Part shown: positions 1-64,000 of the stretch, piece by piece
Position numbering within the stretch: the first letter of the stretch is position 1
Layout of the letters: each line of letters begins with the position of its first letter
NCBI GenBank assembly: GCA_963806535.1
Contig: CAWDYC010000007.1
Coordinates: 96,001-160,000, forward strand
Source: Candidatus Bathyarchaeota archaeon
Lineage (GTDB): Archaea; Thermoproteota; Bathyarchaeia; Bathyarchaeales; Bathycorpusculaceae
Direction: 5' to 3'
Length of the DNA: 64,000 nt
Notes under the pieces: model-generated
The model's database searches: none
What the model was told of the DNA's origin: nothing
What the model saw: the letters and a program-made list of their open reading frames with translations, nothing else
Program-made: the position numbers and the translations under genes

Positions 1-729
1 CCAATAATGCGCATTTTCGAAATTCCACAGGTCAACTGACCGATTTAATGCTTGAGAGATGCCAAACCTGTAAAACTCCAAATATCCATCAAGAGATTGA
101 CCAGTTTCATCGTAATACCTTCCTGTGTAGGGTGACGCTGTGTTATCCCCGCGAATCCAAAGTGGTGGCGTTCCATAACTTGCCTGACTATATTTAACGG
201 CAGTGTCATAGCTATTGTAAGCCAAAGTTATATTCCATTTAGATAAGTCATATTGATATTTGGCTGCCCAATAATATCCATATATCAAATACCTATCATA
301 AACACAAAAGCATTGCAAACCTTGCAAATCATAAAATTCAGCTGGCAAATCATTAGCCATCAAAGACGCAGCATCAAGGGCACGTTCTATAGTTGTTTGG
401 TTTGCCAAATTGTATTTGTCAACCACAGCATACCAATACATTATTGAATTCCAATCTGAACTAGGTAAAGCGTCAATCATAGTTTGAAATTCTTGTGGCG
501 TTACCGTCCCTATGCTCAGGCCCATATATGCGGTATCTAAGTCTTTAGTAAAATTAGTGTTGCTGACAAGATTCTTTATCGTGTTAGCTAATGTAGGATT
601 ACTGACGGAATCACCAAGGGTGGGTGTAATTGATATCATACTGGTGAGAAATACAATTATCAAACCTACTACTAGGATTTTCCTGTAATTTAATCTTTCA
701 GCTTTAAAAATGCCTGGAATATGAGACAA
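1..729 (-). CDS. Secreted protein, 3'-truncated by the window edge; possibly (alpha/alpha)6 / GH76-like
   Basis: Missing from the ORF track. Manual translation gives a stop-free frame from TTG 729 to base 1: signal peptide (RKILVVGLIIVFLTSMISITPTLG), then an aromatic-rich helical region with GRYYDETGQSLDGYLEFYRFG..ALNRSVDLWNF..HYW. The fold guess is weak. Confidence 0.7.
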   Translation of the reverse strand, partial: MSHIPGIFKAERLNYRKILVVGLIIVFLTSMISITPTLGDSVSNPTLANTIKNLVSNTNFTKDLDTAYMGLSIGTVTPQEFQTMIDALPSSDWNSIMYWYAVVDKYNLANQTTIERALDAASLMANDLPAEFYDLQGLQCFCVYDRYLIYGYYWAAKYQYDLSKWNITLAYNSYDTAVKYSQASYGTPPLWIRGDNTASPYTGRYYDETGQSLDGYLEFYRFGISQALNRSVDLWNFENAHYW

Positions 730-741
730 AGAAGCAATCCT

Positions 742-3700
742 CTAAGTCCCAGTCCCGTTTGTGCTCCAGTAGGTATTCCATCCATCTATGAAAAGCGCAA
801 TATCCTGGGAGTTTATCTTACCGTCGCCATTGAGATCGCAAATTGGATTAACTGTTCCGTTATTGTAGTAATGAATGTAAGCGTCAAATATGATAACGGC
901 GTCGTCAAAGCCGACTGAACCATCATGATTGAAATCGATTGTTGGAATCATTGGATTTAAGTTGCTGTTGACTGTGAGTTGAGCATTACCTGTTATTCCG
1001 TTAGATGTTGCAGTCACTGTCCAAATGCCGGAGTTTGACGCGGTGTATGCGTTTCCTGTCCAACTGCCACCGGCTGACAGGTTTGCAAGCCAGTTCACGT
1101 TGTTGGTTATATCCCATGTATTACCATTTAAATCTGAAGCATTCGCAGTAAATGATTGACTTGTTCCTGCTTCAATGGTTGAAGAAGTGGGAGTAATAGA
1201 AATTGTGTGTATTTGTCCGTGAGTAACTGTTAAAAAGGCGAGATCCGACAAACCGTTAAGAGAAGCAGTAATTGTCCATGTTCCTGCTTTGGCAGAGGTG
1301 TAAATGTTGCTGGACCAAGATCCTCCTGCGTTTGGATCAACGGTCCAAACAATAGTTGGTGTGATATCCCATGAGTTGCCAAATGAATCTGTTGCAAGAG
1401 CGGTTAATGACTGAGTAGAACCTGATTCAAATGATTGTGTTTTTGGCAATACGGAAATGCTGCTTGCTGAAGCGTGACCTACAATTACTGGAGCGATTGC
1501 TAATAATCCACCGACCATAGCGGTAATTGTCCATGTTCCAACTTTGGCGGCTGTATATGTATTAGCGTTCCATGAGCCTGCAGCGCCTTGGCTTGAGCTC
1601 CAACTTGCAGAATTAGAAACATCCCAAGTGTTACCATAACTGTCAGTTGCTGAAGCGGAGTAAACTTCGTTTGATCCTGCCATAAGCGTAATATTATATG
1701 GAGCAACTTGAATACTCGTTGCTGTTCCATGGTTTACCGTCAAATAAACGGATTTTGATATATTGTTGAATGTTCCAGTGATGTTCCAGACGCCTGAAAA
1801 TTCTGAAGTATATACATTTCCTAATAGAGTTCCACCGGCGCTTGAATCGATAGCCCAAATAGTTGAGCTAGTAACATCCCATGTATTGCCATTGGCGTCG
1901 CTTGCGGTGGCAGTGAAAGCTTGGGAAGAACCGGCAATAACAGATCCCGAGGAAGATCCTACTGTTATGCTTACTTCAGAACTGTGATTTACGATTACTG
2001 AGGTACTGCTTGATAATCCTGAATAAGTTCCTGTTACAGTCCAATCTCCTGCTGTATAGGAAGTGTATATATTGTTGCTCCATGTGCCAGATGCACCTGT
2101 ATCAATAGACCAACTTGTTGAGCTTGTTACGTCCCAGGTGTTTCCGCTTGAGTCAGAAGCTTTGGCAATAAAAGCTTGATTAAAACCAGCTATAATGATT
2201 GTTGAATCTGGACTTATAGTAAGGCTAATTGGAGATCCGTGATTAATTGCTACTGAAGCTGAATCTGACAAACTTCCTAAGGTAGCAGTAACTTGATAGT
2301 TGCCGGCATTTGCAGAATTATAGATGTTATTATTCCATGTGCCGTCAGCTCCAGAACTTATTGCCCAGTTTACTGAACCGCTTATATCCCATGAATTTTG
2401 ATAATTATCTGAGGCTAAAGCGGTGTATGATTCGGCAGATCCAGCAGTTATTGTTGCTGTTTTCGGCGATATAGTTAAGCCTGTTGCTTGTGCGTGATCC
2501 ACGGTTAAATAAGCGTAATCAGTGCAACCTAAATAAAGCCCTGAAACAGTCCAGCTTCCTGATGTTGAAGATGTATATTGATTAGCATTCCAATAGCCTC
2601 CTGCATTTTGTGATATTGACCATTGCGTTAAAGTGGTAACTGGCCACTGGTTACTGTAGATATCCGACGCTAGGGCTGAGTATACTTGATTGTTGCCAGC
2701 CACGATTTCGTTGTGATTTGGGCTTATTGCTAAGCTGACTGGTGATGCATGAGTTACTGTTAGCTGAGCTGTATCAGACAAACCTAAGCTTATGGCGGTA
2801 GCGTACCAAGTTCCTGCTATGGCAGAACTATATACATCATCTGACAAAGAACCACCTGCTTGTGAATCAATAAAAAATGTTGCCGAAGCTGTTGAGTCCC
2901 AACTATTTCCGTAAGAATCAAATGCTGTCGTGGTAAAAGTTTGTTGTGAACCAGCAACTATGTTGGGTGTTTTTGGGTCAACTTGAATGTGCGTTGCAAT
3001 TCCATGAATTATGCTTAGAGAAGCGGTGTCGGAGTAGCTCCCACATGTACCAGAAATAATCCATGTGCCTACTTTGCCACCATTATAAGTATTGCCGTTC
3101 CATGTTCCACCAGCTCCAGAATCTATTGTAAAAACAGTCGAGCTGGTAACATCCCATGTATTGCCAAAGCTATCACCTGCTAAAGCTGCAAAAGTATTTG
3201 GTGAACCAGCAGACAAACTGGATATTTTTGGAGATAACGTTAGGCTGGTTTGTGAACCATGAGTTATCGTTAAAGAGGCTGTTCCAGACAAGCTTGAGTA
3301 TTGACCTGTAATAATCCAGGTTCCGGCTTTAGCTGATGAATATATATTTCCGCTCCATGAACCGCCAGCGCTTGAATCAACACCCCAACTTGTTGAATCC
3401 GTAATGCTCCACGAATTTCCGTAATTATCTATTGCATTGCTTGCGAAAGTTATTGATGATCCCGCTGTAGCCAAATTTGTGTTTGTAAGCACAACAATTC
3501 TTGCCGGTAATGCATGGTTAACAGTTAGTGAGGAGGTATCTGATCTTCCTAAATACGTAGCAGTTACGGTAAAAATGCCCGCTTTGCTAGAAATGTACTG
3601 ATTTCCTATCCAGGTACCATCTGCACCAGAACTAATACTCCAAGTAATTAGACTCGTAACATCCCAAATATTACCGTAAACATCAGCCGCCAGAACCGTA

Positions 3701-4977
3701 AAAGTTCTGGAGTCGCCAGCGGTTAGAGTTGCTGTTTTAGGAGAAATTGATAAACTGGAAATAGGACCGTAATCAACGCTTATTGATGCTGTGTCAGAGC
3801 ATCCACCGATTGAAGCTGTGACGGCCCATGTGCCATATTTAGCTGACTTGTAAGTATGGCCATTCCAAGATCCTTCAGCGCCAGAACTAATACTCCATTT
3901 GGCAGCACTAGAGACATCCCAACTATTACCATAAGCATCAGAAGCCGTGGCCGTAAAAGTCAAACTCTGTCCAGCAATTTCAGCCGAGTTTTTTGGGGAA
4001 ATTAATATGCTAGCTGCCGCGGCAGGCGTAACTGTTAGTGAGGCTGTGTCTGAAAAAGTGCCTAATGAAGCTGTTATAGTCCATGTGTTAGCTTTCGCCG
4101 AAGTATAAGTATTACCGTTCCAGGATCCACCAGCACCAGAACTAATACGCCAGGTAATTAGACTGGTAACATCCCAATTGTTGCCATAACTGTCAAATGC
4201 ATTAACTGTAAAAGATTTCGAAGCACCAGCTGTCAAAGTTGCTGTTTTAGGAGATATTACTATACTGGTTGTCAAACCATGGTTTACTGTCAAAGAAGCT
4301 GAGTCAGTAAAACCTAAATAGGTGCCTGTTACCGTCCAAGTTCCAGTTTGAGAAGAGGTATAAACGTTTGCTGACCAGGAGCCCCCGGCACCAGTTGTTA
4401 TGCTCCAACTTGAGATTGTTGATACATCCCACGAGTTGCCATAGTAGTCTTTCGCTGTAGCTGTGTAGGCTTGATTACTACGTGTGTTTACAGTCGCTGT
4501 TTTTGGAGCTATTTGGATTTGTGTCGCAGATGCATGATTAACCGAGATTGAACTTGTTGTCGCAGAAACTGCTCCATCGGTTACAGTAATGGTTTGCGAG
4601 CCTGAAGTCACCAAGTTAAATCCACAGAAAGTATGAGCCCCTTTATCGTGACCGGGAGTAAAATGGTATTCGCACTGAGCTGAGTAAGGCAGAGTCGCCT
4701 TAGAATCGGTCGATAAGAAGTAGACATATCCGTTATAATTAGTTACAATTTTCCCGTTAGCGTTATAGGCCGTTATTGTTATGCAGCCGAAGCTTTTTCC
4801 GGCGACGACTGAAGCAGGAAAACCTGTTATTGTAAAGTGGTCAGGAGTGTGTTTAGCCTCGCTGTTAAGTACTTGTGGTTTAGAGACCATAATTTCTGAA
4901 CTGCCGATACTTGAAATCAATATTATGAGCGTCAGCGCAATAGCCAGCGCTACATTTCCAATAGCAAGCCTTCTCAT
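742..4977 (-). CDS. Giant secreted Ig-like repeat protein (14 x 85 aa) with C-terminal dockerin
   Basis: Signal peptide from MRRLAIG (ATG 4977; ORF track starts at 4998), one distinct Ig-like domain, 14 Big_2-like repeats, then the paired EF-hand dockerin DFNHDGSVGFDD...CDLNGDGKINSQD. Confidence 0.85.
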   Translation of the reverse strand: MRRLAIGNVALAIALTLIILISSIGSSEIMVSKPQVLNSEAKHTPDHFTITGFPASVVAGKSFGCITITAYNANGKIVTNYNGYVYFLSTDSKATLPYSAQCEYHFTPGHDKGAHTFCGFNLVTSGSQTITVTDGAVSATTSSISVNHASATQIQIAPKTATVNTRSNQAYTATAKDYYGNSWDVSTISSWSITTGAGGSWSANVYTSSQTGTWTVTGTYLGFTDSASLTVNHGLTTSIVISPKTATLTAGASKSFTVNAFDSYGNNWDVTSLITWRISSGAGGSWNGNTYTSAKANTWTITASLGTFSDTASLTVTPAAAASILISPKNSAEIAGQSLTFTATASDAYGNSWDVSSAAKWSISSGAEGSWNGHTYKSAKYGTWAVTASIGGCSDTASISVDYGPISSLSISPKTATLTAGDSRTFTVLAADVYGNIWDVTSLITWSISSGADGTWIGNQYISSKAGIFTVTATYLGRSDTSSLTVNHALPARIVVLTNTNLATAGSSITFASNAIDNYGNSWSITDSTSWGVDSSAGGSWSGNIYSSAKAGTWIITGQYSSLSGTASLTITHGSQTSLTLSPKISSLSAGSPNTFAALAGDSFGNTWDVTSSTVFTIDSGAGGTWNGNTYNGGKVGTWIISGTCGSYSDTASLSIIHGIATHIQVDPKTPNIVAGSQQTFTTTAFDSYGNSWDSTASATFFIDSQAGGSLSDDVYSSAIAGTWYATAISLGLSDTAQLTVTHASPVSLAISPNHNEIVAGNNQVYSALASDIYSNQWPVTTLTQWSISQNAGGYWNANQYTSSTSGSWTVSGLYLGCTDYAYLTVDHAQATGLTISPKTATITAGSAESYTALASDNYQNSWDISGSVNWAISSGADGTWNNNIYNSANAGNYQVTATLGSLSDSASVAINHGSPISLTISPDSTIIIAGFNQAFIAKASDSSGNTWDVTSSTSWSIDTGASGTWSNNIYTSYTAGDWTVTGTYSGLSSSTSVIVNHSSEVSITVGSSSGSVIAGSSQAFTATASDANGNTWDVTSSTIWAIDSSAGGTLLGNVYTSEFSGVWNITGTFNNISKSVYLTVNHGTATSIQVAPYNITLMAGSNEVYSASATDSYGNTWDVSNSASWSSSQGAAGSWNANTYTAAKVGTWTITAMVGGLLAIAPVIVGHASASSISVLPKTQSFESGSTQSLTALATDSFGNSWDITPTIVWTVDPNAGGSWSSNIYTSAKAGTWTITASLNGLSDLAFLTVTHGQIHTISITPTSSTIEAGTSQSFTANASDLNGNTWDITNNVNWLANLSAGGSWTGNAYTASNSGIWTVTATSNGITGNAQLTVNSNLNPMIPTIDFNHDGSVGFDDAVIIFDAYIHYYNNGTVNPICDLNGDGKINSQDIALFIDGWNTYWSTNGTGT
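967..4536 (-). repeat. Intragenic tandem repeat, 14 x 255 bp
   Basis: Each unit reads Hxxxxx(I/L)xxxP...AG....FTA.A.D.YGN.WDVT....W......GG.W..N.Y.S...G.W.(V/I)T..........LTV. The 14 units span exactly 3570 bp. Confidence 0.9.
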
Positions 4978-5121
4978 GTTTAGCCTTTCTCCAAGCAAGT
5001 TGGCTGGTGAACAATCTATTTACCACTTCTCCAAATAGAATCAATAGAGCTAAAGCTAATTTATTTATCAATAGATTTTCATTAGACAATTGAAAAAAAT
5101 ATGTTTATTGAATCTTGTTTA

Positions 5122-6498
5122 TTAAGGAAGTATTTGGAAGTTAACAATTGTTTCTGGGGCTAATGCGGTTTGATTTGAGTTTAACAAACAGATATATAAT
5201 GTCGCTTGACCAGTGAAAGCGGTCGAGGGGACAGAAAGAGTTAGATCAACTACGGTAAAGTTTTGCATTTGCAAAGTGTTTGTAAACCTATAAGAGCCTA
5301 TAGGGGTATTTGCTTGGTCAAATACAGTTATGTCTAGTTCAGAAGTTGGAGCGGAAAACAATCCATTATTTATTGTCAATTCGATTGGAAAAGCTTCTGA
5401 TCTGTGAACGCTTGAAGGGATTTGAATGTTCTCAACGTTACTCAAATAGTTAAAAGAAAAAGTTGTTGAATTACTCACGGTTCCTTGGGCAATACTTAAA
5501 GAAGCAGTTATTGACCAAGTGCCAAATACAATTTGAGTTGCATTGGGGTCTGGTGAAGGTAACCCATATTCAATTTGCGCAATACCACTTTGGTTTGTTG
5601 GAGCAACTTGAGTGGCTATCACGGAACCGTTTGTATTCTGAATTGAAAATAAAACGCTCTGATTGGAAAAGACTTGATTTTGATAGGTTACTAACGCGTA
5701 TATTTTAATCAGGTCTCGGGGGCCATACGTTGCCATCGATCCAGCGGCGGGTATACCTCCTTTGTTTTTGAAAACAGTTATTGTTGCATTTTGTAGCGGA
5801 GTTGAGTTGGGCGTTGGAGAAGGTGATGTACTGGGAGAAGGAGTTGGTGTGCTTTGAGATGTTGATGAAATAGTAACTGTTGCACTATTACAGGCAACGC
5901 TTAGCCCATTATCAGTAGGATTTTGGGCTTCACTGTAATTTGCATATACGCTAGCGTCTCCAATTGTTATAGGGCTAGTTCCAAAGTTTGTAATATTAAA
6001 TGTCAATGTTGATATTACTCCTGACGAAGCACGAGCTACTGCGTCTGTTTGAATAGCTTCCGTCAAGCCACCCATAATTGATCCCCCTAAGTTATCCCAG
6101 AGCGATTTTGTGTTGCCTAGGAATGCTACAGGGCCATTCTTCGTATTATTGGCTAGAAATGGTCCTTCTTGGACTTGTATAAGCTGTATTACGCTTGAAT
6201 TCCAGGTTACTGTAGGTATAGTCCAGCTCCAAATGCTTGGCACGTTATCGATTCTAACATCGATTTTGAAAGTGGTGTTAATTGGGGTAGGATTGGAACC
6301 AATTGTTATTTGCGAATTATTCGTGGTTCCTGAAAGAACTGCACTCATAGAAGTGGGAGGAGAACTAGCTAAACTTGAGCTTACTATCGTAAATATCGTT
6401 AAGGCGAGTGATATTGTCATTAGCGACACGATTAGTTTCTTAGCCAGCTTCATTTTGCATGTTTTCCTCAATAGTTTTAAGGGATAAGTTATTTTCAA
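5122..6498 (-). CDS. Secreted cohesin protein (1 cohesin, S/T/P linker, two Ig/MG2-like domains)
   Basis: Cohesin motifs IDVRIDNV..IWSW....WNSSVIQLIQVQEGPFL...SGVISTLTFNITNFGTSPITI. No C-terminal anchor. Alternative ATG at 6453. Confidence 0.8.
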   Translation of the reverse strand: MKITYPLKLLRKTCKMKLAKKLIVSLMTISLALTIFTIVSSSLASSPPTSMSAVLSGTTNNSQITIGSNPTPINTTFKIDVRIDNVPSIWSWTIPTVTWNSSVIQLIQVQEGPFLANNTKNGPVAFLGNTKSLWDNLGGSIMGGLTEAIQTDAVARASSGVISTLTFNITNFGTSPITIGDASVYANYSEAQNPTDNGLSVACNSATVTISSTSQSTPTPSPSTSPSPTPNSTPLQNATITVFKNKGGIPAAGSMATYGPRDLIKIYALVTYQNQVFSNQSVLFSIQNTNGSVIATQVAPTNQSGIAQIEYGLPSPDPNATQIVFGTWSITASLSIAQGTVSNSTTFSFNYLSNVENIQIPSSVHRSEAFPIELTINNGLFSAPTSELDITVFDQANTPIGSYRFTNTLQMQNFTVVDLTLSVPSTAFTGQATLYICLLNSNQTALAPETIVNFQILP

Positions 6499-8606
6499 GT
6501 TTTTATCTGGAAGTTAGAAGTTGATTCTGGACATAATGGCACTCCTCCGGCTGTGGGGAGATTTGTCATAACATTGACCCGAGTTGTCGCTGTTCCCACG
6601 AAAGCCCATGAAGGTATTGTTACAGTTATTGTAGAGCTTACTAATCCTCCCGAACCTGAATTAATCGTTGTTTTAGCAAAAGCCACAGGAACTTCTTGAT
6701 CATCACAAATGGTAACAGTTAGCAGTGCAGACATGTTGGCGGTTGCCTGAAGATTAATCGTTATTTGTATGGACTGTGATCTCTGCACACTGGCCGGTGT
6801 TTGAATTCCAGTGATACTTATTATGTTAATTAGGTAGTTGAATTTGAAATGTAGTGTATCTGTAACCACTACTTGTGAAATGTCAACTGACGCCACAATT
6901 GACCAATTTCCAAATAGAGATTGTTGATTAGTGTCTGGCCATGGAAGTCGGAATTCCCAATTTGCATATCCGGTTGCATTTGACAATGCTGAAGTCAGAC
7001 TAACAACTGTACCATTTGGATCCATGACGTCAAAGGCCACCAGTTTACCGACAACGGGGGCATTATTGTAAGTAACAAGGGCATATACTTTTACAAGCTC
7101 TTGAGGACCATAAGGACCGCTGTCAACATTTTGTCCTACTCCGCCTTTGTCAGTAAAAACATCAATTGATGCATTTTGAAGAGTACTTGATGGCACTATT
7201 TGTATCCAAGCATTTGTTGTTGAGGTATTGGAGTAGCTTGACGAGGGAACTGATTTTAAATCAGGGGCAGTAACGATCAAAGTTATTTTAAGGGTTGTTG
7301 GAGCTGATACAATAAAAGAAACGGCTTTACCGCTGTAGGATCCAAACAGTGACATGTTAGAATATTGTACTAACCAAGCATAATTTGTAATGTCACAGGT
7401 CATTCCGTCCCAACCAGCAGTTGAAGCACTTCCATCTAAAAGGATAGGGGCACCTACGGAAAAGGTGGTTCCGTTTGCGGGATTGAAATTAGCCACTGGA
7501 TTGGTTGGATTCGTTGGAGTAGGAGTTGGTGTAGGAGATGAGGAAGGAGTTGGCGTAGGAGTTGGGCTTCCTGAGGGTAAAACTGAAATTAATGCGCTAT
7601 TGCAGGTTGCACTGCTGCCAATGTCGCTGCTGCTCGAGTATACTGTAAAGCTGCTAATTGTCAGTGGGGTTGTTCCGTAACCTGTTACGTTAAATGTTAA
7701 CGTTGCAAGTACCCCCGCGGTGCCAACCGCGTGTACATTAGATCTAAGTGCTTCACTTAAGCCTCCCAAAATTGAACCGCCAGTATTGTCCCACAATTGA
7801 GAACTATCTCCTATGAAAGATGTCCCACCTCCCGTGCCAAGAAACGGTCCTTCTGAAACGCTTGTTAACTGAAGGATTGAAGCATTCCAATTTACGTTAT
7901 CCAATGTCCAACCCCAAAGATTAGCAACATTATCGACTCTAACATCAATGGATATAGAGGAGCCCATTGGATCGGGACTGGGACCTACCGTAATGCTTAG
8001 AGTGCTCGTAGTTCCCGATTTAACAGCACTTGCAACGGCACTCGAAGCAGCGCTGAAAGCCATAGTTGGTTCCGAATAACTGAAAGCAGCGTTTGCTACT
8101 GTTGCAGGTATCAGAGGATTGGAAGGTCCGGAGCCTTGGATTGGTGCGAGCAATTGAACATTAGTTAGTGTTAGCTGGGTTGATCCAAAATTAATTATTT
8201 GGAAGAGAAAGATAGCCAAGTCGCCGGAACCTGAAACATTGCCTTGATTTGTTAGAATGTCGTTTATATTTTGAATTACACCTGCGCTGTTGTCTATTGG
8301 AGAGGAGGTAACTGACGTTTGTCCAGCGGTTCTAAGAAAAGAGCCTTCACTTGAATTCATTAATTGAAGAACCGAAGGATCCCATGATAAACCTAAACTC
8401 CAACCACAAAGACCATTTACGTTGGAAACATAAGCCGTCACAGCAAAGGTTGCCCCTATTCCAAACGATTGACCAGAAATTACCGGCGGATCTAAACTAA
8501 CAGAGGTAGATTCAGAGCCATAAATGCCTCTTGAGAAAAGTAATAACGAAGTAAAGATGATTGCGACAACGAACGCGCAAGTTATTTTTTTAGTTTTAAT
8601 TTTCAA
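6495..8606 (-). CDS. Secreted scaffoldin-like protein (2 cohesins, PT linker, PKD-like domain, Ig/MG2-like pair)
   Basis: Two W(D/N)..(V/I)LQL....EG.FL cohesin motifs, a PTPTP linker, PKD-like PVANF...LDGSAS....ITNYAW, then a YGPQELVKVYALVTYN domain. Confidence 0.85.
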   Translation of the reverse strand: MKIKTKKITCAFVVAIIFTSLLLFSRGIYGSESTSVSLDPPVISGQSFGIGATFAVTAYVSNVNGLCGWSLGLSWDPSVLQLMNSSEGSFLRTAGQTSVTSSPIDNSAGVIQNINDILTNQGNVSGSGDLAIFLFQIINFGSTQLTLTNVQLLAPIQGSGPSNPLIPATVANAAFSYSEPTMAFSAASSAVASAVKSGTTSTLSITVGPSPDPMGSSISIDVRVDNVANLWGWTLDNVNWNASILQLTSVSEGPFLGTGGGTSFIGDSSQLWDNTGGSILGGLSEALRSNVHAVGTAGVLATLTFNVTGYGTTPLTISSFTVYSSSSDIGSSATCNSALISVLPSGSPTPTPTPSSSPTPTPTPTNPTNPVANFNPANGTTFSVGAPILLDGSASTAGWDGMTCDITNYAWLVQYSNMSLFGSYSGKAVSFIVSAPTTLKITLIVTAPDLKSVPSSSYSNTSTTNAWIQIVPSSTLQNASIDVFTDKGGVGQNVDSGPYGPQELVKVYALVTYNNAPVVGKLVAFDVMDPNGTVVSLTSALSNATGYANWEFRLPWPDTNQQSLFGNWSIVASVDISQVVVTDTLHFKFNYLINIISITGIQTPASVQRSQSIQITINLQATANMSALLTVTICDDQEVPVAFAKTTINSGSGGLVSSTITVTIPSWAFVGTATTRVNVMTNLPTAGGVPLCPESTSNFQIKT

Positions 8607-8797
8607 TATCCCCTTTTCCTCATTTGAATGATAATCGACCTAGGTTTAAGTCGATTCTTCCTTCCCTTGGTTTTAAGAAGACACATTGAGCCTTTTCTAT
8701 CTTTATTAAATAAACTATAGAGAAATCAATAGTTGGATTTCCAATAAATATATCAACCAATCATTAAGAAATAATGTTGTTAGGTGAAAGTTGGTTC

Positions 8798-9412
8798 TTA
8801 AGGTATTACATTTACTATGGTAACCTGGCCGTTTACTGGCGTGCAATTGATATTTTGGTGAATGCCAGATTCGGCATTGGAGTTCGATTGAATTTCCATG
8901 GGATTGTATAAAATTACTGCTGAAGTTCCGCTTACTGGGTTCGGACCATTTATAGTGATTGGCGACGTTCCTGCTGCGATTACTGTGAATTTTAAGGTCA
9001 CAAGTACGCCACTGCCTTGAGCAGTCTTATTTTCATTTATTGCAGCCATAGTATTAATCAGATCCCCCCGGTAAGTTTCAGGTACACCATTAGTTGATAT
9101 AAAGAAAGTTGGTCCACCAGATTTTAGGAATGGACCTTCCGAAACTTGAGTTAGATTTAGAACTTGGGGGTTATAAGTTAGATTGTCAAGTTCCCAGCCC
9201 CAAAGGTTTTTAACATCAGTAATATTGAGGGTAACTTGGATCGTTTGTCCAATTTTTGCATTTTGAACTGTCGTAGATACAGGATCAACGCTAACCGTTG
9301 GTATTGTTTGTGATTGGACTGCGCCTGTAGATGACGAAAAGTAGACAAATGCAACGGCGGCGACTATAATTAGAAGGATTACTATTGTTGCAGTGATAAT
9401 TTTCTTATTCAT
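8798..9412 (-). CDS. Single-cohesin protein with N-terminal signal or membrane anchor
   Basis: Hydrophobic N-terminus; LWGWELDNLTYNPQVLNLTQVSEGPFL...GSGVLVTLKFTV. Confidence 0.85.
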   Translation of the reverse strand: MNKKIITATIVILLIIVAAVAFVYFSSSTGAVQSQTIPTVSVDPVSTTVQNAKIGQTIQVTLNITDVKNLWGWELDNLTYNPQVLNLTQVSEGPFLKSGGPTFFISTNGVPETYRGDLINTMAAINENKTAQGSGVLVTLKFTVIAAGTSPITINGPNPVSGTSAVILYNPMEIQSNSNAESGIHQNINCTPVNGQVTIVNVIP

Positions 9413-9591
9413 AATTGTTCATGCTCTTCCTATTTGTTGTTTTTAAGATTAAGTTAGAAGATTATTTAGCCTGTTGATATTATTTTATATATAATATAGA
9501 CTCTTTAATCGTGGAAGGTTAATGCAGATTAAGATCGATTAGCCATAGAAAAAGGCCATTCAAGAAAATATTGGTTCTGAGGGTAAAAAAA

Positions 9592-10467
9592 CTACAAAAA
9601 AGATACCGGTTCTCTTACCGTTTTCCTCTTTATTTGGAATGCCAAAGCTGCTATCAATGGAATTACTAAGAGTGGCACTATTATCCAGGTTGAAAGTTCC
9701 GGTGTGGTTGGTGTTGGGCTGCTAGTTGGTTGGGATGAACTGGACTGGGTCGGATGAGTGTTCTGTGTAACAGTGGATGTTGGGCTCGATTGTGCAGTAT
9801 TTTGGGGGGTGGCGGTGGCAGTTGGGCTTGAAAAAGGAGAATTGTCAGTAATGGTGACTGTGGCACTATTGCACTTTACATTTATTGGATTGCTAAGATC
9901 GTTATCACTCGCATAAACGGTGGCACCTCCAATAGTTATTTGACAATTGCCTGAGCCGACAACTGTGAAAATCAACGTTGATACGATACCTGAAAAATCA
10001 TGAGATTGTCCGGCAACATTCATTGATTCTGCAAGTCCGCCATTTAACACTCCGTTGACATTATCCCACAATTGAGGTGAGTTGCCAATCATGTAAGCTG
10101 AATATTGAGTGTTGCTCAATAAGAACGGGCCTTCAGTAACTTGGGTCAGATTCACTACTGCTGGATTCCATGTTACAGTGGATATGGTCCAAGCCCAAAT
10201 ATTTGTGACGTTTTCAATCTTTATGTCTATGCTGACATTGGTACCTAGAGCTACTGAACCTAGGGAAATTTGGGACGTGTACTGCGTACCAGATTGCACC
10301 ACACTAAAGACAGCATTTGAAAGAGGGCTTGATGTTGCCATAGGGATAATCTGCTGATTAGTGCCAGCCATCGCAGTCTCACTGAATAACAATCTTGATT
10401 CTGACATTATAGCTAGAAGAAATAGACAGATAAGAAATACAGAGATTATTGTTTTTCTTTTATTCAA
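9592..10467 (-). CDS. Anchoring cohesin protein with PEF-CTERM-like sorting signal
   Basis: Signal peptide, cohesin (WNPAVVNLTQVTEGPFL), S/T/P linker, then PELST + TM helix + KRK. Confidence 0.85.
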   Translation of the reverse strand: MNKRKTIISVFLICLFLLAIMSESRLLFSETAMAGTNQQIIPMATSSPLSNAVFSVVQSGTQYTSQISLGSVALGTNVSIDIKIENVTNIWAWTISTVTWNPAVVNLTQVTEGPFLLSNTQYSAYMIGNSPQLWDNVNGVLNGGLAESMNVAGQSHDFSGIVSTLIFTVVGSGNCQITIGGATVYASDNDLSNPINVKCNSATVTITDNSPFSSPTATATPQNTAQSSPTSTVTQNTHPTQSSSSQPTSSPTPTTPELSTWIIVPLLVIPLIAALAFQIKRKTVREPVSFL

Positions 10468-10622
10468 TTTTGTTCCCTTCTTTGTTGGATTTCGTTATTA
10501 GCCATGGATTATATGGCTTCACGGTTAGTCAAGCTGGATGCAAGAAAGCCTATTGTATGTTGAGTTTGTAATTTCTATAGATAGCAATAGTTTTCGTTTA
10601 AGATATTTAGAAAGAAAAGAAG

Positions 10623-11747
10623 TTATGTACTTTTTCTTAGCCAGAAAAATGATCCGCCTAGTACTAGTATAGTGAGGATCACAACAATAGCAAGTACTTC
10701 TGGAGGAAGACTGGTTGACCCATTTTGATTCGGGTTATTGCTTGGACTAGAGGTTGGTGAAGCGGTCTCAATGGGAGTTGTTGAAGGATTTGAGCTTGAA
10801 GTAGGAGCAGTTGTCGTATCAGGTGTTGGGGATGGCGACGCATCAGCGCTGGGTATCACTGTTACAACGTGTACGCAACTGCTATTGCCAATTGAATCCT
10901 GCACTGTCAACGTAACATTAAAAGTTCCGGGATTGTTGAAGGTATAGTTGGCAATAATGCCCGTGAGATTTTTTGGTGTGCCATCTGTAAAAGTCCATGT
11001 GTAATTAGTGTTTGTTCCACTTGAAACGGATTGAGAAGCATTAAAGACTGCTTGAGCGCCTTGAACAATTGTTTCGTCTCTACCGGCATTTGCTGTTGGC
11101 GGTCCCGGAATGATAATGGATATTATAGCGGTTGATTGAGGAGAGACTGGAGTTATTATTGGATGATCTGCTCCTGTTTGAACACTCACTGGATTTGGTC
11201 CCAAAAGCTGCTCTACTTCGATAGTAACAGGAGTTGAGGTCGTCTGTCTTGTGGCTTGAAACTGCAGAGTTGCAAGGACTCCGCTCCCACTTGCTGATTG
11301 GTCCATAGTATCGTTACTTGAAGTACATGCGGCTTGTATCTCTATTCCCTGAAAACTGTCTGAGTGGTAATATGGGTCTGAGAAGTTGTAAGGATTTGTG
11401 CTGTAAAGAAATAGGTCTGAATCAACTTGGTTTTTGAGGAAACTTCCTTCACTGGCACCGGTGAAAGTTACATATCGGCTATCCCAAGAAACATTCATAA
11501 CCCATCCCCAAAGATTTTGAACATTATTAATCTTTATGTCTTCGCTGAAAGCTTGCCCTTGCTGTGTTGCATTAAAGCTCAATGGATCTAAGGAAATGGT
11601 AGTCCCCGAAGTTTGAGCTTTCACAATCTGCCCAAATGGAATTACAACAAAAACAAATGTACTAACTAGCAAAGAAATGAAAAATAGGGTAATAAGTCTA
11701 GTATGCCCAGAATTGTATGTATGCAGCTGTAAATTTGATAAAGTCAC
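10623..11747 (-). CDS. Membrane-anchored cohesin-PKD protein
   Basis: Cohesin (LWGWVMNVSWD...SEGSFL...SGVLATLQF), PKD (PTANAG...FNASQS...YTWTF.DG...YTFNNPGTFNVTLTV.D), S/T/P linker, C-terminal TM + RK. Start codon uncertain. Confidence 0.85.
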   Translation of the reverse strand: MTLSNLQLHTYNSGHTRLITLFFISLLVSTFVFVVIPFGQIVKAQTSGTTISLDPLSFNATQQGQAFSEDIKINNVQNLWGWVMNVSWDSRYVTFTGASEGSFLKNQVDSDLFLYSTNPYNFSDPYYHSDSFQGIEIQAACTSSNDTMDQSASGSGVLATLQFQATRQTTSTPVTIEVEQLLGPNPVSVQTGADHPIITPVSPQSTAIISIIIPGPPTANAGRDETIVQGAQAVFNASQSVSSGTNTNYTWTFTDGTPKNLTGIIANYTFNNPGTFNVTLTVQDSIGNSSCVHVVTVIPSADASPSPTPDTTTAPTSSSNPSTTPIETASPTSSPSNNPNQNGSTSLPPEVLAIVVILTILVLGGSFFWLRKST

Positions 11748-12678
11748 TACCAGTTACCTTCCCGTCATTGTTGATATCGCAAAGGTGATTAAAAGGTTGA
11801 TTTTGGTAATACATTATGTAAGCGTTACAGAAGACAATTAGATCTGTACCGTCAACTTTGCTGTCACCGTTGAAGTCACCCACTAATAAAGCGCTAAATG
11901 ATGTGCTATTTACGGTTCTGAAACCACCAAATGGTGAGGACGCGTATACTAGATATGCGCCATTTTGTGAGGCCTTTGGAAGTCTAAAAGTCATGCTGTA
12001 AGCGCCTGAATTTCCGTTGTTGCTCGGTGCAGGACCAGTGCTTGCATGCCCACCAGTAATAGTGAATTGAAATGATTGTTCTTGAGCCATAGGTAGTCCA
12101 TTATTTTGTGGAAAGTCATCATACACGTCTACATAACAATATGCAGTTCCAGCATGCGCCGATAAAGGAATATTTATTGGCAAAGTTGATGTTTGAGCTG
12201 CACTAGCGCCAAGAGAAAGCGTATTGGTTAATGGGACACCTAGAGGCACTCCATTGCCATCGTATACGCTATATGCAAGGACCAAATTTTCGTGGGAGTG
12301 TGCATCTTGATCTTGCACAGTTATTGTAGCATATCCACTATTTCCATTCGCAATAGTATTAACGGGATTTTTGCCAAGATCAGAAAAATATGCAGACGTG
12401 ATTTTGGTTGGCATGCTGAAATCTTGCACATTCCCTGTTTGAATGGTTCTTAGGATTAGCGGGGTTCCATCGGGGTTTTGTATTTGGAGTCCAATGAAAG
12501 CGTCCGATGAACTTATTCCGTTCGCTTGTAATGTTCCGCTCAGAGTTATTTGATCATAGTAATTGTATGACTGTTTATCGGTTGTAATTGTGAGATTATT
12601 TGTTTGTGCTCTAACTACTATTACGCTTGACATTATTAATATAAAAAGAAAAGGAAGGATGAGAGTTTTTGTTTTCAT
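11698..12678 (-). CDS. Secreted Ig/MG2-like domain protein with C-terminal dockerin
   Basis: TTDKQSY MG2-like start; C-terminal GDFNGDSKVDGTD...CDINNDGKVTGSD. Confidence 0.85.
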   Translation of the reverse strand: MKTKTLILPFLFILIMSSVIVVRAQTNNLTITTDKQSYNYYDQITLSGTLQANGISSSDAFIGLQIQNPDGTPLILRTIQTGNVQDFSMPTKITSAYFSDLGKNPVNTIANGNSGYATITVQDQDAHSHENLVLAYSVYDGNGVPLGVPLTNTLSLGASAAQTSTLPINIPLSAHAGTAYCYVDVYDDFPQNNGLPMAQEQSFQFTITGGHASTGPAPSNNGNSGAYSMTFRLPKASQNGAYLVYASSPFGGFRTVNSTSFSALLVGDFNGDSKVDGTDLIVFCNAYIMYYQNQPFNHLCDINNDGKVTGSDFIKFTAAYIQFWAY

Positions 12679-12700
12679 TTTCTATCACTCAAACTTATTT

Positions 12701-14929
12701 TTAATGTGTTGCGGATGCTTCGATGGCTAATGTGGCTGATTGCTGTGGGCTGAATGGTAATCCAAGGTTTTGTGGCAAGTCGCTATATATGTTAACATTG
12801 AGTGTTGCTGGTCCTACGAATGCCCATGTTGGAATTTGCAAAGTAATGCTATAGGTTGCAGTGTTTGTGCTTCCGGCTATGCCGCTGGTGGCTCCATTAA
12901 TTGATTCTACCATGAAGTATTTTTGGACTGGTACATTGTTTGCGTCCATAATTGTTGCGCCGATATAGAACGTCATGTTGCTCCAGTTTGAATTAGTGAC
13001 TGTTACATTTGCATTTACTGTGTTGCCTGTTGTACTGTAGCGATTGAACATTGGTCCGTATAATGCACTCATGTTGCCGTCACTGTTTGTGATTACTACG
13101 GGTTTCAGTTCTAATAGGTACCCATAGTAGAAGGCGCATGAGTCATTGTATGTTTTTTCCGAAACGTCGACTGATGATGTTATGTTAACGGTGCCAAAGT
13201 AACTTGTTGGATTGCTGTCTTGCCATGGAAGTCTGTACGAAGCTGTAGCGATTCCGTTTGTGTCGGTTTGACCTGTAGCATAATCGATGTATTGACCTTG
13301 GAGATATACGTTGAATGTTACTGTTTTGTTGACAACTGGTGCACCATTGTAGGTTACTTGGGCAGTTATGTTAACTTGTTGCTGTGGACCGAATGAGTTT
13401 GCACTCATGTTCCAGCCTTGTCCGCCGTTTTGTGTCCAAATGTCTAATTGTCCGCCTGTGTAGGGTACAAGTACTTGGATATTTAATGTTGCTACGCTTG
13501 TGCTAGTGTAGGTGGGTGCTGATTGTCCATCGACATCAGGTGCAGTAACTGTTAAGACAGCTGTTATGTTTCCTGTCATAGATCCCACTTGTGCAGGTGT
13601 AAGGTCTACCTGTTGTGAATTGGCAACGGTTAAGACGGTTCCGTTTACAAGTGTAATACTCCATGCTGAGGTCATTATTGGATCGGTCTCTCCTGGAGGA
13701 ACTGTGTCGTGACCTGCTACGGAAGTGATTGCGCTTAAGCTGATTGGAACGTTGTAGTATGTTTTGGCAATACCGTTACCGAATGGGCTGTTAAGTACAG
13801 TGATTTTTGCTTGAGGTCCTGCTGCGGATAATGGGGCCCATGTGTAAGTTGCACCATTTAGGTTTACTGGACTGATTGTGTTGTGTGGATAGTTGGAATC
13901 TAGTAGAGTTGGACTTCCTGCAACTAAGTTGATAGAGGCGTTTCCAAAGCTTATTACAGTGAAGCTGAGAACTGCTAGGTTGCCTGATGATGCACTTGGG
14001 TGAGTGTAGGTTTTTAGAGCATCTACGATTTGGCCTTCAACTACGCCGTTTGTGTTGTCAATGTTGCCGGCAAGGAACCATGTGGTGTTAGTTACGCCTG
14101 AGTTTAGGAATGAGCCTTCAGTAATGCTGGTTAGTTGAAGCACTGTTGGAGTCCATGTTAGGCCTACGTTCCATGACCAAACGTTTGGTGCGCTTGAGAT
14201 GTTCATGTCAACATTGAAGGTTGTACCGACTGGGTTGACGTTTGAGGGTACGGTTATGGCTGGATTTGAGGTTCCGCTTGCCCACAGGTTGATAGCTGTG
14301 ACAGGGGCTGCAACTGAGACAGATGCACTATTGCATTGTGCGGCTGTTCCTGCGTCGCTGCTGGTTGAATATAGTGTCATGCCGCTAATAGTTATTGGAC
14401 TATTACCGTAACCGACAACTATAAAGGTCAATTGTACAAGAATGCCTGAAGAATTGGTGTTTACGAAAGAGCCTTTGAGAGCTTCACTGAAGCCACCGTT
14501 GAGGGTTCCAGCAACGTTGTCAATTAAGCTTGGGTCGTCGCCGATGAAGTTAGTTCCTGATTTTGCTGGATAGGCTGTGTTGTTACCTAGCCAACTTTGG
14601 CCGTTAATGCTTGTCTGTGTTGAGGCGCCTTGTGAAAGACTTGTCATGTTGAGGACTGCGGGATTCCAAGATAGAGTTGCTAATGAATATCCCCATACGT
14701 TCGCTGCATTGTCGATTCTAACGTCGATAGATATAGTTGTACCGATTGGGTTCGGGCTAGAAGGTATGCTAATGCTATTCACATTAGTAGTACCTGTTTG
14801 CACTGCACTTATTGCGCCAGTGGAAGCTACTGCTCCAACTGTGCCTAGTGCGGCGAGCATGGGCGCTAGCATAAAAATAACTAGCGCGAATGCTATGATG
14901 GATTTTCTGTTATTGCGGTTTAGATTCAT
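12701..14929 (-). CDS. Secreted scaffoldin-like protein (2 cohesins, PKD-like domain, Ig/MG2-like pair)
   Basis: Cohesins IDVRIDNAANVWGY...WNPAVLNM and WSWNVGLTWTPTVLQLTSITEGSFL; C-terminal FGPQQQVNITAQVTYN domain. Paralog of 6495..8606. Confidence 0.85.
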   Translation of the reverse strand: MNLNRNNRKSIIAFALVIFMLAPMLAALGTVGAVASTGAISAVQTGTTNVNSISIPSSPNPIGTTISIDVRIDNAANVWGYSLATLSWNPAVLNMTSLSQGASTQTSINGQSWLGNNTAYPAKSGTNFIGDDPSLIDNVAGTLNGGFSEALKGSFVNTNSSGILVQLTFIVVGYGNSPITISGMTLYSTSSDAGTAAQCNSASVSVAAPVTAINLWASGTSNPAITVPSNVNPVGTTFNVDMNISSAPNVWSWNVGLTWTPTVLQLTSITEGSFLNSGVTNTTWFLAGNIDNTNGVVEGQIVDALKTYTHPSASSGNLAVLSFTVISFGNASINLVAGSPTLLDSNYPHNTISPVNLNGATYTWAPLSAAGPQAKITVLNSPFGNGIAKTYYNVPISLSAITSVAGHDTVPPGETDPIMTSAWSITLVNGTVLTVANSQQVDLTPAQVGSMTGNITAVLTVTAPDVDGQSAPTYTSTSVATLNIQVLVPYTGGQLDIWTQNGGQGWNMSANSFGPQQQVNITAQVTYNGAPVVNKTVTFNVYLQGQYIDYATGQTDTNGIATASYRLPWQDSNPTSYFGTVNITSSVDVSEKTYNDSCAFYYGYLLELKPVVITNSDGNMSALYGPMFNRYSTTGNTVNANVTVTNSNWSNMTFYIGATIMDANNVPVQKYFMVESINGATSGIAGSTNTATYSITLQIPTWAFVGPATLNVNIYSDLPQNLGLPFSPQQSATLAIEASATH

Positions 14930-14966
14930 TTTTGGTTTTCTCCTTTCATGTTTTCAGTTTGAATGT

Positions 14967-16436
14967 TTAGTGGGTTGGGTTGTAGTTTGTGAAGTAATAG
15001 ATGTAAGCTCCGCTCCATTGGATGAAGTCTGTTCCGTCAACCTTTCCGTTGGCATTAATGTCTGCCATTGGGTTGTAGACTGCTCCGCTGCTAAGGTAAT
15101 AGTGGATATATGCATCGCAGAAGTAAATGAAGTCTGTACCAGTAACTTTGCCGTCAGGAATATGTTGAGTTTGACCTGAGAGTGGTGTGTATGCAGCGAG
15201 GTTTGAGTCAATTGGGGTTCCTCCGCTTAAGTCTGCGCGGCTCATTTCGATGTAGTTTTGGTCATTTACGAAGTCGCTTGCTCCGCCATTGGTTGTGTTG
15301 TACATCTTCATGTATGCAATCCAAACGCCTGCTTCAAGAGTTGGTCCTGTTTTTGGAATTTGGTTTGGTATTACTTCCCATAGCCATCTCCATGCCTGGT
15401 ATTGGCCTGTTGCTGCTACACCTTTTATTCCAGAATAACCGTAGATTACATCAGCTTTTGTTGGTTGAACTGCTGGTCCCCATGTGAAGCCATTTGTACC
15501 CCATGAGCTGTTGTATTGGAAGGTTGATTGGGGTAGATGAGCAACATTGAATGCGATGTTTATCTGGTTCATGCTGAATGATAAGGCATATCCTAGTGAT
15601 ATGAAACCGATACAGTCGGATAATGAACCGATGTTGCCAGCCTGAACTGTGTCTTTAATATTGATGTTTTCGGTGCATGGAATGTATGATGCTGTTTTAG
15701 TAGGGTCGTAACCAGTGACAATGCCTGCTGAGTTCTTCAGGAGGAAGCTGTTTTGGTTTGGAGCTCCAAAGTAGTTGTTGAAGCAGTCTGCTGTTCCGGA
15801 TGTTGGGTCTCTCATTGCACGGCTAATTGGTTCTGATAATGCCGCTGTAGGAACGCCTGCGGTTGATAAGCCCCAGAAAGTGAAGAAGTCATTCCAAGTG
15901 CTAAATGTAGATGCTGTTTGGCCGAGTTCATTTTTTGGAGTGGCTGCAAAGATACTGCATACTTGCAATGTTGTCAGGTTCTGTGGGAACCAAGAAGCCA
16001 TATCAGGGCTAATGACAATAGAGACACTGTCAATTGCTACAGCCCATGTTTGCATGTTAACCATGTTTGCATCGCCGTATTCAGCGGAAGTGCTTTGTGG
16101 AGGTCTGGACATTTCGCCGATATCAGCTGAGCTGTTTGACAAGTTTGGAATTGCTGTTCCGCTACCGAGTCCCTCGAGAGAAATTGGGGAAGTAATATTA
16201 TTAGCGCCCCAAGAAGGATTCCCGCCGTTGAGATTATTCCACCAACTCGGGAATGAGCTTGCTTCTTCCGCCGCAATTGGCAGAACGGTGCTTGAGCCTT
16301 TAATTGTCAATGTAGCTGGATTAACTAAGTGTCCGCCATCAAATGTAGTGGTTGCGCTTGCTAAAGTTGCCGCTGCAGAAACTGCCATCATAACTATTAA
16401 TGCTAGGCATACTAAATACTTAATATTTTTATTCAA
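14967..16436 (-). CDS. pstS: Phosphate ABC transporter substrate-binding protein fused to a C-terminal dockerin
   Basis: PstS motifs IKGSSTVLP, GSGTAI, ADIGEMSR, VAIDSVSIV, RDPTSGT, IGFIS. C-terminal ADLSGG-insert-PDGKVTGTDF...ADINANGKVDGTDF. Signal peptide has no lipobox. Confidence 0.9.
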   Translation of the reverse strand: MNKNIKYLVCLALIVMMAVSAAATLASATTTFDGGHLVNPATLTIKGSSTVLPIAAEEASSFPSWWNNLNGGNPSWGANNITSPISLEGLGSGTAIPNLSNSSADIGEMSRPPQSTSAEYGDANMVNMQTWAVAIDSVSIVISPDMASWFPQNLTTLQVCSIFAATPKNELGQTASTFSTWNDFFTFWGLSTAGVPTAALSEPISRAMRDPTSGTADCFNNYFGAPNQNSFLLKNSAGIVTGYDPTKTASYIPCTENINIKDTVQAGNIGSLSDCIGFISLGYALSFSMNQINIAFNVAHLPQSTFQYNSSWGTNGFTWGPAVQPTKADVIYGYSGIKGVAATGQYQAWRWLWEVIPNQIPKTGPTLEAGVWIAYMKMYNTTNGGASDFVNDQNYIEMSRADLSGGTPIDSNLAAYTPLSGQTQHIPDGKVTGTDFIYFCDAYIHYYLSSGAVYNPMADINANGKVDGTDFIQWSGAYIYYFTNYNPTH

Positions 16437-16673
16437 TTTAGTTTTCTCCTTTCATTATCATGTGAACGATAAGTCGTTCAAAGTGAATATTGAAGCGGAG
16501 ACAATATCTAGCTTCCCGATGTAGTTTACGTTAGACAATTTAGCCTATAGGTTTTAGAAAGCCCTATGGAGAAAACATTACTCATCTACACTTACTATTA
16601 AGAATAAATAGAAAAGCGTTATCTTAGCTGCACTCACCTTTTGCGATTAGTTTGCGAGGAGAATAAGGGCTTT

Positions 16674-17561
16674 ATGAACACCAAAGTGTTTAAGGAAAAC
16701 TTGATTAAAGCCTTATTGTTTTTCTGTGCAATCTCCTCAATTGGCATAGTTTTTTTCATAATTTTCTTTTTGCTAAATAGCGGATACCCAGCAGTTATTC
16801 AGTGGTTTAGCCATGGATTTAATAGCATCCAAGGTTGCTATATTATTGAACTTACATACGACTCGCTATATCTTGCTCTGGGGGGAACATTATTAGCTAT
16901 TATTATTGGACTTCCTTGCGCAATTTATCTTGCAGAGTTCGCAGATAACAGATTAAGAAATATTGTAAAGCCTGCTCTAGAAGTACTTAATGGTTTTCCT
17001 TCAATTGTCATTGGAATAATAGGGTTTACAGTTTTATGCCTTAATTTGCCAAGTTTCGGATTTAGAGCTAGTTACAGCACTTTGGTTGGCTGGATTGTTC
17101 TCGGAATAATGTCATTGCCAGTAATAACAAGTGTTTCGGAAGATTCCTTAAGAGCTGTCCCTGATGAAATGAGAGAAGCCTCACTTGGACTGGGCGCCAC
17201 TAGGTGGCAAACAACCACTCAAGTATTGCTGTCAAGCGCATCGCCAGGAATCATTACAGCAATAGTATTAGGGTTTGCAAGCGCAATTGGAGAGACTATG
17301 GCAGTAATTTGGGTTATTGGCGGAGCTATGCCTCCACCACTTACACTAAATCCTTTAGTTCGAACTTACTCTATTACAGCTTGGATAGCGAACGTAGCAA
17401 CGGGGGATACATTCCAACCTGGCACTATTCTGTATCAACAGGTATTCGGTGCCGGAGTCATTCTTTTCGGAATTAACGCGTTTGTAGTTCTAGCTATTAG
17501 AAGGATATCATCAAGCAGATCTAAAACGAACTTGGGCATTGCGGAGAAATCTAAGAAATGA
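16674..17561 (+). CDS. pstC: Phosphate ABC transporter permease PstC
   Basis: AIYLAEFA, LEVLNGFPSIVIG, EAA loop EASLGLGATRWQT, AIGETMAV. ATG 16674 preferred. Confidence 0.92.
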   Translation: MNTKVFKENLIKALLFFCAISSIGIVFFIIFFLLNSGYPAVIQWFSHGFNSIQGCYIIELTYDSLYLALGGTLLAIIIGLPCAIYLAEFADNRLRNIVKPALEVLNGFPSIVIGIIGFTVLCLNLPSFGFRASYSTLVGWIVLGIMSLPVITSVSEDSLRAVPDEMREASLGLGATRWQTTTQVLLSSASPGIITAIVLGFASAIGETMAVIWVIGGAMPPPLTLNPLVRTYSITAWIANVATGDTFQPGTILYQQVFGAGVILFGINAFVVLAIRRISSSRSKTNLGIAEKSKK

Positions 17562-18973
17562 TTCTAAATCCGCAATTAAGAATTTCAAAGATTTCAAAAT
17601 ATTTAAAGAAAAGAGAAAAACCTTGTTTGATTAACGGATCTCTATTATTTGCGGCAGGCATAATTGTAACTATACCTGGGTTTGTTCACCTTTTCAACAG
17701 CTTACTAATTGATGGGTTTGCTCTAGCAACTTTCGATAAATTAATGGCTGATACTGCGGCTTCAGTACTCTTGATATTGCCAGCTCTAATAGTGTTTTCA
17801 ACAGGATACCTACTCTTGGAAGCCCAGTCTTTGGGTTGGAAACTTTCTATTGCAACTTGTCTAGTCGCCGTATTGTTAGGTGGCTTTGGTTTCTTGAGCG
17901 TTGAATTAGCGTTTATAATTGGAGTCTTAAGTGGCTTGGCAGCTGCGATGGAAATTAGATATCGGAAAAATAGAAATGATCAAAAAGATTCAGCGTTAAT
18001 AACAGAAAACGTTGTGAAATTAGGTCTAGCGTTGTCTGGGGCAATTTGCATAGTAACTCTTGCCGGCATGATTATTTATTTAGCTGTAAGAGGTTCATTG
18101 TTTTTCTCATGGAATTTTTTTGCTGGGCAAGATTTCGGTATGACTTACGCAGCAAAAGTTATTTCAGGTAAGGTGCCTGGCGGTTCGCTAAATTCAATTG
18201 GTGGATTCCTGCCGTACGCATTGGGTTCTTTACTCTTAGCGGGTCTTTGCGAATTGATAGCATTACCGATCGGTATTGGAGGAGCAATATACCTAGCTGA
18301 ATACGCTGGAAAAAATAGATTGACGTCTACAGTGCGTTACTTCATAGAAACGCTTGCGGGAATCCCCTCTATTGTCGTTGCGTTAGTAGGAGCTACCGTC
18401 TTTGTTGTTCTGTTTCAATGGGGTTATTGTGCTTGGGCAGCGGCTATATCATTATCTTTTATGATTTTGCCTTGGAATATTCGAATAGCAGAAGAAGCGA
18501 TTAGGTCAGTGCCAGCCGCATATAGGGAAGCTTCTTTTGCCTTAGGGGCTACAAAATGGCAGACTACGAGCAAGGCTGTGTTATTCGCCGCCTCACCTGG
18601 AATAATAACAGGCGTTCTCTTGGGTTTTGGTGAAGCCCTTGGTGAGACAATTGTTATTGCATTGACCGCCGGTTATGTGCCTATTTCCAATTTGAACGAG
18701 TACGGTCAGCCGATAATTCAAGGATGGACGGTTTTGCCGTCTGTAGCACATCTTTTTTCAACGCACACCACGATTACAACCCTTCCGATTTTTATTTGGC
18801 AAGCGCCAAAACTTTTGACTTTTGGTACGGGAGCCAGCGGCACAAGCTTGTCTTTCATGCAGTATGGATTAGCGTTGGCAGCTGGTTTTTATCTGGTAAT
18901 GATATACCTTGTAATCTGTGCTATTGCTCTTGTTGCGAGAAACTATTTAAGAAAAAGAATCCTAGGAAAGTAA
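17558..18973 (+). CDS. pstA: Phosphate ABC transporter permease PstA with extra N-terminal membrane domain
   Basis: AIYLAEYA, LAGIPSIV, EASFALGATKWQT, LGET. Overlaps pstC by 4 bp. Confidence 0.88.
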   Translation: MILNPQLRISKISKYLKKREKPCLINGSLLFAAGIIVTIPGFVHLFNSLLIDGFALATFDKLMADTAASVLLILPALIVFSTGYLLLEAQSLGWKLSIATCLVAVLLGGFGFLSVELAFIIGVLSGLAAAMEIRYRKNRNDQKDSALITENVVKLGLALSGAICIVTLAGMIIYLAVRGSLFFSWNFFAGQDFGMTYAAKVISGKVPGGSLNSIGGFLPYALGSLLLAGLCELIALPIGIGGAIYLAEYAGKNRLTSTVRYFIETLAGIPSIVVALVGATVFVVLFQWGYCAWAAAISLSFMILPWNIRIAEEAIRSVPAAYREASFALGATKWQTTSKAVLFAASPGIITGVLLGFGEALGETIVIALTAGYVPISNLNEYGQPIIQGWTVLPSVAHLFSTHTTITTLPIFIWQAPKLLTFGTGASGTSLSFMQYGLALAAGFYLVMIYLVICAIALVARNYLRKRILGK

Positions 18974-18977
18974 AAAC

Positions 18978-20450
18978 ATGAAACATCATAAAAGATCTTT
19001 TGCCAAGTTTATTGGAATAATAATGGTAGTCCTATTCTTAGTCTTACCATATACAATTCAATTTACTCATGCCCAAGCCAGTGGAAACGACAAATGGGCA
19101 TTAAACTTCCAAATTATGAATGCACAAAACGCCACTTCCACAACTTTCGCGCCTTTTGATGAAATCAAATTTAGCGCAAATGTAACCTATTCCAACGCCT
19201 CACAACCAGACATACTTGTAACCTTCAAGGTGCAAGGACCTACTGAATCACAAAACCCAATAAATATCACCCGAATAGCAACAACAAGCTCAAGTGGCGA
19301 AGCCGAATGTTCGTTCTTCTTACCAATAATGAACCAAAACAATAATTCAGTAACTGGGACTTGGCAAACCACCGCAACCATACGAACAAGCAACGGCACC
19401 ATTCAACAGAATCAGGATTTCACCACTCAATGGAAGCTGGAAATTAAGTCAATTAGCATAAAAAATTCTCAGAATCAAAACCAATCAATCTTTTACCCAG
19501 GAAATACCTGCGGTTTGCTGCTGGAATTGAAAAACAATGGACCATCACAAACGGCAAACATAACCCTTACCATGCAAGATTCAACAGGCAAGGTAATCAA
19601 CCAGACACAAATTGAAAATACTCAAGTGGAAACAACAACCACCAATTCAACACAAATCCAAAGCAGCATCCAAATACCTAACTCAGCGCTGACAGGTGAA
19701 TCTACAATTACAGGTGCAATTTACGCTGGAAACTACAATTATTCAATGTTGCCAGCAGGCGAAAATAAAACAGCATACTTTACAATTACTGGCAATATTG
19801 CACCTTCAACGACTGCTATTCCGACTCCCTCACCGACAGTGGAAAACGCGATGGGTCTATTCTCGTGGCTTCTAGTTGCAACAGGGCTATTTACATTCAC
19901 AGCATTATTTATGTTCTTGAAACGAAAAACCATTCCTGGAATTAACACTCAAATTCCAATAACTCCAGCGCCAACATCCAACCAAATCACAACAACCCTA
20001 CCGCCCCAACTATTAGAGCAACAACCGACTGGACAAACCGCATTGCTAGTTACACCAACAGCCAAAGTAGCCTCCGAAAAAACAGTCAATGCAACGCTGC
20101 CAATATCATTACCTAGCATTTATGAGACTCTAAATATGCCAACTTCAGAATCAACAAATCCTCAAGAACAAAAACAAATAATAATCAACCAGCTAACCAA
20201 AATTTCCAGCGCCAGCCAAAGAGTTCAAGCACTAGAATCTGCACTTAAAATAGAAAGAGAACAGCTCAGCAAAGAAATAGCAACTCTTACCAAAACACTT
20301 GAGGAACAAGAAAGAGCGGTCAAAAACTACTTCGACACAATAAAAGAAGAAATAGCAAAGCTAAACTCTAACCCAAACAGCGATAAGGAAGAAAATGCGC
20401 CTTCACAAAATAGGGTAAATCAACAACTTAAGAAAGATGGCGAGAATTAA
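18978..20450 (+). CDS. Single-pass membrane protein: extracellular Ig/MG2-like pair, TM helix, cytoplasmic P/T/Q linker and coiled coil
   Basis: Signal peptide; FAPFDEIKFSANVTYSN..GTWQTT domain; TM LFSWLLVATGLFTFTALFMFL + KRK; heptad-rich C-terminus. Confidence 0.8.
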   Translation: MKHHKRSFAKFIGIIMVVLFLVLPYTIQFTHAQASGNDKWALNFQIMNAQNATSTTFAPFDEIKFSANVTYSNASQPDILVTFKVQGPTESQNPINITRIATTSSSGEAECSFFLPIMNQNNNSVTGTWQTTATIRTSNGTIQQNQDFTTQWKLEIKSISIKNSQNQNQSIFYPGNTCGLLLELKNNGPSQTANITLTMQDSTGKVINQTQIENTQVETTTTNSTQIQSSIQIPNSALTGESTITGAIYAGNYNYSMLPAGENKTAYFTITGNIAPSTTAIPTPSPTVENAMGLFSWLLVATGLFTFTALFMFLKRKTIPGINTQIPITPAPTSNQITTTLPPQLLEQQPTGQTALLVTPTAKVASEKTVNATLPISLPSIYETLNMPTSESTNPQEQKQIIINQLTKISSASQRVQALESALKIEREQLSKEIATLTKTLEEQERAVKNYFDTIKEEIAKLNSNPNSDKEENAPSQNRVNQQLKKDGEN

Positions 20451-21224
20451 TTTATTTCAATTTCACATCTTTTTAATCCAAAATTAGCCTCTCAAAATCA
20501 CGCATCTTTATTTTAATAATATTTGGACAAACTGCTTAAGAAACTTATTCATAATCAACGTTTTAAATAAAAATGAGGAAAAGGGGCCATTACCAAAAAC
20601 AAAATTAATTTAGTGAAATGGCATTTTTCCTCATTTGCCTTCTCCAATTTCTCCAGTTGACAACTAAGCGAGCAATCGCTATTTGATACTTGTCAATATA
20701 GAAAATGAAATACAAATAGTCTTTGCGAAATCTATTTAGTGATTAGAATTCTAAAACCTAAATTAATATTAAAAAAAAATAATCAATCCAATTTCAAGTT
20801 ACGGCAATGTAGTATCTGTATAACTTATGTCTTTAAGACTTATTTGCGATGTTCTTTCCTCAAAATTGAGGCTAACCATAATTATGTCCAATTCATTGCC
20901 CTGTTCCAATTGCATACCGAATTAGATAAACCAAAAGAATTTCAAGAGCGCAGGATGAGAGACCACAAAAACGTACTTAGCGAAGTAAAATTCAGAGATC
21001 TAAGAAAGTGAAAAAGTGGAGAAAGTGCTTTCTCAGTTTACACTTTCTCGCCGAAGCAAGTGGCAGCAGAGAAAATGCTAAACAAGAAAGTCTTATGAAT
21101 GAATTTGCATTAATTTTATCTTTTTCAACTAAATAGTTTGCAAAAAAACTATAGCGCATCATTTTCTATGGCGAAAGGTGCTTTATATGTACATCTCCCC
21201 TGTGCAAACAGGAGAAAGGTGAAA

Positions 21225-23331
21225 ATGAAGAAAACAGGAAAGGTAATGGGAATTATAATAGTAATGTTGATCGCGTTTTTTAGTGCATCATTCATTGCTA
21301 CATCAAACGCCTCAGGAACAAGTCAAGTCACCATATACAATGGAGCAAATCAAGGCTCAATAGACTACAAAGTTGACAATGTACAATATTCAACACAGCA
21401 AACATTTACTTGGACACAAGGAAGCACACACACAATACAAGGAATCCAAACAACTATCGGAAACCAACTACAACTTTCACCAGCAGGAGACTTTTATGTA
21501 GATGGCAGCTATATTTATACTAACGTCTTAACATATACAGTTCCAACACATGATGGTTCAGTCTTCATAGATTCATCAACAAAATACGGAATTACTTTTA
21601 ACACCAACGGAATTGGATCAGTTACACCATCAGGATTCGGATGGTATGACCAAAGTTCAATAGACGCTGTTGCAACCCCAACAAATCCTAGCCAAGTCTT
21701 CACAGGATGGACATTTGATCCAACTTTTGAAATTGACGACCCTTTGAATCCAGCGCAGACTGTTTACATTAATGGATACGGAACAGTAACTGCAAACTTC
21801 TATCAACCACCTGCATTAACAAGTACAATAACAATAACGAATCACGCTGGAACAGGAAGTACAAACTACAAAGTTGACAATATACAATATTCAACGCCAC
21901 AAATATTCACATGGGAGCAAGGAAGCATTCACACTATTACTGGAGTCACAACTATAAACGGTCAAGAAAGATATGTTCCAACTTCAATAGACAGTGGAAT
22001 AACACAACCCACTACATATGTAACAGATCCATGCACTTACACTGTCCCAACATATGATGAACACATTTGGATAGCACCTACCACACAATACGCAGTAAAC
22101 TTTAACGTAAATGGACTTGGCACAGTAACCCCTTCAGGACAAAACTGGATTAATCCATGGGCAAACATCACGATTTCCGCCACACCAGCAGTTGGTCAAA
22201 GATTTACAGGTTGGACAGCTACAAGTGACTATGGAGACGTCTACTTCCTTGATGCATCTGCAGCATCAACAAATGTCTCAATAGGCGATCTTAACACAGT
22301 TATCACAGCGAACTTTGCACCAATGCCCACAAGTCAAATTACAATAAATAATAACCAAGTAACTTATCAAATTGATGGGAGCAACTATTACTCTTCAAAC
22401 GGTCAAGTCTTTAATTGGATTCAAGGAAGCACACACACAATAACAACATCTGAGAGCATTTTCGGTTTAACTATGAAATACACACCTACGGGATTTATTT
22501 CTCCAAGCATAGGCTCTGTAAGCGGAAATACTTTAACCTACACAGTTCCGACAACAAATGAAGCTGTAAATATTGCATCTAATGTAAGCTACTGGGTAAC
22601 TGTAAATGCCAACACAAGTGGTTCAGTATCTCCGTCAGGTTCAACATGGTATTCAAATGAGCAACGAGTTCCTATAACTGCAACTCCAAACACTGGTTAC
22701 ACAATTCGTGAATTGGGTAATAACACCAGATGACGACACAACAATTGACAGCTTAACATCTGCTTCTACAACTGCCACTATGGGCGGCCCATGTACAATA
22801 ACAGCTAATTTTGCCCAGGTTCCGTCAACACCAGTTCAAATTACTAATGTTCAAATTCCATCAATTGCAACTCAAACAGGCTTTATGATGCCAATAAATG
22901 TCACTCTAAATAATCCAGATTCAGTATCTGAAACCGCAAATGTTCAAATAAATGCTAACGGAACATCTGTGTTCAGCGACACAATTACATTAAGTGCAAC
23001 ACAAACCGAAACAGTCCCATGCTACTTTAACGCAAGCGTATTAAGCATAGGAAATTACACCTGGATAGCAACTATAACCACCACAAGTCTGTCAGGTACA
23101 CCATCAACATCAACAACTGGACAAATGGCAGTGACTTATTTAGGCGACATCAATGGAGACTTCAAAGTTGACGGCAAAGATTTTATTGCTTTTTGCGGCG
23201 CATATGTTCAATATTGGCAAGTCGGCGGTTCGCACCAAGTTGATCCTGCATCAGACTTCAATCATGACGGCAAAATAGACGGCACTGATTTTATCGCTTT
23301 CAACAGTGCATATGTCAGTTATTGGGAGTAA
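21225..23331 (+). CDS. Secreted repeat protein (3 x [beta domain + InlB-B/Flg_new-like]), CARDB-like domain and dockerin; frameshifted
   Basis: ORFs 21138..22733 and 22708..23331 join if one A at 22703-22704 is removed (GYT-FVNW). Dockerin GDINGDFKVDGKD...SDFNHDGKIDGTD. Confidence 0.8.
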
Positions 23332-23634
23332 CAAACATTATTTAAGAAAAAGTTATACAATACGACTTTTTTTAAGATTTTGACACAAGAGGATTTTTTC
23401 GGCTAATCCGCAAATTATTCTCGTTACAAGAAACAAAATTATTCTACAATAGAATTTATCAATATTGTTCTCATTTAAAAATCTTATTTCTTTTAAATTG
23501 AAAAACGCGAACAATAAACAAAGAAGTTAAAATGTACCCTGAGAGATAACATTTTCTATATAGTTACTAGAAATTACTAAGGTATCTCTTAATTGGCGCG
23601 CCATAATAAGATTATTTGAGGGAGCTAAAAGCAA

Positions 23635-23829
23635 ATGAACAAAACCATTGAATCAATAACTTTCTTGTGTCCTGAATGTGAAGAGACCTTCGAATTTGAC
23701 CTTGTCGGAGAACACGAGTTTGTGCCATGTCCAATGTGTGGAACCGAATTTACCACTGTGAAAAAAGGCCAAAAGTTGCTGCTTGAATGCTTTGAATTCA
23801 ATTTGACTGAAAACGCGCCCGTGGCCTAA
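23635..23829 (+). CDS. Small zinc-ribbon protein (LysW-like fold, no EDWGE tail)
   Basis: CPEC-x16-CPMC; GGAG RBS upstream. Confidence 0.75.
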   Translation: MNKTIESITFLCPECEETFEFDLVGEHEFVPCPMCGTEFTTVKKGQKLLLECFEFNLTENAPVA

Positions 23830-23845
23830 GATGAGGTGAAAATGG

Positions 23846-24001
23846 TTGAAAGTTAAATGTGTGGGTTGCGAAAGAAAATTTGAAGTGCTTCCTGAAATCT
23901 TCGGTAACTACGATATAATATTCTGTCCAGTCTGCGGATTAGACCATCAAGTAATCAAAAAAACAAGCCGAGTTATAATTAAATCAATCCAGTGTGCATA
24001 A
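23846..24001 (+). CDS. Second small zinc-ribbon protein (51 aa)
   Basis: Not in the ORF track. TTG start after GAGGTG; MKVKCVGCERKFEVLPEIFGNYDIIFCPVCGLDHQV... Confidence 0.7.
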   Translation: MKVKCVGCERKFEVLPEIFGNYDIIFCPVCGLDHQVIKKTSRVIIKSIQCA

Positions 24002-24111
24002 AAAAAAGCACACACCAACACTTCTTTAGATTTCTCAAATGTGCTTGTATAGAGACTTGATTTAGAAATAAAATAGCAAATTATTAATTTCAACAGGTTT
24101 ACTTTGATTTT

Positions 24112-24651
24112 ATGAAAGAAATAGAAGCAAAGATTCTAGAAATCAACAGATCAAAGGTTGAGGAGACTCTCAAAAGTCTGGGTGCCGAAAAGATTTTCGA
24201 CGGAGACATCCAAACATTCTTCTTTGACTCAAAAGATGGCGTCATAATTAAAGCGAAAGATGTGTTACGGTTAAGAAAAGAGCAGAATCAAATTGAATTA
24301 ACATATAAAAAAGTTCGTTTCACCCAAACGGCCAAAGTAGCCGAAGAATATTCAGTTGAGGTCTCAAACTTTGATACGATGAAGAAAATCCTTGAGAACT
24401 TGGGGTTAAATGTCATCGAAAAGATGGAGAAACATAGAATTAGTTACAAGCTCGACAAATCCCGTTTTGACATCGACTGTTACCTTGGCGATTATAGTTA
24501 TATTCCTGAGTTTTTAGAAATAGAAGCAGAAGATAAAGATTTAATTCAAAAATATGCTGCACTTTTGGGTTTTAAGGCTTCTGATTGTTTGCCTTGGTCA
24601 ACGAATGATGTTGTTCAATATTATTCCTCAAAGAAAGAAAAAAATGTTTAA
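24112..24651 (+). CDS. CYTH / triphosphate tunnel metalloenzyme (CyaB-like)
   Basis: N-terminal EIEAK (ExExK), LRLR, LTYK, KHRISY, FLEIE. Confidence 0.88.
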   Translation: MKEIEAKILEINRSKVEETLKSLGAEKIFDGDIQTFFFDSKDGVIIKAKDVLRLRKEQNQIELTYKKVRFTQTAKVAEEYSVEVSNFDTMKKILENLGLNVIEKMEKHRISYKLDKSRFDIDCYLGDYSYIPEFLEIEAEDKDLIQKYAALLGFKASDCLPWSTNDVVQYYSSKKEKNV

Positions 24652-24671
24652 GGGTTATTTAGAGGCTCTTT

Positions 24672-25274
24672 TTACGCAGGTTTTTGAGACGAATCGGTAC
24701 TGGTGTGAGTAGAACTTGGGCTAGAGATAGGTTCTGTTGGCTTTGGAGGAATCGTTGACTTTGCAGAGGTAGGCTTAACTGGAGCTTTGACTTTCGTTGG
24801 AGCAACAGATTTTTTTTCTGTTTTTGCAGCCTTAGAGGAGACAACTGGTGAGGACTTTGCTTTAGCAGTTGGGATTTTTTTGATCTTAACAAGTTTCTTC
24901 TTTGGGGCATTCCATGAAGGAGCCTTTTCATGTTCTTGTACGTATTTGTCTAATAGTTCTTTTTGCATTGTTTTTGGTTTATCACAGGACATCCAGGTAA
25001 TGGCTGTTTTTTCAATGTAGCCGTCGCTTAACAAAGATTCGCTGATTTTCTTTGTGTTTTTTCCGCCATAGCCAGCCAAGTATCCTCCCAAAATCCGTCT
25101 AGCAAGCCTCTTGGATCGACCAATGTACAATATGTCTGATGCGGCTTTTCCAGTAAGAGAGGTATCTATTATAGCGAAAACGTTGCCGCTATTAGAGGGC
25201 AAGCTTGAGAATGAAATAGTTTTCAATGAACATGGTTGAGAGAAACCAATTTCTTTTAATGTTAAAGAATTCAC
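24672..25274 (-). CDS. GIY-YIG-like domain protein with Lys/Pro/Ser/Ala-rich tail
   Basis: GNVFAI...ILYIGRSKRLARRI...LL..Y...H...PSWN, followed by about 80 low-complexity basic residues. Confidence 0.7.
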   Translation of the reverse strand: MNSLTLKEIGFSQPCSLKTISFSSLPSNSGNVFAIIDTSLTGKAASDILYIGRSKRLARRILGGYLAGYGGKNTKKISESLLSDGYIEKTAITWMSCDKPKTMQKELLDKYVQEHEKAPSWNAPKKKLVKIKKIPTAKAKSSPVVSSKAAKTEKKSVAPTKVKAPVKPTSAKSTIPPKPTEPISSPSSTHTSTDSSQKPA

Positions 25275-25373
25275 GTTAAATCACACTTCCTTTTTTGTTT
25301 TTATAGAATCTTGTGTATCCTAAAATCTTTGAGTAAAATATAACTCTTACTATAACATCTTTTATCAAATTAA

Positions 25374-25408
25374 ATATATATTACTATATATGTCTATATA
25401 ATCTATTT
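25374..25408. promoter_or_regulatory. Phased (C/A)TATATA direct repeats in the divergent intergenic region upstream of ppk1
   Basis: atatata (25374), ctatata (25384), ctatata (25394), ctattt (25403): spacing 10, 10, 9 bp. Confidence 0.4.
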
Positions 25409-25691
25409 TGGAAGCACTTAACCCTCCATCTGTTTCTTAAATAATGCGGAGAAAAGAAAAAAATGACAGCCAAAAAAATTCTGTTATTTGAATACGAGAA
25501 TTATGCTTGCCGAAAACCAAAAACGGTGGATATCAACGAACTCTCAGGGAAGCGCCGTCGCTGAGCTTAAAACCGAAGCTTCTGAGAAGAAAATATCTTT
25601 ACAGATTAACTGATAAAGAGGTAAAACTAATTATTTCTGCTAGATGATGAGTCTAGCGGAAACCTTGCAAAAACACTGGATGAAATAGGTT

Positions 25692-27826
25692 ATGTCGGAG
25701 AAAAAAAATGATTCTAATGTCAATATTGACTTAAACGATAAAAAACTCTTAGATAACCCAAACTTTTTCATAAACAGGGAGCTTAGTTGGATCAGATTTA
25801 ATGCACGCGTTCTGGAGGAAGCTCGTGATCGTTGGCATCCTTTGTTAGAAAGAGTAAAATTCACTGCGATCTGTGGAAGCAATCTCGACGAGTTTTTCAT
25901 GACACGAATTCCCCGACTTATGAAAAAAATCAAAGCAGGCTCTAATGAGAAATCAAAGGACGGGATGACCGCAATAGAACAGATTGAAGCCACAAGAGAA
26001 GAAATTATTCCACTTATCATTAAACACGCAGATTGCTGGAGAAACGAACTTCTTCCTGCTCTTGCCAAGGAGAAAATTTTTATTTGGAAATTTAGCGAAC
26101 TAGGTACAAAAGATAAGGAAAATTTGCGCAATTTCTTAAAACAAAGTATTCTTCCGCTAATCAAAACTCCCCGCGAAGGCTTTGATGGTGGAGTATTAGA
26201 GAATTTACACATTACACTTTATATAACTGGCTTTGCTAATCCCGATTCTTTTTTTTGGTTGACGTTCCAAGTGAAAAGTTTGGAAGGCTCATAAGAATTC
26301 CAAAAAGCTCCAGCCAGCTAACTCTAGAAGGAGAGGCAAGCGTACACTATAACTACGTCTTCTTGGAAGATTTGATGGAAAGTAATCTACAATTATTTTT
26401 CCCAAATGAAAACAATCTATCTTGCTGTAAATTTAGATTAACGCGAAATGGAGAAATTAACATTCTGATGGATGAGTCTGCTGATTTTCTTGGTTCTGTT
26501 AAAAAAGGGCTTTCCGCTCGAAAAGCTGGGTTTCCAAGTAGATTAGAGTTCGAACGTAAAGTGCCTGAACTAGTTAGAGAAAAGGTAGCTGCAGCTTTGG
26601 GACTGCCTGAATATTTAACATACGAGTTTGATGGGCCACTAGGTTTTGTAGACCTTTGGCAACTACTCAAAATAAACCGTCCGGAACTCAAAGATAAAAG
26701 CTTCTTACCCTGCTTTTCGCCTCTTTTGTCACCTGAAAAAGGCATGCTAAAAACTATTGCCAAACAAGACTTTGTCTTGTATCACCCTTATGACAGTTTT
26801 GAAGTGATAATCGACCTGCTTAAAGAAGCAGCAAAGGACCCGAGCGTTTTGGAAATTTGCATCACAATGTACCGAATGGATCATAATTCACCCGTTGTGG
26901 AGGCATTGATTGAAGCTGCCGAAAAAGGCAAAAAGGTTACAGCAATAGTTGAGTTGAAAGCAAAATTCGACGAAGAAAACAATATCATATTAGTCTCAAA
27001 ACTAAGACAAGGCGGAGTAAACACCGTTTATAATTTTCCCAATTTTAAAGTACACGCGAAACTATGCTTAATCGTTAAAAAAGAAGGAGAACAAATTCTT
27101 AGATATAGTCACATTGGGTCAGGAAACTATAACGCAGTAACAGCAAAAATATACGGCGACATAGGCTACTTAACAGCAAATCCGGAAGTAGGAGCAGAAC
27201 TTGAAGAACTTTTTGGCATCATAATTAATGGACTGCAAGAAAAAGAATTTACACATTTGCTGGTAGCCCCAAAAACGCTGAAAAAGGAAATCCTCAAACG
27301 AATAGATAAAGAAATATATTTTCACCAGCAAACGGGCAATGGCTATTTGGCATTTAAATTAAACAATTTAGAGGAGACAGAAATTATTCAAGCCCTTTAC
27401 AAGGCATCCAGGGCTGGAATCAAAATCGACCTCAACGTCCGAGGACTATGCTGTTTAAGACCAGGAATAAAAGGGATAAGTGACAACATTTCCGTGATAT
27501 CTATAGTAGGGCGTTTTCTTGAGCATGCAAGGATTTATTATTTCCGAGACGAAGCAAACCCTGAAGTACTTATCGGCAGTTCAGATATGATGTTTAGAAA
27601 CCTAAACGAAAGAATTGAAGTTCTAATGTCAGTTCCTGATCCACACCTCAAAAGAGCAATCTTGGAAAATATGCTTAAAATCCATCTTTTGGACAACGTT
27701 AAAGCAAGAAAGCTTTTGCCAGACGGAACTTACGTTAGAGTTACACCAAAAGAAGGAGAAAAAACTATTAATTCCCAAGCTTGGCTCATCCAAAATAGAG
27801 GTGTATGGAATGAACGTTCCAATTAA
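25692..27826 (+). CDS. ppk1: Polyphosphate kinase 1 (frameshift in a T8 run)
   Basis: FINRELSWIRFNARVL, SNLDEFFM, HPYDSF, VELKARF-like VELKAKFDEENN, KVHAK, GRFLEHAR. Adding one T at 26249-26256 joins the two ORFs. Confidence 0.92.
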
Positions 27827-30143
27827 TCCCCAAAGGTGCCAAGTTAACCCAAGTTATTGCAAATTCGGCTCTGAAACAATCCTGAAGCTTCTGGATGTAT
27901 TTGAAAATCAGATATACGGTGTTATAGAAAACAAGGATTCTGAATGTGTCCACAAGACACGTGTCGCCTCTCGCAGAGTTAGAGCTGCATTACCAGTTTT
28001 CAGATTCTGTTTTCCTAGAAAAGACTACAAAAAATGGAAAAGTGAAATAAAAAACATTACTCGCCTGTTAGCTGACTCAAGAGATCTTGATGTACAAATT
28101 GCGTTCGTGCAACAATACATCGAAAAAATAGGTTCTTTAATTGAGAAAGCAAGCCTCGACATATTACTTCAGAATCACAAAAACCGGAGAAACAATATTC
28201 AACCAAAACTTGTTTATGGAATAAGGAAATTGAAAGAATCGTACACTTTGGAAGAAATTAAAATGCTTTGCCATCAATCTATTTCTATAAGATCGATGGC
28301 AACTTTTGACAAGACAATAATTTTGGAAAAAGCACGATGGAACATAGCATGTGGATTACGGAATTTTCTGGACATGGAAGAATATGTGAATAAAGAAAAC
28401 GAGAAGCAAAAACATCATGAAATGAGAATATATGCAAAAAAACTCCGCTATACAATGGAAATCTTTGCGCCAATGTACAAAAACGCACTCACAAATGAAA
28501 TCGACACTATAAAAAAGTTTCAAGATACCTTGGGGGAAATGCATGATTGCGATGTCTGGATAGACTACATACCAAAATTTATTGAGGAAGCCAAAACTAA
28601 TCCTACAATAATAAACGCTGGAACCATCGCAGACTTAGAACAGGCTTTATCAAACTTTATAATTTTAATAAAAGACGAAAGGAAAAAACATTACACTCAG
28701 TTTGTACATCTTTGGGAAGAAAATCAAAAAGAGAACTTTTTCCCCCAATTAATTGCAGCAACAAACACAGAATTAATTCAAGCTGAGGAGAAAACCATGA
28801 AAATTATAACTAATTCTAATGCTAAAATTGCGGTTTTATCCGATATCCACGCTAACATTAATGCTTTAGAAAGAGTAGTTCGCGATGCCGAAGAACACGG
28901 CGCAAGTCTATTAGTAAATGCTGGAGACTCAATCGGTTTTGGGCCTTGCCCGAATGAAGTTGTCAAATTGCTATGTGAAAAAAATGTTTTGAGCATTTTG
29001 GGAAATTACGATGTCGAGGTTATTGAGGGCAAGATCAAAGATAAGGGCCAAAAAAACCTTGCATTTCAATTTGCTAAAAAAGAGCTATCAAAATCATGCA
29101 AAAATTATCTTAACTCTTTTCCTAGGGAACGACGCATGGAAGTTGCAGGCAAAAAACTGCTAATAACTCATGGAAGTCCCGAATCTATAGAAGAGCACAT
29201 TTACTGTAATACTCCAGTTGAAAGGCTAAAAGCTATAGCAGAAACTGCGAAAGCAGACGTAATTATTTTGGGCCATACTCATGAGCAATTCTGGAGGCAA
29301 GTAAACGGAGTCTCGTTTGTTAACCCCGGAAGCGTAGGAAGACCTGGAGATGGAAACCCTCAGGCTGCTTACGCAATATTAAGCTTCGATCCCTTCAAAG
29401 TTGACTTAATTCGGATAGACTATGATGTGACAGCTGCCGCAGATGCTCTTAGAAAAAAAGAGTTACCTCAAAGCTTCGCCCAGATGCTACTCCAGGGTGT
29501 GACCCTAGATATAGTAAACAAAGAAGACGAAAAGAAAAAAGAAGCATTAATCCAAAATTACAAGGAAACGGTTAATAGTTGTCGGGATTTCGCACTCAAA
29601 TATTGGAAAGACGCAGAGCATAGCTCACAGGTTACTCAACTGTCTTTACGCTTCTTTGATTGCTTAGCTATCTTACACAAGTTGGGTAATCGTGAGAGGT
29701 GTTGGCTTGAATGCGCTTCAATCCTTCACGATATCGGCTTGTCCAAAGGCAGGGGAGGACACAATAAAGAAACTGCCAAGCTAATCCTTAACGATACACA
29801 ATTACCATTTAGTTCACAAGAAAGACAAATTGTGGCAAGCATCGCTCGGTACCACCGGAAAGGATTGCCTAAACGAAATCATTACAACCTTGCCGGTTTG
29901 GATCGGGTATCCATCAACCAAATAAAAGTTTTGGCAAGCTTCCTCCGCGTAGCAGATGGTTTAGATTACACACATCAATCAATTGTAAAAAGATTAAACA
30001 TCAAAGAGGACACAGATTGCGTTATTGCCGAATACGAATCAGGGAATAAATCAATATTAGAAGAGCAGGCTTTTAATAAGAAAAAGGATTTGTTTGAAAA
30101 GGTCTTCGCAAGAACGTTGGTGCTCCTATGGAAACAACCATAA
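27810..30143 (+). CDS. CHAD + calcineurin-like metallophosphoesterase + HD-domain fusion
   Basis: CHAD: VHKTRVASRR, RDLDV, HEMRIYAKKLRY, QDTLGEMHD. Metallophosphoesterase: SDIHAN, GDSIG, GNYD, THGSP, GHTH, NPGSVG. HD: EHS..LHDIG..RYHRK..ADGLD. Confidence 0.88.
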   Translation: MNVPINPQRCQVNPSYCKFGSETILKLLDVFENQIYGVIENKDSECVHKTRVASRRVRAALPVFRFCFPRKDYKKWKSEIKNITRLLADSRDLDVQIAFVQQYIEKIGSLIEKASLDILLQNHKNRRNNIQPKLVYGIRKLKESYTLEEIKMLCHQSISIRSMATFDKTIILEKARWNIACGLRNFLDMEEYVNKENEKQKHHEMRIYAKKLRYTMEIFAPMYKNALTNEIDTIKKFQDTLGEMHDCDVWIDYIPKFIEEAKTNPTIINAGTIADLEQALSNFIILIKDERKKHYTQFVHLWEENQKENFFPQLIAATNTELIQAEEKTMKIITNSNAKIAVLSDIHANINALERVVRDAEEHGASLLVNAGDSIGFGPCPNEVVKLLCEKNVLSILGNYDVEVIEGKIKDKGQKNLAFQFAKKELSKSCKNYLNSFPRERRMEVAGKKLLITHGSPESIEEHIYCNTPVERLKAIAETAKADVIILGHTHEQFWRQVNGVSFVNPGSVGRPGDGNPQAAYAILSFDPFKVDLIRIDYDVTAAADALRKKELPQSFAQMLLQGVTLDIVNKEDEKKKEALIQNYKETVNSCRDFALKYWKDAEHSSQVTQLSLRFFDCLAILHKLGNRERCWLECASILHDIGLSKGRGGHNKETAKLILNDTQLPFSSQERQIVASIARYHRKGLPKRNHYNLAGLDRVSINQIKVLASFLRVADGLDYTHQSIVKRLNIKEDTDCVIAEYESGNKSILEEQAFNKKKDLFEKVFARTLVLLWKQP

Positions 30144-31714
30144 TAAAAAACAATTATCGCATGGTAGGTTTTGTAGACATCGGTACGAACGCAATACGTC
30201 TATTAGTTGTTAGAATGAACCCTAACTTCTCTTATACAATCGTCAGTCAGGAAAAAGAAGTAATTAGACTCGGCGAACAAGAATTTAAAGACCATATTCT
30301 TAAACCAGATGCAATGGAACGTGCTATCTTCGTATGCGGAAAATTCCTTGAACTTGCTAAAACATATGGAGCGACAGAGATAATTGCCGTTGGAACTTCA
30401 GCTATTCGAGAGGCAAGAAACCAAACTGAATTCCTCCAAAAACTGTACAGCGAAACAGGACTCAAAGTTAATGTGATTAGTGGAGAAGAAGAAGCAAGAC
30501 TAATCTGCTTAGGTGTTTCGAGCGGGATAGATATCGGTGAAGAAAAAGTTGTTTTTGTGGATTTAGGTGGCGGTAGTACTGAAATATGCATCGGCAACCA
30601 GTTTGATTGTTTTTACGTGGCCAGCCTCAAGTTAGGAGCAATCAGGCTTACAGCACAATTTATTGGTGAAGGTTGGACTCGACCAATAGACTTCAACATT
30701 TACTTGCAGATTAAGAAGTATGCAGCCAGCAAAATGAGAGCAGCAAAAGGGAAAGTCCAAGAGCATGGTGTTAGACTAGCCTGGGGATCTTCAGGCACAG
30801 TCATAAACTTGGCAGAAATTGCAAACAAATTATTCAAGAAGAATGGAAATGGAAACGGCGGCCTCACACTTTCAAGAAAAAATCTAAAAAAATTGGCGCC
30901 TATTCTTTGCTCATTGTCGCTCGAAGAAAGAAAAAAATTGCCTGCTATAAACCCTGATCGCGCAGACATTTTAATCGCTGGATCGGCCATATTGGACGCA
31001 CTTATGGAGGAGTTAGGCATCGAAGAAATCAAAATTAGCCATAGAGAACTGCGAGATGGACTTCTTGTTGACTATCTTTCAAATTTTGAAGGTTTTCGAG
31101 AACTTCAAAAGACTCCAATGAGAAATAGGAGTGTTTTACATTTAGGCAGATCATGCAACTTTGACGAGAAACATTCAGAAGCTGTAGCCTCATTGGCGCT
31201 CCAACTTTTTGATAGCGCAAAACAAATTGGTCTTCACAATTTAGGTATTAACGAAAGAGAACTCTTGAAATATTCCTCAACATTACATGACGTCGGGGAT
31301 TTTCTTTCTTTTAACAATCATCATCTCCATTCGCACTACATCATCTGCAATGCTGAACTTCTTGGTTTTGATCCACATGAAATTCAAATAATGGCAAACA
31401 TTGCTCGTTTTCATAGGAAGAAATTACCTTCAAAAAAAGCCCTGAAGGCGTCAGGAATGGAGGAAAAAATCAAGGAGTGCGTTGCCATTCTTTCAACATT
31501 CTTAAGATTTGCAGAAAAACTTGACCGAAGCCACAGCGGACTGGTAAAAAAGGTTGAGTTTATCAGAGAGAGCAAAGACCGGATTTTGCTTGAATTCTAT
31601 TCAGACTCAGATTGCAGTTTCGAGGAATGGAGTGTTATCCAAAATAAGCAGGCATTCTACGAAGCTTTCGGCAAGCAACTAGACGTGCACTGTGAAGTTA
31701 CACCCAGCTCATAA
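30128..31714 (+). CDS. ppx: Exopolyphosphatase Ppx/GppA with C-terminal HD domain
   Basis: DIGTNAIRL, TSAIREA, ISGEEEARL, DLGGGSTE, RADIL, LRDG, LHDVG. Confidence 0.92.
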   Translation: METTIIKNNYRMVGFVDIGTNAIRLLVVRMNPNFSYTIVSQEKEVIRLGEQEFKDHILKPDAMERAIFVCGKFLELAKTYGATEIIAVGTSAIREARNQTEFLQKLYSETGLKVNVISGEEEARLICLGVSSGIDIGEEKVVFVDLGGGSTEICIGNQFDCFYVASLKLGAIRLTAQFIGEGWTRPIDFNIYLQIKKYAASKMRAAKGKVQEHGVRLAWGSSGTVINLAEIANKLFKKNGNGNGGLTLSRKNLKKLAPILCSLSLEERKKLPAINPDRADILIAGSAILDALMEELGIEEIKISHRELRDGLLVDYLSNFEGFRELQKTPMRNRSVLHLGRSCNFDEKHSEAVASLALQLFDSAKQIGLHNLGINERELLKYSSTLHDVGDFLSFNNHHLHSHYIICNAELLGFDPHEIQIMANIARFHRKKLPSKKALKASGMEEKIKECVAILSTFLRFAEKLDRSHSGLVKKVEFIRESKDRILLEFYSDSDCSFEEWSVIQNKQAFYEAFGKQLDVHCEVTPSS

Positions 31715-31719
31715 TGCAT

Positions 31720-32622
31720 TTATTCTTTTTCCAGCTCCGCCTTTGCTTTCTCCAAACTGTCACATTGCTCTTTGCTTAAAACAGGATATTTTAGATTAAG
31801 TTTGTCTATTTGTGACACAATTATTTCAGAGATCAGTGAATGAGAAACCCATTTTTTGTCAGCAGGAATAATATACCATGGTGCCCATTCGGTAGTTGTA
31901 TTATTTAGCACATCTTCATACGCTTGCATATAGTCATCCCATTTTGACCGTTCAGAGAGATCAGTAAGCGAAAATTTCCATTCTTTATCAGGAGTTTCTA
32001 AGCGTTTAAGAAGACGTTGTTTCTGTTCTTCTTTAGAAAGGTGAAGAAAGAATTTTAGAACTATTGTACCATTTCGGACAAGATGGCGTTCATACATATT
32101 TAAGTCATCATATCGTCGGTCCCAAAACCCTTTTCCCTCCAACTCCGGAGGAAGCTTTTGCTTCTCTAACACTTCAGGGCGAACTTTAACGATCAGAACG
32201 TCTTCATAGTATGATCGATTGAAAATTCCGATGTTCCCCCTCTCCGGCAAAGCTTTTGTATATCGCCAAAGAAAATCGTGATTTAATTCTTCTTCCGAAG
32301 GAGTCTTAAAGCTAGCCACGTGGCAACCCTGAGGATTAACCCCTGACATAACATGTTGGATTGTGCCATCTTTTCCCGCTGCATCCATGCCTTGCAAAAT
32401 AATTAGCATAGAATAATTGCTACTTGCCCAAAGCAGCTCTTGTTTTTCAACCAGCTTTTCTCTATTAGCCTCGAGAATTTTTGATGCCTGTTCTTTTATC
32501 GTTTTCTTGTCTTCTTTTTGTTCCTGGTCCTTAGCCCATTTCGGAATCCAAGCCGTATCAAAATCTTTTAAGCTGATTTTTTTGCCCAGAGGCACCTTAA
32601 AAGCTTCAGCATCCGTTTGCAT
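31720..32622 (-). CDS. ppk2: Polyphosphate kinase 2 (class III-like)
   Basis: QGMDAAGKDGTI, NPQG, HDFLWR, FNRSYYEDVL, KFFLHLSKEEQ, WYIIPADKKW. Confidence 0.92.
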   Translation of the reverse strand: MQTDAEAFKVPLGKKISLKDFDTAWIPKWAKDQEQKEDKKTIKEQASKILEANREKLVEKQELLWASSNYSMLIILQGMDAAGKDGTIQHVMSGVNPQGCHVASFKTPSEEELNHDFLWRYTKALPERGNIGIFNRSYYEDVLIVKVRPEVLEKQKLPPELEGKGFWDRRYDDLNMYERHLVRNGTIVLKFFLHLSKEEQKQRLLKRLETPDKEWKFSLTDLSERSKWDDYMQAYEDVLNNTTTEWAPWYIIPADKKWVSHSLISEIIVSQIDKLNLKYPVLSKEQCDSLEKAKAELEKE

Positions 32623-32700
32623 GAAAAACATCCTCATTGATTGTAGGTTACGCTACTTAATAACAGATACTACACTATCAAATAACCCAATGGTTGGCGA

Positions 32701-32955
32701 TTACGTTTTTATATCAGCAGATTTTCCAAGAACGCAATAGTACATCTGGTCAAGATCGTATTTTTTAAAAACTAAGCAGTTAGGGCATAAACATCCAACG
32801 GCTTTGGCCTTTTCCTTAGCTTTTCCTTTGGCACAAAAAAACCTATTGCTTAAGCTTGATTGTTTGTATGTTGGGCATGTAGGGCATGGGCAAGACTTTG
32901 CAGTTTCCTCGTTGTCTGAAACTGGATTTCCCAAAATTATTACCGAAAAAAACAT
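32701..32955 (-). CDS. DUF2769-like Cys-rich protein
   Basis: CPCPTCPTY...FFCAKGK...GCLCPNC.V...YYC..G pattern. Confidence 0.7.
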   Translation of the reverse strand: MFFSVIILGNPVSDNEETAKSCPCPTCPTYKQSSLSNRFFCAKGKAKEKAKAVGCLCPNCLVFKKYDLDQMYYCVLGKSADIKT

Positions 32956-33012
32956 AATGGCTAAGTAATATATTGCTTGCGATTACTCGAGACAATGGAT
33001 GTTTGCCCCATT

Positions 33013-33324
33013 TTATATGACATATAAATCTTGTATGCTGACTAAACCGTTGTCTCCAATTATTCTTTTTAGTTCAGGAAGAAGCGGTTCAAGTTTTGAC
33101 TGTTCATCAATCACTTCAATTATTAGTGGCATGTTAACAGTTATGCCTTCAAGCTTTAATGTTGACTTGCCTCTTTTGCCAAAGCCATCAACGCCCGTCC
33201 AAACTGTGGCACCGCTTACTCTTGCTTTTACCAAAAAATCAATCACGAGACGCTCTAGCCGTTTCCCGCCAACCTCATCATTCTTCTTAATCCGAATTGT
33301 AACACTCCACATTTTTATCCGCAT
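33013..33324 (-). CDS. DUF190 PII-like protein
   Basis: SGATVWTGVDGFG, MPLIIEVID; typical partner downstream of crcB. Confidence 0.88.
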   Translation of the reverse strand: MRIKMWSVTIRIKKNDEVGGKRLERLVIDFLVKARVSGATVWTGVDGFGKRGKSTLKLEGITVNMPLIIEVIDEQSKLEPLLPELKRIIGDNGLVSIQDLYVI

Positions 33325-33710
33325 CAGAAAACCCTCGCCATTACCTCGTTACCCAAGACTTTTCCGCCTGTGAGCGCACCAAGAGACAAACCCACATTGG
33401 CTAGTATGTTTAGTATTACAAGGATAAAGCGGTTGCCATCCATCAAGTTGCTGGTTTCAAGCGCAAAAGAGGACATCGTTGTGAAAGCACCACAAAAGCC
33501 TGTGGCTATCAACAAAGTATAATTTGAATTTAAGTTTAATGCAACTGCCAAGACTGAAAACAATCCAAGTATAAAGCTGCCCAGAACATTAACCGCCAAA
33601 ACATTGATGGGTAATCCCATGAAGGTCTGGGGAGAAGCAACAATAATGTATCGTAGAAAAGCTCCGACTACTGCGCCAACCGCTAAGAGAACGAATTCAA
33701 TCATTTTCAT
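33324..33710 (-). CDS. crcB: Fluoride efflux channel CrcB/Fluc
   Basis: GAVVGAFLRY, VNVLGSFILG, TGFCGAFTTMSSFALE. Confidence 0.93.
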   Translation of the reverse strand: MKMIEFVLLAVGAVVGAFLRYIIVASPQTFMGLPINVLAVNVLGSFILGLFSVLAVALNLNSNYTLLIATGFCGAFTTMSSFALETSNLMDGNRFILVILNILANVGLSLGALTGGKVLGNEVMARVF

Positions 33711-33734
33711 GTTTACCTACCTGTATCTTATTTG

Positions 33735-33802
33735 GGTAGGCATTATCAGCATCCAAACGGAGCGGTTTTGACTATTCTTGTCAAGGCTAATGCCATAGCG
33801 CA
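33735..33802 (-). ncRNA. Fluoride (crcB) riboswitch
   Basis: Minus strand reads GCGCUAUGGCAUUAGCC-(UUGAC/GUCAA hairpin)-AACCGC-hairpin-GCUGAUAAUGCCUAC. GGCAU/AUGCC form the pseudoknot. Lies 25 nt upstream of crcB. Confidence 0.88.
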
Positions 33803-33927
33803 GATTTTGCTTCAAGAATCAAGCAAGCAGCTATTATACTTATTGGCTCTTGAATGCATGAATTTTTGTGTTTCCGAAACCTAAAATAAGCTGGCAACAA
33901 AATTATAGCCATTTGAGGTTTACACCT

Positions 33928-35182
33928 GTGTCATCTATCATCGAAGACCTCATTGCAAGAAAAGTTTTCAACAATCGAGGAGAAGAAACAATAGAGGTCG
34001 ACGTAATCACTAACGGCGGTTTTGGTAGAGCAGCTGCTCCAGCTGGAAAAAGCCGTGGAAAAGCTGAAGTAATTTATTATCCGCAAGGTGGAGTTGAAGC
34101 AGCTATAAAAAAAGTTGATGATTTAATTGCTCCCGAACTTGCTGGGTTAAATTCTGATTATCAAGAAGAAATAGACAACACGTTACACGAACTAGACGGT
34201 ACATCAGATTTCAAAAATATTGGCGGAAACACAGCTTTTGCAATTTCGCTGGCAAACGCTGAAGCTGCAGCAAACTCTCATGGGCTACTCTTATTCCAGT
34301 TTATTGGCGGAAACTCCGCAACCACATTGCCTTATCCTCTTGGAAACTGCTTAAGTGGCGGTCAACATGCAAGGGGTAAAGGACCAGACATTCAAGAATT
34401 CTTAGCGTTGCCGCATGGCGCTGAAAGTTTTCTTGAAGCACAAACAGCTAATACTCAAATTCACAAGAAACTTGGCGATGCATTAAAAAAGAAAAGCAGC
34501 CAGTTTAACGGTGGAAAAAGCGATGAAGGAGCATGGATATCTAACATCGACACTCTTGATGCGTTAGATGTAATGGCTAAAGTATGCGAAGAAGTTGGAA
34601 ATGAAGTAGATTTTGAATGTGGCTTTGGCACTAGATGTTGCTGCTTCTTCGCTTTGGAAACCAAAAGATGAAAAGTACGTTTATGAGAATGAAAGCAAGA
34701 AACGGGATACAGCCGAGCAGCTTGAGTTTATGCTGGAACTAATTGAGAAGTATCATCTTGCCTACGTGGAAGATCCCTTCCATGAAGAAGACTATGAAAG
34801 CTTCGCTGAATTAACCCGCAAAGCCAAAAACTGCTTAATATGCGGCGATGATTTATTTACAACGAATACTGAAAGGTTAAATAATGGAATCAAGATTAAC
34901 GCTGGAAATGCTATCATCATTAAAGTCAACCAGATAGGCACTCTGTCCGATGCTACTCTCACGATAGAAACTGCACAGCGACACGGTTATGACCCAGTGG
35001 TGTCACATCGCTCAGGAGACACTTGCGATTGGCACATTGCTCATTTGGCTGTTGCGTACAACTGCCCTCTAATCAAAACAGGTGTAGTAGAAGGCGCACG
35101 AATAGCCAAACTCAACGAGCTAATAAGAATTGAGCATTTCCTTGGGAACAGAGCCAAAATGGCTGATTTAAAAATACGCTAA
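33928..35182 (+). CDS. eno: Enolase (frameshift near 34630)
   Basis: NNRGEETIEVDV, IQEFL, SDEG, LDVAAS, VEDPF, GDDLFTTN, IKVNQIGT, SHRSG, KLNELIRIE. One extra base splits GFG/LDVAAS. Confidence 0.93.
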
Positions 35183-35198
35183 TAGAGAAAGTGAAAAA

Positions 35199-35972
35199 AT
35201 GTCAGAAGACGAAATTAAAGAAAACCAACCAGTAGAAAATGAAGAGGAACCCCAAGCAGAAAACATAGAGGAACCTGCACAAGAAGAAAACGTTGAAGAA
35301 GTTCAAGAAGAACAGCCCGTAGAAGAAGAAAAAGCTCAGGAAGCTCCGCCTACAGAGGAACTCCTCCTACCAAGAGACACACTACTCTCAGCAGGCATAC
35401 ACATTGGCACCCGAATGAAAACCTTAGATATGGAACCCTTCATCTACCGAGTAAGACCAGACGGATTATTCGTTCTTGACGTTAAAAAAACAGATGACCG
35501 AATAAGAGTCACCGCAAAGTTTCTCTCACGTTACGAGCATGCGAAAGTAGCGGTTGCTGCAACAAGACTTTATGCTCAAGAACCAATCAAAAAATTCTGT
35601 CAATTAACTGGCGCAACACCCTTAATCGGACGCTTTATACCTGGACAATTAAGCAATCCACAGTATCCAGGCAGAATAGATCCAGAAGTGATAGTTGTTT
35701 CTGACCCAAGAGCAGACGCTCAAGCAGTTAAAGAAGCATCAAAAGTCGGCATACCAATCGTAGCCCTATGCAGCACTGACAATGAATTCGCAGGCGTAGA
35801 CTTAGTAATTCCAACAAACAACAAAGGCCGAAGAGCATTAGCCGTAATATTCTGGCTTCTAGCAAGGCAAGTCCTTAGGGAAAGAGGCGAATTAGGACCA
35901 GACAGAGATCCACCAGCAACCATAGATGACTTCGAAGCAAAAGTCACACGGGAAGAGGAGGAGGAACCCTAA
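35199..35972 (+). CDS. rps2: 30S ribosomal protein S2 with acidic N-terminal extension
   Basis: LSAGIHIGT, GRFIPG, DPRADAQA, IPTNNKGRRAL. Confidence 0.95.
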   Translation: MSEDEIKENQPVENEEEPQAENIEEPAQEENVEEVQEEQPVEEEKAQEAPPTEELLLPRDTLLSAGIHIGTRMKTLDMEPFIYRVRPDGLFVLDVKKTDDRIRVTAKFLSRYEHAKVAVAATRLYAQEPIKKFCQLTGATPLIGRFIPGQLSNPQYPGRIDPEVIVVSDPRADAQAVKEASKVGIPIVALCSTDNEFAGVDLVIPTNNKGRRALAVIFWLLARQVLRERGELGPDRDPPATIDDFEAKVTREEEEEP

Positions 35973-35976
35973 CCCG

Positions 35977-36828
35977 TTGCCGACGATTCGGCGTCCAAGT
36001 GTAGCAGGCCAATTTTATGAAGCCGACGCCGAAGCCCTCAGAGCACAAATTAAAGATTGTTTCCTCCATTCTATCGGTCCCCAAAAACTTCCAAAAGTAA
36101 ACTTGCACAGTCAACTAAGAAATATTGTTGGCATGATTTGTCCACATGCAGGGTACGTCTACTCTGGTCCTGTGGCAGCATCTGCTTATTTTGAGTTAGC
36201 GTTAGATGGCAAACCGGACACAGTTGTGCTTTTAGGCCCCAACCATACTGGGTACGGCAGCGCTTTAAGTCTAATGAGTGAAGGCGTTTGGCAAACACCA
36301 TTGGGTAATATAGAAATCGACTCCAAAATGGCAAATGAAATACTCAAAGAAACCAACATCGTTGATGTTGACGAGCTTGCACATCGTTACGAACATTCGC
36401 TTGAGGTGCAATTGCCCTTTTTACAGTTCCTCTATGGTAACACATTCAAGATTGTTCCAATCTGTTTCTTGATGCAGGACTATAACTCCGCTGTTGAAGT
36501 TGGACGAGCTCTTGAAGAGGTTCTAGATGCCACAAACTCTATAGTTATTGCTTCTTCGGATATGACACATTACGAGCCTGCAAAAACAGCAGCTGCAAAA
36601 GACGCAGCTGCACTTAAAGCAATTACAGATTTGGATGCAAAAAAATTCTATGAAACTGTTGAAAAACAAAACATCACGGCATGTGGATATGCACCCATAA
36701 CAGCCCTAGTCACCTATGCAAACGGCGTCTGTGCAAAAGCTCAGCTTTTGAATTACCATAACAGCGGCGACATAACAGGCGATCACTCAAGCGTAGTCGG
36801 ATATGCAGCAGTAAGCTTCAGAAAATAG
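35977..36828 (+). CDS. MEMO1 family / AmmeMemoRadiSam protein B
   Basis: RRPSVAGQFY, PHAGYVYSG, GPNHTG, EHSLEVQLPFLQ, ASSDMTHY, SVVGYA. Confidence 0.9.
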   Translation: MPTIRRPSVAGQFYEADAEALRAQIKDCFLHSIGPQKLPKVNLHSQLRNIVGMICPHAGYVYSGPVAASAYFELALDGKPDTVVLLGPNHTGYGSALSLMSEGVWQTPLGNIEIDSKMANEILKETNIVDVDELAHRYEHSLEVQLPFLQFLYGNTFKIVPICFLMQDYNSAVEVGRALEEVLDATNSIVIASSDMTHYEPAKTAAAKDAAALKAITDLDAKKFYETVEKQNITACGYAPITALVTYANGVCAKAQLLNYHNSGDITGDHSSVVGYAAVSFRK

Positions 36829-37004
36829 ACTATCGACTATTTTAGTCAAATTTCTTAACATCATGAGTTGGTATTAAGAAGTAACACCACTATCCAGATT
36901 GCTTTTATATAGCGATTGTAGGCATCAAGTTGTAACAACATTCTTTTATATTCATAGAATTGGTAAGCTGGTTATCTGAGAAGAATGCAAAAGGGTAGCC
37001 ATCA

Positions 37005-37099
37005 GTTAGGCGGTTTGGCTGCTAACATGAGAGAAGGCAACTTTGCCCACCACATTTCTCTGCCTTTTCTCTGATAGCACATGGCCTGACCAGCCTAAC
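37005..37099. other. Long imperfect intergenic hairpin upstream of mvk
   Basis: Nested arms GTTAGGC/GCCTAAC, GGT/ACC, GCTA/TAGC and GAGAGAAGGCA/TGCCTTTTCTC. Confidence 0.55.
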
Positions 37100-37211
37100 A
37101 CTTATTTTGCCCACTAATTCAAAACTGGAAACTTGTTTCTATCTGAAACGTCATTAAACGAATGTTTTTATTACTATTACGTAATAGCTTTCTTCCAAGG
37201 TGCAAATCTAG

Positions 37212-38153
37212 ATGGGCGAAGGCTCAGGTTATGGAAAAGTAATCTTATTTGGTGAACACTTCGTCGTTCACGGAGTGCCAGGTATCGTTTCAGCTATTGA
37301 TTCAACTACAGACGCTGAAGTCAAAAAAGGCTCGAAAGGGCTTCAAATTAACGATGAACGAAAAACCGCTAAAGGTTATAGCGAAGAAAAACGTCTCCAA
37401 CAAACCGAATCAATCGAGAAAATGCTAAAAGCAATGGGGCTCGATCCGAAAATTGGGCTTGACATTTGGATTGGCGGGACACTTCCAGGCTTTAGCGGGC
37501 TAGGCGCTTCAGCTGCAAGTAGCGTCGCCATCGCAAGAGCCATCGCACAGGAACTTGAAATGCAAATTCCGGATGAAAAAATAAATCAAATCGCATACGA
37601 AGCAGAAAAAGCATATGCTGGCAATCCTTCAGGAATAGATAATACCGCTGCAACTTACGGCGGGTTAATGTGGTTTAAAAAAGATGCGGCGGGCGGACCT
37701 GATAAAATAGAAAAACTTCATGTGCGCAGACCAATCGAGATCGTCATAGGTAGCACAGGCAAAGTGGCAAATACAAAAGCTATGGTCGAAGGCGTGGCGG
37801 AACGAAAAGCAAAGAACCCCCAAAAATACGATCCAATATTTAAACAAGCCGAAAACTTAGCCATTGCTGGTCGAAGAGCATTGGAAGCTTATGATATTAG
37901 AAAAGTCGGCGAGCTAATGAATGAAAACCATCGCCTTCTTCAAGAAATCGGAGTGTCCAGCAAAGAACTCGATATGCTAGTTGAGTTAGCTCGAAAGCAA
38001 GGAGCTTTTGGAGCGAAACTTACGGGTGGTGGCGGTGGAGGTTGTATGGTTGCAATTACGCCGGGAAAAGATTTGCAGGGGAAAGTTCTAAGCGCAATCA
38101 AAAGCCTAGGTTTTGAAGTTTTAAGCACAAAGATTGGTGTAGAAAAATACTGA
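37212..38153 (+). CDS. mvk: Mevalonate kinase
   Basis: GKVILFGEHFVVHG, GLGASAA, PSGIDN, GAKLTGGGGGGC. Confidence 0.93.
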   Translation: MGEGSGYGKVILFGEHFVVHGVPGIVSAIDSTTDAEVKKGSKGLQINDERKTAKGYSEEKRLQQTESIEKMLKAMGLDPKIGLDIWIGGTLPGFSGLGASAASSVAIARAIAQELEMQIPDEKINQIAYEAEKAYAGNPSGIDNTAATYGGLMWFKKDAAGGPDKIEKLHVRRPIEIVIGSTGKVANTKAMVEGVAERKAKNPQKYDPIFKQAENLAIAGRRALEAYDIRKVGELMNENHRLLQEIGVSSKELDMLVELARKQGAFGAKLTGGGGGGCMVAITPGKDLQGKVLSAIKSLGFEVLSTKIGVEKY

Positions 38154-38165
38154 GGCTGATGCAAA

Positions 38166-39473
38166 ATGGGACTTAGAAGCTTTATTGAAGCATTGGATAA
38201 AAAGGGCGAACTAACCAGAATAACAAAACCAGTTTCCACTGAATTTGAGTTAGCAGGCATAATAAACGCTCTGGGAGAGAAACCAGTTTATTTTGAAAAA
38301 ATTAAAGAATCATATTATCCCGTTGTAGCTGGACTTGTTTCCTCAAAAAAACTAATTTCTAACGCTTTGGGAACATCAAAAGACAAATTGCTACCAAAGC
38401 TCTCCGACGCGATTGAACACCCCGTGAAGCCGCAACTCGTCGCGACGGGTAAGTGCCAAGAGGTTGTGGAAACCAACGTTGATTTATCTAGACTGCCAAT
38501 AATGCGTTACACTGAAAAAGATGGCGGAAAATACATAGCTTCTGCAGTAACTATCATAAATGACCCACAGCTGGGCAGAAACATGTGCTTCCACCGCCTT
38601 ATGCTTAAAGACAAAAACCACTTCGTAGCCCGCATCGTAGAAGACAGAGGAACCGACACAGCACTCAAAAAATCAGGCGGCGAACTCGACATAGCAATAT
38701 GCATCGGAAACTCAACGCCTGTACTGTTAGCAGCCGCCACGTCTCTTCCTAAAGGTGTAGATGAATTAGGAATGGCTAATGCGCTCGCAAAAACCGAGTT
38801 GATAAAGTGCAAAACTGTCGATTTAGAAGTCCCAGCAGACACCGAGTTTGTCCTAGAAGGACGCATAACCAAAGAGAAAGCCATAGAGGGACCATTCCTA
38901 GATTTGACAGGTGTTGTCGACAGGGTAAGACAACAACCAGTCGTGGAAATAAAATGTGTTACTCACCGAAAGAATCCCATTTATCAGACTATTCTAGCAG
39001 GAAAGAATGAGCACAAATTTCTAATGGGTATGCCAAAAGAACCAACGATCTACAAAGAAGTTAACAAGGTTTGCCAATGCAAAGACGTTTACATCACACC
39101 CGGAGGATGCAGTTGGCTTCATGCCGTTGTGCAAATCAAAAAGCAAAACGCGGACGATGGTAAAAAAGCAATTGCGGCAGCTTTTGAAGGTCATAAATCG
39201 CTTAAGCATTGCGTTATTGTGGATGAAGACATCAACATTTATGACCCACATGATGTAGAATGGGCAATTGCGACAAGGTTCCAAGCTGACAAAAATGCGG
39301 TTGTTCTGTCAAACCAGCCTGGTTCTTCGCTTGACCCTTCAGGAGATTTAACGGAAGGCAAGAAAGCCACAACCGCCAAAGCGGGCTTAGACGCTACTGC
39401 ACCACTTGTAATAACTGGCAAAGGCTTCAAAAAAGAAGATTACATTAAAGTAGATTTAAACAAGTATATGTGA
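38166..39473 (+). CDS. UbiD-family decarboxylase, likely trans-anhydromevalonate 5-phosphate decarboxylase
   Basis: DGGKYI, HRLM, EFVLEG, EGPF, VDEDI..VEWAIATR. Located between mvk and the AcnX genes. Confidence 0.85.
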   Translation: MGLRSFIEALDKKGELTRITKPVSTEFELAGIINALGEKPVYFEKIKESYYPVVAGLVSSKKLISNALGTSKDKLLPKLSDAIEHPVKPQLVATGKCQEVVETNVDLSRLPIMRYTEKDGGKYIASAVTIINDPQLGRNMCFHRLMLKDKNHFVARIVEDRGTDTALKKSGGELDIAICIGNSTPVLLAAATSLPKGVDELGMANALAKTELIKCKTVDLEVPADTEFVLEGRITKEKAIEGPFLDLTGVVDRVRQQPVVEIKCVTHRKNPIYQTILAGKNEHKFLMGMPKEPTIYKEVNKVCQCKDVYITPGGCSWLHAVVQIKKQNADDGKKAIAAAFEGHKSLKHCVIVDEDINIYDPHDVEWAIATRFQADKNAVVLSNQPGSSLDPSGDLTEGKKATTAKAGLDATAPLVITGKGFKKEDYIKVDLNKYM

Positions 39474-40678
39474 CCCATATGGAATTAACTAAACAAGAAC
39501 AGAAAATGCTTGAAGGCGCGGAAGGCTACGCTGTCCAGAAAAGCATGGAAATTCTCGTTGCCCTCGGCGAAATATTCGGCGCAAAGAGCCTAATCAAGGT
39601 CGGCAGCGTACAAGTCGCAGGAGTATCCTACCACAACCTGGGAGATGCAGGCTTAGAATTCCTCAATGAGTTAGCAAAAGACGGCAGAGTCAAAGTGTTA
39701 ACCACCCTGAACCCAGCAGGAATGGACCTAGAAAATTGGCAACAACTCGGAATTAGTCCAGAGTTTGCTGAAAAACAAAACCTTGTAATTGACGCTTTCA
39801 AACGCATGGGCATACTAATCAGCTGCACCTGCACTCCTTACTTGATTGGAAATTTACCGCTCTACGGCGAGCATGTTGCATGGTCAGAAAGCTCAGCAGT
39901 TACATTTGCAAACTCAGTGCTGGGCGCCAAAACGAATCGGGAAGGAGGACCATCTGCATTGGCGGCTGCTTTTGTGGGCAAAACACCTTGCTATGGTTTG
40001 CATTTGGATGAGAACCGTATTCCCGATGTTCATGTGCAAGTAAAAGCTGAAATAGCGAAGCTTTCAGATTGGGGAGCCTTGGGCTATGCCATCGGTAAAA
40101 AAGCAGAAAATAAAATTTCCTACATTACCGGCATAAAATCGGTTGACCTTGATGAGCTCAAGTCTTTTTGTGCTTCCGTTGTGACTTATGGCGCGAAACC
40201 TCTTTTTTACATGAAAGGTGTTACACCTGGAGCCGAATTGCAGAAGCAACCAAAAGAAACAATAACAATTGAGCAAGCTGACATCAAAAATGCTTACGAT
40301 AACATTAACGATGAAGTAAGCGATATTGAACTTGTCTGCGTCGGTTGTCCCCATTGTTCAATTAATGAAATCGCCAAAGTCGCGGAGTTGCTGAAAGGCA
40401 AAAGTGTGGCTGATGATACAGAGTTTTGGGTTGCGACTTCAAGATCGGCTAAGCAGTTGGCAGATAAAAGAGGTTACACCCAAGTCATTGAAGCGGCTGG
40501 AGCCAAGTTTGCCTGCGACACATGCATGGCAGTTGCACCATTAAAAGGAAGATTCAAATCGTTAGCAACAACCTCGGCTAAAGGCTGCTTTTATTCAAGA
40601 CAGAATAACATGAAAACAAAAATGGGAAGCATTGAAGAGTGCGTATCGGCAGCGGTGACTGGAAAATGGAACAGCTAA
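39470..40678 (+). CDS. Aconitase X large subunit (DUF521), likely phosphomevalonate dehydratase large subunit
   Basis: TTLNPAG, SCTCTPY, AWSESSA, NREGGP, GCPHCS, DTCM, TTSAKG. Confidence 0.88.
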   Translation: MTHMELTKQEQKMLEGAEGYAVQKSMEILVALGEIFGAKSLIKVGSVQVAGVSYHNLGDAGLEFLNELAKDGRVKVLTTLNPAGMDLENWQQLGISPEFAEKQNLVIDAFKRMGILISCTCTPYLIGNLPLYGEHVAWSESSAVTFANSVLGAKTNREGGPSALAAAFVGKTPCYGLHLDENRIPDVHVQVKAEIAKLSDWGALGYAIGKKAENKISYITGIKSVDLDELKSFCASVVTYGAKPLFYMKGVTPGAELQKQPKETITIEQADIKNAYDNINDEVSDIELVCVGCPHCSINEIAKVAELLKGKSVADDTEFWVATSRSAKQLADKRGYTQVIEAAGAKFACDTCMAVAPLKGRFKSLATTSAKGCFYSRQNNMKTKMGSIEECVSAAVTGKWNS

Positions 40679-41052
40679 AAGGCAGATTAATCTCAAAAGG
40701 CAAGGGCGAAGGAGAAGCCCTCGTAACTTCACAGTCCATATCATTCTACGGCGGAGTAGACCCAAATACAGGTATAGTTATCGAAAAAGGACATGAACTA
40801 CAGGGACAATGCATCAAAGGCAAAATCCTCGTTTTTCCCCAAGGAAAAGGCTCAACAGTTGGATCATACACACTCTACCGAATGAAGAAAAACGGCACCG
40901 CACCAGCAGGTATGATAAACAAGGAATGCGAAACAATAGTTGCTGTCGGAGCCATTATCAGCGAAATCCCATGCGTTGACAAAATTGACATCTCCAAAAT
41001 CAAAACAGGCAACAAAGTCACAATAGAAAATGGGATTGTTACCATTTTTTAG
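40666..41052 (+). CDS. Aconitase X swivel subunit (DUF126), phosphomevalonate dehydratase small subunit
   Basis: ISFYGGVDPNTG, GKGSTVGSY, GAIISEIP. Confidence 0.88.
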   Translation: MEQLKGRLISKGKGEGEALVTSQSISFYGGVDPNTGIVIEKGHELQGQCIKGKILVFPQGKGSTVGSYTLYRMKKNGTAPAGMINKECETIVAVGAIISEIPCVDKIDISKIKTGNKVTIENGIVTIF

Positions 41053-41804
41053 TTTTTTTCTTAATTTTTGTTGAAAAACTTTTTTCACTAACTATTTGGG
41101 ACCGCTTACGTTGTAACCGCATGCCTCAATAACTCAGCCATTTCCTGCAAAAGAAAATGGCCACCAAAAGCAATCTTATGCCGCCTAGCCACAGCACCAT
41201 AGCGGTCTTGTTTTCCTTTTTTGCGCTCACTCATAAGATCATTTTTGCTATTTTATGTTAGTTTCATTAGTTTTTGATTTGAAATTGAACTTAGGGGTTC
41301 AAAAATTTGATTGTTTTAAGAGGCAAATAAGGTTAGATTGGGCTTGAAATTGAAAATCTGGTTGAAACTGGTTCTAAGCGGTTCGAGATTTTGAACTGTT
41401 TCTATGGTTTAGCGTAGTGTTGTTTGAACTTGAGGTATGTTGAGAATTTGCGAGTTAGGGTTATCTACAGAGTTTTTGGTGTGTTGGAAAAATTTTTTTG
41501 CTGACGGGCGTTCGAAATGGCTTTTAAGAGATAAATCCATTGCCGGTTTGCTAGAAAAGTGATGTGATGCTTCCGAGTTTAATGTACCGTGGTTCGTTGT
41601 CGAATGAGGGTCTGCATAAGGAAAGCTTAGTTTCTTTCAGCACCTCTATAATTTCAATGGTTGCATAGAGCAAAAGATTTTTCGAAGCCTATGAGCATAC
41701 GCTGACGTTATAAGATTTATCTAGGCCACAGCTTTGCTTCGATAACGTTCTCGGTAATGCTTTTCAATAAGTGCTCTAATATCAAATGTAAAGGTGCAAA
41801 TAAA

Positions 41805-42608
41805 TTGAATGATACGAAACCAGTAATCCTAAAAATTGGCGGCTCAGCCATCACCGACAAAGCAGAACAATTAGCTGCAAAAACTGAAATCATAAACCGC
41901 TTAGCGGAAGAAATCAAGCGGGCAGATCTTGATAACTTGATTATTGTTCATGGAGGAGGCAGTTTTGGCCACCCGACAGCGGCAAAATATAGCATAAAAG
42001 AAGGGTACAAAGAAGATCCAACACAAAAACTAGGTTTTGCTGAAACTCACCATGTCATGACTGTCCTGAATGGCTTAGTTATGGATGCTCTTATTTGGCA
42101 TGAAGTTGCAGCACTTAGCATTGCACCCGAATGTTGTATTATGACTGATAACGGTAAGATAAAATATTTTGATGAAACCGTGTTTAATGCGATGCAGAAA
42201 ATGATGTTTACACCAGTTATGTATGGCGATGCAGTTTTGGACGATAAATTAGGCTTCACAATTCTCTCCGGTGACCAGTTGGTTGCTTATTTGGCAATCA
42301 AATATAAGGCCTCAAAAATTGTACTTGGCGTTGATACAGACGGATTATTTGATTGTGACCCGAAAACAAATCCCGATGCAAAACCCTACAAGCACTTAAC
42401 TTTGACGGAGCTAAAACAAATTCAGCCTAAAATCGTCAAAGCAGCAGGTACAGACGTTACCGGCGGCATGGCAGGTAAAATCTCTGAACTTATCCCAGCC
42501 ATAGAACAAGGGGTACGAGTTACGATTACTGGAGCAACAAAAGGATTATCGATTTACAGGGCGTTAACGGACCAAAGTGTCTTAGGCACTGAAATTGAGA
42601 AGGCCTAA
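41805..42608 (+). CDS. ipk: Isopentenyl phosphate kinase
   Basis: LKIGGSAITDK, VHGGGSFGH, LSGD, DVTGGM.GK. Confidence 0.9.
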   Translation: MNDTKPVILKIGGSAITDKAEQLAAKTEIINRLAEEIKRADLDNLIIVHGGGSFGHPTAAKYSIKEGYKEDPTQKLGFAETHHVMTVLNGLVMDALIWHEVAALSIAPECCIMTDNGKIKYFDETVFNAMQKMMFTPVMYGDAVLDDKLGFTILSGDQLVAYLAIKYKASKIVLGVDTDGLFDCDPKTNPDAKPYKHLTLTELKQIQPKIVKAAGTDVTGGMAGKISELIPAIEQGVRVTITGATKGLSIYRALTDQSVLGTEIEKA

Positions 42609-42609
42609 G

Positions 42610-43707
42610 ATGACGGAGACAACGGGCAAACGCAAAGCAGATCACATAAGGATTTGCTTAGAAAAAAAAGCGCAAGCCCGAAAAGCAACCGCGGGCTTTG
42701 AGGACATCCAACTAGTCCACCGATCCCTGCCAGAGGTCAATAAAGAAAAGATCGACTTATCCACCTCTTTCTTGGGCAAGAAGTTCTCAGCTCCTTTAAT
42801 TGTTGGCGCTATGACAGGTGGAACAGAGGAAGCCACAAAAATAAACGCTTCAATCGCCGAAGCTATTGAAAACCTCCATCTGGGAATGGGCGTGGGAAGC
42901 CAAAGAGTAGCTATTGAGGATAAGAAACTCGAAAAAACGTTTTCGGTTGCTCGCAAAAAAGCGCCCACTGCCTTCTTAATCGCCAACATTGGCGGCGCAC
43001 AACTTGTCCGTGGATACGGCTTAAAAGAAATCAAAAAAGCCATCGAAATGATTGATGCAGATGCATTGGCGGTTCACTTGAATGCTGTGCAGGAAACCCT
43101 TCAGCCTGAAGGACAAACCAACTTCAAAGGCGTTTTGGCTAAAATAGGTGAAATCGCAGGCAAACTTGACAAGCCCGTCATTGTTAAAGAAACTGGTTGC
43201 GGTATTTCGGGGGAAGACGCAAAATCGCTTGAAGATGCGGGCGTAAAAGCCATCGACATCGGAGGCGTAGGCGGCACAAGTTTCGCAGCAGTAGAATTTT
43301 ACCGTAGTAGCCAAAAAGGGATGGGTGAACTTTTCTGGGATTGGGGCATCCCGACAATAGTAAGCCTAATTGAAGCGACGCAAACAATAAAGATTCCAGT
43401 TATTGCGTCTGGCGGAGTGCGAAACGGGTTAGACATCGCTAAATCGTTAGCATTAAACGCGAAGTTAGCCAGTGTTAGTCAGCCTGTGCTAGAAGTTGCA
43501 GTCAAAGGAACAAAAGAAACAGAGACTTTACTTTCCAGTTTGATAGCCGAATTGCAAAATGTTATGTTTCTTGTGGGCGCTGAGAACCTTGAAGCATTAG
43601 CTAAAGTGCCTTTGGTCATCGGTGGAAAAACTTCAGATTGGCTCAACATCCGAGATTATGACACGGTCAGTTATGCGCAGAGGAGCACAGTTGCATTTGA
43701 ATATTGA
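42610..43707 (+). CDS. fni: Type 2 isopentenyl-diphosphate delta-isomerase
   Basis: RKADHI, MTGG, GVGSQR, HLN..QE..QPEG, VKETG.G, GGTSFAAVE, DWGIPT. Confidence 0.95.
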   Translation: MTETTGKRKADHIRICLEKKAQARKATAGFEDIQLVHRSLPEVNKEKIDLSTSFLGKKFSAPLIVGAMTGGTEEATKINASIAEAIENLHLGMGVGSQRVAIEDKKLEKTFSVARKKAPTAFLIANIGGAQLVRGYGLKEIKKAIEMIDADALAVHLNAVQETLQPEGQTNFKGVLAKIGEIAGKLDKPVIVKETGCGISGEDAKSLEDAGVKAIDIGGVGGTSFAAVEFYRSSQKGMGELFWDWGIPTIVSLIEATQTIKIPVIASGGVRNGLDIAKSLALNAKLASVSQPVLEVAVKGTKETETLLSSLIAELQNVMFLVGAENLEALAKVPLVIGGKTSDWLNIRDYDTVSYAQRSTVAFEY

Positions 43708-44767
43708 AAAGTTTCTAGAGGAAAAAGCTCCTCTAATCGACAAGGCAATTGAAAAGTATATTCCCCGAAAATTCAGCAAAAACTCAGTTCTCTTCAAAGT
43801 AAATCCGCCAATGTACAGCTACAATCTAGAACCCCTCAACAAAGCAATTTCAGAACCAATTTGGGATATGTTGGACCGAGGCGGAAAAAGATGGCGACCA
43901 GCCCTATTTCTACTAATATGTGAAGCCCTCGGAAAAAAAGCTGATTACTGCTTAGATTTCTCCATCATCCCCGAGGTCATTCACAACGGCACACTAGTCA
44001 TTGACGACATAGAAGACTCCTCCGAACTACGCCGAGGCAAACCATGTACTTACAAGATTTTCCAAATGGACATTGCCGTTAATGCAGGAAACGCCATGTA
44101 CTATCTACCGCTCCTTCCAATAATGGCGCAAAGGGCAGAACTTACACCTGAAGTGCAGCGTGATGTGTACGAAGTCTACATTCAGGAAATGATTAACCTC
44201 AGCATGGGGCAAGCTATGGATATTGCTTGGCACAGAGATCTTGCAAACGCAGATGAATTAAGCGAAGATGATTACCTACAGATGTGCGCTTACAAAACAG
44301 GTACTCTTGCTCGAATGGCAGCGAAAATGGCAGCAGTTCTGTCAGGTGCAGATATGTTTTTGGTGGAGAAGCTGGGGCATTTTGCCGAAAGTATTGGTGT
44401 TGCCTTTCAAATGCAAGACGACATTTTGGATCTAATTGGAGAAGAGTTTGCAAAGAAGAAGGGCGGTGTCGGGCAAGATATTACTGAAGGCAAAAGAAGC
44501 TTATTGGTTATTTACACATTGGAAAAAGCCAATAAGGCTGACAGAAAACGGCTAATTGAAATTTTGAATATGCACACTTCAAACCAAGCTTTTCGCGACG
44601 AAGCAATATCATTAATACAAAAATACGGTGCCTTTGAACGCGTTAAACGTACTGCTGAAAGGATGGTTGCTGAAAGCTGGAAAGAAGCTGAAAAGCTTCT
44701 GCCAACGCCTGAAGCTAAGGAAAAATTAAAAGAGTTCGCTGAATTCTTGATTAAAAGAAACAAATAG
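43697..44767 (+). CDS. Polyprenyl (geranylgeranyl) diphosphate synthase
   Basis: GGKRWRP, DDIED..RRG, GQAMD, YKTG, FQMQDDILD, DITEGK. Confidence 0.92.
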   Translation: MNIEKFLEEKAPLIDKAIEKYIPRKFSKNSVLFKVNPPMYSYNLEPLNKAISEPIWDMLDRGGKRWRPALFLLICEALGKKADYCLDFSIIPEVIHNGTLVIDDIEDSSELRRGKPCTYKIFQMDIAVNAGNAMYYLPLLPIMAQRAELTPEVQRDVYEVYIQEMINLSMGQAMDIAWHRDLANADELSEDDYLQMCAYKTGTLARMAAKMAAVLSGADMFLVEKLGHFAESIGVAFQMQDDILDLIGEEFAKKKGGVGQDITEGKRSLLVIYTLEKANKADRKRLIEILNMHTSNQAFRDEAISLIQKYGAFERVKRTAERMVAESWKEAEKLLPTPEAKEKLKEFAEFLIKRNK

Positions 44768-44788
44768 GTTTCAGCGAGCGTAAAAGGA

Positions 44789-46540
44789 TTGTCATTAGAA
44801 AACGATAATGAACTTAAGGAGTTTATTCGCAAAGCGGCTTTGCTTAACGCAGTTTCTCATGACGGGAAAGCCCAAGCAGGCGCCTTAGTCGGCAAGGTTC
44901 TTGGCGAAAGACAAGACCTCAGATCCAAAGTAAAAGAGCTGTCTACAATAATCAATGCTGTTGTAAACGAAGTTAACCTCCTTTCATTGGCAGAGCAGAA
45001 ATCAATTGTTGAAGAAAAATGGCCTGAAACCCAGAAGAAAGAAAAAGCTGAAGAAAAGAAGCTCCCGCCTTTGCCCTACGCAGACAAATATCCGAAAATC
45101 GTCACACGATTTTCTCCTAACCCTGATTGTGTTCTGCATTTGGGTTCCGCAAGAGCCATCCTTTTGAGCCATGAATACGCCCGCATATACAATGGCAAAT
45201 TTATTTTACGCTTCGAAGACACTGATCCTAAAATTAAGAGACCGTCTTTGGAGTTTTATGACAGCATTAGGCAGGATTTGAAGTGGCTTGGCTGCAAAGT
45301 TGATGAGGAATACATCCAAAGCGATCGCCTTCCAATCTATTATGAATATACTGAGCGGCTGGTCCAAGAAGGCCATGCGTATGTTTGCGAGTGCCCTACT
45401 GAAGAGTTCCGCAAGAAAATCTTAGCCAAAGAACCCTGCCCATGCCGAGTTTTGCCTGCTGCAGAGAATTTGGAGCGTTGGCACCGCATGTTAAACGGCG
45501 ACTATACAGAAGGTCAAGCTGTGGTCCGTGTTAAAACCGACCTTGAAAATCCTAATCCTGCAGTTCGAGATTGGCCAGCCTTAAGAGTTATCGACACAAA
45601 AAAGTATCCGCATCCACGGGTTGGAAGCAAATACATTGTTTGGCCACTCTACAATTTAGCAGCGGGGTTAGATGACCATTTGATGGGTATGACTCACATC
45701 ATCCGAGGTAAAGAGCACTACACTAACATGGTTCGGCAAAAATACATGTATGAATATTTTGGCTGGAAATATCCTGAAGCCATTCACTATGGAAGACTCA
45801 AAATTACAGGCGCGTTCTTGAGCAAATCAAAGATTGTTCAAGGAATAAAGGAAGGCTGCTATGCAGGATTTGATGATCCACGGCTTGGCACATTCGCAGC
45901 TCTAAGAAAGCGAGGTATAACTCCTGAAGCTATCAAAAAAATGATTATTGACGTAGGCATAAAATCTAATGATGTAACATTAAGCTGGGAGAACCTGTTT
46001 TCTTACAACCGCAAAATCCTCGACGCCACTAGCAACAGGTACTTCTTTGTTTCAGAGCCAATTAAACTTAAAGTCCTGCATGTACCAAAGACTTTCAACT
46101 CCAAGCTTCCGTTGCACCCAGACAAACCTGAATGGGGCTTCAGGGAATACACGGTAGCACCTGAAGGAGATGAAAAATCCGTGCTTTTCTGGATTTCCAA
46201 AAAGGATGCTGACGCAATTGAAAACGGCAAAATAATCAGGCTTATGGAACTCTTCAACATCAAAATTGAAAGTAAAACGGGCAATTCAGTAGCCGCAACA
46301 TTTGCAAGTGAATTCTATGAAGACGTAAGAAAAATTAAAGTTCAGCTTATTCAATGGATTCCAAAAGGCGAGGAATTTCCATGCCAAGTGGTTATGCCTG
46401 ATGCTTCAGTAACTGAAGGTTTTGCTGAAAGTGCTTGCAAAAAGTTAAAGCCAGACGCTATTATACAGTTTGAACGCTTCGGATTCACAAGAATAGACGA
46501 AGTAAACCAAAAAATAATAGCCTATTACGCTCATAAATAA
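44789..46540 (+). CDS. gltX: Glutamate--tRNA ligase (archaeal type)
   Basis: RFSPNP..LHLG, LRFEDTDP, IIRGKEH, LSKS, QFERFGF. Confidence 0.95.
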   Translation: MSLENDNELKEFIRKAALLNAVSHDGKAQAGALVGKVLGERQDLRSKVKELSTIINAVVNEVNLLSLAEQKSIVEEKWPETQKKEKAEEKKLPPLPYADKYPKIVTRFSPNPDCVLHLGSARAILLSHEYARIYNGKFILRFEDTDPKIKRPSLEFYDSIRQDLKWLGCKVDEEYIQSDRLPIYYEYTERLVQEGHAYVCECPTEEFRKKILAKEPCPCRVLPAAENLERWHRMLNGDYTEGQAVVRVKTDLENPNPAVRDWPALRVIDTKKYPHPRVGSKYIVWPLYNLAAGLDDHLMGMTHIIRGKEHYTNMVRQKYMYEYFGWKYPEAIHYGRLKITGAFLSKSKIVQGIKEGCYAGFDDPRLGTFAALRKRGITPEAIKKMIIDVGIKSNDVTLSWENLFSYNRKILDATSNRYFFVSEPIKLKVLHVPKTFNSKLPLHPDKPEWGFREYTVAPEGDEKSVLFWISKKDADAIENGKIIRLMELFNIKIESKTGNSVAATFASEFYEDVRKIKVQLIQWIPKGEEFPCQVVMPDASVTEGFAESACKKLKPDAIIQFERFGFTRIDEVNQKIIAYYAHK

Positions 46541-46554
46541 ATGGTGTAACTGAC

Positions 46555-46857
46555 ATGAGAAAACTAGATAAAGCGATAATTTGGCCAATCTACTTTGACA
46601 CTTCAAAAACCCGAAAGGAAGGCCGCAGGGTACCAAAAAATTTGGCAGTGCAATCGCCAAAAATCGTTGAACTCAAAGAAGCAACCGACAAAATAGGTTT
46701 AAAAAATGAGATAAAACTTGAAGCACATTTTCCCAAAACTCATTGGGCTAAGACGGGCATGTTGCTTGTTGAGAAGAAAGAAGCAAAAGAGAAGATTATT
46801 CAGAAGATAGCAAAACAATTAGTGAGAATTAAAAATCAGCAACAGCAAACAAGGTAG
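46555..46857 (+). CDS. srp19: Signal recognition particle protein SRP19
   Basis: IWPIYFD..KTRKEGRRVPK.LAV..P. Confidence 0.92.
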   Translation: MRKLDKAIIWPIYFDTSKTRKEGRRVPKNLAVQSPKIVELKEATDKIGLKNEIKLEAHFPKTHWAKTGMLLVEKKEAKEKIIQKIAKQLVRIKNQQQQTR

Positions 46858-46869
46858 TAAAGAAAATTT

Positions 46870-47265
46870 TTATGCTTTTTCTTTGCCTGCAATCAAGACT
46901 GCGTTGATTACGCCGTCCTTGCCTGGGCGACTGGTAACTTTTGCCTGACCTAGTGCGGTTTCGATTTCTGCGCCTTTAGTAATCACGCCTCTTCTGTTGA
47001 AGTCAACGTTTGCGCCGTTTTTCACAACATTTGTAATCTCAGTTTTCGTTGTCTTACCAGTTTTAGGGTCAGTAACAGAAGCGAATTTGTCAGTTAAAAC
47101 TTTGACTTTAGTGTTGCCGCCTAAGCCTCTTGTACTTTTTCTTTTTGGTTCGCCAAGAACGGTTTCTGCTGCATATCCACCAGTTTCATATTTTTTCTTT
47201 GATCTGTAAGCTCTTTTTTTGCCGCCTGAGAGTTTTCTTTTGTATATACTGCTATGGAAAGCCAT
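46870..47265 (-). CDS. rps8e: 30S ribosomal protein S8e
   Basis: KRKLSGGK, RGLGGN.K, RRGVITKGA, VTSRPGKDGVINAVL. Confidence 0.95.
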   Translation of the reverse strand: MAFHSSIYKRKLSGGKKRAYRSKKKYETGGYAAETVLGEPKRKSTRGLGGNTKVKVLTDKFASVTDPKTGKTTKTEITNVVKNGANVDFNRRGVITKGAEIETALGQAKVTSRPGKDGVINAVLIAGKEKA

Positions 47266-47379
47266 ATTTTACATTTCCTTTTATATTATTATCTAATTCG
47301 AGAGTCACTAAAACGGTTAATTTCCATATAAACGTATCCGTTTTAAAGATAGAGCTTCTTGGCCAAGAAATGTTCCTTA

Positions 47380-47979
47380 TTACTTTTCTAGTTCGTCTTT
47401 TAAGGCTTCACCAAAAATCTTCTTCAGGTTTTTCTTCATCTCAGTTATATCATTCGGTAAGCCGAAATAGTCAGCAAAGTCACTAGTGGTTTTCAACGCC
47501 ATTGAACGTCCGCTTTTTTCCGCCTGAATTAAACGCCTTTCCTTTAACTCCTTTATATGGCCATATGCGTGTTGACCCCTAACGTCAATTACCCTTTTTT
47601 GGGAAATTGGCTGCCTGAGGGCAATGTAAGAAAGCGTTTTTAATGGTCCAGAAGACAGTAATGGGCGATTCACGAGTTTTTGGATTAAATGAGTATATTC
47701 TGCCTTAACCTGAAGTACATAGCGTTCATCTTTTAGGGCTAATATTTCCAACGATGTATTTCTTGCATTATATTCTTGAATTAGCGTTTCAGCGTACTTC
47801 ATCGCTTTCTTTTTTGAGCGGCTACCGATGACTTGGCACAATTCGTTAACATCCAGGGGGCGACCGGCAACAAATAATGCGGCTTCCATAAGAGCAATGC
47901 AATGGGCTCTTCGCTGAATATCCTGCGCTTGCTCCGCTTCAGCGCTTAAATCAACTGGTTGTTCCTTGGGCTTTTCCAA
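47380..47979 (-). CDS. scpB: SMC-Scp complex subunit ScpB
   Basis: EAALFVAGRPL, LKTLSYIALRQPI, RG, TT.DF.DYFGL. Confidence 0.92.
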   Translation of the reverse strand: MEKPKEQPVDLSAEAEQAQDIQRRAHCIALMEAALFVAGRPLDVNELCQVIGSRSKKKAMKYAETLIQEYNARNTSLEILALKDERYVLQVKAEYTHLIQKLVNRPLLSSGPLKTLSYIALRQPISQKRVIDVRGQHAYGHIKELKERRLIQAEKSGRSMALKTTSDFADYFGLPNDITEMKKNLKKIFGEALKDELEK

Positions 47980-48667
47980 CGTTTAGTTTCCCCACAGCAA
48001 TGTATAATTCTTCAGTTTCTTCATTCTGCCACAGACTTACCATACCATCCTGGGCTAAAAACAAGAGATAAATAAACATCCTTAACGCTTCAATTCGAGT
48101 CGAACCTTTGGTAAGGGTTGAAAAATCGATTATTCCTGATCCTTTTACTTTTTCGCACAACGTCGCATATAGCTGATCAACCTGCATTTCTATTTCAGCG
48201 ACAAATCTGTCAAATTGTGGCAGAAGATCTGTAACTGAGGGAAGCACAGGATGCTGCTCAATAGTATGGTTTAGATGAAGCAATTTTTCGCCTTTTAAAA
48301 CGTCGTCTAGTACTTCTAGAAGATGCTGAATGGTTGTTGAAGTTAATTCGTGTCGAAGCGGCAGGAACAAAGGTGGTGGTACAAAATCCATTGGGCCCTT
48401 AGGGGGCAAAGCAGGCGGCTCTTGCAAAGTAAGCAGGAGTTTAGATTTCATCAGGTAAATTAGAGCTGAAGAATCCAAGGCTACACCTGAAGCGCGGAAA
48501 TCTACATTTTCCGTTCGCTCCATCTCCGACAGAAAAGATCGCAAAAGATAAGCAATGTTAACGCTCCAAGGAGTAAGCTTCTCAAGTTTGCTGATTTCAA
48601 AAAGGATGTTCCAAGGTGGGCGAAGGTAGAAGGGTCTTCTGAGTGGCGCCGTAGGAGATGAGGCCAT
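47951..48667 (-). CDS. scpA: SMC-Scp complex kleisin ScpA
   Basis: PWSVNI, VDFRASGVAL...LMKSKLL, FIYLLFLA..G.V.LWQ; lies between smc and scpB. Confidence 0.88.
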   Translation of the reverse strand: MASSPTAPLRRPFYLRPPWNILFEISKLEKLTPWSVNIAYLLRSFLSEMERTENVDFRASGVALDSSALIYLMKSKLLLTLQEPPALPPKGPMDFVPPPLFLPLRHELTSTTIQHLLEVLDDVLKGEKLLHLNHTIEQHPVLPSVTDLLPQFDRFVAEIEMQVDQLYATLCEKVKGSGIIDFSTLTKGSTRIEALRMFIYLLFLAQDGMVSLWQNEETEELYIAVGKLNVGKAQGTTS

Positions 48668-51600
48668 TTAAGTGGGGGCCTCCGGCGGGAATTTTGCTGT
48701 TACAACATTGGAGACTCCGTTGCGTTCATAGACGCCGTAGACTTTTTGTGCTTTGTTAACCATTTCAGGGCGCAAGCTGATTACAACGAACTGCATTTTT
48801 GCTGCTTCCTCAAGAAGAACTTCAGCAAGTTTTGTCGTGTGGTAGGCATCTAAGTGTGCATCAACCTCGTCGAGAATATAGAAAGATGCTGGGGTGAACT
48901 CTTTTAGTGAGAAAATGAAGCTGACAGCTGATACGGATCGTTCGCCACCGCTTGCCCCGCTAACGACAATTGAGGGTTTGTTTGGAAATTGAACAAGCAT
49001 GTCTATGCCGCCTGAGAAGGGTTCTTCTGGGTTTTCAAGCTTAAGTGTCGCTTCTCCCCCCCCGGTAAGTTTGGAAAAGTAATTTTTGAGGCCGATATTG
49101 ATTTTATCGAAGGCAGTCATGAAAACCTTGCGTTTTTTGGCTTCAATCTCATCCATGAACTGTACAATGGCTTGTTTTTCTCTCTCCAACTCGTTTAATC
49201 GCACCGATAATTCTCTGTACCTAGATATTTGGTCTGAATAGTGTGAAAGCGCAAGTTGGTTTATAGCGCCGATTCTTTCCATTTCAAACTGCATCATACG
49301 GATGGTTGTTTCAGCATCTTCAACCTGTTTCTGATTTGTTTCTAAGGGTTGTTCATAACCGAATTGTCGAAGTTGGAATTGTTGTTGCTGAAGACGTAGT
49401 TGGGTTGTTTCCATATTTAATTGAAGCTGGTTTAGCAACCTCTCTGCCTGTTCATACTCTGAATCAAGCGTCCGCAACTCACCATCAATCGAGTCTATTT
49501 GTGAAGTGAATTTTTTGGATTCTTCACGAGCAGAAAACACCGCTTTTGAAAGTTCAACACGGCTTTTGTCTAGCTCTTCAAGCTCTTTCTTTATGGTCTC
49601 ACGTTCTTGAATTGCCTCAGCAACTTCTTTCTCGATTTTTCTTTGTTGCTGTTCAACCTTAACTATTTGCAATTTGATGTTCCGATAGCCATTTCTCAGA
49701 ACTCGATCAAACTGCGATTGATAAGTTGAAATTTCCGTTTGTGTAGATCCCGACTTCTGACGAAGATTGTTTAATTCTTCACCAAGTTTTTCCCGTTGAA
49801 CTTCAAGCGCTTGAATGTTGACCACATCAGTTTTCAACCTCAAATTAACTATATCAGCACGTAATTTTTGGTCGTCTCTTCGCATTGAATTACGTTCGTT
49901 CTTATACATGCTCATTCGGCCTTTGTAAGCAGCTCCTTCACGCTCAAGTTTGCCGCCCAATTTTTCCGTATGCCGGATGTTGAACTGCGTTCTTTTTACA
50001 CTTCTTCTAATCCTAACTATTTCCCTATCTAAAGTTGCAATTGAATCCGAAAGGCGGGTGATTTCGATTTTGCTTCGCTCAATCTCTTCCTCAATACCAA
50101 CAATATCGGTTCCTCTCGTAGTAAGATGAATCTGGAGCGCTTTAACTGCTTCATCTAAACTTTTTAATGCATTTTCGCTTGGAATAATTGTTGAGAAATC
50201 TATTGGAGCACGATAATAGCCACCTTCAAAAGCGCCTGGCTCATACAAATCGCCATAAGTTGTAACTGCTCGGTAACCATCATTTGCAAGAGCGAAACCC
50301 GTTCTATCATCTGAAACAACTATCGTGTCTCCAAAAACGTAGTTCACCGCCAAAGCAAAGTTGCTATCAAACTTCATGAAGCTTGACAGAGCACCTATAA
50401 CGCCTTCTCGGTTGGGTGTTGGCTTACTTTTTATGTTGATGGCGCCTTGTAAGGGGATTATTTTGATTCTTCCTAGTTTCATTTTCCTAAGGGTCTCGGT
50501 GCATGTAAAGGCTGTATCAGTGGTTGCTACAACTAAAGCATCAAGCCAACCAATTGCCGCCGCTTCCACGGCTTTCTTATAGTTCTTGTCGATTTTTATT
50601 AATTCCCGCAATCTACCGTGAATCCCTACAATTGCGCCGACGTTACCCATTTCCTCAATGCTTCTAAGCGCCTTTTCTTCAGCCGCTATAGTTGCAGCAA
50701 GGTCCCGTTGAGTGGCAAATTCTATAACTGCATCTTTGGCTGAACTGGCTATTTTTTCTGCGTCAGTTATTTCTTTTTCAACTGTTTCTTTCTGGATTTT
50801 TTTGTGTTCGATTATGTGTTCCAAGTTTTTAAACTGGTTTCTTTGGTCTTTTTGAACCTGCTCGAGTTCCGCCAGCGACTTTTCAATTTCACCAAGGCTT
50901 GTTTGGAATTTTTCTTTTCTCACACTTAAGTTTTTGAGTCGACCTGTACAAACTCGAAGAGCTGCTTTATCTTTTGTGTATTCTGAACGTAAATAGGCAA
51001 GACGTTTCACATGGTTTTCAATTTCAGCTTGCTTAACGTGTATTTCTTGGTTATTGTTATCAAGTCCGCCCCAAAGCTCGGCTGTTTGTTTAGCCAACGC
51101 TTCATGCTCTAATCCTTTTTGGTCGATCTGTTCTTTAATTTTGTTATATTCATTGCGGAATACTCTGATTTTTAAGCGGTTTTCCCGTATTTCCTTTCTA
51201 AGGTTTTCCTGTTGGCCAATATTGTTTTCCCTGACACGTTTCAAACTTTCAAAACTGCCTTGGCCAGAATTAATTCTTGTGGACAACTCTGTCAGTTTGG
51301 ATTTTAATTCGCCAATTGTTATTTGAACTTTGAGAACTTCTGATCCGCCTGCTTCCAAGTTTTCGCCGCTGAGTTTTCGCCATTCACCTTCAATTTCATG
51401 GCGTTTTGATCTGCGTGCGTCACGCTGTTCTTTAAGTTTGTCAACTCTGGCTTTTACTTTTTCATTTTGACCAGTTGATTCATTTATTTTACTGTTCAAT
51501 TGGGTTATGTCGCTTGAGATTTTGATGGCTTGGAACTTTTTAGTTTCGCTTTGAATGAAATTGTAACGTAAAAGTTGGTTGCGTTCACGTTCCAAATCAT

Positions 51601-52219
51601 CGAGACGTTTTTGGACTTCATCTATTCTACCCATAGCTGTGCGAATTGAAATGTCAGCTGAACGAAGTTTCTCTTCGGCTTCAGCTTTTTCGGAGTCATA
51701 TTGACCTATACCTACGAGGTCTTCAATGATTCTGCGACGCTCAATAGAGTTAAGATCTGTTAACCTAGTCAAGGTGCCCTGGGGAATAATGTTTTGGCTC
51801 ATACTGCTTATTGAACTCATAGAGAGAGTTTCCGTAATGTATGCCCTTGACATTCTTCTCCCGTTTAGGCGGTAAACGCTTTGGCCATTTCTGAAAACTT
51901 CACGTGAAATAGTAACTGTCGTTGTATCAACAGGCATTGTGCCATCTGTATTATCAAATTGGATTACAACTTTTGCCATTTTGGCTTTTTCTTGCCCTGC
52001 TTTTTCAGAACCGTGAAAAATGAGTTGAGCTGCATTTTCAGCGCGCAATCTTCTTGTGCTCAATTCCCCCAGCGAAAAAAGTACTGCATCCATGATGTTG
52101 GATTTTCCGCTTCCGTTAGGTCCAGTTACTGCGGTGAAGCCTTTGTCAAGGTTTATTTTGACGGTTTGTGGCCCAAAAGACTTGAATCCCTTTAACTCGA
52201 TTTTTTTTATATAGGGCAT
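48668..52219 (-). CDS. smc: Chromosome segregation protein SMC
   Basis: GFKSF, Walker A GPNGSGKSN, coiled coils, hinge, SGGERS, LDEVDAHLD. Confidence 0.96.
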   Translation of the reverse strand: MPYIKKIELKGFKSFGPQTVKINLDKGFTAVTGPNGSGKSNIMDAVLFSLGELSTRRLRAENAAQLIFHGSEKAGQEKAKMAKVVIQFDNTDGTMPVDTTTVTISREVFRNGQSVYRLNGRRMSRAYITETLSMSSISSMSQNIIPQGTLTRLTDLNSIERRRIIEDLVGIGQYDSEKAEAEEKLRSADISIRTAMGRIDEVQKRLDDLERERNQLLRYNFIQSETKKFQAIKISSDITQLNSKINESTGQNEKVKARVDKLKEQRDARRSKRHEIEGEWRKLSGENLEAGGSEVLKVQITIGELKSKLTELSTRINSGQGSFESLKRVRENNIGQQENLRKEIRENRLKIRVFRNEYNKIKEQIDQKGLEHEALAKQTAELWGGLDNNNQEIHVKQAEIENHVKRLAYLRSEYTKDKAALRVCTGRLKNLSVRKEKFQTSLGEIEKSLAELEQVQKDQRNQFKNLEHIIEHKKIQKETVEKEITDAEKIASSAKDAVIEFATQRDLAATIAAEEKALRSIEEMGNVGAIVGIHGRLRELIKIDKNYKKAVEAAAIGWLDALVVATTDTAFTCTETLRKMKLGRIKIIPLQGAINIKSKPTPNREGVIGALSSFMKFDSNFALAVNYVFGDTIVVSDDRTGFALANDGYRAVTTYGDLYEPGAFEGGYYRAPIDFSTIIPSENALKSLDEAVKALQIHLTTRGTDIVGIEEEIERSKIEITRLSDSIATLDREIVRIRRSVKRTQFNIRHTEKLGGKLEREGAAYKGRMSMYKNERNSMRRDDQKLRADIVNLRLKTDVVNIQALEVQREKLGEELNNLRQKSGSTQTEISTYQSQFDRVLRNGYRNIKLQIVKVEQQQRKIEKEVAEAIQERETIKKELEELDKSRVELSKAVFSAREESKKFTSQIDSIDGELRTLDSEYEQAERLLNQLQLNMETTQLRLQQQQFQLRQFGYEQPLETNQKQVEDAETTIRMMQFEMERIGAINQLALSHYSDQISRYRELSVRLNELEREKQAIVQFMDEIEAKKRKVFMTAFDKINIGLKNYFSKLTGGGEATLKLENPEEPFSGGIDMLVQFPNKPSIVVSGASGGERSVSAVSFIFSLKEFTPASFYILDEVDAHLDAYHTTKLAEVLLEEAAKMQFVVISLRPEMVNKAQKVYGVYERNGVSNVVTAKFPPEAPT

Positions 52220-52325
52220 TTAGTCTTTATCCTCACGGAAAACAGTTTATATTATTTTAACATCTCATCACCATACTTATAAAAGCTTATAGATTTGCAC
52301 CTTGGTTTGCAAGATTAATTTTGAA

Positions 52326-52628
52326 TTTGAAGGTTTTTCTTCAATTTTTGGCACTCATGATTTTGAATGGGGTTTAAATTGGGCTTGGATTTGCTAAATC
52401 TTGGAGGCGGCGGCTTTTGGTTTTTGAAGTTGTGAAGAAATCTGACGTGTTTCTGCGTTGTTTTCACGTGTTCCTGCGCATCTTTAACGTGATTTTGCGT
52501 GTTTTGACGTTTGTTTAGATTTTTGAAGAAAAAAATTTCGCTGACAGCCCAGACTTATGCCGGTTGCCTAAAAAACAATGCCTATCCAACAATAGCTATC
52601 TATAAAGTAAACTGTTTAAGACACCACA
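52326..52628. repeat. Dispersed non-coding repeat, copy A, containing a 10.5-bp-phased RCGY array
   Basis: Colinear with 56644..56886: tttgaag.tttttcttcaatttttg, gtgaagaaatc, aaaatttcg.tga, ctaaaaaacaa, and an identical ctgtttaagacaccaca. Confidence 0.75.
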
Positions 52629-52713
52629 AAACAAGTCACACTTGCTAGGCAGCAGTAATTCAGCGGGTAACAACTTGCAATTATTAAAAAATAGCTGAAA
52701 GCTGGAAAATCTA

Positions 52714-52962
52714 TTAAGGCTCAATAGTAAAAAGTGGTTGGGTAGAAGTGTCCTGTTTTTCAAAAGGAATCGATTTAGCAACACGAAGAATACTGCCAAC
52801 AGGACCAGTCGTAACGTAAAGAATTTCAACTTCAGGAAATTGCGTTTCAATTAACTCTGTAATCTTATCAAAATCCTTATTATTCGATTTAAATATGAGC
52901 GCTCTCGGCTTAATCTTTTTTAAACAAACAGTTTCTGAAGCCGAAGAAACTTTCTGCGTCAT
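52714..52962 (-). CDS. Hypothetical protein
   Basis: GGAGG RBS before ATG 52962; globular-looking 82 aa. ORF track starts at 53016. Confidence 0.55.
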   Translation of the reverse strand: MTQKVSSASETVCLKKIKPRALIFKSNNKDFDKITELIETQFPEVEILYVTTGPVGSILRVAKSIPFEKQDTSTQPLFTIEP

Positions 52963-53311
52963 ATCCTCCACTTGGTTGCCTCTTCTAGAAGATAACTCTA
53001 CCTCGGTTCTCTCCATAGCCTTTTAGCCCCCCGACTCCGACCAACAACGACAAGACAAAGACCGCTTGTTAACCCGTCTAATAAATTCTTTTTTTTATTC
53101 TCAGCCAGCATTTTCTTCCCAACTGTCACATTTTCTTCTATTCTATGCGAAGGGTTTGCTGAGGCCCTGGACAAACTTAAGGAAGAAAAACGCAAAATGA
53201 AAGCTCTAACTTTCCGCGTAATTTCAACCAAAGCCTACTCAGCCCCCAATTCTTTCACTCAAATTATTTTAGTCCCAAAAAAAGGAAGGGAAATTTGTTT
53301 TGTTGTTGTGT

Positions 53312-56038
53312 TTATGGTCGTTTTCTAAGCATTAAGATGCCGACGATAGCGATCGCAATGATTATGGCGATTACTCCCACGGCAATATAGGTCATAACGT
53401 CAGTTGGTGTTGCAAAGTTTGATTGAGCTGTAGCAGTTGGTGTAGGAGTCGCTGGAGATGAAATTGCTGCGAAAGAAGTTTCTGCAGATGAAGGCCAATA
53501 ACCGTTAGTGCCAACGAAGTTTGCGACAACAGTGTAATTGCCGGGTATATCGGGTGTCCATGTTAAAGTGTACATGCCGGTTGCATCTGTTGCTGCGGTT
53601 CCAATCTTTCTGAAATTATTGTTAGAGTCTAAGACACTGATTGTCACTGGAACGCCTGTAAAGTTGGTTGGAAGCGGTTGCTGTTGGTAAACATAGCCCA
53701 TCCAATCTTTCATGCTAGCATCTGATGCAACAGGAACACCATTTGGAAAATCAGCTGCCTGCTGAGTCTGCTTGGCACCAGCAGAAATGTCAGTAACTGA
53801 ACCTCTAATGACAACGGAAGTGCCGAAAGCTTGCGCAGCAGTTGTAGTTGCGCTGGGTCCTCTGCCAACAACGTAGATTGAGTTGTCATATCCGTTGAAC
53901 CACGTGTTGTAGCCATCAGCCATAGCGTAGCTCATCTCCCCGAATTCAGCGGTGATGCCTGAAATTTGCCATATCTCCTGACCTGTAGTAGCGTTAATCG
54001 CTGTCTGCTTTGCACCTTTGTAGATCGGCGATGTCCAAGTGTGTGCACTGGTAACTGTGTATATTATTCCGTTGCCAATAGCTTGCAGCTGGGTTGGATA
54101 ATCACCGTAAGGATAGTTCAAACCTGCGTTAGTACTGTTGCCTGTCCCACCATTACCATAAGTCCACAGGAGCGTTCCAGTTAAGTCGTTATAGCAATAT
54201 ACTATTCCGCCGTAAGCACTACTGTAAAGATTGCCATAAGCTACCGCACCGGGTAAAGTGCCCTCCGATGTGCTGCCATAGTAGTCAAGGGCTACTTGAG
54301 GTTTAGCTGTCCACAAATACTTACCTGTAGTCAGGCTGTAGCCTACCCACTGAACAGCTTCCTTGTAGTCCTGCATAAAGACGCCGGTCGTCCAATCGAC
54401 TGGGCCTTGTACTACAGTGTAGTTGTTTGCTGGCGGTTGAAGCGTATTCGACCATAGCACCGAACCGACTGCGCCAATTGATGCATTAAGGTTGACAAAG
54501 AAGTATGTGTAGGGAGCTGAGCTATCCCAATAGTAAAGCTCATTTTCACCGTTTGAAGGCATAGTACCATTTATGCAAAGTATCCCATCGCCGAAGTTAG
54601 CTGCAACAACGACGAATGGTACGGCATTGGTGTTGAGATATGGTACCGAAACGTTCCAGTCATAATCGCTTCCCAAACCTCCATTGATTAGGCCTGTGAA
54701 TGTTGGTGCCTCTGCGGCGACTGGCATAAACAGTAGGGAAGAGTTCCACTCGGCAAGGTTCCAATTTGGATTCGCTGCGGTGCCTAAGTTTGCAAAGACA
54801 TAGTCTAAGTAATTACCGTCTGGCCCCATTGCTCTCGCAGATCCTTGGGTCCATGGCGATGGTGGACTTCCTAACTCAGGAGCGGTGTAAACGGGAACGT
54901 TAGTTATGTTGGACAGCCAGTTTCCTGTGTCTCCATCAAAGAGCATCCAAGTCGAGCCGAATGGCTGAGGTACTTGCGAAACTAGTATTGGTGGATTAAC
55001 TCCGTGCTCGTTTGGGGTGTCAACTGATTGGATATATCCGAAATCTAATGCGGGTACACTAGTGCTACTCCAAATTTGCTGTCCTGTTTGTAGGTTAACG
55101 CAGTCTGTGGGTCCATATTTTCCTCCAGGCTCCCAATAACCGGTAGCAGTGAATCCTATTGGTTCTGTGTAGTAGAGCATTCCATCCAGTATTATCGGAT
55201 TGTTGTATCTAATTATGTACGCAGACCCGTCGAAATAAGTGTCTGCCGTAATGCCAACATCGTTTCCACCAACTACTCCTCCAGATTGAAGCGGCTTAGT
55301 CCACATCACATGACTAGTTTGAGACCCTACAGCATCCCCAGGAAAAATCGCCATGCCAGTAAAAGGTCCGGAAAGAGCATCCCCACCAGTATTCATCCAG
55401 CCGCCATAGTTAGGTGAACCTATACCTAGCCAGTTTGACGCAATCGAGTACCAGCCAGTGTTCTCACCGTAAATTGGGCGCGTCCAATAAGCGGTTGGAA
55501 GCGGAGCCCCAGTTAAAGCGTTAGGTATTTGTGTTGTCTGAACTGTAACCGTTGTTGATGCATTCGAAGGCAGAAAAATGTCGTTTGTGTAAGGGTTAGG
55601 TCCTACAGGTAGGCCAGGTCCGAGAGATATTGGGATCGATTGAGTGTATACTTGTCCTGGGAAAGTGAAGGTTAAATTGTATGTGCCGACTTGGCTGGGA
55701 ACAAAGTCAGTAAACTGCGCTGATGTTGGATTGATATTATTAAAAGTCTGCGTTGTTACTGTGCCATCAGGCGCTTTAAGGGTAAACTCGAAGCCGTTGA
55801 ACGCAAGGTTGTTTGTTACCGCCGAGCCATAATAATAGTTGGTTAGCCACAGGTAAACGGATACTTTCTGACCTTCTCCTACAGGGTTGGGAGAAGCCCA
55901 GATGTAGGCATATGTTGGAAGGTTCCATGGTGGTGTATGTGCACTCGCAGATGGCAATAACATCGTTGAAGCGGACATTGAAACCATTAAGAATATTGCG
56001 ATCGCTATAGTGACTATTTTGTTCTCTAAAATTTGCAT
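53312..56038 (-). CDS. Secreted, membrane-anchored PQQ-like beta-propeller protein
   Basis: Signal peptide, repeated TG..(L/I)W motifs, FPNGVP.ASDASM..WM.YVY.QQP, Ig-like domain, C-terminal TM + RKRP. Confidence 0.85.
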   Translation of the reverse strand: MQILENKIVTIAIAIFLMVSMSASTMLLPSASAHTPPWNLPTYAYIWASPNPVGEGQKVSVYLWLTNYYYGSAVTNNLAFNGFEFTLKAPDGTVTTQTFNNINPTSAQFTDFVPSQVGTYNLTFTFPGQVYTQSIPISLGPGLPVGPNPYTNDIFLPSNASTTVTVQTTQIPNALTGAPLPTAYWTRPIYGENTGWYSIASNWLGIGSPNYGGWMNTGGDALSGPFTGMAIFPGDAVGSQTSHVMWTKPLQSGGVVGGNDVGITADTYFDGSAYIIRYNNPIILDGMLYYTEPIGFTATGYWEPGGKYGPTDCVNLQTGQQIWSSTSVPALDFGYIQSVDTPNEHGVNPPILVSQVPQPFGSTWMLFDGDTGNWLSNITNVPVYTAPELGSPPSPWTQGSARAMGPDGNYLDYVFANLGTAANPNWNLAEWNSSLLFMPVAAEAPTFTGLINGGLGSDYDWNVSVPYLNTNAVPFVVVAANFGDGILCINGTMPSNGENELYYWDSSAPYTYFFVNLNASIGAVGSVLWSNTLQPPANNYTVVQGPVDWTTGVFMQDYKEAVQWVGYSLTTGKYLWTAKPQVALDYYGSTSEGTLPGAVAYGNLYSSAYGGIVYCYNDLTGTLLWTYGNGGTGNSTNAGLNYPYGDYPTQLQAIGNGIIYTVTSAHTWTSPIYKGAKQTAINATTGQEIWQISGITAEFGEMSYAMADGYNTWFNGYDNSIYVVGRGPSATTTAAQAFGTSVVIRGSVTDISAGAKQTQQAADFPNGVPVASDASMKDWMGYVYQQQPLPTNFTGVPVTISVLDSNNNFRKIGTAATDATGMYTLTWTPDIPGNYTVVANFVGTNGYWPSSAETSFAAISSPATPTPTATAQSNFATPTDVMTYIAVGVIAIIIAIAIVGILMLRKRP

Positions 56039-56643
56039 TTTTATTTTCCTCAATTTTAATTTATTGAGCAAGAATTTTTAGTGTTTTGCTCAACAAGAAA
56101 TCTAATCAACCCTTCTTAATATAATTATTCCAAAACAATATAATAGGGAAATTATATTACGTAAAGCAATATAAAATTTTCTGATAAAATTTAAAATAAG
56201 TATGAACTCGTTAATGTTTTAATCTTTTTTGAGGAATCAAATTTGGAAGCGCTTAACGCTAAAAATCTTCCGCACCCTGTAATCGAGCCGTTTTTTAATA
56301 TTTGTTTGTTGACGCTTGCCTGCTCTCCAATCATGATTTGTGTTTGAAAGTTGATTTATAGTATGAGAGAAAAGAACAGAAAAACACAAAAAAGAGGATA
56401 ATTAATGTGGGTGAAATCTCCTGGCTGAGAGTGCAAATCCCTCAGGTCCATTAGAATCTGCGATTTTTATCGAAGCAGAATTAAGTATTTGATTATGCGT
56501 TTTAGATGAAACATTTCCTCTATTTGCAACTCAACAGGATTTTAGCAGGCACTATTATTTCGATCGTTTCAATGTTGGTTTCTATCGTTTGTTTGTTTCT
56601 TCGACGCAGAAGTTCTTCCAAATCTCGAGTTTGAAATTTTGTT

Positions 56644-56973
56644 TTTGAAGATTTTTCTTCAATTTTTGACGCTTAGGATCTTGGAGAGAGTTTGGATTGG
56701 CGAAAACTTGGGGATGGCTGGTTTGTGTTTTTGTTTTTGTGAAGAAATCACGTGTTTTTGCCGTTTGTTTGCGTGGTTTTGGAAAATAAAATTTCGGTGA
56801 TTGCTCATACTTACGTCGATTGTCTAAAAAACAAATGTCTACCCAACAACACTGCTCTTAGAGAGTAAGCTGTTTAAGACACCACATCTTAAACATAATT
56901 CACCTTTTCTTTGTCAATATGGGTTTGCTGAGGTTCTGGACAAACTAAGGAAGAAAAGAAGGTAAAATGAAAG
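56644..56973. repeat. Dispersed non-coding repeat, copy B (internally deleted)
   Basis: Matches 52326..52628, then joins directly to a match of 53127..53203 (gggtttgctgagg..ctggacaaact.aaggaagaaaa). Confidence 0.75.
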
Positions 56974-57293
56974 AAATCATTCTTCACCGCAGCTGAAGCT
57001 ACTTTAATCCAAAATCTTCTCAAACCCAAAAAAGGGAGCGTTGTACGGGAGATGTCGCCAAAAGATTGATGTATAAAAACTTATACATTGCCAGCTGAGT
57101 TTATCAGAATACTATAGAGGTTTGAAATTAGGATTTTGATTTAATGATAACGCCGACAGCCGCGGTTTTGAGTTTAACTGAATTAGAAAAAACAAGACAA
57201 GATAACGATTGCTATACAATTTCCGTAAGCAAATAAAACCGGTGTTTGATTTGTTTCAAAAAATAAAAAAAAGAAGGTTTTGGTAGTTTGTTT

Positions 57294-60031
57294 TTATGGT
57301 CTTTTTCTTAGAGTTAGAAGCGTTACTGCAAAACCGATCGCTATAGCAATTATTATTGCGATGCCTACGACTACAACGTACATTTGAGTGGTGTCTGAGT
57401 TAACTGGTTGCGTAACTGAGGTTGGTGCTGTTGTTGCTGCTGCTTGAGTGGCTACAAAGGATGTTTCTGCTGAAGATCCGTAATATGATTGTGAACCAGC
57501 AAAGTTCGCGTATACAGTGTATTTGCCTGGTATGTCGGGTGTCCAGTTATAGGAATATGCGCCGCTTGCATCGCTTGTGGTGGTGCCGATTGTTCTGAAG
57601 TTGTTGTTTGAGTCAAGAACACTTATGGTAACTGGAACTCCTGTAGTGTTTGATTGCATAGGCTGCTGCATGTAAACAGTTTCCATGAATTGGCTCATGC
57701 TTGCGTCAGATACGCATGGTAAACCATTAGGGAAATTCGCTGCCACTGCATCTTGTTTTGAACCAGCAGAGATGTCGGTGACTGTTCCGCTTATCGTTAT
57801 TGGTGTAGAGGTTGTAACGCCAACATTAGGTGCTGTAACGGTTGTTTTGCTGGGACCCATGCCATAGCCGTATATCTGATTGTCGTATGCATTTAGAATT
57901 GGCATGACGCCGTACGCAATAACTGCAAGGCCATCAACGTCGAAAGCATCTATGCTCCATATCAGTTTTCCGGTTGTGCAGTTAATTGCTAGTTGTTGTG
58001 CTCCAAGGAATAATGGTGGACTATATTCATGTCCTTCTTCGAGGAACAGAACGCCGTCAGCAATAGCGCCGTTGGAAAAGACCCAGACTGGCCATATACC
58101 GTAGGGAGTGTTAGTTCCAGCGGATCCTTGAAGTGCGGTTGTATTAGTGTACCAGTTGATATGTCCGTTTAAGATGTCTATAGACCATATGTCTCCGCCG
58201 AAGCCGATAACGAAGAGTGTTCCATTAGCAAGATTCATCATCCAGCCGCCAATGCTATCGTAAGGATTGAAGGGTGTGAGGTTATCTGTCCAAAGAAGTG
58301 CTCCTGAATTCATACTGTAACCCTGAAGAACACTGTTCTGATAGTTTGCTATTGTCCATACTCCGTTGCCGGCAGTCATTTGGTCAGAAGTGCATGAAGC
58401 GCCGCTTTGAGGAACAAACGGGTCAATTGTCAGATTTTCTACCCATAGCTGTTGTCCTGTATCTTGGCTGTAGCCTCCATAAACTGTGTATGGACCTCGT
58501 TCTAGCATGCCTCCGCCTGAAGAATATGAAACAGTTGTAATTACGCCGCTATTGATTGTGTAGACTGCCATAGTCGCTGGTAATGGATTACCCGAAATGT
58601 TAGTTGCTACTGGCGTTGACCACTCTATTCCATAATTAAACGAAATGAGGCCGTTTTGCGGTGGTCTCCAACTCCAACCCGAAGCCATTGCGTTCCAAGC
58701 GCCGTATGTTATGCATTGCGTTGAGTTCCACTCGTTTATCGTGGGTCCATTAGGGGTTCGTGTGCCGACGATTATTCCTCCCTGATTGCTGTAAAGTGTT
58801 TGTGTGCCAGAAGTACCGTTAACGTAGTAGCCCATCAAGTTTCCATCTGTATCTACCGTCCATGTAGGTGAGGTAGCGTTGACAATGCTCAGGATATAGG
58901 TTCCAGTTTTAGCATCAAACATGTTTAATGTAGTTCCAGTTACGTTCATATACGCTAGAGGTGACCCAAGCAGGAGTTCCGGTGGTCCACAGGTATGCGA
59001 GGCCTCCATACTGGTTGGGAGTCACCATATCGAGTACTTGACCGCAAAGTAATGTCGTAGCTAGTCCAGCCGATGATAGAGCGCTATATGATGGAGAACC
59101 GCCACCCCAGTTGTCGCCATTGTCATCCCATACTGTTTGTCCAGTGAATAAGTCTACGCAAAGCAAGTCTGTAGGAGTAGTTGAACTTCCTGGGTATGCA
59201 TCGTAGTAGAGATAGCCGTTTATGATTACTGGAGTGTATTTTTTCTCGTATTGCGCAGTCGCATAGTAGTTGCCGTAAGTAGTTGTTCCGCCGAATTGTC
59301 CTCCGAGTACGCCTCCGAACGCCTCAGTCTTTGTCCAAAGGATGTGAGAGGACATTGGAGCTGTAGTGTACGGATTATAATTGCAGCTGGTATTATACAT
59401 TCCACCATGACCCGTCGATGAACCTAAACCAAGCCAAGCCCCGCCAAGCACGTACCAATTGTTAACGTTCATTGCGTTTATTGGTGTCTGCCAATAGTTT
59501 GTTGGAAGGGGAGCTACTGAAACTCCTCCAACTGGCTCGTCCTGCACTGTCATCGTAGCTATGTTGCTAACAGAAGGTGCATAGATATCGCCGACAAAAG
59601 CGTTAGGAGGCATCCCAGGTTGGGGATTGGCGCCTGCTAACGTTTGTCCTGGAAAGGTCATTTGGAAAGTGTACACACCGACTTTAGTTGGCGTGAATTG
59701 CACATGTGTTCCACCTGTGTCATCAGAGGTAAACGGTCCCAGTGTTTGAGTTGTTTTATCAGGCAATGTAACTATCACGGTCATATTCTGCCATCTATCG
59801 CCAAACGGACCACTTGCTGTTGGCGGCGGCTGGTTTAGCCAGAAGCCAATGTTAACTTCTTGGCCGACGCCGTCAGGGTTATTTCCGACAGTGCAGAAAG
59901 CGATGGTTGGAATGTTCCATCCTGGATTGTGTGCTGAAAGCACCTGGCATTAGAGTCATTGAAACTGTCATTGAAGCCGTCAATAATATAGCAATTAAAA
60001 TAGCCATAATTTTGTTTTTCAGTATTTTCAT
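57294..60031 (-). CDS. Second PQQ-like beta-propeller paralog (two frameshifts)
   Basis: MKILKNKIMAILIA signal peptide from ATG 60031; extra bases near 59938 and 58956. Same architecture and RKRP end as 53312..56038. Confidence 0.8.
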
Positions 60032-60267
60032 TTTTCTTTTTCTTCCTTAAGTTTTTTGTTTATTTGTTGGGTTGAAGATGTGAAAAGTATCCTCCTTACC
60101 CAACGTAGCCATGTTCTAATTCGCGGCAATAAGTAAACTTGCCGTATAACAATTCGCTGACAGAATTAGATTGACAAAATAACGGTTTCTTCAAAAAGAA
60201 CTGGATTTTGGCGTAAATAGAAAAATCAAATATAGTTCCAGCATCATAAACCCAATTGGGAAAAAAG

Positions 60268-61073
60268 ATGTTGCTCGACAATGAAGAGAGCATCGTAACC
60301 CTAAAAGAATTAGGATTAACACTGTCTCAAGCAAGAGTTTACGCAATCGCTTCTAAGTTAGGAAAGAGCCAAGGCAAAAGACTTGTGGCGAGAATCAGGC
60401 GTGGGTAGACAGGAACTTTATAGAATACTAAATGAACTCTCAGAGTTGGGTTTAGTTGAAAGGGAAATATCCACTCCTACGCAATTCAGCACACTGCCAT
60501 TGTCGAAAGGAGCCCTTGTATTATTGAGTCACAAGCGCCACGAAATATCCGAGCTTGAGGCAAAAATTACAAAGAATTGAGTTCAAAAACAGAATTATCC
60601 AATTTTCAGAATCTCAAGAATCCGAGTTTTATATTCTTCCAAGGAAACACTTGATGGAAAAGAGAGGAGAATGCTCTTACAAAAATGCAAAAAAGACCAT
60701 TGAATTCTTTTCTCCATTTGAAAGACTTGCCAGCTGCTTTTCTTACAATCTAAGTACTTATAGTGATCCGGTAGCGAGAGGCGTCGACATGAAGGTAATT
60801 ACCGAAAAGGTAAACACCCGTAAATACGAGCAACTAAAAAACGAAGCAAACACAATATTTTCCAAGCAAAACTTCAGTATAAGGTTTACAACTTCACTCG
60901 ACAACGTAGCATTCTCACTTATTGACAACAATGAAGCTTACTTTCCTTTAAATCCAGGCAAACATATTTTTGAAGACCAATCGCTATGGACAAACAACAA
61001 ATCTCTGATAATGTTGGCTCATAAATATTTCAGTTCAGTTTGGCAGAACGCCTGTGACAGCCTCAGCCAATAA
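60268..61073 (+). CDS. TrmB-family transcriptional regulator (two frameshifts)
   Basis: LKELGLTLSQARVY...SGVGRQELYRILNEL..LGLVE...TP..F wHTH; C-terminal RGV..KVITE, ID..E, LWTNN. Extra A near 60376 and 60571. Confidence 0.8.
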
Positions 61074-61324
61074 TGAACCAAGTATTCTTTTAGTCCATAA
61101 ATCAAACATTAATCTTATTTTGTCCACATAACAATGTCTTGGAAATTATAGTGTGTACAACGTATCGACAACCCTTTATACATTTTATAGTTAATTTCAA
61201 CAGTCTATTACTTACAGAATGCGTTTTTTGTTTAATCTTAACTGATTAGCTGTACAACTGTTGTTTCAAGTACCATTTAGAAAGATTATACATAAGCTTA
61301 ATGTATTACCATTAAGGCGAGAAA

Positions 61325-61498
61325 TTGACAGTTTGCATTTACGATAGTAAAGCATTGGGTGGAAAAGAAGCTGTAAAAGCATTAGATAAATATATCAAAA
61401 GACTTGAAAGAGGAAAAGTTGAAGGATTATCGGAAAAACAAGTCTACTCGTTGATAAAAATAGCCAAAGTACTAAAAAAGACCTTAGCCCAAAAATAA
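61325..61498 (+). CDS. Small basic helical protein (57 aa), FIMAH-like
   Basis: Not in the ORF track. TTG start; KEAVKALDKYIKRLERGKVEGLSEKQVYSLIKIAKVLKKTL. Confidence 0.5.
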   Translation: MTVCIYDSKALGGKEAVKALDKYIKRLERGKVEGLSEKQVYSLIKIAKVLKKTLAQK

Positions 61499-61599
61499 GT
61501 TTAAAACGTAGTCTCTTAATTCCTATGCATTTGTAACTCGTGGTCTAAACATAAATTCATAAGGCAAAAGCAGCCATATCGTTAACGAGATGAATTGGT

Positions 61600-62533
61600 T
61601 TGCAATTAACCACTCATGCCGTGTTTGCTTTTGCTGTTGGCTTGATATTTTTTGGTCGGCTTGACGTTGCATTTCTTGTAACTCTTGGAGCGCTTGTTCC
61701 AGACTTAGACAGAGAGTACTGGTTTGTTAAGACAAGAAAATACCAGGATGAACAACCTCACAGAGCAAGATTTCATAACGTCTTTGTAATGGCAATCGGT
61801 TATCTCTTAAGTCCTTTCTTCGCATTAGGAATTTTTCTCCATGCCCTGCAAGACTCTTTCACCACTGCAAAAGATAGAGGAGCAGAATGGTTTTTCCCCG
61901 TTACAAGATGGGTGAAACGCGGAACATTGGACCCAGATGGAAAAAATCAGCCAAACATCGAACCTGGAAAAATATACTTTTATCAAGAAGACCCAACGGG
62001 ACTAGTTGAATATGCTGATCCAGACTTGCAGGAACCAGACAATCAACCCACACCATGGAGAAGAGTCTATGGACCCGCACTCAACGCCTGCCTATTAGAT
62101 CGGGGTTTTCTCTTTGGCTCAATCCTTCTTGCAATAATCTGGTTGATAGCCACTAACTTGTCACATGCTACAATATTCAATATGACTTTATCATTCTACT
62201 ATCCATTCATAGCGGGATTTGCGTTCTTCGGACTTGTTTACCTTGCTGGCGAATTAGATCGCAGAGATAGAAAAGAACCACTCAAAATAATTCCAAAAGC
62301 AATGATTCAAAGAAAAGAAATATTTAAAAAACCAATTTTCGTTGTAGGATTAGTCTTTCTTGGGAGTTTGGCTTGTTTTATATAGGCTGGAAATATGGAC
62401 GAATCTTGAAGCACTTTTTGCTAATTGGGTGACGATAGTTCTGGGGGCTGTAGCCGTAACAATAATGGTCATTCTCTTGATAAAAGTGGAAATAGTAAGA
62501 AACAAGAAAAAAGGTATTCCAGTAATTGTGTAG
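61600..62533 (+). CDS. Membrane-bound metal-dependent hydrolase (YdjM-like); frameshift near 62363
   Basis: THAV, PDLD, HRARFHN, HALQD motifs. Removing one G extends the TM-rich frame to TAG 62533. Confidence 0.75.
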
Positions 62534-62629
62534 CCGCATTTTTCTCGATATTTTTCTGGCTGAGAAGCGCATATTTGAGTGAGAAAGGATTTATTACAAA
62601 GTTTTACTGAAATAGGCTAAAGGATTTCT

Positions 62630-63758
62630 ATGACTGAATCAGTTGCAGATGTGACCCAGCCGACAGAAAAATCGGCTATGACAAAAAACGCCTTAATGAA
62701 GTATACATTGGTGGCACTTGTTGTTCTTGTCGGAGTATCTGCTCTTCCCTGGTGGCCAACCTCCATAATTCTTGCAGTAGTAGCAGTGGCGGTTGCGGTG
62801 GGAACTGATTATGCTCTTTCTTCGGTAATGAAGACGAAAGGGCCTTTGAACACATTATCTGCTGCAGTATTTGGCTTAATTGTAGCCTTATCGTATACTC
62901 TCTCAAATCCAACTTCATATATTATGGGCACCTACCTAACGCCAGCCTACCTACCTGAACTGTTGCCAACCAAGGCACCTTGGGCATTCGTTTACGTTGC
63001 CATAATCTGCCCTCGTCGGAATGATTGTGTTTAAAAAACTTCAAGGATTACTTGGTAGAAAATACGTTAACCCAGCTGCCGCTGCCAAACTTGTTGTTTT
63101 TACCCCATTTTTGCAAACAGTCCTGCTTGCTTCAGCGCATAAGGATTCAATTTCCTTAGTCGGGCCAATCGGATACAACATAAATATTCACGCCAGCGGC
63201 AGTAACCTATTGTTTGGAGCCTTCGCCGGTGATGTTCAAGCATGCATGGGTAATCTCCCCTCGAGATCTGAAATATTTGCCGTTACACCGACTCAAATGT
63301 TTCAAACCCTTGCTCTGCTGAAGTTTCATGGTTGGACAGGAGGCGCTTCAGCGATTGTCGTCATTATAGTGGGAGTTAGCTTGTTTATCGTTGCAAGAAA
63401 ATATATGAAATGGCGGATTACACTATCTTACCTCGCGACAATTGTTGCGATGTCAGCGATTATGTTTGGCATTTACGGAGGCGATTTACTGTTAAGAATG
63501 GGCTTCGAACTGTTTATCGGCAGCTCAATCTTTCTGGCATTTTTCATGGCAACCGACCCAGCAACTACACCGTGGACATACGTTGGCCAAGTTGTTTTCG
63601 GAGTCGGTTTAGGAGTGTTGACAGTTCTGATTCAAATGTACATGGGCTTTCTGGGTGGTTCCATTCTTGCTTTGATAATTATGAATCTGACTACCCCGTT
63701 ACTTGACAAGATTGGAAACAAAAGAACGTTAATGGTGGCAAGTGCCCCAAATGTCTAG
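62630..63758 (+). CDS. RnfD/NqrB-family membrane protein; frameshift near 63008
   Basis: SAAVFGLIVAL, K...GLLGRKYVNPAAAA, FFMATDPATTP, G...ALIIMNL.TPLLD. Confidence 0.82.
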
Positions 63759-64000
63759 GGTGACTGATTCTGCCAATACCATAAAATTGACACGATCATT
63801 TTGCTGTTAGAGAAATACTAAAATTTGGTTTAATAGATACATCATACATTTCGCAAATGAACCTTATCACGACAATGATGGCAAGACTTTCATTTTGTTA
63901 ACTATTGCTGTTTTCCACGATAATTGAAAATATCCTTGCATTAGCCCCAATAGCCCCTCATAGTTTGTGAAAATGAAAGGCATTTCTCCCAAATTTTGGT

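What the first reader, a model, noticed from the sequence alone, without database searches (positions are those of the whole stretch)
742..23331. Cellulosome-like cohesin-dockerin surface complex built around phosphate uptake
Seen: a minus-strand run of at least 10 genes headed by PstS-dockerin, with 8 cohesins in 6 proteins (two C-terminally anchored, one possibly N-anchored, three unanchored), two more dockerin proteins in the run and a fourth at 21-23 kb. The run is back-to-back with pstC-pstA and close to polyphosphate genes. Established: cohesin-dockerin pairs assemble cellulosomes, and non-cellulosomal pairs are known in archaea (e.g. Archaeoglobus fulgidus) with unclear function. Inference: the scaffolds display many PstS copies plus adhesin or stalk proteins, forming a modular phosphate-scavenging surface structure. 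I do not know of a described system like this, but could not search.
Basis: partly seen in the sequence, partly recalled or inferred. Interest (0 to 1): 0.92.

Follow-up and report, generated by a model that had tools for sequence, protein, structure and literature searches.

The report
Dockerin-tethered phosphate-binding protein on archaeal cohesin scaffolds
A soil and peat archaeon (Bathyarchaeia) carries a conserved gene cluster in which the phosphate-capturing protein of a phosphate importer ends in a dockerin "plug", next to many cohesin "socket" proteins, so cellulosome-type parts probably hold a nutrient-uptake protein at the cell surface.

Summary
The minus-strand run holds 8 cohesins in 6 proteins and is headed by a PstS-fold protein with a C-terminal dockerin. 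It continues left of the window to two more dockerin proteins, then phoU and pstB, so the cluster sits inside a second pst operon. A canonical pst operon, whose PstS has a transmembrane anchor, lies on another contig.

The fusion is conserved: 86 of 87 PstS homologue clusters carry the dockerin. All 19 related Bathyarchaeia loci keep pstC/pstA beside it, and 18 of 19 have cohesin genes. Among 120 genomes of the genus, 21 of 24 with three or more cohesins have PstS-dockerin, against 1 of 96 of the others. Two of the three exceptions hold a divergent or frameshifted copy. The dockerin contact segment is genome-specific across unrelated carrier proteins, which fits co-evolution with shared cohesins.

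Binding, calcium dependence and phosphate regulation are untested. Other cargo is not phosphate-related: Ig-repeat fibre, InlB-type repeats, an (alpha/alpha)6 sugar-enzyme-like fold and a possible carbohydrate-binding module.

Dockerin-tagged ABC binding proteins were noted in ANME archaea, but I found no description of this operon. It is a new variant of a known kind.

The parts
1..729 (-). N-terminal 243 aa of a 657-aa secreted protein (G000:C7:94756-96729). It has an (alpha/alpha)6-barrel domain, a beta-sandwich region and a C-terminal dockerin that lies left of the window. Accessory cargo.
   Evidence: Dockerin by local HMM at E 3.6e-25. AF2 model has pLDDT 86.6. Foldseek best hits are sugar 2-epimerases and other (alpha/alpha)6 carbohydrate enzymes, E 2.6e-05, TM 0.44-0.48 normalised to the target. 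No homologue was found within 10 kb in the 19 related loci.
742..4998 (-). 1418-aa secreted protein made of about 14 Ig-like (Big) repeats with a C-terminal dockerin. Fibre or adhesin-like cargo.
   Evidence: Big_15 and Big_3 plus Dockerin_1 at 20.7 bits. Dockerin reaches 33.5 bits when neighbours in frame are added. Local HMM E 4.5e-26. Homologues with a dockerin occur in 7 related loci.
5122..6498 (-). Scaffold protein with a signal peptide, 1 cohesin, a Pro/Ser/Thr linker and a two-domain Ig-like tail module. No membrane anchor.
   Evidence: Cohesin residues 65-182, E 8.9e-42. Weak MG2 hit. No C-terminal hydrophobic segment.
6495..8606 (-). Scaffold protein with 2 cohesins and the tail module. 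No membrane anchor.
   Evidence: Cohesins at 43-150 and 207-320. The tail is homologous to the g8 protein at E 9e-08.
8798..9412 (-). Short (204 aa) single-cohesin protein with only an N-terminal hydrophobic segment, which is either a signal peptide or an N-anchor.
   Evidence: Pfam Cohesin 31.9 bits. Of the 12 clade members from other loci tabulated, 9 carry a C-terminal hydrophobic segment plus basic tail, and 7 of those 9 have a 'PEFP' or 'PEYP' motif before it. 3 have no C-terminal segment.
9592..10467 (-). Membrane-anchored cohesin: signal peptide, 1 cohesin, an S/T/P/Q-rich linker of about 48 aa, a C-terminal TM (261-279) and a basic tail.
10623..11747 (-). Membrane-anchored cohesin: 1 cohesin, a PKD domain, a P/S/T linker and a C-terminal TM ending in the conserved motif GGSxFWLRK.
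   Evidence: PKD_4 at 5.4e-18 and Cohesin at 18.2 bits. Local HMM E 4.6e-32. The C-terminal TM motif is conserved in 12 of 12 orthologues examined.
11698..12678 (-). g8: a secreted protein of two Ig-like domains with a C-terminal dockerin. It is the second conserved dockerin carrier of the cluster.
   Evidence: Dockerin_1 28.8 bits. Homologues in 12 of 19 related loci, normally just after the two-cohesin scaffold.
12701..14929 (-). g9: a two-cohesin scaffold with the tail module, encoded immediately downstream of PstS-dockerin.
   Evidence: Cohesins at 55-185 and 227-337. It holds the same position in the related loci. Its tail is homologous to the ectodomain of 18978-20450 at E 3e-09.
14967..16436 (-). 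PstS-dockerin: signal peptide, PstS-fold phosphate-binding domain and C-terminal dockerin. It has no TM or lipobox-type anchor.
   Evidence: PBP_like_2 35.7 bits. AF2 pLDDT 88.1 with the best PDB fold hits all PstS or phosphate-binding proteins. Dockerin at E 5e-25. 86 of 87 homologue clusters keep the dockerin.
16641..17561 (+). pstC permease, divergent from pstS-dockerin.
   Evidence: TIGR02138 at 186.1 bits, just under the 196.45 cut-off. BPD_transp_1.
17558..18973 (+). pstA permease with an N-terminal extension of about 150 aa.
   Evidence: TIGR00974 at 183.8 bits, matching residues 158-463.
18978..20450 (+). Type-I membrane protein encoded 5 nt after pstA. Its ectodomain is homologous to the scaffold tail module. 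It has a TM at 294-312 and a cytoplasmic coiled-coil-like tail. It is a candidate membrane receptor for the anchorless scaffolds (inference).
   Evidence: BLASTP against the g9 tail gives E 3e-09. TM. Homologues lie next to pstA in 17 of 19 loci.
21138..23331 (+). InlB-B-repeat (Flg_new_2) protein with a C-terminal dockerin, split into two ORFs (21138-22733 and 22708-23331) by a frame change near 22700.
   Evidence: Flg_new_2 at 4.1e-17 and Dockerin_1 at 25 bits. Sequence at the junction. A single-ORF relative is L006:2291-3790.
24112..32637 (.). Adjacent polyphosphate genes, given as context: CYTH (24112-24651), PPK1 (25692-26294 plus 26255-27826, split at a T8 run), CHAD-metallophosphoesterase-Ppx domain III (27801-30143), Ppx/GppA (30128-31714) and PPK2 (31720-32637, minus strand).
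   Evidence: PPK and/or CHAD homologues lie within 10 kb in 7 of 19 related loci.

Best explanation
This is a lineage-restricted cohesin-dockerin surface assembly built into a second Pst phosphate importer. It occurs mostly in one genus of soil and peat Bathyarchaeia.

Proposed mechanism:
- PstS of this importer is secreted with a cleavable signal peptide and has no membrane anchor of its own. Its C-terminal dockerin plugs into cohesins.
- Two cohesin proteins (9592-10467 and 10623-11747) are held in the membrane by C-terminal TM helices behind Pro/Ser/Thr-rich stalks of about 50 residues. This mirrors the N-terminal TM plus PT-stalk that tethers the genome's canonical PstS.
- Three anchorless scaffolds with 1-2 cohesins add further sockets. 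They end in an Ig-like tail module that recurs in the ectodomain of the membrane protein encoded with pstCA. That protein may dock them beside the permease.
- The net effect would be a high local density of PstS kept within reach of PstCA.
- The same sockets also hold a variable set of other dockerin proteins: an Ig-repeat fibre, an InlB-repeat protein, a small Ig-like protein, an (alpha/alpha)6 enzyme-like protein and a CBM-like protein.

Shown: domain identities, anchors, gene order, conservation and co-occurrence. Inferred: every binding step, the role of the tail module, and the physiological benefit.
For: 1. Domains. Cohesin and dockerin profiles hit solved cohesins and dockerins. The PstS fold is confirmed. 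Invariant Ser/Thr/Asp/Arg/Gly positions in 37 homologues sit in segments that resemble, from recall, PstS phosphate-binding motifs.

2. The cluster lies inside a pst operon. The order is pstB (381 bits, over cut-off), AbrB-PhoU, the cluster, then pstS-dockerin divergent from pstC-pstA. L024 has this same order. L016 and L026 also carry phoU and pstB within the locus, in other positions.

3. A separate canonical pst operon exists on C4. Its PstS has an N-terminal TM plus a PT-rich linker, whereas the C7 PstS has neither.

4. 86 of 87 homologue clusters of the PstS keep the dockerin.

5. Of 19 related loci, 19 have pstC/pstA, 18 have cohesins, 17 have the 18978-type protein and 12 have g8.

6. 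Co-occurrence in 120 genomes of the genus:
- 3 or more cohesin matches: 21 of 24 have PstS-dockerin.
- 1-2 matches: 1 of 36.
- No match: 0 of 60.
Of the 3 exceptions, one has a divergent PBP_like_2-dockerin gene beside pstCA, one has a frameshifted copy, and one contig ends before the expected position.

7. Dockerin helix-1 positions 9-14 are genome-specific across different carrier families. Same-genome identity between PstS-type and other dockerins is 0.59, against 0.33 between genomes. 0 of 5000 label permutations reach this difference. Within the two subgroups the counts are 0 of 5000 and 39 of 5000.

8. Cohesins fall into orthologous types kept across genomes. These include a membrane-anchored type with a conserved C-terminal TM motif in 12 of 12 orthologues.
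Against: - No result here shows physical binding of any pair.
- The first Ca2+ loop of the PstS-type dockerin is degenerate (QTQxIP in place of DxNxD). In some genomes the second loop is degenerate too, so binding could be weak, Ca-independent or altered.
- PstS scores far below the PstS equivalog cut-off (TIGR02136: 57 against 206.6 bits). The ligand is therefore inferred from fold and operon, not shown.
- No shared promoter k-mer links the cluster's transcription units with each other or with the canonical pst operon.
- Some cargo has no evident link to phosphate.
- The feature is patchy: 22 of 120 genomes in the genus and 9 of 401 in a class-wide sample. It is not essential for phosphate uptake in this group.
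- A PstS held on a soluble scaffold might not reach PstCA.
Confidence: 0.55

Rival explanations
1. This is a general surface-display or adhesion system (biofilm, particle or polymer attachment). PstS is only one passenger. The pst linkage exists because the pstS-dockerin gene must stay beside pstCA, and the cohesin genes stay beside their most conserved client.
For: - 5 of the 6 clustered dockerin carriers in this genome are not phosphate proteins: a Big-repeat fibre, InlB-B repeats, an Ig-like protein, an (alpha/alpha)6 barrel and a CBM-like lead.
- The accessory cargo differs between loci.
- 36 of 120 genomes of the genus have 1-2 cohesins, and 35 of those 36 lack PstS-dockerin.
- Two proteins with both cohesin and dockerin lie elsewhere, on C3.
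Against:
- Minimal loci (L004, L016) retain PstS-dockerin plus cohesins. In the DNA held there, PstS is the only dockerin cargo apart from a cohesin-dockerin adaptor in L016.
- A protein sharing the scaffold tail module is encoded 5 nt after pstA in the window, and homologues lie next to pstA in 17 of 19 loci.
Confidence: 0.25
2. The PstS-like module is not a transport receptor. Displayed on the scaffolds, it would act as an adhesin or sensor for phosphate-bearing surfaces or polymers (minerals, nucleic acids, phospholipids), or as a store of bound phosphate.
For: - The protein is highly diverged from canonical PstS (TIGR02136: 57 against 206.6 bits).
- It carries insertions that make it about 100 residues longer than solved PstS proteins. 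Foldseek TM is only 0.38-0.46 normalised to the query.
- A canonical PstSCAB is already present.
Against: - It is the only binding-protein gene next to a complete pstC/pstA/pstB set, and that arrangement holds in 19 of 19 loci.
- Residues in segments that resemble, from recall, the PstS phosphate-binding motifs are invariant in 37 homologues.
Confidence: 0.07
3. This is a true archaeal cellulosome: a polysaccharide-degrading multi-enzyme complex.
For: - The cohesin profile is closest to type-II scaffoldin cohesins of cellulolytic clostridia.
- One dockerin protein has an (alpha/alpha)6 fold shared with carbohydrate enzymes.
- One is a CBM4_9-like lead, at score 0.90.
- In G426 a prenyltransferase/SQHop-like alpha-alpha toroid carries a dockerin.
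Against: - No glycoside-hydrolase, lyase or esterase Pfam family was found on any of the 8 dockerin proteins of the genome.
- The two carbohydrate-like cargo genes are not in the conserved core.
- The fold match is weak (TM 0.44-0.48, E about 1e-05) and no catalytic residues were examined.
Confidence: 0.05

Closest known systems
Dockerin- and cohesin-bearing proteins of ANME archaea (Chadwick et al. 2022, PMC9012536, section 32, read in full)
   Same: Both are archaeal and non-cellulolytic. Dockerins sit on periplasmic substrate-binding proteins of ABC transporters, and multi-cohesin scaffoldin-like proteins are present. The authors propose attachment of functional proteins to the cell exterior.
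   Different: The SBPs named in the text I read are NikA/OppA and TroA types, not PstS. The genes are described as variable lists, not as a conserved operon joined to the transporter's permease genes. The host is in a different phylum.
Bacterial cellulosome (scaffoldins of Acetivibrio/Clostridium; the solved cohesins 3l8q, 2b59 and dockerins 4fl4, 2y3n that the local profiles hit)
   Same: The module families are the same. Anchoring scaffolds and free scaffolds are both present, several dockerin clients share cohesins, and Pro/Thr-rich linkers occur.
   Different: The conserved client is a transporter binding protein rather than a glycoside hydrolase. No protein has more than 2 cohesins. Anchoring is by C-terminal TM helices, not by SLH domains or sortase. 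The dockerin subtype has the helix motif F-x-x-F-x-x-A-Y-I-x-Y-Y, and the first Ca loop of the PstS clade is degenerate.
Non-cellulosomal cohesin and dockerin of Archaeoglobus fulgidus (Bayer 1999 and Haimovitz 2008, known to me only as cited in PMC9012536; Peer 2009 was not held)
   Same: Both are archaeal cohesin-dockerin pairs outside cellulose degradation. Binding of archaeal pairs has been verified experimentally, according to the citing text.
   Different: Those are isolated genes of unknown role. Here there are 8 or more cohesins and 6 or more dockerins in one conserved operon with an identifiable client.
Canonical PstSCAB-PhoU high-affinity phosphate importer
   Same: pstC, pstA, pstB and phoU-like genes are present, as is a PstS-fold binding protein with conserved binding-pocket-like residues.
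   Different: The binding protein carries a dockerin instead of a lipid or TM anchor. About 20 kb of scaffold genes lie between pstS and phoU/pstB. PstA has an extra N-terminal region. A membrane protein with the scaffold tail module follows pstA.
Membrane-tethered binding proteins of archaea and Gram-positive bacteria (lipoprotein or TM-anchored SBPs; recalled background, plus this genome's own C4 PstS)
   Same: The problem solved is the same: keeping an SBP near its permease in a cell without an outer membrane. The stalk length is similar, about 50 PT-rich residues.
   Different: The tether is non-covalent and modular (dockerin to cohesin). It could therefore be multivalent, exchangeable and shared with other clients.

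Membership tests
Cohesin (PF00963) | Sequence match to the family model at or above the curated cut-off | tested here: met
   Met for some modules only. 8798-9412 scores 31.9 bits against a 24.1 cut-off. The six-frame scan gave 4 places over the cut-off. 10623-11747 scores 18.2-20.6 bits, below the cut-off. All 8 modules are mutually homologous, and their profile hits solved cohesins at E 2.5e-14.
Cohesin (PF00963) | Nine-stranded beta-sandwich (jelly-roll) fold | not tested
Cohesin (PF00963) | Binds a dockerin | not testable with these tools
   This needs a binding assay.
Dockerin (PF00404) | Sequence match to the family model | tested here: met
   Over the cut-off for 11698-12678 (28.8 bits), 22708-23331 (25 bits) and C7 88048-89328 (30.3 bits). 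Below the cut-off for 742-4998 (20.7 bits) and PstS (17.7 bits; dockerin_GC 26.9 against 29). The profile of all 8 hits solved dockerins at E 8e-08.
Dockerin (PF00404) | Two tandem segments of about 22 residues, each an EF-hand-like Ca2+ loop (D-x-N-x-D-G-x-x-x-x-x-D) followed by a helix | tested here: met
   Both repeats are visible in all 8 dockerins. The AF2 model of PstS-dockerin has two C-terminal helices, 418-432 and 453-470, with block pLDDT 89-95. Exception: in the PstS clade, loop 1 lacks the acidic or amide residues at positions 1 and 3.
PstS phosphate-binding protein | Match to the PstS family models | tested here: inconclusive
   PF12849 at 35.7 bits is over its 27 cut-off. TIGR02136 at 57 bits is far below its 206.6 cut-off. 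phmmer against PDB sequences found nothing.
PstS phosphate-binding protein | Two-lobe type-II periplasmic binding fold closest to PstS | tested here: met
   AF2 pLDDT 88.1. The listed Foldseek hits down to rank 45 are all phosphate-binding or DING proteins, best 4jwo at E 2.4e-14, with TM 0.6-0.77 normalised to the target.
PstS phosphate-binding protein | Phosphate-coordinating Ser/Thr, Asp, Arg and Ser-Gly-Thr motifs | tested here: inconclusive
   Invariant G32-S33, G76-S77-G78, D90, S95 and S198-G199-T200, and near-invariant R96 and R194-D195, in 37 homologues. They match motifs I recall for PstS. I did not superpose them on a liganded structure.
PstS phosphate-binding protein | Encoded with pstC, pstA and pstB | tested here: met
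   pstC/pstA are divergent neighbours. pstB reaches 381 bits, over its cut-off, at C7:91991-92821. pstC/A lie beside the gene in 19 of 19 loci.
Cellulosome | Dockerin-bearing glycoside hydrolases or other plant-cell-wall enzymes as the main clients | tested here: not met
   No GH, PL or CE Pfam family on any of the 8 dockerin proteins. There is only a weak (alpha/alpha)6 fold resemblance in one accessory client.
Cellulosome | A primary scaffoldin with many cohesins and a cellulose-binding module | tested here: not met
   At most 2 cohesins per protein. No CBM was found on any cohesin protein.
PEF/PEFG-CTERM archaeosortase substrates | C-terminal tripartite signal matched by the family model, with a cognate archaeosortase | tested here: inconclusive
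   One orthologue (L009:16720-17511) scores 20.3 bits against a 25 cut-off for TIGR04296. The window proteins gave no hit. No place in the genome is over the cut-off. One exosortase/archaeosortase-family gene lies at C7:288800-289585.

The most novel reading that the evidence does not exclude
A 'phosphate antenna': a dedicated multivalent cohesin scaffold that concentrates dockerin-tagged PstS molecules at the cell surface. It would be physically coupled to the PstCA permease through the pstA-linked membrane protein, which shares the scaffolds' Ig-like tail module. If so, cohesin-dockerin coupling is an integral, co-evolving part of an ABC importer. That would be a third way, besides lipid and TM anchors, to tether a binding protein, and it would give non-cellulosomal archaeal cohesin-dockerin pairs their first assigned physiological role. 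The other dockerin clients would then fix the cell to particles from which phosphate is released.
Probability: 0.35. Interest if true: 0.85.

Novelty: new variant of a known kind. Interest (0 to 1): 0.72.

Why it matters
Cohesin-dockerin modules outside cellulosomes have been called enigmatic since they were first seen in archaea. Lists of such genes rarely point to a function. Here the conserved client (PstS), its permease, its regulator and ATPase genes, the membrane anchors and the scaffolds all sit in one operon. That operon recurs in over 20 genomes. It gives a concrete, testable hypothesis with a small set of proteins to express.

If the hypothesis is right, it shows a modular, non-covalent way of tethering and multiplying an ABC-transporter binding protein. 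That bears on how uncultured soil and peat Bathyarchaeia compete for scarce phosphate. It is also of interest for engineering surface display. Finally, it gives a natural data set of co-varying dockerin contact motifs across genomes for studying cohesin-dockerin specificity.

Tried and rejected
- Complex prediction. I submitted g9 residues 38-350 (both cohesins, 13-row alignment) with the PstS dockerin (residues 392-474 of P0001, 37-row alignment). The result was 'no answer' (score 0.01 against a mark of 0.32, partner fold uncertain). This is neither support nor evidence against binding.

- Shared regulatory motif. I tested 7-mer and 8-mer enrichment in 10 upstream regions against 724 background intergenic regions. 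The 10 regions were the pstS/pstC spacer, the upstream regions of four cluster genes, of the InlB-repeat gene and of C7 88048-89328, the pstB/phoU spacer, the canonical C4 pstS upstream region and the PPK upstream region. The best 7-mer had p about 1e-4 over 1346 tests, which is not significant. No 8-mer occurred in 4 or more regions. I drew no conclusion on co-regulation.

- Expression. The look-up of sequencing runs on window 9500-19000 listed no run, so no RNA holder was listed and read laying was not used.

- Literature. Seven full-text searches combined dockerin and cohesin with Bathyarchaeota/Bathyarchaeia, PstS, phosphate-binding protein, substrate- or solute-binding protein, and non-cellulosomal archaeal. 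None returned a title or abstract describing a PstS-dockerin or this operon. I judged the other papers from their search listings only and read PMC9012536 section 32 in full. Peer et al. 2009 (PMC3035643) is not held. Supplement S4 of PMC9012536 could not be opened and may list further SBP types.

- Atlas leads. The (alpha/alpha) toroid lead for the 657-aa protein scored 0.75-0.76, too weak to stand alone. It was followed up by AF2 and Foldseek. The CBM4_9/DUF4627 lead for C7 88048-89328 scored 0.90 and remains a lead only.

- PEFG-CTERM / archaeosortase anchoring of the short cohesin proteins is sub-threshold. I kept it as a side note, not as part of the mechanism.

- The 'true cellulosome' reading was rejected as the main reading (see rivals).

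- Rows dropped. In one search, cohesin modules covering fewer than 90 HMM positions were left out of the tree. In one search, dockerins covering fewer than 40 positions were left out. In one search, loci from one contig were merged (L022 with L007, L021 with L011). Three dockerin fragments were relabelled PstS-type from their position in the tree. One inserted residue was dropped from repeat 2 of two g8 dockerins.

Full report
**What is in the sequence.** The window is G000:C7:96001-160000 of a 2.95-Mb, 12-contig genome, 91.75% complete. ORF listing shows a minus-strand run from 16436 down to base 1, divergent from pstC (16641-17561) and pstA (17558-18973).

Pfam at curated thresholds sees only part of the modules:
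- Cohesin in 8798-9412 (31.9 bits) and, below the cut-off, in 10623-11747.
- Dockerin_1 in 11698-12678 (28.8 bits) and 22708-23331 (25 bits), and below the cut-off in 742-4998.
- PBP_like_2 (35.7 bits) in 14967-16436.

I built HMMs by iterating from one local cohesin and one local dockerin against all 8247 ORFs of 60 aa or more in the genome.
- Cohesins: 8 modules in 6 window proteins, plus 2 full modules and one fragment elsewhere (C3, C4).
- Dockerins: 8 proteins in the whole genome, 6 of them between C7 88 kb and 119 kb.

A profile of the 8 cohesins hits solved type-II cohesins (3l8q, E 2.5e-14; 19 cohesin chains at E up to 1). A profile of the 8 dockerins hits solved dockerins (4fl4, E 8e-08; 2y3n_B; 3ul4_B).

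**The cluster is larger than the window shows.**
- ORF 1-729 is the start of a 657-aa protein whose dockerin lies left of the window.
- Further left lie a short unassigned ORF, an AbrB-PhoU gene and pstB (TIGR00972, 381 bits, over the cut-off). After three unrelated genes comes another dockerin protein (C7 88048-89328).
- Right of pstA follow a membrane protein (18978-20450) and an InlB-B-repeat dockerin gene split by a frame change (21138-23331).
- Then comes a polyphosphate block: CYTH, PPK1, CHAD-phosphoesterase, Ppx/GppA and PPK2.

So about 20 kb of cohesin and dockerin genes sit between pstS and phoU/pstB of one pst operon. The genome also has a canonical pst operon on C4, with PF12849 at 114.9 bits and pstB at 377.7 bits.

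**The head gene.**
- The PstS-like protein is diverged. TIGR02136 scores 57 bits against a 206.6 cut-off, and there is no sequence hit in the PDB.
- An AlphaFold2 model from 37 homologues is confident (pLDDT 88.1). The listed Foldseek PDB hits down to rank 45 are all phosphate-binding or DING proteins.
- Residues invariant in the 37 homologues (G-S, G-S-G, D, S, S-G-T, with R near-invariant) lie in segments that I recall as PstS phosphate-binding motifs. I did not superpose them.
- The model ends in two helices, as a dockerin should.
- The protein has a signal-peptide-like N-terminus and no other hydrophobic segment. The C4 PstS instead has an N-terminal TM followed by a PT-rich linker of about 50 residues.
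- The anchored cohesin proteins have stalks of similar length and composition before their C-terminal TM.

**Conservation.**
- A search of 5.8 billion proteins gave 87 clusters at E up to 1e-5, with 35-100% identity, mostly covering 97-100% of the query. 86 of the 87 carry the dockerin by the local HMM.
- A scan of one genome per species gave 19 loci on 17 contigs. 17 loci are titled Bathyarchaeia or Bathyarchaeota. Two are titled as bacterial MAGs, probably mis-binned contigs.
- In these loci the usual order is: 18978-type gene, pstA and pstC on one strand; then PstS-dockerin, the two-cohesin scaffold, g8-dockerin, the anchored cohesin and further cohesins on the other.
- Counts out of 19: pstC/A 19, cohesin 18, 18978-type protein 17, g8 12, PPK and/or CHAD 7. 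The one locus without a cohesin overlaps another locus on the same contig that has them.
- Minimal loci (L004, L016) keep only PstS-dockerin and 2-3 cohesin proteins.

**Distribution and co-occurrence.**
- In 401 genomes sampled across the class, 9 (including G000) have the PstS-dockerin family at E up to 1e-40. Seven of these are in the same genus as the window, G000 among them.
- In 120 genomes of that genus, 22 have it and 60 have at least one cohesin.
- Cross-tabulated from the two listings: 21 of 24 genomes with three or more cohesin matches have PstS-dockerin, 1 of 36 with one or two matches, and 0 of 60 with none.
- In every one of the 22 genomes, a listed cohesin place lies on the same contig within about 10 kb of the PstS gene.
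- I fetched the three exceptions. G425 has a more divergent PBP_like_2-dockerin gene in the usual place between cohesin genes and pstCA, with phoU and pstB at the far end. G456 has frameshifted PstS and dockerin fragments there. The G426 contig ends before the expected position.
- Related genomes are not independent, so I give these as counts, not as a test.

**Modules evolve as if they interact.**
- Cohesins fall into orthologous types that persist across genomes. One type always ends in a TM helix with the motif GGSxFWLRK (12 of 12 orthologues).
- PstS dockerins form their own clade. Its only other member is a dockerin-cohesin protein on C3. Their first Ca2+ loop is degenerate.
- Within each genome, positions 9-14 of both dockerin repeats are nearly the same in PstS, g8, the Big-repeat protein and others. 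Between genomes they differ: DGTDFI here, NFADLQ in L010, NFNDIT in L019 and L020, D(S/A)NDFF in L012-L014.
- Mean identity of this segment between PstS-type and other dockerins is 0.59 within genomes (44 pairs) and 0.33 between genomes (735 pairs). 0 of 5000 permutations of genome labels reach that difference. Within the two sequence subgroups the counts are 0 of 5000 and 39 of 5000.
- From recall, this segment is the cohesin-contacting helix in solved dockerins.
- The pattern fits co-evolution of all dockerins with a common set of cohesins. Gene conversion between dockerins would give the same pattern, but it would also imply that they are kept interchangeable.

**Other components.**
- The tails of the three anchorless scaffolds, the ectodomain of the pstA-linked membrane protein and part of g8 are homologous Ig-like modules (E 3e-09 and 9e-08; weak MG2/Big_1 hits). 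I infer, without a test, that this module links the free scaffolds to the membrane protein.
- The 657-aa dockerin protein belongs to a family whose few source names are Bathyarchaeia (47 clusters). Its confident model (pLDDT 86.6) resembles (alpha/alpha)6 carbohydrate enzymes weakly (E 2.6e-05).
- C7 88048-89328 has a CBM4_9-like lead.
- Neither of these two is found in the flanks of the related loci, so they are accessory.

**How it most likely works, and rivals.**
- The best-supported reading (0.55) is that the dockerin is the tether of the binding protein of a second Pst importer. The anchored cohesins act as its membrane stalks and the free scaffolds add sockets. Other dockerin proteins share the platform.
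- The main rival (0.25) is a general display or adhesion system with PstS as a passenger. The near-absence of multi-cohesin clusters without PstS-dockerin argues against it.
- Two minor rivals are a non-transport role for the PstS module (0.07) and a true polysaccharide-degrading cellulosome (0.05). The membership test for a cellulosome fails on its two defining features.

**Comparison with what is known.**
- The closest published statement I could read is Chadwick et al. 2022 (PMC9012536, section 32). In ANME archaea, dockerins are common on ABC-transporter binding proteins (NikA/OppA, TroA), and scaffoldin-like proteins with up to 5 cohesins exist. Function is left open there.
- Seven full-text searches returned no paper whose listing describes a PstS-dockerin or this operon. 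Supplements were closed and Peer et al. 2009 was not held.
- I therefore rate it a new variant of a known kind. The modules and the idea of dockerin-tagged binding proteins are known. What appears new is the conserved operon that embeds a cohesin scaffold system in a pst transporter, with its own dockerin clade and membrane anchors.

**Limits.**
- Nothing here measures binding, ligand or expression. No sequencing run was listed for the region.
- Several genes in this window and in the related MAG loci are split by apparent frameshifts. A few ORF boundaries may therefore be assembly artefacts.

Noticed in passing
window 25692-27826: Polyphosphate kinase 1 is split into an N-domain ORF (25692-26294) and the remainder (26255-27826). 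The overlap lies just after a run of eight T at about 26247-26254. This is either an indel error in the assembly or a real frameshift. Related loci encode a single PPK of about 720 aa.
   Followed up: partly
window 21138-23331: The InlB-B-repeat protein and its dockerin are in two overlapping ORFs. The frame changes near 22697-22708, not in a homopolymer. A relative (L006:2291-3790) is a single ORF.
   Followed up: partly
window 33868-35182: Enolase appears split. 33868-34671 carries Enolase_N and only the first part of Enolase_C, and an overlapping ORF 34613-35182 follows. This is a third split gene in the window.
   Followed up: no
L005, L008, L009, L012, L015, L017-L020 (short cohesin proteins); G000:C4:526664-527128: Many short single-cohesin proteins end in PEFP or PEYP, a hydrophobic helix and a Lys/Arg tail, like archaeosortase sorting signals. 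One scores 20.3 bits for PEFG-CTERM (cut-off 25). The genome has one exosortase/archaeosortase-family gene at C7:288800-289585.
   Followed up: partly
G000:C3:153708-156332 and G000:C3:220970-224092 (L002, L003): Two proteins outside the cluster carry both a cohesin and a dockerin, like adaptors. One has a PQQ-type beta-propeller and Big domains. The other has a PKD domain and a dockerin of the PstS clade (65% identical to the PstS dockerin), followed by a cohesin.
   Followed up: partly
L019:5699-8212: In one related MAG, PstS, its dockerin and two cohesins lie in one 837-aa open frame. This is either a natural fusion or a lost stop. A second, fragmented PstS copy lies downstream.
   Followed up: no
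L006:8777-11311 and G468:C1:352945-354264: Some PstS-dockerin genes sit in open frames of about 844 aa, with an N-terminal extension of about 400 residues of unknown nature.
   Followed up: no
L008 and L016: Two contigs with the archaeal cluster belong to records titled Limnocylindrales bacterium and Acidoferrum sp. They are probably contigs binned into the wrong MAG.
   Followed up: no
window 17558-18973: PstA is 471 aa. The PstA model matches only residues 158-463, and the first 150 or so residues contain extra hydrophobic stretches. The extension is kept in orthologues of 425-469 aa.
   Followed up: no
L027:6544-7755 (G426): In another genome of the genus, the dockerin protein next to g8 carries a prenyltransferase/squalene-hopene-cyclase-like alpha-alpha toroid domain. 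This is a further example of variable cargo.
   Followed up: no
G000:C4:227257-233428: A canonical pst operon: a 361-aa ORF upstream on the opposite strand, then TM-anchored pstS, pstC, pstA, pstB and phoU. It shows the organism has two Pst systems with different ways of tethering PstS.
   Followed up: partly
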